The notes beneath the pieces are model-generated. The model made no database searches, was not told where the DNA came from, and saw nothing but the letters and a program-made list of their open reading frames with translations. From Cyanophora paradoxa CCMP329 (lineage: Eukaryota > Plantae > Glaucophyta), in NCBI GenBank assembly GCA_004431415.1, contig QPMI01000085.1:131166-195165 (forward strand): DNA of 64,000 nt. The letters are read 5' to 3'. Positions 1 to 64,000 of the stretch are shown in pieces. Positions within the stretch are counted from its first letter, which is position 1, and each line of letters opens with the position of its first letter. A program made the position numbers and the translations under genes.

Positions 1-1425
1 GGCGGCAAGATTGTGAGGGCAGACAATGACCGCGCCAAGACGGAGGCGGCGACAGCAGCCGCCCAAGCCGAGGCGCAGGCGGCGGCCGCCTCCGCCGCGG
101 CCGCCCGCGCCGAGGCGGCCGCTGCGGCTGCGGACAAGGAGAGGGCGGAAGCGGAGAAGGCGCGGGCGGAGGCGGACAAGGACAGGGCGGAGGCGGCTGC
201 CGCCGCGGCAGAGAAGGCGAGGGAGGAAGCGCAGGCGGAGGCGCTCGTTGCAGCAGCGAAGGCGGCGGAAGCGTGGGCTGAGGTGCGAGGGAGGGCGGGT
301 GCGCCGCGTCGACCTCGCGAGCGTGCGCGCAGATGAGCGCGGCGGCGGAGCGGGCGCGGGAGCGGGCGGCGGCGCTGGAGGAGGTGGAGAAGGAGTTCAC
401 GTGCCCCGTCTGCATCGACCTTTTCGCGCACCCCATCACCCTCCCCTGCGTCCGCCCCTCGCCGCCTGCCCGCCCCTGGCGACGGGCGGGCGGCGAGCGG
501 GGCGGGGCGCAGGGGCACTCGTTCTGCGAGGCGTGCCTGTGCGACGCGATGGCGGCGCGGCGCGTGTGCCCCTCGTGCAGGTCGGCGGTGCTCGTGCTGC
601 CGGCCCGCAACGTCGCCCTCTCCTCAACCGCCGAGGTCCCGCCCCGCCCCGCTGGCCCCGCCCTCGGCCCACGCGGCGCGGCGCAGGCGCTGGCGAAGCA
701 GAAGCCGGCTGCGGAGCGGGCGGAGCGCGAGCGGCGGCTGGCGGAGGCGGACCCCTCGCGGGCGCGCGCCCCGGCCCGCGCGCCCCGCGCAGCTCACGCC
801 GCGCAGGCCGAGCGCCTGCGCCGCGACCTCCTCGCCGCCTCCCGCGGCCCCGCCCGCCGCCCCCCTTACCCCCTACCCGCCCCCGCCCCGCCTGGAGGTG
901 CGCCGGCCGGCCCCGGGGCGCCTGCGGGGCCCGACGGGCGACAGCCGGAGGTGGAGCGGGCGCTCGGCTCCCTGCGGCAGCAGATCACAGAGGCCCGGGT
1001 GCGCGCGCCGCCCCGCCCCGCGCGGCGCTCCGGGGGCCGAGGGGCGGGGCAGGCGCGGGGGAGCTCGTTCCTGGACGTGCGGGCGCGCTGGGGCGAGCGC
1101 GAGGTCCGCGACTTCGTCGCCGGCGTCACGTGCGCGCCCCGCGAGCCCCGCGTCCCCCCGCCGCCCCACGCCCGACCCTCTCGTCCGCAGGTCCTACGGC
1201 CACCCGCTCTTGAGGAGGACGTATGCGCAGACGGTTCGGCGGGGCGGGGCGCGCGGGGCGTGGCTGGGCGCGAGCAGGGCGCAGGTGGGCCTGACGGACG
1301 ACTTCATCGCGACGGCGGGCGTGGAGCAGCTGCGGGCGGCGTGCAGGAATTGCAGCATCCCCGTCCCCCCCCCCGCCCCCGCCGAGGCCCTGCGTGCTGC
1401 CCTCCTCCGCTTCCTTTCCGGCTGA
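1..1425 (+). CDS. RING-finger (C3HC4) protein with Ala/Glu-rich coiled-coil N-terminal part; multi-exon, 5' end outside window
   Basis: Removing intron 450-512 gives CPVC...LPCGHSFCEAC...CPSC, a RING-HC motif. The upstream Ala/Glu-rich exon 1-283 joins via intron 284-332. Stop at 1423-1425. Confidence 0.8.
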
Positions 1426-1874
1426 TCGCCCCCCAGCCCCGCACAGCTAGCGCTAGCTGTACTATAGCTAGTAGTCCCCGGCCCATGGCCACTCCGATCC
1501 CTGCGTAGAACTCGAATTCGGAGTCGACGCCGGCGCCGGCCTGCAGCAGGCTAGGCGCCGGCGCCGGCCCTCTTCAGACTCGCCAGCGCTCCCCGTCAGA
1601 TTCGATCATCCCCGCTGTCGACGTCAGTCGCGCCCTGTTCAGATCGGAATCCACGCGTCCGATCCGCGCGCGGCAGTGCGCGCGCGTGCGTTTTCGAGCA
1701 AACGTGAACGGTTTAATCCCGGGGGGGGGGGGGGGGGGGGGGGGGAAGCATTGATCACTGGGCTACAAATCAGCTGCGCGCGCAGCACCCGACGTGCGCG
1801 GGGCCCTGTTCGCCGTCACGTACATGATCCAGAGGTGGTAGCGTACTATCCGTAGCAGCCCCGGCCCGGCGGAT

Positions 1875-3369
1875 ATGGCGCCGCCAGCCGGCGCTGCGCG
1901 TCCGGCGCCGGCCTCTGAATCTGAACTGCCGGCCAGCGCGCATGTACACGCGCACTCCAAAAAGCGGAGCTGGCTCGACTCCGCGGCCGTCCAGAGCCTG
2001 CCGCGCGACCTCTTAGCACTCGTCTTCGAGGCCAGTGCGGGAAGGAGGATGCTGGCCACCGCGAGACTCGTTTGTAGGGACTGGCAGCTAGCAGTTGATG
2101 AGGCCAGACTAAATCTCGACCTCGCGAGGCCCGGCGCGGTGCGTGCATCGGGTGCGCGCGCGCGCCGTGCGCGTCCCTCTGAGCGGCGCCGCGCAGGGTG
2201 CGGACGGACCCGCGCTGGCGCGCCTGATCGAGAAGAGCACGGGCCTGGAGTCGCTCACGCTCCGCCTGAGCGCCACCGTGATGCCCCAACTCGTGCGCTG
2301 TCTGCCGGCTCGGCGCGCGGCGTGCGGATGCGGCGGGGGCTCACGGGCGGCCGCAGGCGGGCGCGGTGGAGTGCATAGCGGCTGCGGTGCGGCAGCACAA
2401 GAGCCTGGCGTCGATTGCCGTGTGCGGGGACCTGCGCGTCGGGGGCGCGGAGGCGGCGGCGCTGGTCGAGGCGGCCGCCGCGCGCGCGACGCGCATCTCC
2501 CTCGAGGACCTGCCCCTCGACCCGCCCGCCGCCGCCGCCGTCGCCCGCGCCGTGCGCCTGCCCCGTCCGCGCCGCCTGCGCGACGCCGCTGAGGGCGGAT
2601 CGGGGCAGCTGGGGCGGGGGCGGCGGCTGGAGGAGCTGCGGGTCGTGCGGGTGGGGGCGGAGTGCGGGGCGGCGCTGGCGGCGCTCCCCGCCGGCCTCGT
2701 CTCCCTCGAGCTCGTCCACGCCGCCCTCGACAGGCGCCCCAGCCTGCCGCCCCGCCCGCCCCGCCCGCCCCTCACCGCGGCCGCGCGCCCCGCAGCGCCG
2801 CCCTCGCCGCCCTCGGGCGCCTCGTCGCCGGGGGGCGGCTGCGGGCGCTGCGGCTCTCGGGGACGCGACTGGGCGGCGAGGGGTGCGCGGCGGCGCTGGC
2901 GGGCCCGCTGCGGGACCCGCGCTGCGGCCTGGAGGCGCTGCTGGTGGCGCGCTGCGGCCTGGGGCCCGACGGCTGCCTCGCCCTCCTCGCGGCCGCCGCG
3001 GGCCACGCGCGGCTCGCCAGCCTCGCTCTCTACGGCGAGGCGGTCGGCAGCGGGCCGGGCGCCGAGGCGGCCGCCGCGCTGCTCTCCTCGCACCCCGCCC
3101 TCCGGAGCTGCACGCTGGCGGCGTGCGGGCTGGCGACGGAGGGCGCCGTGCGGCTCGTGCAGGCCGCCCTCGGGCACCCGCAGCGCCCCCTCGCCGTTCT
3201 CGACATCACCGTGCCCGCCCCGCCCCCCCCCCCCCCCCCCTCCCCCCCTCCCCCGCTCCGTCGCCCCGCGCCGACGCCCGCCCAGGGCAACGCCGTCGCC
3301 GCCGAGGGGCAGGGCAAGATCTACACCCTCAGCCGCCACACCCGCCTCACCGTTCGCGTCTCCTGGTGA
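1875..3369 (+). CDS. F-box / RNI-like leucine-rich-repeat protein (multi-exon)
   Basis: F-box-like SLPRDLLALVF...ARLVCRDW, followed by LRR units such as LRALRLSGTRLGGEG, LEALLVARCGLGPDG and LRSCTLAACGLATEG. Confidence 0.7.
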
Positions 3370-4941
3370 CCCGCGGCCGCCCTCCTCGGGGTCGCAGGCC
3401 TCAGGGCACCGTGCCTCCGAATCCGAGGCTCCAGGCCCGGGGGGCATGGTCCCGCTGCGATTTCCGGATCCTATAGCTAGCTATAGCTGCCGCAGTGCCG
3501 CAGTGCAGACAGCATTTTTTTTAGAGGACCGTCGGACTGTGCCAACTCTTCTTCAGCCTTGAAGTTTATTTTAGTTTTCGGCCTTGAAGCTTCTTTCAAT
3601 GAGTCAGTTTTCGAATCATAAATTCCATACTGTATCACAGTATGCTTGATCATGATCATGAGCTTCACGGACGAAGGCCGGGCAGCTACAGAAATTGGAT
3701 AGCGCTAGCTGGATAGAGTAACATAGTATATTAATATTGCATCATGGCATTTCAAGTTTGATTGTGACCCGTCACGGCGTGATGGTTGCTAGATCAGCCG
3801 CAACAGGCAGCGTCTGTCATATCATGATCACAGCTGCAGTACTGCGAGGCTGCAGCTGGGGCTCACTGCGGCTCAGCGGCTCATTACTAAGTTACACATT
3901 TATATAATTATTTATATAATTAGAAGCACATCTGCAGCTGTGACCTACGAGGCTAGCCTCAGAGTCTGCAGCTGGTTCATGCAACCTTTTTTAACGGTTG
4001 CAGGGCCCCCCGGCCGCGGGGCAGTACAGGCTGCAAGATACTATGATATCATGCAAAGACTCCAGCTCCGAGCTCCGAGGGCTCCGAGGCGCCCGGCTCC
4101 GAGTCGGCGAGTCCGACGGTCACCGGGTCTGCGAAAAAGTCTAACTCGCGATCGGAGCCTGGAGCTCGACTCGGCCGAGTCATGATCATTGCATGATTCA
4201 TGATCATCATGCATATGGCATGATCATGATTATGTCATGATGATCAGTACTAGTGTCACGGTGAGTCCTGACTCCATGACATTGACTTCCCCCTTCAGTA
4301 CCCACGTGCACCTGCTGCGCTAGCTGGCCCCATCCGATGATCCCCCGCCCGGGCCGCCCCCCCGGGCCCCGGGCCGGCGGGCCCCCCGGCCCCGGGCCCC
4401 ACCCCCCGCCCCCGGCCCGCGGTCGGGACGAGCTCGAGGCCTAGCGAGCTGGCGATTGGAGAATATGAGAGGTGGACCGGATCGGAGCCTCGGAGCCTCG
4501 GAGTCCGAGCACGCCCCCCATGGCCATGGCCAGGCCCCCCACGGGCCCGAGCGGGGCGAGTCCAAGGCATCCCAAACGCACGGCATCGCCCACGTGCACT
4601 ACGTGGACCTGGCCTGCGAGCCTCCCCCCGTGAACAATAACAACCTCGCCCTGCCGCGCTGTGCGTGGCGTGGTGCGCCCTGCGCCCGAGCTCTCTTCGC
4701 CCACGCGCCACTGCGTGGGAGTAGGACCACGGGGAGCATAGGATTTAGAGGTTCGAAGCTTGATCACAATCGCACGAGAGTTCTTGAAATCGATCATCGG
4801 ATGCGCGTAAGATGTGGAGGAGAAGATGAATACGGGAGCTGGATGTGGGGCGCCGGAGGACGATGCGGGGGTTTGGGATTGGCGCCGGCGCGGAGGCCGG
4901 GAGGACTCGGGATGGGAAGCGAGGTCTACACGAACGGGGGA

Positions 4942-5536
4942 TCAGCCAGCTCCTCCGCCGCCGGCTGCTTGAGCTTTCGAGCCCTCCTCCTGCTTTGCTG
5001 CCGACGCCGGCCCTTCCGCGCTGGCATTTGCCGGGCTCGCGGAGCTGGGTGCCGGCGCGGGAGAGGCCGGCGCTTCCTGAGTTGAGGCTTGCCCTGTGCT
5101 GGCTACCTTGCTCTTGACGGCGGCAGCGACCGCACCGGCCTTCTCGGCGATCTTCTGTGGCGCCTCGAGGACAGCGGTGATTCTGAGCGGGGGCGATCAA
5201 CGGGCGCGTCGCCCATTCGCCGCAGAATCGCAAGCGCACGTTCTGTCGACCGCGCCGGTGCCCTTCTCGTACGCGGCGCCGACCTGCGCAGCGCTTGAGC
5301 GCCTGCCGCGGCACGGCGGGCGCGCTGCCGCGGCGGGCGCGCAAACGCACACTGTTTCCCACTTTTGCGGCCTTCTCCTTCACCGTGGATGAAGCCTGTT
5401 TCGGCTTCTCGAGCTCCTGTTGCGCCGGCTCCTGCTCCGCTACCGACAAGAGCAGGCGCAAAGGCGGGGCCGGTGCAATCCAACGCGCGGCCCTGCCTGC
5501 CCTCAGCTGTAGCCTCGAGGCGGCCCGGCTGAGCAT
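4942..5536 (-). CDS. Small Ala/Lys-rich protein with probable mitochondrial presequence (about 3 exons)
   Basis: Arg-rich, acid-free N-terminus MLSRAASRLQLRAGRAARW. Spliced exons read ...VLEAPQKIAEKAGAVAAAVKSKVAST...GGGAG then stop at 4942. No family recognised. Confidence 0.45.
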
Positions 5537-5944
5537 TTTTTCTAGGACTGGGTACAGGGAATACGGCCTCAGTGGGTTCCTCGCACGGTGCGCGCGCTGT
5601 GCTTGCCCGATAAGTGTTCTTCGCGCGCTTACCGCCGGCGTAGCCGGCCAGCTCCTCTACGATCTGACCGCACTCGCCTATATGGTCGCAACGCACGAAA
5701 GCGACAAGAGCACCGTGCGCCGTTTGAGCTCTGGGTAGCGGGAATTGCTAGGACCAAGAGCTGTCTACCACCGCCTACAGCGCGCGCATGCTGCGCGCTC
5801 AATCGGCCCTTGCGCGGGGGCGTCATTCGAGTCGATTTATCGTTTCCTTAAGCCTCGAATGTCCATTTCTTAGCATTCGCGCTGACCCCTGCTCAAGTCT
5901 CCGCTCCGTTCGCTGCCCTCGCGCTGAACTCTGCTCGGTTTCAG

Positions 5945-8417
5945 ATGGCTGGGACGGGAGAATCCTGGATGTCAGGTAAGCTTCTTGCCCGCGTTCGCTT
6001 CGCTGGTCTCTGCTTTCCCGTCCGAGACCTTAGCGCTGACACCTTGCTCTCGCAGGTCTCACTGTCTCCGGGAGGATCACTCCGCAAATACAAGGCGCCG
6101 ATGCGGCCGCGTTCGAAGCTCCGCCGAGCGCGGCGGCGGATGGAGAGGGCGGGAAGATGACGCGCAACTTCTCCAACATGTGCGCATGCCGTCTCTCCGC
6201 GCGCGCTCGACCGATTGGCGAGCGGGCCTGAACTCGACGTGCAGGTACTTCTCTTCGTACGGGCAGGACGAAGAGGAGGCCGCGGCGCAGGTTGCACGGG
6301 TCGAGTCGCTGGCGGCCCTCGCGGGCATGAAGAAGAAAAAGGAGAAGCGCGTGCGGATGCGCATCCCGACAGAGGCGAGCGGGCTGGGGGCGGGGCGGGT
6401 CTCGCGGGGGCGCTGACGGGCGGGGCAGCTCAAGCAGTACCTGCCGAAGGTGCGGCGGGAGGTGCTGGACACGAACACGGACGACTGGGTGGTGGACCCA
6501 TCCTCCAACAAGACCCTCGTCATGGACTACGTCGTCACCGAGGACGACGCCAAGCTCGGGTCCGCCCCGCCCCGCCCTGCCCCGCCCCGCCCCGCCCCGC
6601 CCCGCCCGGCCCCGCCCCGCCCCGGGCCGATGCCGGCGGTGCTAGGCCCATCTGCTTCGTCACGCCCGAGCTGGGCAAGTGGTCGACCGTGGGCGGTGCG
6701 TGGCGGGGCCGGCCTGGGGCGGGGAGCGGGCGGGGCGCTGAGGGGCCGGGCAGGGCTCGGGGTGATGGTGGACGAGCTGAGCCAGATGCTCGCTGAGTTC
6801 GGCGAGGAGGTCGTCGTCGTCACCCCCTACTACAACTGGAACCGCAAGGGCGAGACAAACTACCTCTGGCACGACAACATCCGTGCGCGCCCCGTCCGCG
6901 CCCCGCCGGGCGCGCGGCCGACGCCAGCGGGGCGGGGGGCAGACCACAAGTTCAACATCGAGATCTGGGTGGGCTCGCAGTGCCACACCTGCGGCATCCA
7001 CGAAGGCACCGTCAAGGGCGTCCGCATCATCTTCATCCACAACCCCGAGTTCTTCCCCACCCGTGCGCACCCCCGCCCGGGCCCGCCCCTCCCCGCCCTG
7101 CGCTAGGCAGGGGGTGGGGGGGTGCGAGGAAAGCGAGAGGCGCGGGCCCGGGGGAACGCGGGGGCGGGGCGTGAGGCGGGGCGGGGCGCAGCGTACCCGT
7201 CGGGGGCGAAGTGGTTCAAGGTGCGGATGATGGCGCTCTTCGCGCGGGCGACGCTGCAGGCCCTCTGCTCCCTCGCCCTCATCCCCGCCGTCATCACCAC
7301 CAACGGCCCGCCCCCGCCCCGCCCCGCCCCGCCCGCCCGGCCCGCGCTGAGGCGGCGCAGACTGGTTCACGGGCCTCGTGCCGGCGTACGCGAAGAAGGG
7401 CTTCTTCGGGGACACCTTCAACGTGCGCCCCCACCGCCTCGGGCCGGGGCGGGGCGGGGCGGGGCGGGGCCGACGGCGCTGGGGCCAGGGGACGACGTTC
7501 ATGCACATCGTGCACAACCTGGAGCCGAGCTACGAGGGGCGCGTCTACATCGACGCGAACGAGAGCCGCCTCGGGGACATCCACGGCCTCGAGGAGTGGC
7601 TCCTCATCGACCCCAAGTGGGAGGGCATCGTCATCAACCCCTGTCCGCCCCGCCCCACCCCCGCCCCGCCCCGCCCCGCCCCGCCCCGCCCCGCCGGGCC
7701 CGCGCGTAGCGGCCCTGACGCGCCGCAGCGCGCTGCGCGTTCATCATGAGCAACACGTGGGGCACCGTGAGCCCGAGCTACCGGTGCGCCGCGTCGCCGC
7801 GCCCCCGCCCCGAGGCGGTGAGGTGAGGGGGCGGCAGGTGGGACCTGATGCACGGCGGGTCGCCCCTCGGGGAGCTCATGTGGAAGCACTTCTTCCCCTT
7901 CGCCTTCCCCAACGGTCCGCCCCCGCCCCCGCCGCCTCCGCTGCGGGGCGGGGGCCGAGGGCGGGGCGCAGGGGTGCCGGTGGAGATCCGGCGGCGGCAG
8001 CTGCGGGACCGGTGCGGGACGGAGTCGCACGACGTCGCCAAGGCCATCCTCCAGGAGCGCTACTTCCACCGCGGCGCGTCGGCCCGCCCCGCCCCCTGCC
8101 CGCGCCGCGCCCGCTGAGGGCGGCGCAGTGGACCCGAAGACGCCTCTCTTCGCGTTCGTGGGGCGCATCGTCGAGCAGAAGGGCGTCCACCTCATCCTCA
8201 AGGCCGTCTGGGAGCTCGTCCGCCCGCCCCGCCCGCCCCGCCCTGCCCGGCCCCGTTCCGAGGGGGCGGGTGGGAGCAGGCGCACGAGTTCGGGGGCAAG
8301 ATCCAGGTGCTGGTGGGCGGCAAGGTGAACTGGGACGACGCGTACAGCGCCTCGTGCGGGCGCGAAATGAACCGCGCCTCCGGCACCATGCCCCAGATCT
8401 TCTGTCCGCCACTCCCG

Positions 8418-8459
<42 letters not shown>

Positions 8460-9007
8460 TCCGCCCGCCCCGCCCCGCCCGCCGTGGGCCGACGCGGCGC
8501 AGGGTCCGCCCCGAACGAGTTCTTCACGGACGGGCCGCTGGTCAACCTGGGCGCCGACTTCGGGCTCATGCCGTCCCTCTTCGAGCCGGGCGGCATCGTG
8601 CAGCACGAGTTCTTCGTGGCGGGGACGCCCGTGGTGGCGTTCAAGACGGGGGGCCTGAAGGACACGGTGTTCGAGTTCGATCCCGCGGCGCGGGCGGGGA
8701 ACGGCTTCACCTTCGAGTCGCACAACGCGGGGGACCTGAAGGCGGCGATGCACCGCGCCTGCCGCGTCTTCCACGTGCCTGACCAGTACGAGACGCTGCG
8801 GCGCAACGCCGCCACCTCCGTCATCGACGTCCGCACCGTCGCCTGGGCCTGGCTCGGCGACTTCTACCGCAAGTGCGCCCCCCCCCCCCGCCCCGCGCCC
8901 CTCCGCCCCCGCAGACCGGCCCCGCCTGACGCGCCGGCAGCCGGGGGCGGGAGGACGACTACGAGAAGCGCACCGTCCGCGAGGGCGGGGAGCGGACCGA
9001 CCTCTGA
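5945..9007 (+). CDS. GT5 starch/glycogen synthase (eukaryotic, probably UDP-glucose type), about 15 exons
   Basis: Spliced motifs: PELGKWSTVGGLGVMV, NDWFTGL, HIVHNL, TVSPSY, FVGRIVEQKG, LMPSLFEPGGIVQ, AGTPVVAFKTGGLKDTV and NGFTF. No plastid presequence is evident. Confidence 0.9.
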
Positions 9008-9406
9008 GCGCCGGCCCCGCCCCGCCCCCCTCCCCCCTTTCCATTTCCCTTCGAATTCGCTTGCCTTTTTTCAACCGCGCGGCCCGCCGCGCCCGCCCGC
9101 TTCGGCGGGCGCGCGGGCCGCGTTTTTGCGTCGATTCCGTCGGGTCCGGGTTTTTCGGTGTAGAGTGCAGCTGTAAGTACGCATGTTGTTCAACGCGTTA
9201 TTCATTTCAAGAACGCTTCCCTCTAGTGCGGCCCTTGCCTTCGGTCGAGTGCGGCCCTTGCAAAATTGCCTTCTGACACCCGGCGGCCGCCTGAGGCTCA
9301 GCCGCTCCACCATGGCCATGCGCATGCCATGATGAGGCCCTGAGGCCGTATAGCGGACTCCGGGAGAACGATCAATGCAACCGCGGCTCCGCGGGCCGCG
9401 GAGCAT

Positions 9407-9452
9407 TCACTGAGTCAGATCATGCATAATTATGCATGATCTGACTCAGTGA
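9407..9452. repeat. Perfect 46-bp palindrome between convergent genes
   Basis: tcactgagtcagatcatgcataa|ttatgcatgatctgactcagtga. Confidence 0.95.
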
Positions 9453-9651
9453 TCCTGCCGCGCGACCTCAAAGCACTTATTGTAGAGGCCTGAGCTGAAA
9501 ATAAGCTGGCCATGGCCACCGTGGCACCGCGCGCCGGCGCGATCTGGCCACTCACGTGAAATCAAAATCAAATTCCGCCTGCTGTGCACGCGGAGACGCT
9601 ATTTAATTTACATCCTGGCCCACGTGCGCGTGGCCGTGGCGCGGGCGCTGG

Positions 9652-11840
9652 CTACTTCAATTTTAGGGGGCCCGGGCTTAGGCCCGGGCTTAGGCCCGGG
9701 ACGGAGGCGGGGAGCGGGAGGGTCGCCCGGCCGGGCGGGAGGCGCGCGGCGCGGGCTTCTGGCACGTCGCCGCGCCGCCGGCCGCGGCAGGGGCGGCGGG
9801 GAGGTCGCGGAGGGGCGCCGCGAGGCGGGCGGACCAGGCGCAGGCGCCGCCCTCGCCGGGGCGGCACTCGAAGTCGACCTCGGCGAGGAGGCCGCCCGCC
9901 CCCGCCGGCGCCTCCAGCTCCACCCCGGGCTCCTCCGCGGGCCCTCCCGCCCGCCCCGCCACCGGCCGCAGCGCCACCGCCACCCGCACCGCCTCGCCCC
10001 GCTCCACCTGCCGCCTCCGCCCCGTGAGGGGCGCCCCGGCGCGGGCGGCTTCGGAAGGGGCTGCGCACGGAGAAGGAGGCGCGGAACGGCGGGGCGTCGA
10101 GGCGGGCGTCGAGGAGGGGGCGGCCCCCGGCGCCGCCCGCCCGCACCCGCGCCCCCGAGAAGTTGTACGGCACCTCCCCGCCGACCTCCACCTGCCGCCC
10201 GTCTCGAGCGCCGGCGGGGGCGGCGGGGGGAGCGGGCGCGGCGCGGGCCTGGAGGCGGTCGGCGGGTGCGGGGCCGGGGCCGGGGAGGCGGCGGAGGCGG
10301 AGGTGGACGCGCTTGCGCATGACGAAGGCGGGGACGTCGAGGGCGAGGCGGGCGGCGAGAAGCTCCAGGACGCGGTCCGAGCGCCCGTGCACCACCAGCG
10401 CCGCCGCCCCGTCCGCCGGCGTCGCCTGCAGGTTCACCACCACGAACTGCCCGCGAGCCGCCCCGTCAGCCGCGAGGGCGTGGCGGGCGGGCGGGCGGGG
10501 CGGGCCTGCTTGGCGAGGCGGGGGAGGTCGCAGGCGGGGGTGACCCGCATGGACGACCCGACGACGAGCACGAGGTCGCTCTGCCGGCACCGCGCCTCCG
10601 CCCGCCGCAGCGCCCCCTCCGGCAGGCCCTCCCCCTGCCCCGCCCCTCGGCCCCCGCTCCCGGCGCGCAGGGCGGGCCGCGCGCGGGGCGCGGGGCGCAC
10701 GAAGTTGATGATGGTGTCGCGAAGGGGCCCGCGGCAGGCGGGGTTGTCGCAGGCGCGGCCCGTGCGGTGCTCGTGCACCGACGCCGCGTTCCGAACACGA
10801 AACTCCCGCAGGTACTCCGCCCCGCACCGCTCGCACGCCTCTGCCCGCCCGGACCGCGACCGTAAGCCCGCGCCGCGCCGGGGGCGCTGGCTTCGGAGGT
10901 TTAAGCGAGGCACGGGCGGACCGATGCGGCCGTTGCCATGCAGCTCGCTGAGGCGATCCGGCGCGATGCCGGAGAAGCGGTGCAGGCCGTCCGTGTTCTG
11001 GCTCACCAGGTACTGCGCGGCGCCCTCACGTGAGCATGGGGACGAGCTCGTCCGGCCCCCGCACCCGCACGGCCTTCAATCCGCGCACCTTCATGATCCC
11101 TGCGTTTTGGAGCGCCACGAGAGCCATGTGCGCTTTAGTTGGCCAGAGCTATCCCCGAATTTCAGCGCTGGAGGTGGCGAGGCATGCGCATAGGGCGGCT
11201 GCAGCTGACAGACCTTTGCTGGAAGCGCTCTATTGACTTTAATGCCGCGGTCACGAAGCGTCCACACCCCTCTGCAGCGCCCACGTGAGCGCGACCGCGT
11301 CGTTCGACAGATGGGCCGGCCGCGGCCGGCGCTCGCGCGCGCGGCCCTCGTGGCGGCCCCGGGGGACTCACTGAGGTCCGCGAAAGTCCGGAATGCCAGC
11401 GCTCGTGCTTATGCCAGCCCCCGTAAACGCCACGAAGTGCTGCCTAACGTTCAAAATGGAGTCGGCGCGCGCGAGGAATTGCAACGAAACCTCAAGAAAG
11501 CGAACACCCTCGCGGCCTTGATCATCGCAGCCAGCCGATCCACCTTGGCCTCGAGCGTCGGCGCATCGTCCTCCCACTCGACAAGCTCCTGCACATGCGT
11601 GTGTAAGCCAAAAAGCTTTAGCACGCATGCGCAGGGCTGCGCTGCACCTCGTCGGTTCCGCTTAGCCTCGGCATTTTGGAAAAGTTGGTACGTACACAAC
11701 GCGTACAGGTGAGCGCCTTGAAGCAACGCGTACGATGGACAAGCACAGTTTCGAGCGTCGAATGCTGGCAGCGCTAGGACGCGGGCAGGGCGTTTACATT
11801 TCAGCAGATCAAGCGCATATGCGTAGGAGCTCGAGCTCAA
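9652..11840 (-). CDS. NAD-dependent deacylase, sirtuin class IV (SIRT6/SIRT7-like); multi-exon, 5' end uncertain
   Basis: Motifs FTGAGISTSAGIPDFRGP, GVWT, PTKAHMAL, SQNTDGLH, ELHGN, CxxC...CxxxxC, LRDTIINFGEGLP, GSSMRVTPA and VNLQATP. Confidence 0.9.
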
Positions 11841-12090
11841 GCTTAGATTACCGGTTCAAACGAAGCTCAGGCTCAGGACAGGCTGGATCGTGGGGGTACG
11901 GCGACGCTTAAACTTGGCCTCCGCGCACTGCGCATGCGGCAGAGCTAGCGCTCGAGCTGCAGCTGCAGCTGGCACACGCGAGTACGCGGCCCGCGTCTAA
12001 ATCTAGAGAGTGATATCTTGCAAAACTGAATATAGCTGTACGATTCAAAAAATCAAATTAAACTTGCAAATGAAATTGAAAGTGCTGCGC

Positions 12091-13344
12091 CTACTGCTTC
12101 TTGCGGAGGCGGAAGAGGTGGACTGAGCTGCAGAGGGCGGTACGGGCGACGAGGTCGTTGCTGAGGTGGCTCACGTCGAAGCTCTCCTCGAGGAAGCGGA
12201 TGAAGAGCTCAGCTGCACGCCCCCCCCCCCAGCCGGGGGCGTAAGCAATTTAACACGCAGCTAAGCCACCCCCGCCCTGCCCTGCAGCAAGCCAAGGCGC
12301 ACGCGGGATAATTTCCCCTTCCTCCGTCTGCAACGTGCGCCACCTGCAATGTTTTGCAAGCAGAGCGCTTGCGTGAGTCGGGAGCGAGCTTTGTCAAATT
12401 AAAGGGCCTCTGGCGCACCTGTAAGCGAGCAGTATGACTGTATCAGGCCCGCTGAGGTCGCAGAATGTCTGCACAAGTGGAACGAAGCTTGCCCGCTCAT
12501 AGACTGAGGCCATACGCGCGCGTCACGCCAGGGCCAGGGCGAGAATCAGAAAGTAGAGATCAAAAGGCGCACCGAGATCGCTTGCGAGCACGTAGTCAAA
12601 AGGAGGCTCCAGGCCGTCCGCCGCCTGGCCCCTGCCGCGCAGCAGCATCGAAGGCTAGCGCTGCTAGCTATAACCGACCCGCCACGAAGCGCGCACCAAG
12701 TGAGCTCGACACAGCGCGCATTCGTGTCAGGCGGAAGATTTGACTGGACATTCTGCTGGAGAAGGGGTAGCTGCTTTTTTTGATCCGTCAGGGTGACTTG
12801 CGCCCCTGCGTGCACGAGTGCAAACGGGGCATTAGTTAGGACGTGCACAACATGTACAGCGCAAACAGATGCAGGGACCGGCACCTAAGAGAGCACACGT
12901 GATACCGACAAGACCTGCGGTTTCATAGGATTCATTCTTTTAGAGACAGCCAATATTAATCGTTTACGGATGCCACGTACCGAGACCGGCGCCAACTTCC
13001 ACCACTCGTTTGTCTTTCCAATGCCCCTCCTTGAAGAGGCTCTTGTTCTCGATCAGGGACGAAAGCGCTTCTGAAGCCTCCCAGACAATTGATCCTGCAG
13101 CCGCGGCTCGAGACCGAGGGGCGTGCGCGTACGTGTACGCAAGCTGCAGCAAGCTCGGACTTCGCACCTGTGAGCCCTTCTGCCGCAAGTTCAGGCCACT
13201 CGTCCAGTCTGCAGCGAATATTAGCATTGCAGAGAAAACGCTGTGCGTGCGGGCGCACTTGATCGTCCTCGTTTGCCGACGCACGGAGTGCTGCCGAGTA
13301 GGCAGGACATTCGACGGAGGATTTGGGCCTTCAAGCGTGGCCAT
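12091..13344 (-). CDS. METTL21-like (Methyltransf_16) protein-lysine methyltransferase, multi-exon
   Basis: Motifs GSIVWEASEAL, KRVVEVGAGLG and VTLTDQ...LQQNV...ELTW. Last exon ...FLEESFDV...RLRKKQ then stop at 12091. Confidence 0.8.
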
Positions 13345-13603
13345 AGATAGCGCTATAGAGCGCAGACTACCGCCCGAGCTGCAAAGCTGCCGGCTGGCAC
13401 GACAGCCCGAGCTGCAGAGCTGCCGGCGGCGGCTGGCACGAACAGATCGCTGCTGAGCTGGAGGGACGGCTGCTGCGCTGGAGGCAAGGCTATTGCGCTA
13501 GCTGTTCCGGCTGCTTTCCACGATGCCAGGGGCGCTATATCTAAGAGGGACGCCCGCAAGAGAAACGCAAAGGGGGAAGAAGCGTGTAGAGGGTACGCAG
13601 GAA

Positions 13604-15203
13604 ATGTTCGCAAGCGGCGCTGTTGTGCGCCCGGGCGAGAGTCGCTCCGTGCGACTCAACTCGGCCTCGCGCTGTGCGCTCCCTCGCGGGTTTCTCGGTG
13701 AGACGGTCACGGCGAGCCGCCCGTCCGCGCTGTGTGCGACCGGCGTGCCCGCAAAGCGAGGCCAGCAGTCCTCGAGCCACGCGAGGCCTAGCTTCACCGT
13801 CACCGCGTCCGCCGAGCCGAACAGTGCGCGATCAGAGAGATCCGTCCGCGCGCCGAGTTCACCAAAGCCGCCTCCCGCCGGCAGATGCTAGCTCGACGTG
13901 CCCCCAGAACATCGAACAGTTCTCCAAGAGCTCCGATCCCGGTCGCGGCGTGGCCAAGCGCATCATCCCCTGCCTCGACGTGAAGGACGGCCGCGTCGTC
14001 AAGGGCGTGAACTTCGTCAACCTGCGCGACGCCGGGTCAGCACGCCAGAACTGGGAGAGGCTGCGCGCGGCTGACGCGCCGCGCAGGGACCCGGTGGAGC
14101 AGGCGAAGATCTACAACGACGAGGGCGCCGATGAGCTCGTCTTCCTCGACATCTCGGCGACCCCAGCGGGGCACAAGACCACCGTCGACATGGTCCGGAA
14201 GTGAGCGAGCCCGGTCCGCCGCGCGCCGCGCTGGCCCCGACGCGGGGCGGCGCAGGGTCGGGGAGCAGCTCTTCCTGCCCCTGACCGTCGGGGGCGGCAT
14301 CCGCACTGTGGAGGACATGCGCGAGACGCTCCTCGCCGGCGCCGACAAGGTCCGCCACCGCGGACGCGGCCGACCGCGCGGCGGCGCGGCGGGCGGGCGG
14401 GGGCCGACGCGGCGCAGGTGGGGATCAACTCGGCGGCGGTGAAGGACCCGAGCCTCCTCTCGCGCGGGGCGGACATGTTCGGCAGCCAGTGCATCGTCCT
14501 CGCCATCGACGCCAAGCTCCGCAAGGGTGCCCCCGCCCCGCCGGCCCCGCCAGCCCCGCTGAGCCCGGTGGGGGCAGACGAGGGCTGGTGGGAGGTGTAC
14601 GTGGCGGGCGGGCGCACGCCGACGGGCATCGACGCCGTCGAGTGGGCCATCAAGGGCGTCGAGCTCGGCGCCGGCGAGGTCCGCCCCGCGCCGGCCCCCG
14701 CCCCGCCCCGCCCCGCGCGAGTCGGCGGCAGATCCTGCTGACGAGCATGGACGCCGACGGGACGCTCGCCGGCTTCGACCTGCCCCTCACCCGCGCCATC
14801 GCCGACGCCATCGAGGCCCGCCGCCCGGCCCCGGCCCCGGCCCGGCCCCGGCCCCGGCCCCGCGCTCGCCGACGGCCCCCGCAGGTCCCCGTCATCGCCA
14901 GCGGCGGCGCCGGCAACATGCAGGTGCGGCCCCCACGCCATCACCCCCCGGGGGGCCTGGCCGGCCCGGCCCGACGGGGCGCAGCACTTCGTGGACGCGG
15001 TGACGGTTGGCGGGGCGGACGCCGCCCTCGCCGCCAGCCTCTTCCACGACAAGAAGCTCACCATCGGTGCGCCTCGCCAGGCCGCGGGGCCCCCGGGGCG
15101 GGGCGGGGCCGGCGCTGAGGGCGGGGCAGGGGACGTGAAGAAGTACATGGCCGACGCCGGCGTCCGCGTCCGGCCCGCCTCCCTCGCCGACTACATCTCC
15201 TAG
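13604..15203 (+). CDS. hisF: Imidazole glycerol phosphate synthase cyclase subunit HisF, stand-alone, with plastid transit peptide
   Basis: Motifs [82 protein letters not shown] and AALAASLFH. Ser/Arg-rich N-extension starts MFASG. Confidence 0.95.
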
Positions 15204-15519
15204 CCCGCCCCCCGCCCCCGGCGCACCCCCTCCCCGCCCCGCCCCGAACACCTCATCCGAAATACTTTCGAAATCCTATTCCGACGCAAACATAACGCCG
15301 TGTATCTAAACAGCGAAGCGAGACTATGTGCACGCATCTAGTGGATGAAAGTGCCGGGGGGCCGAGGGGCAGGCGGCGATGGGAAGGCGAGGGGGAGAGG
15401 GGGAGATGTAGACGCGCGGGCAGGGAGCGGAAGTTGGTGTCATCGGGGGAGCTTCTGGAGGGTCGAGTTGGTGCCCCGCCCCGCCGAGCTCTGCGCCTCT
15501 GTCAGCCGCGGCGCGAGGA

Positions 15520-19566
<4,047 letters not shown>

Positions 19567-21303
19567 CACTAAAGTGCCGCGGAAATGCTGCTAGAAGGGC
19601 CTCAGGTCATCGTTTGCTTTTCGGGCTCCTACCTGCCACCAGCCTCGCGTAACGGCCGAACCCAGCCTCGTGCTAGGCTGGGAGGCTAAGATCAGAGAGG
19701 TTTAGATGCCGAGGCCGGCTCGCGGCCCGAACGCAAGCCGACGCAGACGCCGGGGTACGTGACTCGACAAACAAGAGAGAGGCCAAATGAAAAGTTGCGA
19801 AGTTGAAAAAGCGATGTGGATCGGAAAAGCGATCCAGGACTGCGCGCCTGACCGGACCAACTTGGCAAGGGAGCTGTTGCCGGCAATTGCTGCTGTCCGC
19901 GCGCGTCTTCTCGAGCTCAGCGGCCTGAGGTCGGCCGATCGATCGAGGTGACCTGGGTCCGGAGGTACCGCGGTACCTACTAGCTTTAGCCGCTGAGCGG
20001 CGGTACTACCCGCGGGCCGGCGGACGGCCGGTGCAGAGTCACAGCAGACCGTGCAGTACCATACTACCGTAGTACGATAATAGTTCTCACTGCGGCATGC
20101 ATATATGTGCGCGCGCGCCGCGGCGCGCGGGCCGGCGCCGACCGTCGGACGGCCCGGGCCGCGGCCCGCGGCCGTCGCCGGGCCGCGCGCCGGCGGGCGC
20201 CGCGGCCGCGCCCGGCGCCGGCGCCGGCCAGGCGCGGCGCGGTACAGTACCCAATGCATGTGATCATGAAGAGCGCTAGCTCTAGCATCCCGGAGTCCCC
20301 CGGCCCGCGGCCGGACGGATCCGGATCCCAGGATATCGATCTCAACGTTTATATAATTAACTCAGTGACTCGGCGTAAAAACGCGGCAATATATATCGTA
20401 TTTCGCGCGCGGCCCGGCCGGCTCGGCAGCCCGGCGGCAGGGCGTGCACGTGCGCACTACTAGGCTAGGACTGCGCATGGCACGGCCGCGCGCGGCCGCA
20501 AGCAGGCGACCGTCCGACGCGGCGATCGCGACGGTCGGACTGGAGCCTCGGAGTTGAGTCATGATCATGATCAGCGACCGTCCGACGGTCGGTCTGGAGT
20601 TCGCGGGTTGCGCTTACGGCTGCACATGCGCATGCGCTGGGGCGCGCGCTCGATCGCGACGTGTACGTATACGTACACGTCGTATTACGTACGTTATCCG
20701 ATGCTTGCAATTGAGATATCTTGCGCACCCGATCGGCCGTGGGCCGGGGCTGAAGCACGGCCCCGGGCCCCCGGCCCCCCGGCCCAGCAGCAGCTGCAGC
20801 AGCTATTCAGAAAGAATTCTAGATCTGTAGCTAGTGGTCCGGGGCCGGATGGGACTGGAGGCTCTTTCGAGGTCGGGGGCACGACACCGTGACTGGTATA
20901 CGTATACGTAGCCGCTGAGCTGCAGCGCGAGGTCCAACGCCGAGAGCCTCCGTGGGATTCAAAGATTCCCGCACCCTGGGGCCGGAGGGCGAATTTCGCG
21001 GTCGAAACTCATAATCAGGGGCCGTGAGGGCCTTGTTTTTGCCTGCATGCGCAGCTGAAAGGGGGATGTAAACTTGAAAACACGAAAATTAGAAAGCGGC
21101 AAGTTACTACACGCGTCTACGCGCTTGCTCCCGCTCTACGCGACTCGCAGGTGCACTATAGCTAGCTATAGATCTGCAGCTGCGGCATGGAGGGGCAGGA
21201 CCGGAGGGCGGCGGGGCTGAGGACCGCAAAACCGGCGTCCCGCCGAACGTTAGCAAGAAAGTGCGCATGCGCACTGCGGCGCTTGGTCCCGCGCGGGTCC
21301 CAC

Positions 21304-21490
21304 GCGGATCATAAGCACCGTCGACGTCGGGTCTAGATCTTCGGACACGAGATCGCAGAAGACATCGAGCAGCGGCTCCACAGAGCACTCGGTTGCCACT
21401 GTCAGGCTGGCATCCAGTCTACGGCCCCGGGGCTCGCTCCGCGCCGCGGCGTCGCGTTGTCCGGATCCTGCGCTAGGTCGAAGTTGGCGG
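21304..21490 (-). pseudogene. Decayed duplicate of a 5' exon segment of the kinase locus (copy of 19341-19502)
   Basis: Direct repeat of gcggatcataagcaccg...gctaggtcgaagttggcgg, with a few substitutions and short palindromic insertions. Confidence 0.85.
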
Positions 21491-21690
21491 CTGCACAACT
21501 TGCAACTTGCAATGCCGTGCACGATTCGGCATTCTCGGATTATAAAATGCACTTCGGCGACGCTGCACTCGCGGCGGGCAGGAAACTTCCTGTCGGGGAA
21601 TTAAACCGAGCGGGGTACGGGTTCGTTGTTCTCGCTGCGGCGCACGCGTGGGGTCGAAGAAGGAGCTAGCAGATGGCAAAGTCAAACAGC

Positions 21691-23334
21691 ATGTCGGCCG
21701 GTTTCGCGGCTGCCGCCGTGGCGGCCCCGCGCACTCAGAAGCACAATATCGGCGCACGTGTGGTCGCCCGTGCGCAGACCCCGGCAGCTGTCGGCAGCTC
21801 GCAGGCTTCTCGGGCGTCTTCTTCGAGCTCCTCGGCTCGCAGCGCAGCCGCCAAGTCTCTCGGCTTCTTCGGCAGCGCGGCCTTCGACCGGGTCTCGTCG
21901 GTCAAGGGCCAGTTCTGCGCAAGCGATCTCGCGAGCCTCTCCAATGCCGCGAAAGAGGCCGTCGAGCTCCACGGCCTCCCCGTGATCCAGGCGGTTGCCG
22001 ATCCATCATTCTCCGCGCCAAAGCGGCCGGGTCTCATCCAGCACAAGAAGGAGGCGTACTGGTTCTACCGCTTCCTCTCCCTTGTTTACGGTGCGCCGCG
22101 CGCGCGCCCCGTCCCTGCGCGCGGTTGACCTGGCGCGCAGATGACTTCGTGAACCCGTTCCACTGGACCGTCGAGATGCGCGACGAGTCACTGGAGCTGG
22201 CCCAGCTGGACGGGCTTCGCGACAAGAACCCGGTGGTGGTTGACGTCGGCGGCGGCACCGGCTTCACCACCGAGGGCATCGTCAAGTACATCAACCCGGA
22301 GTGCGCCGCCCGCTCCCCGCCTTCCATTCCTTTCCTCAGGCGTCCGAACCGCTCGAAAGAAACGTGACGATCCTGGACCAGTCGCCGCACCAGCTGGCCA
22401 AGGCGCGCGAGAAGGCGGCGCTCCAGGGGTGCACCATCATCGAGGGGGACGCGGAGGACCTGCCCTTCGAGACGGACAGCTGCGACCGCTACACCTCTGC
22501 CGGCAGCATCGAGTACTGGCCCGAGCCCCAGCGCGGCATCGCCGAGGCCTACCGCGTGGTCAAGCCCGTGCGCCCGACCCCGCCCTGCGCCCCGCGCGCC
22601 CCGCGCCCTGAGCCCCCGCAGGGCGGCGTCGCCACCATCATCGGCCCCGTCCGCCCCACGAACTGGTTCTCCCGCTTCTGGGCAGACCTCTGGTGTGGCC
22701 GGCCCGCCGGCGGGAGCTAGGGCGGGGCGCGCTGACGGGCCGCAGGATGCTCTTCCCGATGGAGGAGGAGTACCGGCAGTGGTACGAGGCGGCCGGCTTC
22801 ACTGACATCAAGGTGCACCCCACCCCCCCGGGAGAAGAAGAGAGGGAGCGAGGGGCCGAGCGGCGGGGCGGCGCGCAGGTGAAGTACATCACGCCCAAGG
22901 CGTACAAGGGCATCCGCGAGCACGGCCTCATCATGGGCCTCACCATCTCCGGCGTCAAGCCCCAGGCCGGCCTCCCCAAGATCAAGTCCGGCCCCGCCCC
23001 GCTCTCGCCCAGCCCCCCCCGGGGGGCGACCGGCCGCGCAGGCTGGGCCCCAAGGCGGAGAAGCGCGTCGTGGAGGAGAAGGAGGAGAGCCTCGTGGACA
23101 AGATCCTCTTCCTCCCCAAGTGAGCGCCGGGCGCCGGCGGGGGCCGCGGGGCGGGGGCCGACGCGCGGGGCGCAGGTTCCTGCTCGGCTGCATCGCCGGC
23201 CTCTACTACGTCGTCCTGCCCCTCATCATCATCGCCTACGCCGCCCTCTTCGTGTCCGCACCGCCCCGCCCCGCCCCCTCCCGCCTCGCCCCGCCCGACG
23301 CCCCCGCAGCCGGGAGCCCAAGAAGTCGGCATAA
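21691..23334 (+). CDS. VTE3: MPBQ/MSBQ methyltransferase (plant-type VTE3) with plastid transit peptide and C-terminal TM helix
   Basis: Motifs IQHKKEAYWFYRFLSLVYD, HWTVEMRD, VVDVGGGTGFTT, DQSPHQL, EGDAEDLPF, SAGSIEYWPEPQRGI, MLFPMEEEY and HGLIMG. N-terminus MSAGFAAA. Confidence 0.93.
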
Positions 23335-23408
23335 ACACGGAGCGCGCCCGCCCTTCAGTTTTGCGCTAGAAGAATGTATTTCAATCTGCAGTATACGTAG
23401 CGTCGCTA

Positions 23409-25135
23409 CTAGGCTAGCAGATGCGGGGGAGGGCGGGTCGCGGGGCGTGGGGCCGGGGCGGGTCGGTGGCCGGGGGCGCCGGCGCGGTGGGGTACAGGGC
23501 GCCGTCGATGAGGAGGCGGGCGAGGGGGGCGCCGGCCTCGGCGGCGCTGAAGGCGACGGCGGCGGCGGCGGCGGCGGCGTCGGCGGAGACGAGGGGGCAG
23601 GCGAGGACGCAGAGGGACCGGAGGCGGCGGGCGCCTCGTGCGATGGCGGCGACGTCGTCGGGGCCGAGCCCGGGCAGCTGCTCGAGGGCGAGGCACCGGA
23701 GCGAGGAGCGCTGCGAGTGGGCCACCGCCAGCGCAAAGTAGCGCGCCGCGTCCCGCTCCCGCTCCGCCTCCAGCCGCGGCACCGGCGGGGGCGCCCCCAG
23801 GCGCGCCACCTCGATGAAGTCCAGCCGCTCCCGGCACGCCTCCACCGCGTCCTGCGCGCCCCCGCCCGCTCAGCCCGACACCGCGAGCGCCGCGCCGGCG
23901 CAGCCTGGCAGGCGGGCGCGACAACGCACCCCCGCCCAGTCGAGCACGGCGCGGGTGCCGGCCCCGGGGCGCCCGAGGGCGTCCGGGGAGGCGGGGCCGG
24001 AGACGCGGAGGGAGCGGAGGGCGGGGAGGATGGGCGGGCCCTCGTCGGGGAGGGGCCAGCGGGCAAAGGAGTTGGCGGTGGCGTCCGAGAGGGCGAGGCT
24101 GCGCAGGGCGGGGAGGCGGAGGAGGCTCTCGAGGGCCTGCGCCGGCTGGCCCTGGAAGCCGCGCAGGCCGACGCAGAGCCGCTCGAGGCGCGCGGCGAGC
24201 GGGGAGCCGGGGGCGGAGACGGCGGCGACGAAGTCCGAGAAGCCGCGCGGGGAGGATTCGATGGCGAGGGAGCGGAGCGCGGCCAGCGGCTCGAGGGCCG
24301 GCGCCAGCGCGGAGAGGTCCGCGAAGGCGAGGCGGAGGGAGGAGAGGGCGGGGGCCGACGCGGCGAGCGCGGCGGCGAGGGCGGCGAGCACGGGCGAGCC
24401 CGGCCCGAGCGCGACCCCCGACAGGCTGAGCTCGAGCTCCTCCAGGCGGGGGCACGCGGCGAGCGCGAGGAGCGCGCGCTCCGCCTCGGGGGCCGACGCG
24501 GAGGGCGCCTCGTAGTGCGAGTCGAGGCTGTCGGCCGCCACGCTCACCGCCCGCAGCGCCCCCGGCCGCGGCAGCGCCGCCAGGATCGAGGGAAGGTCCC
24601 GTGCTTCGAGGCCCCGCAGCTCCCGCAGCGCCCCGCAGCGCGCCGCGAGCCGCACGAGGCAGCGCGCCCCGAGCAGCGGAGTGTAGTCCGGCGAGCACTC
24701 CGCCGCGTCCAGGCTCGTCGTCAGCGCGAAGACGCCCCCGGCGTTGTCGATCGCCGACCGCAGCGCCCGGCTGACCAGGCGCAGGCGCTCCAGGGCCAGC
24801 GGGCTGCCCTCCATCCTGGCGACGTGCTTGCATATTTCTACGAGCACGCCCTCGTCCAAACCCTCGATCGACAGCCCCCTCTCCCGCAGCTACGCGCTCG
24901 AGTCAGTCCGGACTCGCGCGAATACGCTTGAGCGCACCACTTCCGCGCGCCGGGCCTGCTCCTCCGCCTCCGCCCGTGCGTAGTGCGCCTGGAGGCGCTC
25001 TAGCAGATGCCGAAGTTCCTCGGCGCAATGCTCGGCGAGTTCCCGCGGGTGCACGCGGAGGACGGCTGACGTCGCAGTCCTGAGCAGCGCCAGCGCTTCC
25101 GACGCGTCGGAGGCGGCCGAAGTCGCGTTATCCAT
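23409..25135 (-). CDS. F-box-like / leucine-rich-repeat protein (multi-exon)
   Basis: F-box-like IEGLDEGVLVEICKHV...LRLVSRAL, then LRR units ACPRLEELELS, LSSLRLA, LRSLAI, LPALRSLALS and LRSLCVLACPLV. Confidence 0.6.
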
Positions 25136-25222
25136 GCGCGCTAGCTTCGCCGCATTGGACTGATACGAGTACTAGTGAGACGCGAGAGCTGTTGCCCGGC
25201 GCGGCGGGTACACGCGCAAATC

Positions 25223-27483
25223 ATGTCTGCCGCGTTCTCCGTCGTCTTTGCCCCGGCGGCGAGCGCTGAGCTCGCCGCACCTCGTTCGAGCGCGGCAGCA
25301 CGCTCAGCAGTGTCCGAGAGGTGCGCTTCCAGCCATGATGCAGCGCGTCGGCGACCCGCACCCAGAGTCGCTCACAGCGTGCGATCCCGCGCGAGCAGGT
25401 TGAGCGCGCGGAGACTGGGCGCTAGCCGAACGCTGCGGCCCCGCTTTTTCGGTCAGGCTTCGGCGGTGGCGAAGCTTCCGCGCGCGAGCGCTGGATCGGC
25501 GAAGCAGATCGTCTTCGTCACATGCAGCGGAGGTCAGTGTGGCGTCGGCAGAAGCCTCCTTCGGCCCGACGCCGCGCTCGCACGTATGCCGAATCTGATC
25601 GGCCCGCAGAGGAGTCGGGGCGGAGGCGGGTTGTCATCACGGGCATGGGCGTCGTGTCGTGCTACGGGACGGACATCGACGACCTGTACGACGGCCTGCT
25701 GAAGGCCCGCCGCCCCGGGCTCCCCGCGGGAGGCGCGGCTGAGGGCGGGGCAGGGGCGGAAGGAGGTCGTGCCGCTCCAGGGCGTGCAGCTGGACGGGCT
25801 CGCGGTGCGGCCGGGGCGCGCCGGCTGGAGGTCCGGGGATGACGCGGCGGCAGACGACGGTGGGAGGCCAGATCGCCCCCGAGCTCCTCGAGGAGGCTCG
25901 GGCAAAGTGCATCGACCCGACCCTTGACCGCGTCCGCCCCGCCCCCCTCCCCCCGCCCCGCCGCCCGCCAGGCCGACGCGGTGGCAGGAGCTGGACCCGG
26001 AGATCCGGTATGCCCTCATCGCCTCCAAGCTCGCCGTGCAGTCGGCCAAGATCGTGCGCACGCGCGCCCCGCCCCCCGCCGCGGGGCTCTGAGGCGGGGC
26101 AGACGGAGGAGGACCTGGCGGCGATGAAGAAGTCGCGCTGCGGCGTCATCGTCGGCTCCGCCCTCGCCGGCCTCTCCGGTCCGCGCCGCCCCGCCCCGCC
26201 CGCCCCCGCCCCGCCCGCGCCGACGGGGAGGCAGCGATGGAGCGTGCGGTGGCGGCGGTGGCGGGCGGGGGCAGCTACAAGGACCTGGCGCCGATGACGC
26301 TGCCGTTCGCGGGGGCGAACATGCCGTCGGCGCTGCTGGCGAAGGAGCTCGGGTTCACGGGGCCCAGCTACGCCGTCTCCGCCGGCTGCGCCTCCGGCGC
26401 CTCCTCCATCATCGCCGGTGCCCCCGCCCCCGCCCCCGCCCCCGCCCGCCCTCGGCCGCGCCCGGCGCGACGGGGCGGGCGGGGCGCAGCGGCGAACCAC
26501 ATCCGGAACGGGGAAGCGGAGGTGATGATCTGCGGGGCACGGAGGCGCCGCTGACGCGGGTCGGCATCGCCGGCCTCAACGCCCTCGGCACCCTCTCCAC
26601 CTCGAACGACGACCCCGCCCGCGCGTGCGCCGCCCCGCGCCCCGCCCCGCGCTGCCCGTGCGAGGGCGGCGGCAGGGGTCGGCCGTGGAGCGCATCGCGG
26701 GACGGGATCGCCCTTGGCGAGGGCGCCGGCATCCTCGTCCGCCCTCCCCGCCCGCCCCCCGCCCGCCCGCCCGCCCGCCTGGCCCGCTCATGCGGCGGGG
26801 CAGATCCTGGAGGAGCTGGAGCACGCGCTGGACCGCGGGGCGCCGATCTGGGCGGAGTACTTCGGGGGCGCCCGCACCTGCGACGCCCGCTCGGTGCACG
26901 GGCCCGTCGCCGACGGCTCGAGCATCGCGCGGGCCATGGAGGGCGCCATCGCCGACGCCGGCATGGAGCCGACCGAGATCGAGCACCTCAACGCGGGGGC
27001 GTGCGGCTCGCGGGACGCGGACGCGGCGGAGGCGGCGGCGATCAAGGCGGTCTTCCCCGCCGAGCACCGGGCGGAGCGGATGTGGGTCAACTCGACCAAG
27101 GGCTCCATCGGGCACGCCCTCGGCGCCTCGGGCGCCCTCCAGGCCGTCGTCTCCGTCCGCGCCATCATGGCCGGCCTGTCCGCCCCGCCCCGCCCCGCCC
27201 CGCCCCGCCCCGCCCCGCCGCCCGGCCTCACGGGCGGTGCAGGATGTTCCCGCTGGCGGGGCTGGAGGACCCGGACGCGGCGCTGGAGGGGATCCGCTGG
27301 CCGGGCCCCAAGCTCAAGGTCGAGAAGATCGAGACCTCGCTGCTCAACGCCTACGGCCTCGGCGGCCACATCGCCTCCATCGTCATCTCCGCGTACCGCA
27401 ACCACGGGCCCCAGGCCCGTGGCTTCCTCAAGATGGAGCGCCTCCGCTTCGGCAAGAACGCCGCCGACGCCGCCGCCTCCTAG
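25223..27483 (+). CDS. Plastid-targeted beta-ketoacyl-ACP synthase (FabF/KAS-like) with atypical catalytic triad
   Basis: Motifs RRVVITGMGVVS, GPSYAVSAGCASG, GEGAGIL, LEELEHALDRGAPI, NSTKGSIGHALGA and NAYGLGGH. Transit peptide starts MSAAF. Confidence 0.88.
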
Positions 27484-29055
27484 CTATAGCCGCAGCTGCA
27501 GGCCGAGGCCTCGGGATCGCCCCACCCTCTATAGCTAGCTCCACGCATCGGTCCACAGGGTAAACAATTAAGTCTTCACATTCCGCACAGAAGGAGGCGC
27601 GTTGCGGCTCGCTGAAGCGAGATGGCCTTCCGAGTTCCGAGAGCACCAACAAAACGACAAAAAGATGCGACAGAGCGCATCAAAATCGCGCCTAGTTCAT
27701 GCCGCGTCTGTGTTTCTGCATAATTCATGATTTGGGCATGATGATTCTGATTCTGCATAATAAATACTGCTGCATTGAAGGCTAAGCTTACAATCATGGC
27801 AATTGCAAGCGGTTCGCGGCTGTACCACTAGTGCTGGGCGGCGGTTGCGAGCCTTGGGCTCGACAGCCCCCTGCAAAAGATGAGGAGGGACGGGCACGAG
27901 GCGCGCCGGAGCGGCTGGGCGGCCCAGAGGAAAGGCCCGCCGGGGCAGCAGCGCCGGGGTCCGCCCGCCCGGTGGCCAGCCGCCTGCAGTCGCGCCGGGC
28001 CTCGGCCGCCGCGCCCGGAACTCGGAACGGCTTGAAGAACGGCCCAAGGCGGAGGATGGCGGGGCAGGTAGCGGGCGTGTCACCGAGGACCGGCGGGCAC
28101 TGCCGCCAGCGGTCACGCCCGGCCTGGCCTCTTCGCCGATTCTGACCGAAACTAGTACTCCAGCAGAAGGAGCTGGGCGCGGCGGGCGCTGCGCTCCGCA
28201 CCACTCAGGCAAGGGCGCAAGCACGGAGCGGGCGTCCAACACCGCGGCCGGAGTCACCTCGGTTCGGGCTTCGAGTGCGGAGTTCTTCCCGGTCGGGGCG
28301 CACGCCCACCTCGGACAGGGGCCCGGACCGCTGACTCAGTCTAGCATGCACCAGCAGATCGACGCGCGGGGAGCCAGGCAGATGCGAGTCGGCCAGCGCA
28401 GCGCGCCGGAGCCTGCGCATGCGTCCGGGCGGACGTCAGCTGCGAGCGCCGATGCGCTGCGCCAGCGTGGCGCGGCCACTACCGTCAGCGCTTATTGGCC
28501 GCAGCGCCGGCAGCTTGCAGTTGCAGAGAGCCTCCCTGGCGCAAGCACAGCGGGCCGGGACTCCGGCAGCCCGCAAACGCATCCGCTTCTGGAAGGAGAG
28601 AAGACGGGAAGGGCGAACTGCAGAGCCCGCATCGTCGATCCGCGCTGATGTGTGCGCCAGTCTCGGCTGGCAACTCGTGCTTAGCTGACCATGCCAAGCT
28701 CTTCTGTCACGTGCACGGAATCCGATCGAAGCGCTGCGCCCGCTCGATCCGATCCTGTGGGCGGGAGATGCTTGAGCTCGAGATAACAGCGCAGACAGGC
28801 TCTAGCATGCACTTCGCACCGTCACGAGCCTCTCGCCTGTCTCCCTCGGCAGCGTGGTTCAGCAGGCCCCAGGCCATGTCCAGCTGCAGGCCAGCGCCGC
28901 GCACTGGCAGCTGGCTGATCGAAAGCGCCTTGTAAAGCCCGCTCTCTGAATCTGCGCTTCCGAATTCGATGCCTCGACGCCCTCAGCGCCTGGCACGCCG
29001 TACGCGTGTTATACCGTCGTAGCCACTGGCCCGCTGTGCGCTAGCCACAGGCCTA

Positions 29056-29300
29056 GGTGGCTCGTGCACGAGCCAGCCCTTCCTCCGCCCCACCCCTTAG
29101 GTGGCAGCAGCCTTGTGCACGAGCCAGGGGGGGGGGGGGCAACTGAGTGGCCTGTGCACAGGCCACTTTGATCGGGAGTACCCCCCGGGTGGCTCGTGCA
29201 CGAGCCAGGGGGGGGGCCACTGAGCGGCCTGTGCACAGGCCGCTCCTTTTTTGTCGTTCAATGGAATGTACCCCCCGGGTGGCGCATGCACGCGCCACCC
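29056..29300. repeat. Cluster of GTGCAC-centred palindromes arranged as an imperfect tandem duplication
   Basis: tggctcgtgcacgagcca occurs twice plus a variant. Also agtggcctgtgcacaggccact / agcggcctgtgcacaggccgct, and gtaccccccgggtggc twice. Confidence 0.85.
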
Positions 29301-29561
29301 TGCGTCACCCCTACCCCCCCACCCCCCCCGAAGTTTTTGCAGCCCCGTCTGGGCGACATGGGCTCAACTCCGCAGAGGAGTATATATTTGTAGCAGCAGC
29401 AAACCTACTTGCCACATCGTTCTGCGGCCAGACACCTTGAACTCGGAGAAGCCTGAACTTCGGAACTGAATCCGAGGCCTGGTACCGGTGTCCGACAAGT
29501 TCCCTTGTCCGAACTTCGGAAGTTGTACCCCACCCAAAGATTTCGGCGTCGTCAGTTCGCG

Positions 29562-32143
29562 ATGGTGCTGTTCGTCAGCGGGCTTGTCTCGAGCGCTAGG
29601 CCCGTGCAGGGAACCTCGTTCCTCAGCAGCGCGAAGCTCTGCGTACGGCGAGAGAAGGTCGGCACTCGTCGCAGCTTCTATGTCGCCGCCAGCAACAACC
29701 AGGAGCCACGGCCCGTCTCCTCCGCGAAAGCTTTCGGTGCCTCGGCAGTCGCGGCGCTCTCGGCGCTTATCGGCGCTGCTCCGGCGGCTTACGCCGATGC
29801 GATCGCTGATATGCTCGAGTGCGACGCCTCCCCACACCTCATGCCGTCCTAGAATCTTAGCTTAGTGTAAAGTCGCTCGTACGCGCGATCAAGGCTGTCA
29901 GCGATCGAGATTTATGCCGGACGGTGATTGACGCGGTCTGCAGGGACGCGCCGACGATGCCTGACATGGGAGTGGAGACGATGAACTTTATGATGAACTC
30001 CACTCCCCTCGAAATCGGTCTCGGAAGCGCGGCGGTCGTGGCGACACTCGCCCTCTTCTCCCTCCTATCGCGCGTCGGCGCCCGGGAGGAGCAGCTCGCG
30101 GCGGCGCTTTCGCGCGAGGCCGAGCTTCAGGCGCGCCAGGCGGCGCTCGAGGAGGAGCTGGAGGTCAAGCAGGTCCAAATCGCGTCGCTGGAGCTCGACC
30201 AGAAGAGCCTGATCCGCCGGGGGGAGAGCGCCGTCGCGGCGGAGGCGGATAAGGTCGCCGCCCTCAAGAAGGAGGTCGAGAGCCTCAACCAGGCCCTCCG
30301 CTCTGAGAGGGGGTGACCCCTCTCCCGCCTCTTCCTTTCTTTTGGTTTCTTCTCGCCCTGACCCCCACGCCCGCAGCGAGCTGGAGCGGGCGAAGAGCGA
30401 CGTGCGCGTGCTCCGGGGGGCCATCCTCGCTCTCGGCGGGACGGCTAAGCGGGGCCGGGGCGGGGCGGGCAGACGGCGATGTACCGGCGGGAGGTGGAGG
30501 CAGCGCGGGTGGCGGTGAAGGAGGCGGAGGCGCGCGTGGCGGAGGAGCAGCGCGCGGTGGAAGAGATCCACACGCACCTCGACCACGTCCGCGCCGAGCT
30601 CTCCACCGTCAGCCCCGCCCGCCCCCGCGCCCCGCCAGCGCGCGGCGAGCGGCCGGCCGGCAGGTCTCGGCGGAGATGCTGCTGGAAAAGAAGAAGGCGC
30701 ACGAGGCCGACGCCGCCGCCGCCGCCGCCCAGGAGGCCCTCCGCCAGAAGGTCCCGGCGCCCCGCCCCGCCGCTCGGGGCCGGCGCTAACGGCCACCGAC
30801 GCAGGCGGCGGAGCTGGAGCACGAGCTGCTGGAGCGCGGCCGCGCCGCCGCCGCCCTCGAGGAGCTGGCCGTCCGCCCCGCCCGCCGCGCCCCGGGCCCC
30901 GCCGAGCCCCGGGCGGCGCAGACGGCGCAGAAGAACCTCGCCGAGCTCAAGGCCGCCTCCGAGGCCGCCCGCGTCCGTCCCCCCGCCCTGCGCCGGGGCC
31001 GGGCCGGAGCGTGACGGGGCGGGGCCGGGGGCGGCAGGCGGAGCTGAAGCAGCGGGACGCGGCGGTGAACACGCTGCAGGCGGAGCTCACCAAGGCCCGC
31101 GCGGACGTGCGCGTCGTCGAGAAGATTGTCGAGAAGCCCGTCGAGAAGGCGCGCCGCCCGCCCCGGCCCCTCCCGCGCGGGGCGGCGCTTGGCCGGGGGC
31201 GAGCGGGGCGCGGGTGGCGCAGGTGGTGGAGAGGCGGGTGGAGGTGCCGGTGGAGAAGATCGTCGAGAAGATCGTCACCAAGGAGGTCCCCGTCGAGAAG
31301 GCCCGCCCGCCCCCGAGCCCGCCCGCCCGCGCGCCGGCGCCCCGGCGACCCGGCGCGTGCGCAGATCGTGGAGAAGATCGTGGAGAAGATCGTGGAGAAG
31401 CGCGTCGAGGTGCCCGTCGAGAAGATCGTCGAGAAGGTGCGCGCCCCGCAGCGGCGCGGGCCGGCCGGCGCCCTCACCGTCGGCCCCGCAGATCGTCGAG
31501 AAGCGCGTCGAGGTCCCCGCCCCCGCCGCCAAGGCCGCCCCGGCCCCGCCCCGGCCCCCGCCAAGCCGGCCTCCCCAAGCCCGCCCCCGCCCCGCGGCGA
31601 AGGCAGCCCCGGCCCCCGCCCCCGCACCCGCTGCCAAGGCAGCACCGGCCCCGCGCCCGCCCCCAAGGCACCAGCCCCGCCCCCGCCGCCAAGGCGGCCG
31701 CCCCGGCCCCGGCGAAGCCGGCGCCGGCGCCCGTGAAGGCAGAGGCCAAGCCCGCGCCCGCGAAGGCTGAGGCCAAGGCTGCGCCCGCTCCGGCCAAGCC
31801 CGCCCCGAAGTGAGCCTCGAGGGAGGGGCCTCCCCGGGGCGCGCCTGACCCTCCCCGCAGGGCGGCCCCGGCCAAGGCGGAGGCGAAGGCGGCGCCGGCC
31901 AAGGCGGAGGCGCCGAAGGTGGGCGGGGCGGGTGGGGGCGCGGAGCGGGGGGCAGGGCGTGGCGTGACGGGGCGGCCGGCGCAGGCGTCGGTGGAGGAGG
32001 TGGTGGCCAAGGCGGCGGCGGCGGTGGCGAAGGAGGCGGTGCCGGCCGAGCTCCGCTCCCCCCGCATCTCCTACATCGAGGAGCCCGCAGGCGCCCCAAA
32101 GAAGAAGCCGGCCAAGGCCAAGGCCAAGCGCGGCTTCTCCTGA
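29562..32143 (+). CDS. Plastid-targeted membrane-anchored coiled-coil protein with VEKIVEK/VEVPV (articulin/epiplastin-like) repeats and Ala-Pro-Lys tail
   Basis: MVLFVSG transit peptide, then a hydrophobic stretch ending AYA-DA, a TM segment (LGSAAVVATLALFSLL), heptad coiled coil, repeats VEKIVEKRVEVPVEKIVEK and AKAAPAP repeats. Ends KAKRGFS-stop. Confidence 0.7.
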
Positions 32144-33544
32144 GCTGGCGGCCCCCTCCTTTTGATTTTCCTCGCTCGATTCGCAGTCTAGTGTAGTTCA
32201 GCTTTCGGGATTCCTTGTAGGGGTAGAAGGCAGCGCTGCGTTGGTTTGTCATCACTTCAAGCTTGTTGAGTATCTCTTGAATTTCCATTCGATTCGTGAC
32301 CCCCCGAGCCCTGGCATGCAATTGCAATTGATCGATGATCATTTAAATTATAAGATTTGAATGCCGCTGACAGTGCTGCGGTGGCCATGGCCAGCCTGGC
32401 AGTTAACGTCACGGCGTTTGCCTGCTGCCCTGCGCCGCAGGTTCAAGGTTAATTTACTAGTAAGTTAGGTTCCCCGCGGCACAGTTGTTAATTGCAGGTT
32501 CAAGGGTTCACCGAGCCTCATGATCAGACTCTGAGATCTAGACCCTGACTCGAGCTCACACAGTGTCATGAGGGCCTCCATCATGGCATGGCCAAGCCTG
32601 GGCCATGGCTCGGTCCGAGCCTCGGAGTTCAAATGCGCATGCCATGATGCGCATGCCATGATCATGATCCACACTCCGGATCCGGCAGACTCTGAGACTC
32701 CGTCATGCCATGATGATATCGATATCGCGATCGATCATTCCCAGAGTCCGACGGTCCCGGAGTCCTTCAAGGCTTGCCTGCCTGGCAGCTCAGCGGCTCG
32801 GCAAGTTTGGTAGTCGGATCGCCGCGGCGCGACCGGCAGATCGATATGTATCAATTCAGATCAAGACTAGTACTGTCGGACTTCGGGGTCTACGCGTACG
32901 GGGGCTAGCGCTCGAGCTCGAGCCGCCGGGCCGCACATGTACACTGCGATCCCGCTGGTGCATTACAGACTCTGAGATCTAGACTCACAGGGAGGTCGCC
33001 AGGGTGCAGCCTCGCAGGCGAATAAGCTACTAGAGGACTCCGGGACCGGAGCCGCTGAGCTAGCTTGAAAGAAGGGGGGCATGCGCAGGGCGGGATTTAA
33101 TCTGTTCTTTAAAATTCACCAGTTTTTTGTGACGAGCCATAATATATGCATATCATATAGTATGCTATCGCTTGTCCATAACCTTCATGTTCGACGGTCA
33201 TGATCAACTGGCAAGCACTAACTGTGCGAACCGTGAACTGCAGCTGCGCCATTGATACGTGCATATTTCAATTTTTAAAAACATTTTGCTCGAATATCAA
33301 TAAAAAAATCCAGCCAGGTATACATATATAAGTGGGCTCTTGCCAAGGGTCGAGCTCTCGAGCTTGCCCCTTCGCTGTCAATGCATTGTTAACCCTCGGA
33401 GGTTGATGAGTCACGCGTTGCGGAGGTTGCATTGTTATATTGCATTCGGGGAGGCAGGGGGACTAACACGTCCAATGTACCCCCCGGGGGCCTCCCGGCC
33501 TCTAACTAGGCTCGGACTCTAACTGAATGCTGTACCCCCTGCGG

Positions 33545-34282
33545 TTACTGCCCGAGCCTAGCGAACTTGCGTAACTCGGCCTCGCCCTGTACCCAGTGAC
33601 TGGTGTCGTCCATCCATTCGCGTACCTCCCTCTGACGCTTGAGTGACTCACGCTGCTCAGGTGAGGGGGAGGGGGGCCGTAGAGGAGGGGCCGCGGCGGG
33701 GTACCATGCCAAAGTTTGCCCACTCGGGGGTATACCGAATTCGCCTTGAACGATCCTCTGCGGTGTGAAGTATTGGCCGTCGCTCAGCGCCAGGTGGTAG
33801 AAGGCGTTTCGCAGTCGTCTGAGGAAGCGGGGCTGCGCTGTCTGCGGGTCAAGGCTCTCAAAGCGCCACGGTGCAACAAAATCGATGATTCGCTGCTGTA
33901 TCTGCGCGGGCAGAGCGAGGATCTGGCTCTTGCGGTTCGCAAAGGCCGTCCAAAGGGCTTGCAGGTCGGCCCAATCGCCGTTCAGATCCCTGCGTTCGCG
34001 CCTCAGATGAGATCTCGGCCTGATTGTCATACCCATCAAGCTCGCAGCCCTGATCATGTCCTCGTCCGGCCAATCTCGCTCGTCGTTAAACTCGTCTCTG
34101 ATCCAACGCACTAAATAGAGCACGCGCTCCATGAAGTTCTCCGCCGGCGAGCCGCCCCTCGAGGACGTGCGCCTCCCCTCCAGCACTGCGTTCGCATCCT
34201 CCAAGTCCACGTTCCGCTGCAGGATCTCCCCATCGTTGTAGGTGTTGTTGTACAGCACGTCGGACTCGCGGGTTCGCGCCAT
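33545..34282 (-). CDS. Viral hypothetical protein with internal F-box-like motif (paralogue of 35092-35670)
   Basis: Intronless, 245 aa. LQALWTAFANRKSQILALPAQIQQRIIDF aligns with LKQLWMAFVSRKSMIPHLPEEIQRLIFEK. Confidence 0.7.
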   Translation of the reverse strand: MARTRESDVLYNNTYNDGEILQRNVDLEDANAVLEGRRTSSRGGSPAENFMERVLYLVRWIRDEFNDERDWPDEDMIRAASLMGMTIRPRSHLRRERRDLNGDWADLQALWTAFANRKSQILALPAQIQQRIIDFVAPWRFESLDPQTAQPRFLRRLRNAFYHLALSDGQYFTPQRIVQGEFGIPPSGQTLAWYPAAAPPLRPPSPSPEQRESLKRQREVREWMDDTSHWVQGEAELRKFARLGQ

Positions 34283-34318
34283 GCTCGCGGCTCGCTGAGA
34301 ATTTCTACCTGTACCCCC

Positions 34319-35035
34319 TCACTGGCCGAAGTGCGACGGTCCCCACTCGAGGTCGGGGTGGGGCCATGGGGGCCTTGGGCGGGGTACGATGCTCCCGCTT
34401 GCCAGCTCCATGTACTCCCCCACGGGGTTGTCTTCGTTTGCGAGGTCCTTGTAGTTACCCTTTACGAGATCCGCCGCCGCTTCGCGCCAACGAACGGCCA
34501 CGTTGTACGTGTTGTCGATGATGTTCTGCACTGTACCCTCCATGGGTATTAGGGATGGCCTATAGTCGACCTGTCTCTCACGCAGGTTCAATTCCCTTTG
34601 GTAGTAATCCACTGCGTCTGGGAGGGCCCTGAGCTCCAACGGGTGCTGGCCCGGGTCCGACGAGCTAATGAGCCCGGAGCGCTGCAGTGCGTTTACAGCC
34701 GCCCGCAGCATGATTTTGCCCACCCCCCGCATCGAATCCCTCTGCTCGGGCGTCCCGTACCCCCCATGCGGCCCGTAATCGTTGTAGTAGCTCTCTATTT
34801 CGACGGTGGCTGGGCTAGTGCCGACGCGAGGCTTGACAAAGCCGTACAGCCATGCCATAGCGTCGTTGTCCGCGGAGCGGCCGCTCTCGGGAGAGGATGG
34901 GAACACTTCGATTTTGAAGTCCCTGGTCCGCCGGTTGACTCGCGTCATTAGGTTGAGGGGGTAGCGCGCGTTGCCGAATTTATCGGGAAAGAGGCGGTGT
35001 AGCTTGAACCACGCTTCCTGATCGCCGTACGACAT
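34319..35035 (-). CDS. Viral putative GNAT-family acetyltransferase
   Basis: Acetyl-CoA-binding motif A-like MRGVGKIMLRAAV and motif B-like LELRALPDAVDYY. Confidence 0.55.
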   Translation of the reverse strand: MSYGDQEAWFKLHRLFPDKFGNARYPLNLMTRVNRRTRDFKIEVFPSSPESGRSADNDAMAWLYGFVKPRVGTSPATVEIESYYNDYGPHGGYGTPEQRDSMRGVGKIMLRAAVNALQRSGLISSSDPGQHPLELRALPDAVDYYQRELNLRERQVDYRPSLIPMEGTVQNIIDNTYNVAVRWREAAADLVKGNYKDLANEDNPVGEYMELASGSIVPRPRPPWPHPDLEWGPSHFGQ

Positions 35036-35091
35036 TCGCTCGCGGCTCGCTGAGAATATCTACCTGTACCCCCACTCCCGGTCGGGGTACC

Positions 35092-35670
35092 TCATTCGAG
35101 CCTCCTACGCTTCGCCTCCTTCTCTTCCGCTTCGCGTATGTACTGCTCCTGCCAGCGGGGGGGTAGCATCTCCAGGGGCATTGTGTAGTTCTCCTCGAGT
35201 GATTCCTGCCAGGGTAGCAGGGGCCGCGGCATCTGACGATTGTAACTGTCGCGGATGTGGAAGTAATCGACTACCCAGTTACGGAACACCTCCAACGGTT
35301 GGTAGGGCTCGTTTGCCGTCGTCAGAGGCCGCTCGGCCGTCCACCACTTCTCGAAGATGAGCCGCTGAATCTCTTCTGGGAGGTGCGGTATCATGCTCTT
35401 CCGGCTCACGAATGCCATCCAGAGCTGTTTCAGTACGTTTATGATACCGTACTCCCCAAAGCCCCAGCGGTAGGGTCCGGCGGGCCGCATGTCCATGCTA
35501 TCCCCGAACGCGTTCATGGCCAAATAGAGATTCGGCTTCAGCTTGTTGTACGGAGGTACGTATCCATTGCGCTTGGCCCCCGTGTTCGCTCTTATCCAGG
35601 GGATCAAATCTCTAACGTTCTCCACCATTCCCTTCACCTCGTCCCTCGTTGTTAGCTCGGGGTATGACAT
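35092..35670 (-). CDS. Viral hypothetical protein with F-box-like motif and C-terminal basic NLS-like end
   Basis: ATG at 35670 (MSYPELTT). Contains HLPEEIQRLIFEK and ends EAKRRRLE. Confidence 0.7.
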   Translation of the reverse strand: MSYPELTTRDEVKGMVENVRDLIPWIRANTGAKRNGYVPPYNKLKPNLYLAMNAFGDSMDMRPAGPYRWGFGEYGIINVLKQLWMAFVSRKSMIPHLPEEIQRLIFEKWWTAERPLTTANEPYQPLEVFRNWVVDYFHIRDSYNRQMPRPLLPWQESLEENYTMPLEMLPPRWQEQYIREAEEKEAKRRRLE

Positions 35671-35713
35671 TTGCAATTGCACACATCGAGAAATTCTAAA
35701 CGCTACTGCAACG

Positions 35714-36349
35714 ATGGACCTACAACAGGGGAGCGCGGCGTGGCACGCTGCGCGCCGCGAAAAGCTAACCGCCTCGAACTTTGCCGCCGCGTGCGGCATC
35801 AACCCGTGGAAATCCAGGGCCCGCCTCTGGGCGGAGCTGAGCGGGATCGCGGGGGAAAACAACTTTGACAACCCTGCCCTAACCTACGGGCACGACTACG
35901 AGCCCCTCGCGGTCTCTATCTACAAGGCACTGAACGATAACGTTGACATTAAACATACCGGACTACACGAACACAAAGAAATGCCGTTCCTCGCCGGTAG
36001 CCCCGACGGACTGATAGGAAATGATAGGATTTTAGAGGTGAAATGCCCTTACAAGGGCGAACTTTACGATAGCGTTCCTACCTATTACATGACTCAACTT
36101 CAAGGCCTGCTGGACATCACGGGCCGCGACTGGGCCGAACTTTTTTGCTTCACGCCTCTGCGCGTGCAAACGTGGTACGTCAGACGGGACGAGAGGTACA
36201 TTCAGCTCATGAGGAAGTGCTTACAGCTATTCTGGTCACACGTCAAGGCGGGGACGCCGCCCGAGCCCTACAGCGATCGAATGAAGTCAGAGAACCTCAG
36301 CGAGGAGCAGGCGGCGCTGCGCGAGTTTAAGTCGTACGCCCTCCTCTAG
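35714..36349 (+). CDS. YqaJ-like viral recombinase / lambda-exonuclease family nuclease
   Basis: Motifs QGSAAWHAARREKLTAS, YGHDYEP, FLAGSPDG, LEVKCP and YYMTQLQG. Confidence 0.92.
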   Translation: MDLQQGSAAWHAARREKLTASNFAAACGINPWKSRARLWAELSGIAGENNFDNPALTYGHDYEPLAVSIYKALNDNVDIKHTGLHEHKEMPFLAGSPDGLIGNDRILEVKCPYKGELYDSVPTYYMTQLQGLLDITGRDWAELFCFTPLRVQTWYVRRDERYIQLMRKCLQLFWSHVKAGTPPEPYSDRMKSENLSEEQAALREFKSYALL

Positions 36350-36804
36350 TGTCCGGACCTTTCCAATACTCTATATGATTATTGGGAGGGTCGGGACACA
36401 TCTCTTAGGTGGACTACTTTCGTCCCAGGCCCTTGTAAGACAAATACCAATATTCCAATGACCCCGGACAGCGCTTCGTCGGACTAGGTAGTGTCCGGAC
36501 CTTTCCAATACTCTATATGATTATTGGGAGGGTCCGGACACATCTCTTAGGTGGACTACTTTCGTCCCAGGCCCTTGTAAGACAAATACCAATATTCCAA
36601 TGACCCCGGACAGCGCTTCGTCGGACTAGGTAGTGTCCGGACCTTTCCGATAATCTATATGATTCTAGGGAGGGTCCGGACACATCTGTTGGGCGTACGA
36701 CTTTCGTCCCCAATATTCCAATGACCCCGGACAGCGCTTCGTCGGACTAGGTAGTGTCCGGACCTTTCCAATAATCTATATGATTCTAGGGAGGGTCCGG
36801 ACAC
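36349..36804. repeat. Tandem array (periods 142, 142, 121 bp) containing four 51-bp hairpins with AT-rich core
   Basis: gtgtccggacctttcc-aataatctatatgattct-agggagggtccggacac, with variants, starting at 36349, 36491, 36633 and 36754. Confidence 0.95.
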
Positions 36805-36912
36805 TGATTTTGGAACGCCATCTGTGCATGCTCGACATTGCAAATCGATTGAGCTCAAGTGGGCGCACGACTCGTGTAAATTTGACAGACATCTCAAAGA
36901 TCGGATCTAGAT

Positions 36913-39262
36913 CTAGATACGCCTGTGAACCAACGAGTAGCAATCGCGAAAGACGGTGTACACCTCCGAAATACTCGGGGCTGCGCCTAGCGCCGCGAAT
37001 GCAGCACCCTGCTGCGCCTGCCGCTCGACTGCATCCTCAAATATGTCCTCCTTCCACGTGACGTATCTGCGCTTGCGATGTCCCAGCTGCCCGCCGTCCT
37101 CTTCGCTGAAAACGCGCCTCACTCCCATGTACTTTTCGAGCAGGTACTTGATCACTTGCCAGCACTGCTGCGAGAGCTTCTTTTGCTGTTCGGCCGTAGC
37201 ATCCAAGCGAGGGCAACGCTCATCCAAACTCTGCAGTGCCGCATAGGCCTCCCGACCGTCTGCGGAGGCGAGCGCCTCGTAGGCCTCCTTCGACCAGAGG
37301 ACGCGCCCCACCAGCTTGCCGTACCCCTTCCAACCAAACAATTTCTTGAAAAGCGACACGATCTTAGAAACCTTTAGGCGCTCCGTCGAAGGCACGATCT
37401 CTTCAAGGGCATGTCGTATTTCAGCACCAGGTGGATCGTCGCCTTCAGCGGAATCGAGTACATCGTGCTCCACATCCAAGAGACGTCATCCTCGGTCAGC
37501 TCGTCGGAACTCTTAACGAGAAATGCAGCGACAGCTGCCCGAGTGAGCGACAGCAACTTATCGGACTCGAGCTGCGCAAGAGATTTGCGGGATTTCCTCC
37601 ACTCTTGGACGAGGTCGTTGAGCGCGGCTGGGCCGAGGACACCGGCGTTCAGCACGCTCTCGATCTCTCGCTTCTGCCTCGCCCGCTCTTGTGCAGGTGC
37701 ATTCGGTCCCTGGTCCTCCGTGATTAGCACATTCATCCACGGGCAGGTAGAGAGGAGCCGAAGTCGAGCGGCGACAGCAAGGCGGCGGGTCGGCATGCCG
37801 GCTCGCCGAGTGCCGTGGTGAATTGCTTTCAGATCCAGAAAGCGCTGCGCATCTGCATCGTCGCTCCCGTCACTCTCGTGCCAGTGCCCGATTGCCTTCT
37901 GCACCTGCACTTGCGGCGTACGATTCTTGCGGACGGCGACGAGCAGGTGCTCCCCCCCTGGCGGATCGCCCTGCAGCTGCTCACGCAGAGCTCTCGCTCG
38001 AAACAGCAGCTGCACGATGTCTTCGGACTCCAGCTGTGCGGGCTCCACGTGGAAGATGCCGTAAATTTTGTCGAAGTGCGCTTCGGGAAAATCAACGCCT
38101 GCCCCGAGCGCAGATGTAGCGATCAGCACGTCGCAAGCTTTATACGCTCCCTCTTCCGATAGATCGACGGGTGAGATGCGAACGGGCCCCTCCTTGATGA
38201 AGCGACAGCTCTTCTCCTTCGCCTGACCGACGATCAAGCCAATCACGAAGGGTGAGGCAGACTCGTCAGCCCAATCGCGTGCCGATTCCTGCGCTTGCCT
38301 TGCTAGGCTCTCTGCAATCTCCATTGCCTTTGCGGGCGTCTCTGTGATGACCAAAGCGCGGTGACGACCAGGGCGGCACTGGATCATCAAATCGGATTCC
38401 ACGTGATCCGGGCTGTCCGTGACACGCATTTTCCACGAGCAGGTCCGCCTGGAGTTGTAGAGCAGTCGAAGGCTCGCCCCCCTCTCTCGCGCAGACTCTG
38501 CTAGGTACGCAAGGTCAACAGGTCGCACGAATCCATCCATAGCCACAATGCGAGATGCTTGCATCACACCCCTCCAGAGACCCACGCAGCGCTCGTTGCG
38601 AGGGAGTGATCGCACGCCGAAGTCAAGGCCAACAGGCTCGAGAGTCCCACTCGAAGTCAGATGCTTCGTGAGCGACGAAATTTCATCGAGGACCACCAAG
38701 ATAGGTGTCCGGTCCTTCCAGTCCTCAAGCACTTTGTGCAGAGAATCCAACGTGATGATAACGCACCTGCACTTCGGATGGCGGTAACCGTACTCGCCGT
38801 GTGACCCCTTCGAGTGTTTCGGTGGCTTCTGAATGTCCATGTACAACAAGGCGTTGTCCGGCAGGTTCGCGGCGTCCAGACGTCGCTTCAAATCACGGCT
38901 AAAAGCTCTACGACAGGTTACGAGAATCACGTGCCAGTCGCTTTCTAGGGCCGGCCGCAGGTATGTGTCGATGAGCGCCTGCGTTTTCCCAGTGTTGAGA
39001 CCCGAGCAGATGACATCCACTTGAGCGTGGGTCGGCTGGGCTGGCAGCTCGCCGAAAGTGGAAGTTAGAATGTCGCGAGTCAGGAAGCGCTCGTCCACGA
39101 GCTCGTAGCTCACAGAGGACGGAACCATGTCTGCGGACTCGAGTGCGAGCAGAAGCGTCGGTAGCGCAATGTCAAATGCCACGGGCTGGGTTGGGTCTGT
39201 GAAATACTGCCCGAAAGCGCGCGCAGCGGACGAGCTGCCCTCAGGCTCCACCTCGATCCCAT
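36913..39262 (-). CDS. Herpes UL9-like origin-binding SF2 helicase (frameshifts near 37480 and at the 5' end)
   Basis: Motifs SGLNTGKT (Walker A), VTCRRAF, ITLDSLHKV, VVLDEISS (Walker B), VAMDG and ATSALGAGVDF. ORF 36913-37479 appears to be its frameshifted C-terminus. Confidence 0.8.
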
Positions 39263-39310
39263 ACGCGCGTATAGTGATCCTAAACGCGAATGCTGTCCCT
39301 GGACTCGCAA

Positions 39311-40009
39311 TTAGGGGCAGTTAATGAGTATTAGTATGGAGCCATCGGGCCCGGGCTGGAGATCTTGCACTCGACGGTGGTCGTGCAAGTCGATGCTGAT
39401 GCGCAGAGCCTGACCAGCTCGCCATAGCTCATCTCGCACCAGCTTGTTCTCGTGCAAAAGATCAAGGAATCGTTTGAAAATGGCGCTCGAGCTCGAAACT
39501 GAGCTAGCTGCAGCTACAGCATCCGCCGCGGGATTCGAGTTCCAAGCCGAGGTGCAAGTGTCCGTCGCAAGATCATGAGCGCCGCCGTCCGGAATCGACC
39601 GAAGAGCCGCCGCGCCAGTGCCGCTATCGAATTGAAGCTCGAGCGCTCCAGATGAGCCGAGAACCCAGGCTGCAAAGGCACAGACCTCTTGGTTTTGAAC
39701 GACGTAAGCAACTCGCAGCTGCGGGCTATTCGACACAGGCCGAGAGAACGTGAGGCCTCCGTATTTATCCACGTACGCGCGAGCAGCCGCACAGCTCGTC
39801 TCGTCGCCGGCTCCCGAAAAGCAGCTGGGTGTAATTCCAGGCGGGTGGGCAATGCATACGACGGCGCCCAGCACCGGGCTCCAGCTCTTGGTAGCACAGA
39901 CGAGAGGGAAGCGAAGCAAGAAGGTGGCCTCTTCGTCGCTAAAGCTGATGGTCTGAACACCTGGAAGGCGCGAGAGGAGCTCGTCGCTGCACACGCTGGC
40001 CGGCGCCAT
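39311..40009 (-). CDS. Viral hypothetical protein upstream of helicase
   Basis: 232-aa intronless ORF preceded by the aaaattctga motif. No family recognised. Confidence 0.5.
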   Translation of the reverse strand: MAPASVCSDELLSRLPGVQTISFSDEEATFLLRFPLVCATKSWSPVLGAVVCIAHPPGITPSCFSGAGDETSCAAARAYVDKYGGLTFSRPVSNSPQLRVAYVVQNQEVCAFAAWVLGSSGALELQFDSGTGAAALRSIPDGGAHDLATDTCTSAWNSNPAADAVAAASSVSSSSAIFKRFLDLLHENKLVRDELWRAGQALRISIDLHDHRRVQDLQPGPDGSILILINCP

Positions 40010-40100
40010 TCCTACGATGTCCTGTGCTCAGAATTTTTTGGGGTTGCACTGCAAGGCTCGGGGGCTTCGAATGAGTTCGCTCGCCCACTTGCACCTGCAG

Positions 40101-40151
40101 CTGTCCGGACCCTCCCTAGAATCATATAGATTATCGGAAAGGTCCGGACAG
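40101..40151. repeat. Inverted single copy of the 51-bp hairpin unit
   Basis: ctgtccggaccctccctagaatcatatagattatcggaaaggtccggacag is the reverse complement of the 36633 unit, apart from the terminal base pair. Confidence 0.95.
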
Positions 40152-40246
40152 TACCGTCGTCCGTCCAATAAGAAGAAAAGCTGGGATGGCTGTTGCTGTC
40201 TGGCTGTAGTTTGGAAATTTGTAGGACGGCCGTATAGGCTAGCACT

Positions 40247-40545
40247 GTTACACGACTTCGTCTGTCTGTTACACAGAATTTGAGGCTGTGTTACACAATT
40301 ACGTCGGACTGTTACACAAGAGTCTAGCTTCTGTTACACAGATCTCAAGCGTACGTTACACAGTTTTGTATGGGAAGGGACTCGTCCGACGACTTCAGAA
40401 GTAAAATTGAAGGATGGATCTGGGGCCTTCACACGTGGATCTGTGTAACACGCGTGGATCTAGCTGTGAGAGACGGGGCGGCAGGCGGGGGCCCGTGTAA
40501 CACAGCCGCGGGCCCTGTGTAACAGTCGGACGAGGGGCGTGTAAC
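40247..40545. repeat. Iteron-like array: six GTTACAC then four inverted GTGTAAC heptamers
   Basis: GTTACAC at 40247, 40268, 40290, 40311, 40333 and 40355. GTGTAAC at 40443, 40495, 40517 and 40539. Confidence 0.9.
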
Positions 40546-42351
40546 AGGCCTGGGCCTGACCTCGGCCTAGCTAGCACTCACTCAACCGGACCCCGTTGAG
40601 CGCCCTAGCCTAATAGGGTACAGGCCCGGCAGGTGGAGGGGAGCCGGCCTAGTCCCGTCGGTCCTGGGCTCGAGCTCCAGTCTCTAGGCCCGGCGCCGCC
40701 GGCGGCCGCAGTGCTAGCTAGCCTGGGTTTAGAAATTTGTGGGACGGCCGTGTGCATCCACGTGTTCGAGGGTGATTGGTCGACAAAAAAACGTGTCTGA
40801 GCTTCAGAGTCTGACGGTCCACGAACCGCCGGTGGCTACTAGTACGGTACGTAGTAGTGCTAGCTGCGCTGGTACTACCGGTACCGGCGGTACGTACGGC
40901 AGGCGTTGGTACTACTAGGTTACTCGGTACTAGAGTCGGTAGCTAGCTGCCAGTAGTAGCTGGCCCACCCAGGCCCGGTGGTCTAGTGGCTAGTAGTGGG
41001 CTAGTACTAGGCTGTGCTAGGCCGCTGCGGCCCGCCGGGCTGCTAGGCTGTGCCAGCTATAGCCGCTGAGCGGCCTAGCACCGAACTACGGTGCTACGGT
41101 AGTGCGGTGCACAGTGCAGCGCCGGTAGCCGCGCGCCTGCCAGAGTCCGGGAGTCCGCACTGCTCAGCCTGGCAGTGCTCGCTGAGCTCGGAGTCGGTGC
41201 TGTCGACCGTCGGAAGTCAGTCTCAGGGCCAGCTGCGCGCCGGGCCGACGCCTGCAGCGCTGCGCAACCGGTGCATTGCTGCGGCCTTGAGCTCTCTGCA
41301 GCTGCAGCCCGCTCGATTCGGCGAGCTTGCAGAGGCCAGCGCGTGTCGTAGCCTCGTAGACTGCCCGTAGAGGCATTGCACCGGAACCGTACGCACTGTG
41401 ACGAGAGCCGTGCATCGTGGCCCGAGCAGCCCCATGTCGACGCGGCTGCCTCGCCCGTGTACGAGTGTACGTGCGCCCCCGGCCCGGCCCGCGTCCCGAG
41501 TCCCGAGCCACGCAGCCTACGCCTTCTAGCTGCCGGCGCGGCCCCGATTGGAGGCTCTCTCGACGCCCGACTGACGCCGCCTTGCGCAGGCCCGATCGCC
41601 GCGGCCGCCGGCCTTCGGAGCTCTCCGAGTCTGACCAGCGCTCGAGCTCTCCCGACCCGCGGTCTCTTCAGGTGCGCGCCCGCTGTTCTCGCCCCGCGCT
41701 CGCTCTTGCGGTGCTGTACTAGCCGCGCTGAACCGCTCCGGAGCCGCGGCCCGTTGCTCCGGCCCTCGGCTGAAACTCGGGCCTCGCAGTGCAGGTGCAC
41801 CCGAGAGTCTGGTCCTGCGCATCCCGGGGGCCCGCGCTTGCAAGCTGCGCACGTCCCACGTGCTCTAGATACGCTCTAGCGTTCCAGCGCGCTGGCCCGG
41901 CGCTCCCGGGCCCCGATTTCGGCTCCGCCCCCGCGCCCCCGACCTCTTCGCCCGCCTAGCTAAGGCCCGCCCGCCGGCGCCTGGCCCGGATCTCTGCTCA
42001 GCGCGACGCAGGGCCCATGGGGCGGGAGGCCGCCGCTGGCCCAGCGGTCAGGGCGCCGTCCTTGGCCCCGGTGAGTGCGCCCGCCGCCTGCCTTGACCCC
42101 CGACCTGAGCCCCTTTTGCAGGGCGCTGGGCTCTCCAATCGCGCCACTCGCCCTTTCCTGCCCCGCCCCGCCACGCCCGCCCCGCCTCGTGTGCGCTATA
42201 GCTAGCTAACCCTGCCCCGCGCCGCAGAGGGTTCGTAGCGGAGGGCTCGCAGGCTGCGGCGCCAGTGCTCAAGACGGAGCCCGAGCCCTGCAGACGCAGA
42301 CGTCGAGATGGCGGAGGCCAAGGCGCCCGGCTCCCCTGCCCCTCGCTCGAG

Positions 42352-43008
42352 TCACTGTGTTTTTTCAAGGCCACTCAAACTACGCATCTGTACACATGGC
42401 TGCCTGCAAGTTCGTGGGAAGGGGGTGCGCCTTAGGAGGGCGGGGAGGGTGTCTGGAATCGGCAGTGCCGGTATCGCCTGCGCCGGGATCTCATTCAGAA
42501 CAGCATGGCGTCCATGATGCTCCAAGGCGAGAATGTTGTAGCACTGAGCTGCTTCAATTTCTGTTTTGAAGTAGAACTCTTTCACTTTCTTCGGGGCCAC
42601 CTTTATTTTGGCCGCCCAGAGTTTCTCTCGTTTCCGGAAGCCCACACCCTTGAACTTCGAGGTGAATTCACGACCAGCTGGTGCACGTGTCTTGGCTCTG
42701 TTCCTGCAGTTTTCGGATTTAGTGACAAACTCTAGGTTGCTTTTCCGATTGTCGAGCTTGTTTCTGTTAATGTGGTTCGTTTCTTTTCCTGCAGGCGGCT
42801 TGCCCATGATGAAATGATGAATCAGCACGTTTCGATGTTTTCCTTCTCCGTTCCATTTCATGTATGCCTTTGCGTAGCCCAGGTAGTTGACGCTCCAACC
42901 ATGTTTCGACACTCGCTCGTAGTCCTCGGCATCGATGAGCATGTGCAGGCCCTCGCCATGTTTGCCTGATAATTTCACCTCTATGCAGTTTCCGGCTGTT
43001 CCCTGCAT
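42352..43008 (-). CDS. HNH endonuclease fused to AP2-like DNA-binding domain
   Basis: LIDAEDY...IHHFIM...NHINRNKLDNRKSNL...SENCRN (HNH_3-type), then TSKFKGV...WAAKI...FKTEIEAAQCYN...A (AP2). Confidence 0.9.
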   Translation of the reverse strand: MQGTAGNCIEVKLSGKHGEGLHMLIDAEDYERVSKHGWSVNYLGYAKAYMKWNGEGKHRNVLIHHFIMGKPPAGKETNHINRNKLDNRKSNLEFVTKSENCRNRAKTRAPAGREFTSKFKGVGFRKREKLWAAKIKVAPKKVKEFYFKTEIEAAQCYNILALEHHGRHAVLNEIPAQAIPALPIPDTLPALLRRTPFPRTCRQPCVQMRSLSGLEKTQ

Positions 43009-43076
43009 CTTTGCTAGAGCTTAGAAAAAAGTCTGCAGACACACTGGCAGTTTTTCTAAATTCAGACATCGAAACC

Positions 43077-43268
43077 ATGGCCTTCGCTGACTCCTATCCC
43101 AACCACTACACCCTTGGAGCCCTCGCCGCGACCCTCACCTGGCTCCTCGGCGGCACCCCCACGGCCTCGGCGGTCATAGGCGTGGGCTTTGGCTATGCCG
43201 CCAAGTCCCTCTACGCCCCCGGCGGCGCCTCGCAGGCCGCGGCCGGCATGCGCCCCGCCGGGCGCTAA
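43077..43268 (+). CDS. Small viral hydrophobic (membrane) protein
   Basis: 63 aa with two Gly/Ala-rich hydrophobic segments; upstream tttttctaa motif. Confidence 0.6.
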   Translation: MAFADSYPNHYTLGALAATLTWLLGGTPTASAVIGVGFGYAAKSLYAPGGASQAAAGMRPAGR

Positions 43269-43362
43269 CATTTCAAAGTTCATTCTCCCCTCCCCCTTTC
43301 CGAGTTCCAAGTCCGTTGGCGTTCCCTTTTAAATTTTCTTCATTCTCGTTACACGTTCGAAG

Positions 43363-43842
43363 ATGTCGAGCGCGGTAGAGAAGCTGCTGTGCACCGTGTT
43401 CAAATCGGATTCGCGATGCAGCAAGATCGGCGAGGCGGCGAGGGCTAAGGGCGGGGCGGCGGCGGAGGGGCCCAGGGTGAAGGCGGCAGATCCCGCGCCG
43501 CCGTCGCTGAAAACGATCAAGGGGGCGGGCAAGGGCAGGAGCGTGGGGGCGCTGCCCCTCGTGGCGATCGCGCCGGGGCAGAGGGAGGCGGCGCACGCGG
43601 CGACGGCGGCGCTGGCCGCGCGGCGCCAGGCGGAGGCCTACCCGTGCCTGGGCCGGGGGCTGCACCCGCCGGCCGGCCGCCCCTACGCCGTGAGCGCCTA
43701 CTTCGACGAGGCCAACCGGCTGAGCTGCCAGGAGCTGTGCGACAACCGCATGCGGCGCGCCGTGGACGGGCACCTGCCGCTGCTGGTGGCGCTGGGCGGC
43801 TCGCTCCTGATGGTCTGGTACCTGCGCGGCCTGGTCATTTAG
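43363..43842 (+). CDS. Viral protein with C-terminal TM helix
   Basis: Intronless, 159 aa, ending LPLLVALGGSLLMVWYLRGLVI. Confidence 0.6.
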   Translation: MSSAVEKLLCTVFKSDSRCSKIGEAARAKGGAAAEGPRVKAADPAPPSLKTIKGAGKGRSVGALPLVAIAPGQREAAHAATAALAARRQAEAYPCLGRGLHPPAGRPYAVSAYFDEANRLSCQELCDNRMRRAVDGHLPLLVALGGSLLMVWYLRGLVI

Positions 43843-43879
43843 ATAGTTTTTCGAAACCTCGGTTGGAAGCTAGCCAAGG

Positions 43880-44206
43880 ATGAGCTGGCTTGATGCGCTG
43901 CTCACGAAGACCTTCGGCCCCAAGGGCCAGCCGCGCCTGCAGTTCGGCGAGATCAACGCGGCGATTGGCGCCACGGTGGAGACGAAGAACCGAGAGAACG
44001 TCCTGCGCGGCGACGGAGGCGCGTGGGCCGACATTGCGGCGGGCGCCCTGGGCTCCGCGCTCACCGCACCGGGCAAGGCGGGCCGCGCGCTGACGGACGG
44101 GGCCGAGCGCTTCTGGCACTGGCTCAAGGTGGCCGTTGTCATCGCCGCAGCGGTTGTGGCGGGTCTCCTGGTGCTCGAGGCTCGCGCGCTATTTTCTAAA
44201 CGCTAG
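43880..44206 (+). CDS. Viral protein with C-terminal TM helix
   Basis: 108 aa ending WLKVAVVIAAAVVAGLLVLEARALFSKR. Confidence 0.65.
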   Translation: MSWLDALLTKTFGPKGQPRLQFGEINAAIGATVETKNRENVLRGDGGAWADIAAGALGSALTAPGKAGRALTDGAERFWHWLKVAVVIAAAVVAGLLVLEARALFSKR

Positions 44207-44222
44207 GTAAACTGAGCGAACC

Positions 44223-44600
44223 ATGCCCCGCGGCGGCTCTTCCCCCCGTGTTTCCTTCGCTGAGAACCCGGTGGCGAACGCAGTCGCCCCTACCCCCCTG
44301 GAGCCCGGAGTGAAGCTGGAGCGTGCGAACGCAGTCTCCGTCAAGAAGGCCAAGCGCGCGCTGGCGCTGGAGGTCCCGGTCGCGGAGGATACGGAGAAGG
44401 TTGCATTCAACAAGCGCAAGACGTACAAGGCGATACGCGAGGGACAGCTGCTGCCCACGGACTCGGTTCCCGGGCTGCCGGGCACCACGGCCGGCGAGCT
44501 CCTAGTGCGCAACCTGCGCCTGCAGTACGTCTCCCGCCTCCGCCGCTCCAAGGCCAAGAAGGCGCGCCTGGACTCGGGCGATAGCAGCTCTAGCTCGTAG
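44223..44600 (+). CDS. Viral basic hypothetical protein
   Basis: 125 aa, Lys/Arg-rich; upstream attttctaaacgcta motif. Confidence 0.6.
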   Translation: MPRGGSSPRVSFAENPVANAVAPTPLEPGVKLERANAVSVKKAKRALALEVPVAEDTEKVAFNKRKTYKAIREGQLLPTDSVPGLPGTTAGELLVRNLRLQYVSRLRRSKAKKARLDSGDSSSSS

Positions 44601-44627
44601 GGCTCTGTACTGTTGTATTCAATGCCT

Positions 44628-44912
44628 TTACCAGTTCCTGTTCCTATCCCAGAGCACGACTCGGGTGAAGGGCACGGTCATAGCGAACATGAACTCGGCG
44701 AACTTTGCAAAGTTCATCAGGGTTCCCAGGCGGGGATCCTCCCAGTAGATCGCCTCGCGCAGCGCCTCGTAGATGCGCATGAGGGAGCGCTCGTTCTCCG
44801 TCGCGAAGGCGTCGCCGGGCTCGTCGGGGTCGGGATCCGTGAGCTCGGAGTACTCGTCCGAGCTGCCCGCGCTCTCGGCGCCTGCGGCGGGGTCGGGCGA
44901 GGGGTCGGGCAT
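44628..44912 (-). CDS. Viral small protein with acidic N-terminus
   Basis: 94 aa, tightly packed with neighbours; upstream ttttctg motif. Confidence 0.6.
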   Translation of the reverse strand: MPDPSPDPAAGAESAGSSDEYSELTDPDPDEPGDAFATENERSLMRIYEALREAIYWEDPRLGTLMNFAKFAEFMFAMTVPFTRVVLWDRNRNW

Positions 44913-44938
44913 TCTCTACTAGAAGAGGGACCAGAAAA

Positions 44939-45280
44939 TCACGGGCGCCGGAACTCCATCGAGTCGCCGCGCCAGTACTTGTTGCCGGAGGCGAGCAGCT
45001 TCATCGGCTCGCCCGTCGAATCGTGCTTCCAGGCCTCGCCGTCCCAGAGGGCCGTGCCGCCGTCCTCTAGCTTGAGGCGGTGGCCCGGCTCGAGCCGGTT
45101 GCCGTCGAGCATGCGGCCGGCCATGAGCGCCAGGTCCCACTCGGTGAGGTTGCGCTGCTCTGCGGGGGTGAGGCCGCGCTCGACGCGCTCGGGCTGGCGC
45201 GCCTCGCGCTCCATGCGGCTGAGGCCCACCAGGAAGAAGATGGGCAGCGCAAAGGCCATGAGATCTAGCAGGGCCTCCAT
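44939..45280 (-). CDS. Viral protein with N-terminal TM helix
   Basis: Starts MEALLDLMAFALPIFFLVGL; upstream ttttctaagtccct motif. Confidence 0.65.
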   Translation of the reverse strand: MEALLDLMAFALPIFFLVGLSRMEREARQPERVERGLTPAEQRNLTEWDLALMAGRMLDGNRLEPGHRLKLEDGGTALWDGEAWKHDSTGEPMKLLASGNKYWRGDSMEFRRP

Positions 45281-45291
45281 TGAGGAGGGAC

Positions 45292-45579
45292 TTAGAAAAG
45301 GTTCCGGACCAGGCCCGAGAGCTGCGGGCCCAGGCGCCGGGCGGCGTAGTAGAGCGCGGCCGCCGCCGCCGCAAGGATCAGCAGGCGCGGCGGGCCGCGC
45401 GCCGGCTCCTCCAGGGTCAGGTCCACGGTCTCCGGCCCGCGCGCCGGAGCCGCCAGGATCTCGGGCTCGGAGCAGAGGGACTTGGGCCCGCGGCGGCGGC
45501 GCTGCTTGGGCGCCGAGGCGGCGGCGGTGAGAAGGTCCTCAGGCTCCTGCTTGATACCTGCGCAGTCAGCAAAGTCCAT
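45292..45579 (-). CDS. Viral small protein with C-terminal hydrophobic helix
   Basis: MDFADCAG...LLILAAAAAALYYAA; abuts the next gene. Confidence 0.5.
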   Translation of the reverse strand: MDFADCAGIKQEPEDLLTAAASAPKQRRRRGPKSLCSEPEILAAPARGPETVDLTLEEPARGPPRLLILAAAAAALYYAARRLGPQLSGLVRNLF

Positions 45580-45647
45580 GCTTGCTGGGTACCTTGGAAA
45601 ATTGTGGGAGGCGTCCGGAGTGTGCGAACGTAGCTCCAATGGGATTT

Positions 45648-46312
45648 GCGTCATTTACGTCCGCGTCATTTACGTCACGGAGTTTGCCGGCGACTCGGGA
45701 CTCGGGCCCAACTTCTCCCGGTAAGTTCGAGACTTGAACTCGGCGGGGGTACCCCCCGGTGTCCTAGTGTCCTAGTGTCCTAGTGCTACTAGCTAGGTGG
45801 TATCGATATCTAGCTAGCTAGCGCTAGCGCTTGCTTAATTAATTAACCTGAAGGGTCGCGTCATTTACGTCAGCGTCATTTACGTCACGGAGTTTGCCGG
45901 CGACTCGGGACTCGGGCCCAACTTCTCCCGGTAAGTTCGTCACGACCAGTAGCTACTAGTACCGCTAGTACTACGTAGTACTACTTAGTACTACTTGGTA
46001 CTACTTAGTACTACTAGCTTAGTACTAGTAGCCACCGATACTGGTACAGCTTTTATAGATTTAAGCATTCATTCAATGTGAATAACGATAATAGTAATAA
46101 TAATAACGATAAGTAATAGGGATACCCTATTTTTCCAAGTCTCGAACTTACCGGGAGAAGTTGGGCCCGAGTCCCGAGTCGCCGGCAAACTCCGTGACGT
46201 AAATGACGCTGACGTAAATGACGCGACCCTTCGGTAACCTCCGCAACCCTTCAGGTAAATGTCAGGTAACTTCAGTTGAGTTAATTAAGCAAGCGCTAGC
46301 TAGCTAGATATC
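45648..46312. repeat. Non-coding repeat hub: ~85-bp unit in two direct copies and one inverted copy around an AT-rich spacer
   Basis: gcgtcatttacgtc(c/a)gcgtcatttacgtcacggagtttgccggcgactcgggactcgggcccaacttctcccggtaagttcg at 45648 and 45858, inverted at 46136-46232. Partial inverted copy at 47065-47102. Confidence 0.95.
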
Positions 46313-46739
46313 ACAGCTCTACCTTGCCCAAGTTGATGGTATCTAGCAGGGCCTGCTCCTCCAAGTCTGCACCGCCGCCGCCGCCCAGCGCTAGCGCTAG
46401 CTCGATACCGCCTCCGGCCTTGATCTCCCTTGGCTCCAGCCACCTGAGGGGCTCAGGCCACCTCCTCCTGGTGAAGCCGGTATCGTTGCTCTTGTCCAGC
46501 TTGAGGTAGCGGTAGGGCGCCGGCGCCGGCCAGTCCGGCCTGTGGCCGCTTGCCTCCTTGGCTATGTCCTTGGGCCTACGCGGTCGCAGGTCCGCCTTGG
46601 CCTTCGCCCTCTGCAAGGGGCCCAGCGCCTTGAACTTCGGTGCCTTGGTCGCCGGCAGGGCCTTGGGCTGGGGCTTCTGGGGCTTTTGCGTCTTCACCGC
46701 CTTGGGCTTCTGCGTCCTTGGCTGCTTCGATTTCGGCAT
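46311..46739 (-). CDS. Viral Lys/Pro-rich basic protein (possible DNA-condensing protein)
   Basis: Starts MPKSKQPRTQKPKAVKTQKPQKPQPK; upstream ttttctca motif. Confidence 0.55.
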   Translation of the reverse strand: MPKSKQPRTQKPKAVKTQKPQKPQPKALPATKAPKFKALGPLQRAKAKADLRPRRPKDIAKEASGHRPDWPAPAPYRYLKLDKSNDTGFTRRRWPEPLRWLEPREIKAGGGIELALALGGGGGADLEEQALLDTINLGKVEL

Positions 46740-46977
46740 ACTTCTTGCTCATAAATGAGAAAAGCGCCTCAAAGTCTGCCTTTATCTGCTCCTTGGTCCA
46801 GGATGTCATCTGATCCGGGTCACCTGAGAACGGCGCATCGAACGCCACGTGGAGCGATTTGCAGGCCTGGGCAATCATTGGCTCGGGCCATGCCAGCTCG
46901 ATCAGCTGAAGGTAGATGTTGAGGGCCTTGTCGAGCTTGGCGCCCTGGGAGACCAGCTGGGAGATGGCGGGCTCCAT
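46576..46977 (-). CDS. Viral hypothetical protein (3' end overlaps 46311-46739 in another frame)
   Basis: Kozak-like accATGG at 46977; upstream ttttctga motif. Confidence 0.55.
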   Translation of the reverse strand: MEPAISQLVSQGAKLDKALNIYLQLIELAWPEPMIAQACKSLHVAFDAPFSGDPDQMTSWTKEQIKADFEALFSFMSKKYAEIEAAKDAEAQGGEDAKAPEAPAQGPAGDQGTEVQGAGPLAEGEGQGGPATA

Positions 46978-47237
46978 GGTGGGTAGACTAGCATCAGAAA
47001 ATGGCGCCAAGTTTGAATCTATTTTTTTACTACTTGGCGAGGGCTGGGCCCGGGACTCGGGCCCAAACTCCGTGACGTAAATGACGCTGACGTAAATGAC
47101 GCCGAATTTTCAAGTTGCCCTCACATGAACCTCAGCTGAGCGCTCACCTGACCCTCACCTGAACGGCCTCTATAAGCACGCGGCACGCGGCGTTCCCCTC
47201 ACACTCTCAATCTCTCTCAACGCAACCAGCAAGCACC

Positions 47238-47711
47238 ATGGCCCTTGTTGCCCAGTTCTTCGTCGAGGAATACACCGTGCGCGTGATCGGCGAGCCCATT
47301 GACCGCGAGGTGGAAGTTCTCAAGGACGGCAAAGTAGACGACTGCAAAGACTGCCCCGGTAAGATCCTCCTCATGAAGCTCTCCGACGATGGCTTCTCCT
47401 TCACCCTGGTCTCCTGCGCCAAGACCCAAACCGGGCAGACGGCCTACATCGTGACCTTCTCCGCGGGGCGCCTGAACTGCACGCATGTTCAAGTACCCGA
47501 GTGGGCCTCGTTCTGTGCGGCGATCTCTCCCTCAGGCCGCTCCCTCGCCTACACATTCTTTGAGGGGTATCAGTGCAACATCTGGGTCTTGCGGAGGCAG
47601 ATGGGCTCCCTCCAGATGAAGGTCGATCAGCTGCACCAGCAGTGCGGCTACCCCTTTAGCCTTGACGATAGGATGATTTCCTTTGATCTTGATGGCTCTG
47701 TATCCCTCTGA
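47238..47711 (+). CDS. Viral hypothetical protein
   Basis: 157 aa, C3-rich codon bias, TATAA at about 47171, accATGG context. Confidence 0.65.
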   Translation: MALVAQFFVEEYTVRVIGEPIDREVEVLKDGKVDDCKDCPGKILLMKLSDDGFSFTLVSCAKTQTGQTAYIVTFSAGRLNCTHVQVPEWASFCAAISPSGRSLAYTFFEGYQCNIWVLRRQMGSLQMKVDQLHQQCGYPFSLDDRMISFDLDGSVSL

Positions 47712-47819
47712 AATTGAACGCGTGTTTTCTGACTTCGTCTGAAGCTCACCTGACGCGGGGCCTTAAGAGGGGGCACGGGGCCTCGGTTCCTCACACTTTA
47801 ACCGTAAGCCAACGAGAGA

Positions 47820-48101
47820 ATGTGCGCCCCCAAGTACTTCACCTGCTGCCTGACCTTCGGCATCTTCGAGTACGAGGCCATGGAAGAGAATCTGGACGAG
47901 AACGGCGAGATCTGCTTCAACTACTGCAGGCTGCTTCGCAACATCTCGCTGGAGTGCCGCAAGGGCGACTGCTTCCAGCACATCATGCTCAATCCCGCCA
48001 AGAACGAGATCACGCTGTACGCCGTCGCCTGCCCCAGCGCCAGATTTAGACTCTCGAATATTCGCGTAGCCGCGATCGAAGCCCTTCCCCCCCCCCAGTG
48101 A
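47820..48101 (+). CDS. Viral small Cys-rich protein
   Basis: 93 aa with strong codon bias. Confidence 0.6.
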   Translation: MCAPKYFTCCLTFGIFEYEAMEENLDENGEICFNYCRLLRNISLECRKGDCFQHIMLNPAKNEITLYAVACPSARFRLSNIRVAAIEALPPPQ

Positions 48102-48215
48102 GACAAATTGAACACGTGTTTTACCTGAATCACCTGAGCGCTCAGCTGAAGTCAGGTGGGGCGCCCTTTAAATATTTTCTAGCGCTAGGCTGATCGCACA
48201 CTAAGCTCAGACAAC

Positions 48216-48998
48216 ATGGCCACCGTCCGCAACGCCAACGAGATCGACCCCGCCAAGCTCGCCTTCGAGATCGACGCCACCGGCCGCATCAAGGCCAAGT
48301 ACGACGGCCTGCAGGGCCTCATGATGTACGCGCCGCCCATGGTCACCATCAACCCCTGCATCAACACCGAGCAAGGCAAGGCTTGGAGCGACGAGAAGAA
48401 GGCCTTCGTCATGGAAGAAAACGGCGGATTCTACACGCTGGACCTCACCGATCTCAGCGCCGTCGACGGCCAGACGAACCCCGCCGCGGACGAGTTCCTC
48501 AAGCTGCTCGAGGCCCTGGACGCGAAATTCTGCGAGTTCGTGCAGCAGAACCAGGCCAAGCTCAAGGTCTCGCCCGGCCGCGCCCTCTCCAAGGACCAGA
48601 TCTCGGTGCTGCAGACGCCCAGCGTGCGCATCAAGGTCGACAAGGAGTCGGGCCAGGCCTTCTACAAGTACCTCAACATGCGCATCCGCACCCAAACGAT
48701 GGCGGGCAAGCGCAAGACCATCCCCGTCGTCGACATGTCCAACTACCTCATCACCGAGCGCGCCACCATCGGCACCGGCGACCTGGTGGCCGCCCTCGTT
48801 AAAATCGACACCGCCTACGCCATCCCCGAGGGCAAGTTCGGCCTCAAGTGGTCCTTCCTCGCCGTGCAGCAGTGCAAGGTTGGCGCCTTTCGCTTCGCAG
48901 GCCGCACGCCCGAGCTGGCCTTCAGGCCCTACGACAACGAGGCCAGCTTCGAGCCCTACCTAAACCCCGAGTCTATGTACACCGCCCCCATGCAGTAG
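48216..48998 (+). CDS. Putative NCLDV/T7-type OB-fold single-stranded DNA-binding protein
   Basis: Layout resembles viral SSBs: YTLDL...FLKLLEALDAKF...PSVR...YLNMRI...IGTGDLV...KFGLKWSFLAVQ, with an aromatic/acidic tail. Recognised by pattern only. Confidence 0.65.
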   Translation: MATVRNANEIDPAKLAFEIDATGRIKAKYDGLQGLMMYAPPMVTINPCINTEQGKAWSDEKKAFVMEENGGFYTLDLTDLSAVDGQTNPAADEFLKLLEALDAKFCEFVQQNQAKLKVSPGRALSKDQISVLQTPSVRIKVDKESGQAFYKYLNMRIRTQTMAGKRKTIPVVDMSNYLITERATIGTGDLVAALVKIDTAYAIPEGKFGLKWSFLAVQQCKVGAFRFAGRTPELAFRPYDNEASFEPYLNPESMYTAPMQ

Positions 48999-49050
48999 CT
49001 CGGACGAATAAATTGTGAATTTTTGGTGCAATTGATACACGCGTTTACAT

Positions 49051-49854
49051 TCAGAGGCCGTTGAACTTGCCGCCCACCGCCTTGGGCTCCGCCGCCGTCG
49101 AGGCCGCCGCCTCCGTCACCTCCTTCATCATCTCCGGGTTCGCGTTGGCCGCGTGCACCGCCAGCACCGTCTGCACCAGGGCCATCCCCAGGCGCGCCTC
49201 GGGCCCCAGGGTCACGTAGCGCGAGTACTTGATCACCAGCTCCTCCAGGATCGGCTGCACCTGGTCCATCGAAGAGAGCGTCGCCTGCCCGAGCCCGTCG
49301 AGCTTCAGGCCGATCGGATCGTACGCCTTGTTCAGGTGCTCCAGCGAGTGCATGCCCGCGATCAGAAAGAGGCGCGCCGCCTCCAGCGAACCCCGCGTGC
49401 TCAGCTCGCGCTGAATCTCCTCGTACTCTTCCTTCAGCTCGTCCAGCGGCGTCGCCAGGCTCAGCTTCTTCGTGGACGTAAGCTCGCCCCCGAACGAGCG
49501 CCGGTACTGCGCGATCTGCCGCAGAACCTGCTTCTTCTCGTCCACGTCCACCTGCGCCTCGTCCCGCGGCCGCTCCTGCAGGTCGATTCCCAGCGCCTTT
49601 TTCACGCTCTGCTCCTTCTTCTTCGTCATTTCGATGTGCTCCTGCACGCTGAAGCTCGCGCCCTTGCTCGGCGCCGTCGGCGGCACCGCGGGCCCGTCGC
49701 CCGGCAGCGCCATCCTGTCGGCCTTCGGCGCCTTCTCCCCCTTTTCCTTGCCCTCCTTCGCGGGGCGGCCCTTCTTCCGGGGCTGCGGGATTCCCACGGG
49801 GTTCGGCCCGTCCACGGCCAGCGCCTCGAAGCCAAGCATCGCCGAGGGGTCCAT
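49051..49854 (-). CDS. Conserved NCLDV-type protein (DUF5767-like)
   Basis: LDELKEEYEEI...LEHLNKAYDPIGLKLDGL...ILEELVIKY...GPEARL...H..N resembles the E.LN..YDPF..LDG...EEL..KY...PE..L pattern of a widespread giant-virus family. Confidence 0.6.
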   Translation of the reverse strand: MDPSAMLGFEALAVDGPNPVGIPQPRKKGRPAKEGKEKGEKAPKADRMALPGDGPAVPPTAPSKGASFSVQEHIEMTKKKEQSVKKALGIDLQERPRDEAQVDVDEKKQVLRQIAQYRRSFGGELTSTKKLSLATPLDELKEEYEEIQRELSTRGSLEAARLFLIAGMHSLEHLNKAYDPIGLKLDGLGQATLSSMDQVQPILEELVIKYSRYVTLGPEARLGMALVQTVLAVHAANANPEMMKEVTEAAASTAAEPKAVGGKFNGL

Positions 49855-49883
49855 CCTTTACGCCTGCCCCTTAGAAATATTTT

Positions 49884-50213
49884 TCACTCCGAGGTCAGCT
49901 CGACGAAGAGCTCGATGTAAAGCCAGAGCTTTTCGCGCAGCTCGGGCCCGCTGCCGTAGAATAGCGAGCGCACGGCCGAGGCGTACTCCTGCGGCAGCCT
50001 CTCGAAAACCGAGTCGTCCTTCGCCTTGATCAATTCCGCCTCCGCGTTGATGTGCCTCCTGAACAGAACGATGACCGCCGTGGCCCCGATGCCGCGCAGC
50101 GACTGGATCTGCGCCCGCACCCCGGGCTCCTTGGCCTCCGGCTCCAGCAGGTCGAGGAAGCGGCCCCAGCGCGCCTCGATCTGCTCGCCCAGCGTCGCCT
50201 CCGTCGCTGCCAT
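49884..50213 (-). CDS. Small helical NCLDV-type hypothetical protein
   Basis: 109 aa with IKAKDDSVF...KLWLYIELFVEL pattern; upstream atttctga motif. Confidence 0.65.
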   Translation of the reverse strand: MAATEATLGEQIEARWGRFLDLLEPEAKEPGVRAQIQSLRGIGATAVIVLFRRHINAEAELIKAKDDSVFERLPQEYASAVRSLFYGSGPELREKLWLYIELFVELTSE

Positions 50214-50235
50214 GTGCTCGCGTGGGCCTCAGAAA

Positions 50236-51359
50236 TTACTGACCGGGTCGGAGGGCCCGGGCTGCTAGGTCGTACATCTCCGCCTTCCGGGCGTTCGTTT
50301 CCGCGAGCATGGTAATCTGACTGTTCTCCGTGTTCCGGACGAGGGCCTGGAAGGCTGTCTGAATTGCAGTCTGCGATGCTTCGGACATACCGGCCACCGT
50401 CCCCTTGCACGGAGCGCTTCCATGCGCCCTTTCTCGAACGGCGTGGCAAGCTGGTTGCTCTGCAGCGCAGGGAGCGGGTTGACGACGCGGGGCAGCAGGT
50501 TCTGGTCCGCGTAAGGCGTGGCCGTGGGCAGGGCCGGGCCGCGCGTCCCCGGCTGATCGAGGAGCATCGCCCCGAACGGATTGCCCCGGCTGAAGTCCAC
50601 GTCGTTGCGGCCGTAGGGCTTGTTGACGGCGCTGCTGATGTTGGCCGTCTGCGCGTTGAACATGGGCGATAGATCGGGGGTGTAGCCCGCGCGCAGCCCC
50701 TGGGGGTTCGCCTCCGTCTGCCCGTAGCGGCCGGCCGGCCCGAGCAGGTTCTCCTTCTCGATCTCTTCCATCGTCTTGATCCAGCCGCGCTCGCGCGCCC
50801 ACTTCATGACGAGATCGTCGTAGTTCATCGGGAAGAAAACCTTCTGATACTTGTCGAAGCGCTGAATTTCGATATCCTGCTCGATCATGTTCGTAATTCG
50901 CTCCAGCAGCTCGGGGTAATATTCCTCGAGCATTTTGGCGACGCCCGGCTGCTTCAGGTCGAAGGCCGTCATCGCCCACTGGTCGAAATCGCGAATCATG
51001 ATTTCCTTCCGCAGGCTGAACGCGTTCTCCACGTCCTCCTCGTTGATCGTGCGACCGGGGTTCGCGTTCTGCAGCTGCTGTCGGATGCCCATGCGCATCA
51101 GCTTCTCCATCGAGGGCGTGTACTTCATCGCGGGCAGGGTCTTCGTTTCCCCCCCGCTGAGCCCCAGGCCCCGCGCCTTATCCTCGGGCGTGTAGATGTC
51201 CGCCTTCGTCCCATCTACGACGGGCACCTCGGGCATAATCGTGCCCGGAAGGTACTTGTTCACGATGCCGTCCATGTCGGCCTTCAGGTCGTTCTTCAGC
51301 GACTGGCGCTGCTTCTTAGAGCCCTCCCCAATGTCCATCATAGAGTGGCCCTTCGTCAT
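50236..51359 (-). CDS. Viral protein with F..W...P...E...PMN..D domain (1-bp frameshift near 50403 in this arm)
   Basis: ORF 50265-51359. The mirror arm has an extra G that restores the C-terminus ...RARGTVAGMSEASQ...RPGQ-stop. Confidence 0.7.
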
Positions 51360-51438
51360 CGTGCCTCGGTTAGGATCCCAGTGGGAAAATTTATTGGTTC
51401 ACATCGGCCTACCAAGCACACCCTGGCTAACAAGCACT

Positions 51439-52812
51439 CTAGTGGAAGCGGCGGTAGGCGCCGCCGTTGGTGAAGGTGATCTCGTTGTAGTAGCGGCAGT
51501 AGATGTCGGCCACGGGCTTGGCCTCCGACGTGTAGGTCTTGAGCGTGGTGAGCGTGAGCTCGATGGTCTTGAAGGCGCCCATGTCGAGGCCGCCGAACAT
51601 CTTGGTGTTGTCGGCCACGTCCGTGCCGAAGGGGAGCGAGTAGATGAACTCCGTCCCGAACTGGCCCACGTTGCGGGGCTGGATGTCGCTGCTGTGCCCG
51701 TCGTGGGTCGCGAGGGTCGTGGGGGGCGTGTCGTTGCCCGACCACGGGTGCGGGTGCAGCGCGTCGGCCACGTCGGCCGCCGCCGTCCCGTCCATCGAGG
51801 TCACGCCCCGCAGCAGCTCGAGGTGCTTGCGCGCGGGGGCGTGCGTGTGCTCCTTGTGCGCGATGGCCGTGCGCAAAAAGTGCGCGTCGTGGTTCGAGCT
51901 GTCGAGCACCTTGATGTTGTCGCACTTCAGCTCGATCTTGTCGAGCGGGCGGAAGCGCCAGAAGTGCTCGCCGTTGTCGGTGTGCGGCTTGTCGCGCACC
52001 ACGATGATCAGCTCGTAGCAGATTCCGGTGAACGGCAGGCGGATGGCCTTGCCCGACTCGAACGAGACGTGGTAGTGCTGCACGTACTTGCCGGCCCACG
52101 TGAACGAGTTCGGGTGCAGCGCCAGCTCGCGCGAGTCGATGTGCACGTAGCGCAGGATGAGCTTGGTGTCCAGGCTGACGGTGCTCGTCAGGTTGGTGTT
52201 GGTGTGCAGGCCGCCGTCCACGTACGAGGCCGTGATCTCCTTCTGCGAGGCGTAGGTGATCTGCAGCTTCATGTCGTTTCCGGAGCAGCGGAGCTTGTGG
52301 AGCGGCACGGCGAACTTTCGACCGTGGCCCGTCGCGATGCGAATCGGTATGTACAGCGTGTTCGGGGCCTTGCCCCGGCGGCGCAGCGGCTGGTGCGCCC
52401 AGAGGTTGTTCACCATGTCGACGTGCTGGACGACGGACTTGTCGTCCTCGAACTCGCCGTAGATGGCGTCGTGGTGGCCGTTGTACTCGTGGATCAGCTG
52501 TGCGCCCACGAAGATCTTCACCGTCTTGAGCAGCACGTAGCCGGCCTTCGGGATGTAGAAGTGGTCCGCGTTCGTCAGCGCCGGCAGCGTCACCTTGAGC
52601 CAGGAGTCGTTGAACATCGGCGCCGAGTGCGGGATGACGATGTCGACGGTCTGGCTGAAGCTCACGCCCGACTGCACGGGGCTCACCTCGAGCACCTCGT
52701 CCACGAACGGCATCGCCGTGTCAAAGGTCTCGTGCACGTGCACCGACGCGTCGGAGCTGCGCAGCGAGTGGTGCAGGGCGGTCGTGGGGGTGGAGATGAG
52801 CGCGGAAGCCAT
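51439..52812 (-). CDS. Major capsid protein, NCLDV-type double jelly-roll
   Basis: 457 aa. N-terminal FSQTVDIVIP...WLKVTLP...GYVLLKTVKIFVGAQLI...LYIPI...AVPL; C-terminal IYSLPF...GGLDM...YCRYYNEITFTNGG. Parallels the Capsid_N/Capsid_NCLDV motif order. Confidence 0.88.
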   Translation of the reverse strand: MASALISTPTTALHHSLRSSDASVHVHETFDTAMPFVDEVLEVSPVQSGVSFSQTVDIVIPHSAPMFNDSWLKVTLPALTNADHFYIPKAGYVLLKTVKIFVGAQLIHEYNGHHDAIYGEFEDDKSVVQHVDMVNNLWAHQPLRRRGKAPNTLYIPIRIATGHGRKFAVPLHKLRCSGNDMKLQITYASQKEITASYVDGGLHTNTNLTSTVSLDTKLILRYVHIDSRELALHPNSFTWAGKYVQHYHVSFESGKAIRLPFTGICYELIIVVRDKPHTDNGEHFWRFRPLDKIELKCDNIKVLDSSNHDAHFLRTAIAHKEHTHAPARKHLELLRGVTSMDGTAAADVADALHPHPWSGNDTPPTTLATHDGHSSDIQPRNVGQFGTEFIYSLPFGTDVADNTKMFGGLDMGAFKTIELTLTTLKTYTSEAKPVADIYCRYYNEITFTNGGAYRRFH

Positions 52813-52854
52813 GGTGGTTTAGGGGTGCGTTGAGAAAATTTTTTGGGTGGACGC

Positions 52855-54827
52855 CTACGTTATTAGAGAGCGCGCCCCCCGTCTCGCTAGGTCCGCGTCG
52901 TACGCCTTCTTGCGGAGTGCGTCCGTGATCGCAGACCAGTCGCGTGTGCCGTTAAGATAACCCAGGGCAAGTCCTTGGCCCAACATGAAGTAACGCTCTG
53001 GATCCAAGTTCATGAGTTGCTGGGCCCGCTCCTCTACGCGCCGCACACGCTCCATAAAGGGGCCCTTTGCCGCAGATCCGAGCGGGTCCGCTTCTCGCTC
53101 AGCTTCGAAGAATTTCACGACATCCCCGCCCAGGTCCGAAATATCACGGTGCTGCTCTGCTATCCGTGCCTGTGCCTTGTTGACTCCAGCTGCCTGGGCA
53201 TGGGCTATCGATGCCAGTTGGTTGTAATCGATTTCTTCTGCAAGGTATTTCGCAACGGCGGCGTCCCCTGCAGCGCGCGCGATTTCGGGCGATACGCTCA
53301 CAAGGAATCCCTCCCGGCGAGCCCGATTGGCCGCGCGCTCCGCTTCCGTCTCCTCGTCCATGGGATCGTCTGGACTGGCTGGATTGCCTGGAGCACCGGA
53401 GCGAAGTTTCTTCAGCAGCCCCGCACGGCGAGCTTCTGTCGCCTCTTTCACCTTCTTGGCGGCCAGTTCAAGCGCATCGTTTACGTCCATGGTCGCATAC
53501 CCGGGTCTCCGCCCCATATCCTTGTACGCGGCCCTGCGCTTGTCCATGGCTTCCTTCTCGTGCGGGGACGAGGGGGCGATTTCTATCCCCGCGTTTGCGA
53601 GTTGAGCCTGGACGGCGACGGGCACCTGCTCGAGCACGGCCCTTGCCGCCGCAACAGCCACCGCCTCGGCCGCCACCACCTCTGGCGGGCGCGAGGGCCC
53701 CGCCTGCGGCTCGGGTGGCGGCGGGGGCGGCGGTGGGGGTGGAGGCGGGGGCTGCTGCTCCGCTGGGGGTGCGGACGGCCTGGCCACCGTGTCCGGGGCT
53801 GCGAGGGGCCGGGCTGCGGCGCCAGCGGGGGCGTCTTCGGCCCGGGCGGCGCTGGCGGCGCTGGCGGCGCTGGTGGCCCCGGCGGCGGCGGAGCCCCCCC
53901 TTCGTCGTCGGACTCGATCATTTCGTCCCTGGGTTCCTTGGACGGTAGGGCCTTCTGAATGAGGGCCTCGCGCGCGCCCTTGCCCGCCTTGATTGCTCTG
54001 CCCATGGCCGCCTCCGGGAAACTGGCCTCGATGGCCTCGTTGTCCCCGTCCGTGATGCGCACCTTCTGCTCGCGGCGGGCCTTGATGTACTTTTCCTTGT
54101 CCATCCGCTTCTTCGCCCGTCGCCTCTCCCTGGGCACGTCGCGCTGGCGGCTCTCGTCCGGCCCCGGCCCCTCGCTGTCCGAGCTCGAGGGCGGCTCGGC
54201 CTGGGCGAAGGGCTGGCGCGTGTTGCGGTTCGCGTAGTCGGGGTCGTACCTCCCGCCGATCAGCTCCTCGGGCTTCTTGTTCTCGCGCGCGTAGATGCTC
54301 GTGGGCTTGAACTCCTCGCCGTTGATGATGTACTTGTAGTAGTAGTACGCGTCCTCGAGGTTCATCGGCCCCAGCGTCTCGAGGCGCTTCTTGCGCTTCA
54401 GGAATTCGGTGATCTGATCCTCCTTCGACTTGCAGAACTCCCGCACGCCCGGCAGCACCGTCAGGTTCTTGCCGTCCACGTCGCAGGCGCCCGCCCCCTT
54501 GGCCTTCAGGTTCGCGGTGAAGGCCGACTGGCCCATCAGCCAGGCGCGGAAGCCCTCCTCGTACTCCTCGTCGAGGCTCGACTCCATCTGCTGGAACTTG
54601 TTGATGTAGTACGCGTTGGCGATGGCCTGCGCCTCCACCTCGGCGAGCTTGTCCGATTGATCGCGCTCCTCGAACCGAATTTCCGGCGTGGCCCTCGCCA
54701 GCGCCGTCTTCATCAGCTGCTGAAAGTGTGCGTACTTGTCGCTCTCGAAGGGCGTGATGTGCGAGTCCCCGCCCCCCGGGATCGCGAGCACGTTGCGCGG
54801 CGCGAAACGCGAGGCGAGCCCCCTCAT
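52855..54827 (-). CDS. Large viral protein (~655 aa) with N-terminal PMN..D domain and Pro-rich linker; split here by a 1-bp deletion near 53795
   Basis: ORFs 53583-54833 and 52855-53787 join in frame if the 5-C run seen in the mirror arm (58456-58460) is used. The ATG overlaps the upstream stop (ATGA). Confidence 0.7.
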
Positions 54828-55102
54828 TTGCACTTCTTAGGAGCCGGCTTTGAAATTTTATCGGTCTTGGCCTTGTCTTCCTTCCCGTCCTTCTTCTCGG
54901 CCCCCTTCTTCCCCTGCTTCGTCGGGCGCATCGCCACGAATATTTCGCCGGGCGAGACGTCCTCGTACAGCGGCTTCGGTCCCTTAGGAAATTCGGGCGG
55001 CCCCTTCAGCTTCTCCTTCGCCTCCTTCACCTCGGCCTTGGTGGGCCGCTCCTGCCCGTTCGTGGGCGCCTTTTTCGCGGGCTTCTTCTGCGCCTCCGGC
55101 AT
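54824..55102 (-). CDS. Viral small Lys-rich basic protein
   Basis: 92 aa, highly Lys-rich; upstream tttttctg motif. Confidence 0.7.
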   Translation of the reverse strand: MPEAQKKPAKKAPTNGQERPTKAEVKEAKEKLKGPPEFPKGPKPLYEDVSPGEIFVAMRPTKQGKKGAEKKDGKEDKAKTDKISKPAPKKCK

Positions 55103-55104
55103 GT

Positions 55105-55441
55105 TTACCCATCACCAGAAAAATATGGGTTGGCGCCCCGTACGTCTCGGGGAACTGCCTCTCCCACCTGCGCATGGCCGCGTCCCTCTGGTCGTCGAAG
55201 CTACGGTAGGCCGCGGCCCTCTGCCCATCACGATTTGCCAGAGCCGTGCACGGACCTCGTCCTGCAGTCTGTACACCCAATCGCGAATGTTCTCGACGAT
55301 ATCCGTCGGCAGCGTGGCCAACCCCGCCTTGATCTCGGGTACATCCGTGGGATCCTCTTCGAGCGTAAGCTTCTGCATGCGAGCGCGCAGCATCTCAATT
55401 TGCGTATCGATTGGGGCCCAATAAGGGATAGATCGAGACAT
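55105..55441 (-). CDS. Viral hypothetical protein (frameshifted in this arm)
   Basis: Starts MSRSIPYWAPIDTQIEMLR. The mirror copy 56819-57157 reads through the first frameshift. Confidence 0.6.
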
Positions 55442-55506
55442 CGGGGTACGGGGTCACTGAGAAATAACACTGGGTCGGAAGAGGAGGTACCCCACCAGGA
55501 TCCCCG

Positions 55507-55716
55507 CTATAATCCAGAGGGGCGACCAGTCGCGCTCCGCCGGCGCGCCCCGGGCGTCACCATCAGCTGCCCCGCCCCGGGCCTGCGCAGGCCGTGCGTG
55601 CGGTGGTCCGCCCAGTGCGGGCGCGGGAACTGCTCCTGCGGCATGCGCTCGGGGTAGATGCCGTCGAATCGGTTCTGCATTTGGTACATGTCCCTATCGA
55701 ACAGCAGGGAGGCCAT
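55507..55716 (-). CDS. Viral small hypothetical protein
   Basis: 69 aa, identical in both arms; upstream atttctaagtcc motif. Confidence 0.6.
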   Translation of the reverse strand: MASLLFDRDMYQMQNRFDGIYPERMPQEQFPRPHWADHRTHGLRRPGAGQLMVTPGARRRSATGRPSGL

Positions 55717-57434
55717 TTCTCAATTTGGGGAGGGACTTAGAAATACTGCCCGTGAGCTCCCTGTCGCGGATCCTGCGAAAATCCGCGAAGAGCCCGCGCG
55801 CGCAGCGCCTGCAGACGAGGCGGGCCCGCCCGCCACGCGCGCCACCGAGATCTCGTGGCCGAACTGCAGGTGGCCCGGGAAGCAGGTGGGGGGTAGTCGC
55901 AGACGAAGCAGTGGCAGGGGCAGTTGCGCCGCCGGATCACATCTGAATTGCAATCGCGGGCTCGCTCGCCGCCTTCCTCGGCGCGCGCTGGCGCTTGGGC
56001 TGGGCCTCGAGCGGGCTCGGGTCGCCCTCCGCGGGGCCGCCTTGGCCTTCTGCCGGGGCGCCGCGGGGGCTTCGGGGCCGTAGGGGCTGCCGGTGCCTGG
56101 CTCGAGCCGGCGGCCGGCCAGCGGCGTCGGTCACCTGCGGCGCTGCGGCGGCGGGCTCGAGCCAGGCACCGGCAGCCCCTACGGCCCCGAAGCCCCCGCG
56201 GCGCCCCGGCAGAAGGCCAAGGCGGCCCCCGCGGAGGGCGACCCGAGCCCGCTCGAGGCCCAGCCCAAGCGCCAGCGCGCGCCGAGGAAGGCGGCGAGCG
56301 AGCCCGCGATTGCAATTCAGATGTGATCCGGCGGCGCAACTGCCCCTGCCACTGCTTCGTCTGCGACTACCCCCCACCTGCTTCCCGGCCACCTGCAGTT
56401 CGGCCACGAGATCTCGGTGGCGCGCGTGGGCGGGCGGGCCCGCCTCGTCTGCAGGCGCTGCGCGCGCGGGCTCTTCGCGGATTTTCGCAGGATCCGCGAC
56501 AGGGAGCTCACGGGCAGTATTTCTAAGTCCTCCCAAATTGAGAAATGGCCTCCCTGCTGTTCGATAGGGACATGTACCAAATGCAGAACCGATTCGACGG
56601 CATCTACCCCGAGCGCATGCCGCAGGAGCAGTTCCCGCGCCCGCACTGGGCGGACCACCGCACGCACGGCCTGCGCAGGCCCGGGGCGGGGCAGCTGATG
56701 GTGACGCCCGGGGCGCGCCGGCGGAGCGCGACTGGTCGCCCCTCTGGATTATAGCGGGGATCCTGGTGGGGTACCTCCTCTTCCGACCCAGTGTTATTTC
56801 TCAGTGACCCCGTACCCGATGTCTCGATCTATCCCTTATTGGGCCCCAATCGATACGCAAATTGAGATGCTGCGCGCTCGCATGCAGAAGCTTACGCTCG
56901 AAGAGGATCCCACGGATGTACCCGAGATCAAGGCGGGGTTGGCCACGCTGCCGACGGATATCGTCGAGAACATTCGCGATTGGGTGTACAGACTGCAGGA
57001 CGAGGTCCGTGCACGGCTCTGGCAAATCGTGATGGGGCAGAGGGCCGCGGCCTACCGTAGCTTCGACGACCAGAGGGACGCGGCCATGCGCAGGTGGGAG
57101 AGGCAGTTCCCCGAGACGTACGGGGGCGCCAACCCATATTTTTCTGGTGATGGGTAAACATGCCGGAGGCGCAGAAGAAGCCCGCGAAAAAGGCGCCCAC
57201 GAACGGGCAGGAGCGGCCCACCAAGGCCGAGGTGAAGGAGGCGAAGGAGAAGCTGAAGGGGCCGCCCGAATTTCCTAAGGGACCGAAGCCGCTGTACGAG
57301 GACGTCTCGCCCGGCGAAATATTCGTGGCGATGCGCCCGACGAAGCAGGGGAAGAAGGGGGCCGAGAAGAAGGACGGGAAGGAAGACAAGGCCAAGACCG
57401 ATAAAATTTCAAAGCCGGCTCCTAAGAAGTGCAA

Positions 57435-59399
57435 ATGAGGGGGCTCGCCTCGCGTTTCGCGCCGCGCAACGTGCTCGCGATCCCGGGGGGCGGGGACTCG
57501 CACATCACGCCCTTCGAGAGCGACAAGTACGCACACTTTCAGCAGCTGATGAAGACGGCGCTGGCGAGGGCCACGCCGGAAATTCGGTTCGAGGAGCGCG
57601 ATCAATCGGACAAGCTCGCCGAGGTGGAGGCGCAGGCCATCGCCAACGCGTACTACATCAACAAGTTCCAGCAGATGGAGTCGAGCCTCGACGAGGAGTA
57701 CGAGGAGGGCTTCCGCGCCTGGCTGATGGGCCAGTCGGCCTTCACCGCGAACCTGAAGGCCAAGGGGGCGGGCGCCTGCGACGTGGACGGCAAGAACCTG
57801 ACGGTGCTGCCGGCGTGCGGGAGTTCTGCAAGTCGAAGGAGGATCAGATCACCGAATTCCTGAAGCGCAAGAAGCGCCTCGAGACGCTGGGGCCGATGAA
57901 CCTCGAGGACGCGTACTACTACTACAAGTACATCATCAACGGCGAGGAGTTCAAGCCCACGAGCATCTACGCGCGCGAGAACAAGAAGCCCGAGGAGCTG
58001 ATCGGAGGGAGGTACGACCCCGACTACGCGAACCGCAACACGCGCCAGCCCTTCGCCCAGGCCGAGCCGCCCTCGAGCTCGGACAGCGAGGGCCGGGCCG
58101 GACGAGAGCCGCCAGCGCGACGTGCCCAGGGAGAGGCGACGGCGAAGAAGCGGATGGACAAGGAAAGTACATCAAGGCCCGCCGCGAGCAGAAGGTGCGC
58201 ATCACGGACGGGACAACGAGGCCATCGAGGCCAGTTTCCCGGAGGCGGCCATGGGCAGAGCAATCAAGGCGGGCAAGGGCGCGCGCGAGGCCCTCATTCA
58301 GAAGGCCCTACCGTCCAAGGAACCCAGGGACGAAATGATCGAGTCCGACGACGAAGGGGGGCTCCGCCGCCGCCGGGCCACCAGCGCCGCCAGCGCCGCC
58401 AGCGCCGCCCGGGCCGAAGACGCCCCCGCTGGCGCCGCAGCCCGGCCCCTCGCAGCCCCCGGACACGGTGGCCAGGCCGTCCGCACCCCCAGCGGAGCAG
58501 CAGCCCCCGCCTCCACCCCCACCGCCGCCCCCGCCGCCACCCGAGCCGCAGGCGGGGCCCTCGCGCCCGCCAGAGGTGGTGGCGGCCGAGGCGGTGGCTG
58601 TTGCGGCGGCAAGGGCCGTGCTCGAGCAGGTGCCCGTCGCCGTCCAGGCTCAACTCGCAAACGCGGGGATAGAAATCGCCCCCTCGTCCCCGCACGAGAA
58701 GGAAGCCATGGACAAGCGCAGGGCCGCGTACAAGGATATGGGGCGGAGACCCGGGTATGCGACCATGGACGTAAACGATGCGCTTGAACTGGCCGCCAAG
58801 AAGGTGAAAGAGGCGACAGAAGCTCGCCGTGCGGGGCTGCTGAAGAAACTTCGCTCCGGTGCTCCAGGCAATCCAGCCAGTCCAGACGATCCCATGGACG
58901 AGGAGACGGAAGCGGAGCGCGCGGCCAATCGGGCTCGCCGGGAGGGATTCCTTGTGAGCGTATCGCCCGAAATCGCGCGCGCTGCAGGGGACGCCGCCGT
59001 TGCGAAATACCTTGCAGAAGAAATCGATTACAACCAACTGGCATCGATAGCCCATGCCCAGGCAGCTGGAGTCAACAAGGCACAGGCACGGATAGCAGAG
59101 CAGCACCGTGATATTTCGGACCTGGGCGGGGATGTCGTGAAATTCTTCGAAGCTGAGCGAGAAGCGGACCCGCTCGGATCTGCGGCAAAGGGCCCTTTAT
59201 GGAGCGTGTGCGGCGCGTAGAGGAGCGGGCCCAGCAACTCATGAACTTGGATCCAGAGCGTTACTTCATGTTGGGCCAAGGACTTGCCCTGGGTTATCTT
59301 AACGGCACACGCGACTGGTCTGCGATCACGGACGCACTCCGCAAGAAGGCGTACGACGCGGACCTAGCGAGACGGGGGGCGCGCTCTCTAATAACGTAG
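57435..59399 (+). pseudogene. Mirror copy of the 52855-54827 gene, frameshifted
   Basis: Same peptides, spread over several frames. Confidence 0.75.
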
Positions 59400-59441
59400 G
59401 CGTCCACCCAAAAAATTTTCTCAACGCACCCCTAAACCACC

Positions 59442-60810
59442 ATGGCTTCCGCGCTCATCTCCACCCCCACGACCGCCCTGCACCACTCGCTGCGCAGCTC
59501 CGACGCGTCGGTGCACGTGCACGAGACCTTTGACACGGCGATGCCGTTCGTGGACGAGGTGCTCGAGGTGAGCCCCGTGCAGTCGGGCGTGAGCTTCAGC
59601 CAGACCGTCGACATCGTCATCCCGCACTCGGCGCCGATGTTCAACGACTCCTGGCTCAAGGTGACGCTGCCGGCGCTGACGAACGCGGACCACTTCTACA
59701 TCCCGAAGGCCGGCTACGTGCTGCTCAAGACGGTGAAGATCTTCGTGGGCGCACAGCTGATCCACGAGTACAACGGCCACCACGACGCCATCTACGGCGA
59801 GTTCGAGGACGACAAGTCCGTCGTCCAGCACGTCGACATGGTGAACAACCTCTGGGCGCACCAGCCGCTGCGCCGCCGGGCAAGGCCCGAACACGCTGTA
59901 CATACCGATTCGCATCGCGACGGGCCACGGTCGAAAGTTCGCCGTGCCGCTCCACAAGCTCCGCTGCTCCGGAAACGACATGAAGCTGCAGATCACCTAC
60001 GCCTCGCAGAAGGAGATCACGGCCTCGTACGTGGACGGCGGCCTGCACACCAACACCAACCTGACGAGCACCGTCAGCCTGGACACCAAGCTCATCCTGC
60101 GCTACGTGCACATCGACTCGCGCGAGCTGGCGCTGCACCCGAACTCGTTCACGTGGGCCGGCAAGTACGTGCAGCACTACCACGTCTCGTTCGAGTCGGG
60201 CAAGGCCATCCGCCTGCCGTTCACCGGAATCTGCTACGAGCTGATCATCGTGGTGCGCGACAAGCCGCACACCGACAACGGCGAGCACTTCTGGCGCTTC
60301 CGCCCGCTCGACAAGATCGAGCTGAAGTGCGACAACATCAAGGTGCTCGACAGCTCGAACCACGACGCGCACTTTTTGCGCACGGCCATCGCGCACAAGG
60401 AGCACACGCACGCCCCGCGCGCAAGCACCTCGAGCTGCTGCGGGGCGTGACCTCGATGGACGGGACGGCGGCGGCCGACGTGGCCGACGCGCTGCACCCG
60501 CACCCGTGGTCGGGCAACGACACGCCCCCACGACCCTCGCGACCCACGACGGGCACAGCAGCGACATCCAGCCCCGCAACGTGGGCCAGTTCGGGACGGA
60601 GTTCATCTACTCGCTCCCCTTCGGCACGGACGTGGCCGACAACACCAAGATGTTCGGCGGCCTCGACATGGGCGCCTTCAAGACCATCGAGCTCACGCTC
60701 ACCACGCTCAAGACCTACACGTCGGAGGCCAAGCCGTGGCCGACATCTACTGCCGCTACTACAACGAGATCACCTTCACCAACGGCGGCGCCTACCGCCG
60801 CTTCCACTAG
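59442..60810 (+). pseudogene. Mirror copy of major capsid protein gene, frameshifted
   Basis: MCP peptides distributed over ORFs 59442, 59944 and 60506. Confidence 0.85.
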
Positions 60811-60887
60811 AGTGCTTGTTAGCCAGGGTGTGCTTGGTAGGCGATGTGAACCAATAAATTTCCCACTGGGATCCTAACCGAGGCACG

Positions 60888-63180
60888 ATGACGAAGGGCC
60901 ACTCTATGATGGACATTGGGGAGGGCTCTAAGAAGCAGCGCCAGGCGCTGAAGAACGACCTGAAGGCCGACATGGACGGCATCGTGAACAAGTACCTTCC
61001 GGGCACGATTATGCCCGAGGTGCCCGTCGTAGATGGGACGAAGGCGGACATCTACACGCCCGAGGACAAGGCGCGGGGCCTGGGGCTCAGCGGGGGGGAA
61101 ACGAAGACCCTGCCCGCGATGAAGTACACGCCCTCGATGGAGAAGCTGATGCGCATGGGCATCCGACAGCAGCTGCAGAACGCGAACCCCGGTCGCACGA
61201 TCAACGAGGAGGACGTGGAGAACGCGTTCAGCCTGCGGAAGGAAATCATGATTCGCGATTTCGACCAGTGGGCGATGACGGCCTTCGACCTGAAGCAGCC
61301 GGGCGTCGCCAAAATGCTCGAGGAATATTACCCCGAGCTGCTGGAGCGAATTACGAACATGATCGAGCAGGATATCGAAATTCAGCGCTTCGACAAGTAT
61401 CAGAAGGTTTTCTTCCCGATGAACTACGACGATCTCGTCATGAAGTGGGCGCGCGAGCGCGGCTGGATCAAGACGATGGAAGAGATCGAGAAGGAGAACC
61501 TGCTCGGGCCGGCCGGCCGCTACGGCAGACGGAGGCGAACCCCAGGGCTGCGCGCGGGCTACACCCCCGATCTATCGCCCATGTTCAACGCGCAGACGGC
61601 CAACATCAGCAGCGCCGTCAACAAGCCCTACGGCCGCAACGACGTGGACTTCAGCCGGGGCAATCCGTTCGGGGCGATGCTCCTCGATCAGCCGGGGACG
61701 CGCGGCCCGCCCTGCCCACGGCCACGCCTTACGCGGACCAGAACCTGCTGCCCCGCGTCGTCAACCCGCTCCCTGCGCTGCAGAGCAACCAGCTTGCCAC
61801 GCGTTCGAGAAAGGGCGCATGGAAGCGCTCCGTGCAAGGGGGACGGTGGCCGGTATGTCCGAAGCATCGCAGACTGCAATTCAGACAGCCTTCCAGGCCC
61901 TCGTCCGGAACACGGAGAACAGTCAGATTACCATGCTCGCGGAAACGAACGCCCGGAAGGCGGAGATGTACGACCTAGCAGCCCGGGCCCTCCGACCCGG
62001 TCAGTAATTTCTGAGGCCCACGCGAGCACATGGCAGCGACGGAGGCGACGCTGGGCGAGCAGATCGAGGCGCGCTGGGCCGCTTCCTCGACCTGCTGGAG
62101 CCGGAGGCCAAGGAGCCCGGGGTGCGGGCGCAGATCCAGTCGCTGCGCGGCATCGGGCCACGGCGGTCATCGTTCTGTTCAGGAGGCACATCAACGCGGA
62201 GGCGGAATTGATCAAGGCGAAGGACGACTCGGTTTTCGAGAGGCTGCCGCAGGAGTACGCCTCGGCCGTGCGCTCGCTATTCTACGGCAGCGGGCCCGAG
62301 CTGCGCGAAAAGCTCTGGCTTTACATCGAGCTTTCGTCGAGCTGACCTCGGAGTGAAAAATATTTCTAAGGGCAGGCGTAAAGGATGGACCCCTCGGCGA
62401 TGCTTGGCTTCGAGGCGCTGGCCGTGGACGGGCCGAACCCCGTGGGAATCCCGCAGCCCGGAAGAAGGGCGCCCCGCGAAGGAGGGCAAGGAAAAGGGGA
62501 GAAGGCGCCGAAGGCCGACAGGATGGCGCTGCGGGCGACGGGCCCGCGGTGCCGCCGACGGCGCCGAGCAAGGGCGCGAGCTTCAGCGTGCAGGAGCACA
62601 TCGAAATGACGAAGAAAAAGGAGCAGAGCGTGAAAAAGGCGCTGGGAATCGACCTGCAGGAGCGGCCGCGGGACGAGGCGCAGGTGGACGTGGACGAGAA
62701 GAAGCAGGTTCTGCGGCAGATCGCGCAGTACCGGCGCTCGTTCGGGGGCGAGCTTACGTCCACGAAGAAGCTGAGCCTGGCGACGCCGCTGGACGAGCTG
62801 AAGGAAGAGTACGAGGAGATTCAGCGCGAGCTGAGCACGCGGGGTTCGCTGGAGGCGGCGCGCCTCTTTCTGATCGCGGGCATGCACTCGCTGGAGCACC
62901 TGAACAAGGCGTACGATCCGATCGGCCTGAAGCTCGACGGGCTCGGGCAGGCGACGCTCTCTTCGATGGACCAGGTGCAGCCGATCCTGAGGAGCTGGTG
63001 ATCAAGTACTCGCGCTACGTGACCCTGGGGCCCGAGGCGCGCCTGGGGATGGCCTGGTGCAGACGGTGCTGGCGTGCACGCGGCGAACGCGAACCGGAGA
63101 TGATGAAGGAGGTGACGGAGGCGGCGGCCTCGACGGCGGCGGAGCCCAAGGCGGTGGGCGGCAAGTTCAACGGCCTCTGA
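60888..63180 (+). pseudogene. Mirror copies of the 50236-51359, 49884-50213 and 49051-49854 genes, frameshifted
   Basis: Identical peptides interrupted by single-base deletions. Confidence 0.8.
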
Positions 63181-63231
63181 TGTAAACGCGTGTATCAATT
63201 GCACCAAAAATTCACAATTTATTCGTCCGAG

Positions 63232-64000
63232 CTACTGCATGGGGCGGTGTACATAGACTCGGGGTTTAGGTAGGGCTCGAAGCTGGCCTCGTTGTCGTAG
63301 GGCCTGAAGGCCAGCTCGGGCGTGCGGCCTGCGAAGCGAAAGGCGCCAACCTTGCACTGCTGCACGGCGAGGAAGGACCACTTGAGGCCGAACTTGCCTC
63401 GGGGATGGCGTAGGCGGTGTCGATTTTAACGAGGGCGGCCACCAGGTCGCCGGTGCCGATGTGGCGCGCTCGTGATGAGGTAGTTGACATGTCGACGACG
63501 GGATGGTCTTGCGCTTGCCCGCCATCGTTTGGTGCGGATGCGCATGTTGAGGTACTTGTAGAAGGCCTGGCCCGACTCCTTGTCGACCTTGATGCGCACG
63601 CTGGGCGTCTGCAGCACCGAGATCTGGTCCTTGGAGAGGGCGCGGCCGGGCGAGACCTTGAGCTTGGCCTGGTTCTGCTGCACGAACTCGCAGAATTTCG
63701 CGTCCAGGGCCTCGAGCAGCTTGAGGAACTCGTCCGCGGCGGGTTCGTCTGGCCGTCGACGCGCTGAGATCGGTGAGGTCCAGCGTGTAGAATCCGCCGT
63801 TTTCTTCCATGACGAAGGCCTTCTTCTCGTCGCTCCAAGCCTTGCCTTGCTCGGTGTTGATGCAGGGTTGATGGTGACCATGGGGCGGCGCGTACATCAT
63901 GAGGCCCTGCAGGCCGTCGTACTTGGCCTTGATGCGGCCGGTGGCGTCGATCTCGAAGGCGAGCTTGGCGGGTCGATCTCGTTGGCGTTGGCGGACGGTG
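63232..64000 (-). pseudogene. Mirror copy of putative SSB gene, frameshifted and cut by window end
   Basis: Reverse complement of 48221-48998. Confidence 0.8.

Follow-up and report, generated by a model that had tools for sequence, protein, structure and literature searches.

Which virus gave rise to the genes that replace host genes midway along a contig of the glaucophyte alga Cyanophora paradoxa, and are they truly part of the chromosome? In the window analyzed here (64,000 nucleotides), host genes gave way to viral ORFs near 33,330, and viral ORFs continued up to ~56,140. On the host side (1–28,600), domain fragments of starch synthase, His biosynthesis, kinase and ketoacyl synthase were found across several frames, and host introns were inferred because the fragments were split in this way; 8 of the 51 host-side frames scanned had a Pfam match at E ≤ 0.001. 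The GC content was 0.71 on the host side (1–28,600) and 0.62 in the element. The switch described in the sequence-only reading, an earlier inspection of this DNA, was thus borne out. C. paradoxa has multiple copies of this viral element, and the visible 22.8 kb covers the left part of one of them.

33332..56140, no strand: visible endogenous virus; its left boundary is approximate, and the right part falls outside the window

The sequence-only reading described about 25 tightly packed ORFs. The count held (28 frames, or 26 genes if three helicase frames are one), but the tightness did not: 75% of 33,332–56,140 was covered, and packing was looser than first claimed because of non-coding gaps near 40.0–42.3 kb and 45.7–46.3 kb. 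Pfam matches above cut-off were found in 5 of 27 element ORFs (YqaJ, Herpes_ori_bp, HNH_3, DUF5767 and Capsid_N). None of the Pfam, PHROG or other family searches of the visible 22.8 kb matched a polymerase or an integrase, in agreement with the reported absence of DNA polymerase, RNA polymerase and integrase. No terminal hairpin was found at the left edge (fold z −1.8). Multi-copy short-read contigs extended beyond 56,140 into other sequence, indicating that the element continues outside the window.

The capsid gene is of NCLDV type.

51439..52812, minus strand: major capsid protein (MCP), double jelly roll, NCLDV type, 457 aa (Pfam Capsid_N, structure comparison)

A first MCP model from 13 Cyanophora sequences alone was unusable (pLDDT 37). 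The model built on an alignment of NCLDV-type MCPs (pLDDT 75.5) contained the double jelly-roll fold and resembled the PBCV-1 capsid (Z 37.6, rmsd 2.2 Å, 352 aligned), which together with the Capsid_N match confirmed the NCLDV-type capsid noted earlier. Z scores were 35.1 for EhV-201 and 35.0 for faustovirus, compared to 21.9 for Sputnik, 21.3 for mavirus and 11.9 for adenovirus. As modeled, the MCP is closer to NCLDV capsids than to virophage or adenovirus capsids. Polinton-like virus (PLV) or virophage traits were not found: the capsid was nearer to NCLDV, no PLV capsid was among the matches listed, and integrase and pPolB were unmatched in the visible part. The C. paradoxa genome also contains PLVs (366 MCP hits, PMC10120064 Table S4), which are likewise multi-copy endogenous double-jelly-roll viruses, but six example PLV MCPs (PMC10120064 Table S2) appeared unlike the element MCP when viewed by eye, unaligned.

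MCP phylogeny gave a divided answer. In free quick trees, which contained no yaravirid MCP and had unnamed outgroups (the second tree omitted the long-branch rows P0052 and P0061), the MCP formed a long branch, had no sister group with support and did not join the gamadvirus MCPs. A tree joining the Cyanophora and gamadvirus MCPs had a log-likelihood 3.1 higher and was not rejected (p-AU 0.58), with long branches, and the match to the gamadvirus MCP profile was weak (E 0.002). Searches for close MCP relatives outside Cyanophora confirmed 0 of 1 pattern matches in IMG/VR and 0 of 227 in JGI metagenomes (4-sequence alignment query). When the weak relative P0021 served as the query, 0 of 1 was confirmed, and the PDB gave no MCP sequence match at E ≤ 1.

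The neighboring genes were compared with profiles from 14 IMG/VR loci (13 gamadvirus-type, one yaravirid), searched against 318 element and 453 host frames.

35714..36349, plus strand: YqaJ/PDDEXK nuclease, close to gamadvirus PDDEXK (Pfam E 7e-28; profile E 2e-43)
48216..48998, plus strand: putative SSB, homolog of gamadvirus PEV_26 (profile E 2e-22; ESM Atlas 0.97)
49051..49854, minus strand: DUF5767 protein, Mriya_48 homolog, putative envelope protein (Pfam E 3e-13; profile E 4e-29)
49884..50213, minus strand: probable PEV_20 homolog (weak profile E 0.003 among 318 frames; alignment, synteny)
50265..51359, minus strand: Mriya_51 homolog (profile E 6e-7; hhalign 87%)
52855..53547, minus strand: orphan helical ORF, 230 aa, at the gamadvirus Mriya_23a position, similarity not detected
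53583..54827, minus strand: Mriya_1 domain protein (profile E 9e-10; hhalign 95%)

The best host-side E values for the same profiles were 3.6 (PDDEXK), 4.1 (SSB), 0.006 (Mriya_48), 1.4 (PEV_20), 1.5 (Mriya_51) and 1.2 (Mriya_1). The nuclease, putative SSB (ESM Atlas score to Nucleocytoviricota clusters) and DUF5767-like protein named from the sequence were all upheld. Gene order was shared with gamadviruses in two places, Mriya_1–one gene–MCP and Mriya_51–PEV_20–Mriya_48. In a comparison that covered gamadvirus and phage sequences, the nuclease scored 129 bits with gamadvirus PDDEXK, against 73 for the ten phage records at the head of a list of 343. The Mriya_1 match was partly circular, as the reference loci had been found through a Mriya_1 motif; the strict motif search gave 0 matches and a looser motif 1, and a protein search with the Mriya_1 region returned 5 matches, all EukProt models. 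For the orphan at 52855–53547, no ESM Atlas score exceeded 0.78.

Profiles for ATPase, VLTF3, RuvC, minor capsid and Mriya_50 had no match in the visible part of an element that runs on outside it (best E 0.13–2.7; VLTF3 0.13, Mriya_50 0.23, RuvC 0.72), nor were these genes among the 71 C. paradoxa gene models searched. The 'Gamadviridae'-specific genes PEV_34 and PEV_22 (minor capsid) reached E 0.3 and 1.3 in the visible part, where VLTF2 had no Pfam match. No Walker A pattern occurred past 30 kb of the window. The three HUH motif matches in the visible part were all antisense to ORFs, and nothing there matched the single HUH protein of locus L001.

With an NCLDV-type capsid and five clear and one weak mriyavirus-family genes, the element is likely a provirus: an integrated, divergent small DNA virus related to mriyaviruses that would rely on the host nucleus. 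This supports the integrated mriyavirus relative proposed earlier. Membership in Mriyaviricetes is placed no higher than likely because the element continues outside the window, where the class-defining genes (ATPase, VLTF3, RuvC, HUH) may lie. Mriyaviricetes have genomes of 35–45 kb without DNA or RNA polymerase, and neither polymerase was found in the visible 22.8 kb. A small NCLDV-like virus outside Mriyaviricetes proper would also suit an MCP without a supported sister group. Zora, VC134 and VC218, as described in the accessible part of 10.64898/2026.06.19.733378, are groups of 20–30 kb with Mriya48, NCLDV-like capsids and often an integrase, and Mriya_48 is not diagnostic alone, being found also in giant viruses and Zora-type groups. 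As far as that part goes, Mriya48 and HUH are named as common there, whereas our element adds Mriya_1, Mriya_51, the PEV_26 SSB and probably PEV_20; judged by description rather than sequence comparison, such an origin is improbable. Still less probable is a fragment of a giant endogenous virus of hundreds of kb with its polymerases elsewhere. Giant endogenous viruses have been reported in C. paradoxa (PMC12344493), and the capsid, SSB and DUF5767 protein have giant-virus homologs, but the Mriya_1, Mriya_51 and PEV_20 matches and their order indicate the small group, and 31 capsid-bearing contigs in a 99.9-Mb assembly better fit many small elements.

The helicase of the element showed a different affinity from its structural genes.

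36347..36804, no strand: tandem array (142/121 bp) with four AT-core palindromes of 52 bp, a candidate origin of replication
36913..40009, minus strand: UL9-like SF2 helicase, ~1,000 aa (Herpes_ori_bp E 3e-13), three frames in this assembly
40100..40155, no strand: fifth palindrome copy, inverted, upstream of the helicase (fold z −6.35)

The UL9-like helicase was recognized correctly before, although its split over three frames had gone unmentioned; a 1,007-aa paralog maps across all three. All four PDB matches at E ≤ 1 were origin-binding proteins, weakly (E 0.12). IMG/VR yielded 0 of 73 confirmed relatives, and no AEP-type motif was found ahead of the helicase, unlike in Yaraviridae SF2 helicases. 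Two palindrome copies of the array that were folded gave z of −8.2 and −6.3, and the array may serve as a replication origin.

Compared to 'Gamadviridae' (Pleurochrysis sp. endemic viruses and relatives; Yutin et al. 2024, PMC11253617), the element shares the NCLDV-type MCP, Mriya_1, Mriya_48, Mriya_51, PDDEXK, the PEV_26 SSB, probably PEV_20, the two gene neighborhoods and the lack of visible polymerases. It differs in its UL9-like SF2 helicase, where gamadviruses have an SF3 helicase (SF3_hel2), and the two helicase types are reported to be mutually exclusive. Its MCP is shorter (457 aa versus about 550 aa; ~20% identical), and ATPase, VLTF3, RuvC, minor capsid and Mriya_50 genes, which gamadviruses carry in between the shared ones, were not found in its visible part, nor was HUH. 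A freshwater glaucophyte host and dozens of likely chromosomal copies also set it apart. With Yaraviridae that carry an SF2 helicase (40,161-bp representative, Table S1, PMC11253617), it shares the UL9-like type, Mriya_1 and a PDDEXK-type nuclease, a likeness in helicase type and gene families. SSB and PEV_20, given as gamadvirus-only (PMC11253617), distinguish it from Yaraviridae. Measured against a reference of 13 gamadvirus-type loci and a single yaravirid, its genes resemble those of 'Gamadviridae' more than those of Yaravirus. Judged by gene content, this mix of gamadvirus structural genes and a UL9-like helicase falls between the two described families.

Is the element joined to the host chromosome? 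Contigs from two short-read runs of different years, X2 (31,534–33,361) and X7 (31,869–33,361), had zero differing letters and single-copy depth, and ran from the last host gene to the element edge. Both stopped at 33,361, where read depth jumps. They enter the repeated sequence by only ~30 bases, one short of the bridging rule, and no single short-read record covers both the host flank and the first viral ORF. Integration in the host chromosome is likely: the approach from the host side was seen, while one record spanning the junction was not. A non-integrated virus of a co-culture, joined to host DNA by misassembly, would be in keeping with the imperfect assembly of this contig, which has an unsupported fold-back. 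That account is extremely improbable given the two runs of different years that reach the edge from the host gene, depth ratios to single-copy DNA that were alike between runs (24/26, 76/65 and 5.7/6.6; GC-rich parts diverged more, 60/36), and the single organism behind 20 of 20 runs holding the sequence.

56141..64000, no strand: mirror copy of 48,221–56,097, likely assembly fold-back, outside the element

The region 48,221–64,000 forms one palindrome. Its arms differ by 57 indels, of which 56 are homopolymer slips, and the mirror copy past ~56,140 had no support in three runs. The mirror copy is likely an assembly fold-back, although it may be a real single-copy inversion, since GC-rich palindromes can drop out of short reads. 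We also considered that 56,120 might be a real hairpin end, and judged this rather improbable because of the homopolymer slips and the multi-copy contigs running into other sequence; no PacBio-adapter-like loop was seen there by eye.

Neither the palindrome nor the multi-copy nature of the element had been mentioned earlier. All 15 close relatives were EukProt C. paradoxa gene models, 53–98% identical where most of the protein was covered, which confirmed the proposed glaucophyte host. Related gene models, the form in which the other copies are known, lay on 31 named contigs. Full-length capsid ORFs of 456–485 aa occurred in several copies, in at least three subfamilies. On two further named contigs, an MCP model was found at a distance of 10–16 gene models from helicase relatives, and many helicase-family models lay on contigs without a listed MCP model. 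The last observation would suit a defective mobile element of mriyavirus-like descent that lost its packaging and late-transcription genes and spreads or was amplified within the genome without particles of its own, as would the missing ATPase, VLTF3, RuvC and minor capsid genes where gamadviruses carry them, and the methylation of repeats and virus-derived genes in C. paradoxa (PMC12344493). We consider this unlikely, as viral sequence runs on beyond the window and a non-packaged element would hardly keep full-length capsid ORFs in at least three subfamilies. That the capsids fall into several subfamilies, and that helicase and accessory modules have been exchanged, suggests that integration happened repeatedly and was not a single accident.

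For such a provirus, replication might begin once the DNA has been excised or copied out, with the UL9-like helicase binding and opening the AT-core palindromes beside its own gene. The SSB would coat the opened strands, and a host polymerase would copy them; the YqaJ nuclease and SSB could support recombination-dependent replication, with DNA and RNA synthesis by the host nucleus. As no integrase was seen, we propose that insertion used recombination activity or an HUH endonuclease in the unseen part, and are evenly divided on whether either is right. More tentatively, and with considerable doubt, the element may belong to a mriyavirus lineage that deserves a family of its own and is temperate and still active, with repeated integrase-free integration, herpes-like palindromic origins served by a UL9-type helicase instead of HUH rolling circle, and inducible particles; no virion, episome or excision was observed. 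If so, it would give the first glaucophyte virus that can be grown in the laboratory.

Of all living viruses, mriyaviruses have been proposed to stand nearest to the ancestor of giant viruses. They are known almost entirely from metagenomic contigs, and according to the accessible part of 10.64898/2026.06.19.733378 they lack integration genes. C. paradoxa grows easily and has a published methylome; with this family on 31 contigs, it would offer a culturable system for studying virus entry and exit, and makes it possible to ask whether mriyaviruses are temperate, how they integrate, and whether HUH rolling circle is universal in the class. The host–virus link that was suggested to be new had been flagged before: one sentence in the available part of a preprint (bioRxiv 10.1101/2025.04.19.649669, version May 2026) places Mriyaviricetes-related regions in a Glaucocystophyceae assembly. 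These are of the same viral class and host class, embedded in host DNA and probably the same family. That part describes Nucleocytoviricota insertions as mainly accidental, whereas the present family occupies 31 contigs. Endogenous Yaravirus-like NCLDVs of Phaeocystis (47–54 kb; PMC12480563, as far as available) are also small, polymerase-poor and integrated in algal genomes, but have haptophyte hosts, with one element named per genome in two genomes. No description of the element's gene content, copy number or replication module was found in the literature. New here are the gamadvirus profile matches (clear for Mriya_1, Mriya_48, Mriya_51, SSB and PDDEXK, weak for PEV_20) in partly conserved order, the UL9-like helicase, as in some Yaraviridae, flanked by hairpin repeats, and the contigs of two runs from the last host gene to the element edge.

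The remaining features of the element were as follows.

33545..34282, minus strand: orphan ORF, 245 aa, no family match
34319..35035, minus strand: orphan ORF, 238 aa, no family match
35092..35799, minus strand: orphan ORF, 235 aa; its frame overlaps the nuclease, and the start probably lies further in
42352..43008, minus strand: HNH endonuclease (Pfam HNH_3 E 1e-8; PHROG E 6e-28)
43077..45654, no strand: seven small clustered ORFs, several with hydrophobic or basic stretches, no significant family match
45648..47102, no strand: four repeats (39–90 bp) carrying TGACG motifs in pairs, candidate enhancers for a host factor
46311..48101, no strand: four orphan ORFs (142, 133, 157 and 93 aa), no family match
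54824..55441, minus strand: two small ORFs (92 aa, basic; 109 aa), from the ORF list

The ORFs at 33545–34282 and 35092–35799 share a 28-aa block (pairwise E 8e-6). In the ORF at 34319..35035 we saw by eye what we took to be GNAT-like motifs; these and F-box-like motifs found no family support in searches. No RNA-type run was among the recorded runs holding the sequence, and runs X15 and X17, which are RNA by guess only, had no cover on 33–35.6 kb and 37–42.9 kb. TGACG-pair matches numbered 8 in the element versus 0 in 100 shuffles, and these repeats may act as enhancers for a host factor.

The element at ~33,332–56,140 is a real, multi-copy endogenous small relative of the NCLDV, of which the window holds only a part. 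In the first 32 kb of the window, ordinary eukaryotic genes were found as split fragments and the GC content was 0.71, compared with 0.62 in the element, where 28 uninterrupted reading frames covered 75% of the sequence between 33.3 and 56.1 kb. This agrees with the sequence-only reading, in which host genes gave way to compact intronless ORFs. Five of the 27 scanned ORFs passed the Pfam cut-off (YqaJ, Herpes_ori_bp, HNH_3, DUF5767, and Capsid_N), and these include the YqaJ, UL9-like helicase, DUF5767, and capsid genes that had been named from the sequence. Also as noted before, no polymerase or integrase family was matched by the visible element ORFs in Pfam and further family searches. Three orphan ORFs (33545–35799 and 55112–55441) had in common an LPxxI motif resembling an F-box core, and one of the set looked GNAT-like by eye; family searches supported neither assignment for these ORFs. 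A 36-bp repeat (34283–34318 and 35038–35073) occupied the same position ahead of two adjacent orphan genes and resembles a shared promoter or cassette boundary.

A capsid profile of 13 Cyanophora sequences, run against 1.84 billion representatives, gave 54 matches, of which seven were strong and the next best had an E-value of 7e-12 at about 19% identity. Among the 47 weak matches, 37 were scanned, and Capsid_N was found in all 37 and Capsid_NCLDV additionally in 35. The capsid model built with the weak matches in the alignment (pLDDT 75.5) was closer to the PBCV-1 capsid (Z 37.6, rmsd 2.2 Å, 352 residues) than to those of Sputnik (Z 21.9) and mavirus (Z 21.3), and Foldseek concurred. The alignment of this model is biased toward the NCLDV fold, but the Pfam Capsid_N match is independent of it, and together they bear out the NCLDV-type capsid recognized earlier. 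In free capsid trees, the element MCP sat on a long branch and had no supported sister; joining it to the gamadvirus MCPs gave a slightly better tree, which was not rejected.

A motif from ORF 53583–54827 led to one IMG/VR locus, L001, a yaravirid-like record encoding HUH-like and PDDEXK proteins, and a motif from L001 led to 14 loci, including L001 itself. Genes of the IMG/VR locus L004 were named by the table numbering of PMC11253617, with Pfam RuvC, MCP, YqaJ, A32, and VLTF3 as anchors, so the family names used here rest on that match. We ran 43 ORF-family profiles, many of them antisense shadows, against 318 frames of the element and 453 of the host. The element frames were matched by PDDEXK (2e-43), Mriya_48 (4e-29), SSB (2e-22, from mriyavirus loci, in keeping with the SSB suggested previously), Mriya_1 (9e-10), and Mriya_51 (6e-7), and more weakly by MCP (0.002) and PEV_20 (0.003). 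The best match in host frames was 0.006, to a proline-rich frame, and none of the rest was better than 1.2. Since Mriya_1 served to choose the loci, its own match is partly circular; the other six genes played no part in that selection. The gene order Mriya_1, one gene, MCP was common to the element and mriyavirus loci, as was Mriya_51–PEV_20–Mriya_48, with Mriya_50 absent between Mriya_51 and PEV_20 in the element. Profiles for ATPase, VLTF3, RuvC, minor capsid, Mriya_50, Mriya_23a, and PEV_34 were unmatched among the 318 frames of the visible part. The Mriyavirus/Yaravirus-type membership proposed earlier is favored by the profile matches and shared gene orders and is likely; the search for ATPase, VLTF3, and RuvC covered the visible part of the element. 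The likely place of the element is in a divergent lineage of mriyaviruses, intermediate between the described families 'Gamadviridae' and Yaraviridae. The Mriya_1 protein of L001 (9518–18538) was 3,006 aa long, compared with about 350 aa in gamadvirus loci.

At the left end, contigs assembled from the short-read runs X2 (31,534–33,361) and X7 (31,869–33,361) connected the terminal part of the last host gene with the element edge. Both had single-copy depth and zero differing letters, and both ended at 33,361, where the depth increased relative to the flank; by k-mer logic, we infer that the left edge is near 33,332. This supports the suggested integration up to the edge, but no single record among the short-read contigs covered both the host flank and the first viral ORF.

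All 15 matches in a capsid protein search of 4,600 candidates were EukProt gene models named Cyanophora paradoxa. Capsid models were spread over 31 distinct named contigs, a count that takes in partial and fused models and the window's own contig and could be inflated by duplicate assembly contigs. Their identities ranged from 93–98% down to 53–61%, showing that there are several subfamilies. Depths relative to the single-copy flank were 24–76 in X2 and 26–65 in X7 for the core contigs listed, and 5–7 for the helicase allele of the window copy; since short-read contig depth is not a copy number, the agreement is only a rough one. In the copies with gene models P0067 (tig00020572) and P0068 (tig00020725), the gene next to the capsid differed from the 230-aa ORF of the window, pointing to a mosaic family.

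A 1,007-aa paralog mapped across all three frames at 36,913–40,009, which by sequence comparison are one UL9-like helicase. Short-read contigs crossing the two frame breaks had a single gap at each and exceeded the covered stretch by one base; both breaks are therefore probably errors of the assembly. The 12 helicase relatives were all EukProt models (48–99% identical). Most were on contigs without a listed capsid model, but one was 10 gene models from a capsid model on tig00021428 and another 14–16 on tig00021332, which argues that the helicase belongs to the element despite the differing alleles. The helicase gene is flanked by five palindromes of 52 bp, each AT-rich at its core, which are candidate replication origins in analogy to UL9 and oriS of herpesviruses. 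Several short repeats of the TGTTACAC type, both direct and inverted, lay at 40258–40533 in the non-coding gap that precedes the helicase on its upstream side.

The right end, 48,221–64,000, was one palindrome, whose arms showed 5 substitutions and 57 indels relative to each other. Homopolymers accounted for 56 of the indels, and in 49 the right arm lacked the bases. A contig in three runs crossed the palindrome centre and departed from the window sequence at 56,140; the X2 and X7 bin depths were those of this contig alone, and 56,141–56,154 was uncovered. The C. paradoxa assembly was made with PacBio and Canu (PMC6704402). The mirror copy at 56141–64000 (of 48,221–56,097) is likely an error-rich assembly fold-back artefact, and the true element extends at least 254 bases further in most copies. 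One model in the public gene set, P0003 (tig00000342_g24267), resembles the mirror arm in sequence, so the public annotation contains an artefactual duplicate.

Mriyaviruses were described by Yutin et al. (bioRxiv 10.1101/2024.02.29.582850 and the PMC11253617 supplement). Other sources report Mriyaviricetes-related regions in a Glaucocystophyceae assembly (bioRxiv 10.1101/2025.04.19.649669), and methylated giant-virus-like regions (PMC12344493) and 366 PLV-type MCP hits (PMC10120064) in C. paradoxa; related literature includes 10.64898/2026.06.19.733378, PMC12480563, PMC12220804, and 10.64898/2026.08.29.747986. The Cyanophora element family was unmentioned in the text of PMC5294986 covered by a term search, and no description of its gene content was found in a search of mainly open literature. 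The new host–virus system envisaged earlier is consistent with this, but the mriyavirus–glaucophyte link is already anticipated in preprint 10.1101/2025.04.19.649669, whose figure and supplements may already depict this family. The gene-level assignment, copy number, and helicase–palindrome module appear to be new.

Two runs are guessed to be RNA, and their contigs had high depth over the nuclease gene and the 43–48 kb genes. Some letters differed, so these contigs may originate from other copies. Given the guessed RNA status, and as contig depth cannot rank genes, we treat expression of these genes as a lead only. Among the genes covered by these contigs, four repeats with paired TGACG motifs were located at 45648–47102 (eight 14-mer matches vs 0 in 100 shuffles), which we take to resemble the as-1/CRE elements bound by plant bZIP proteins.
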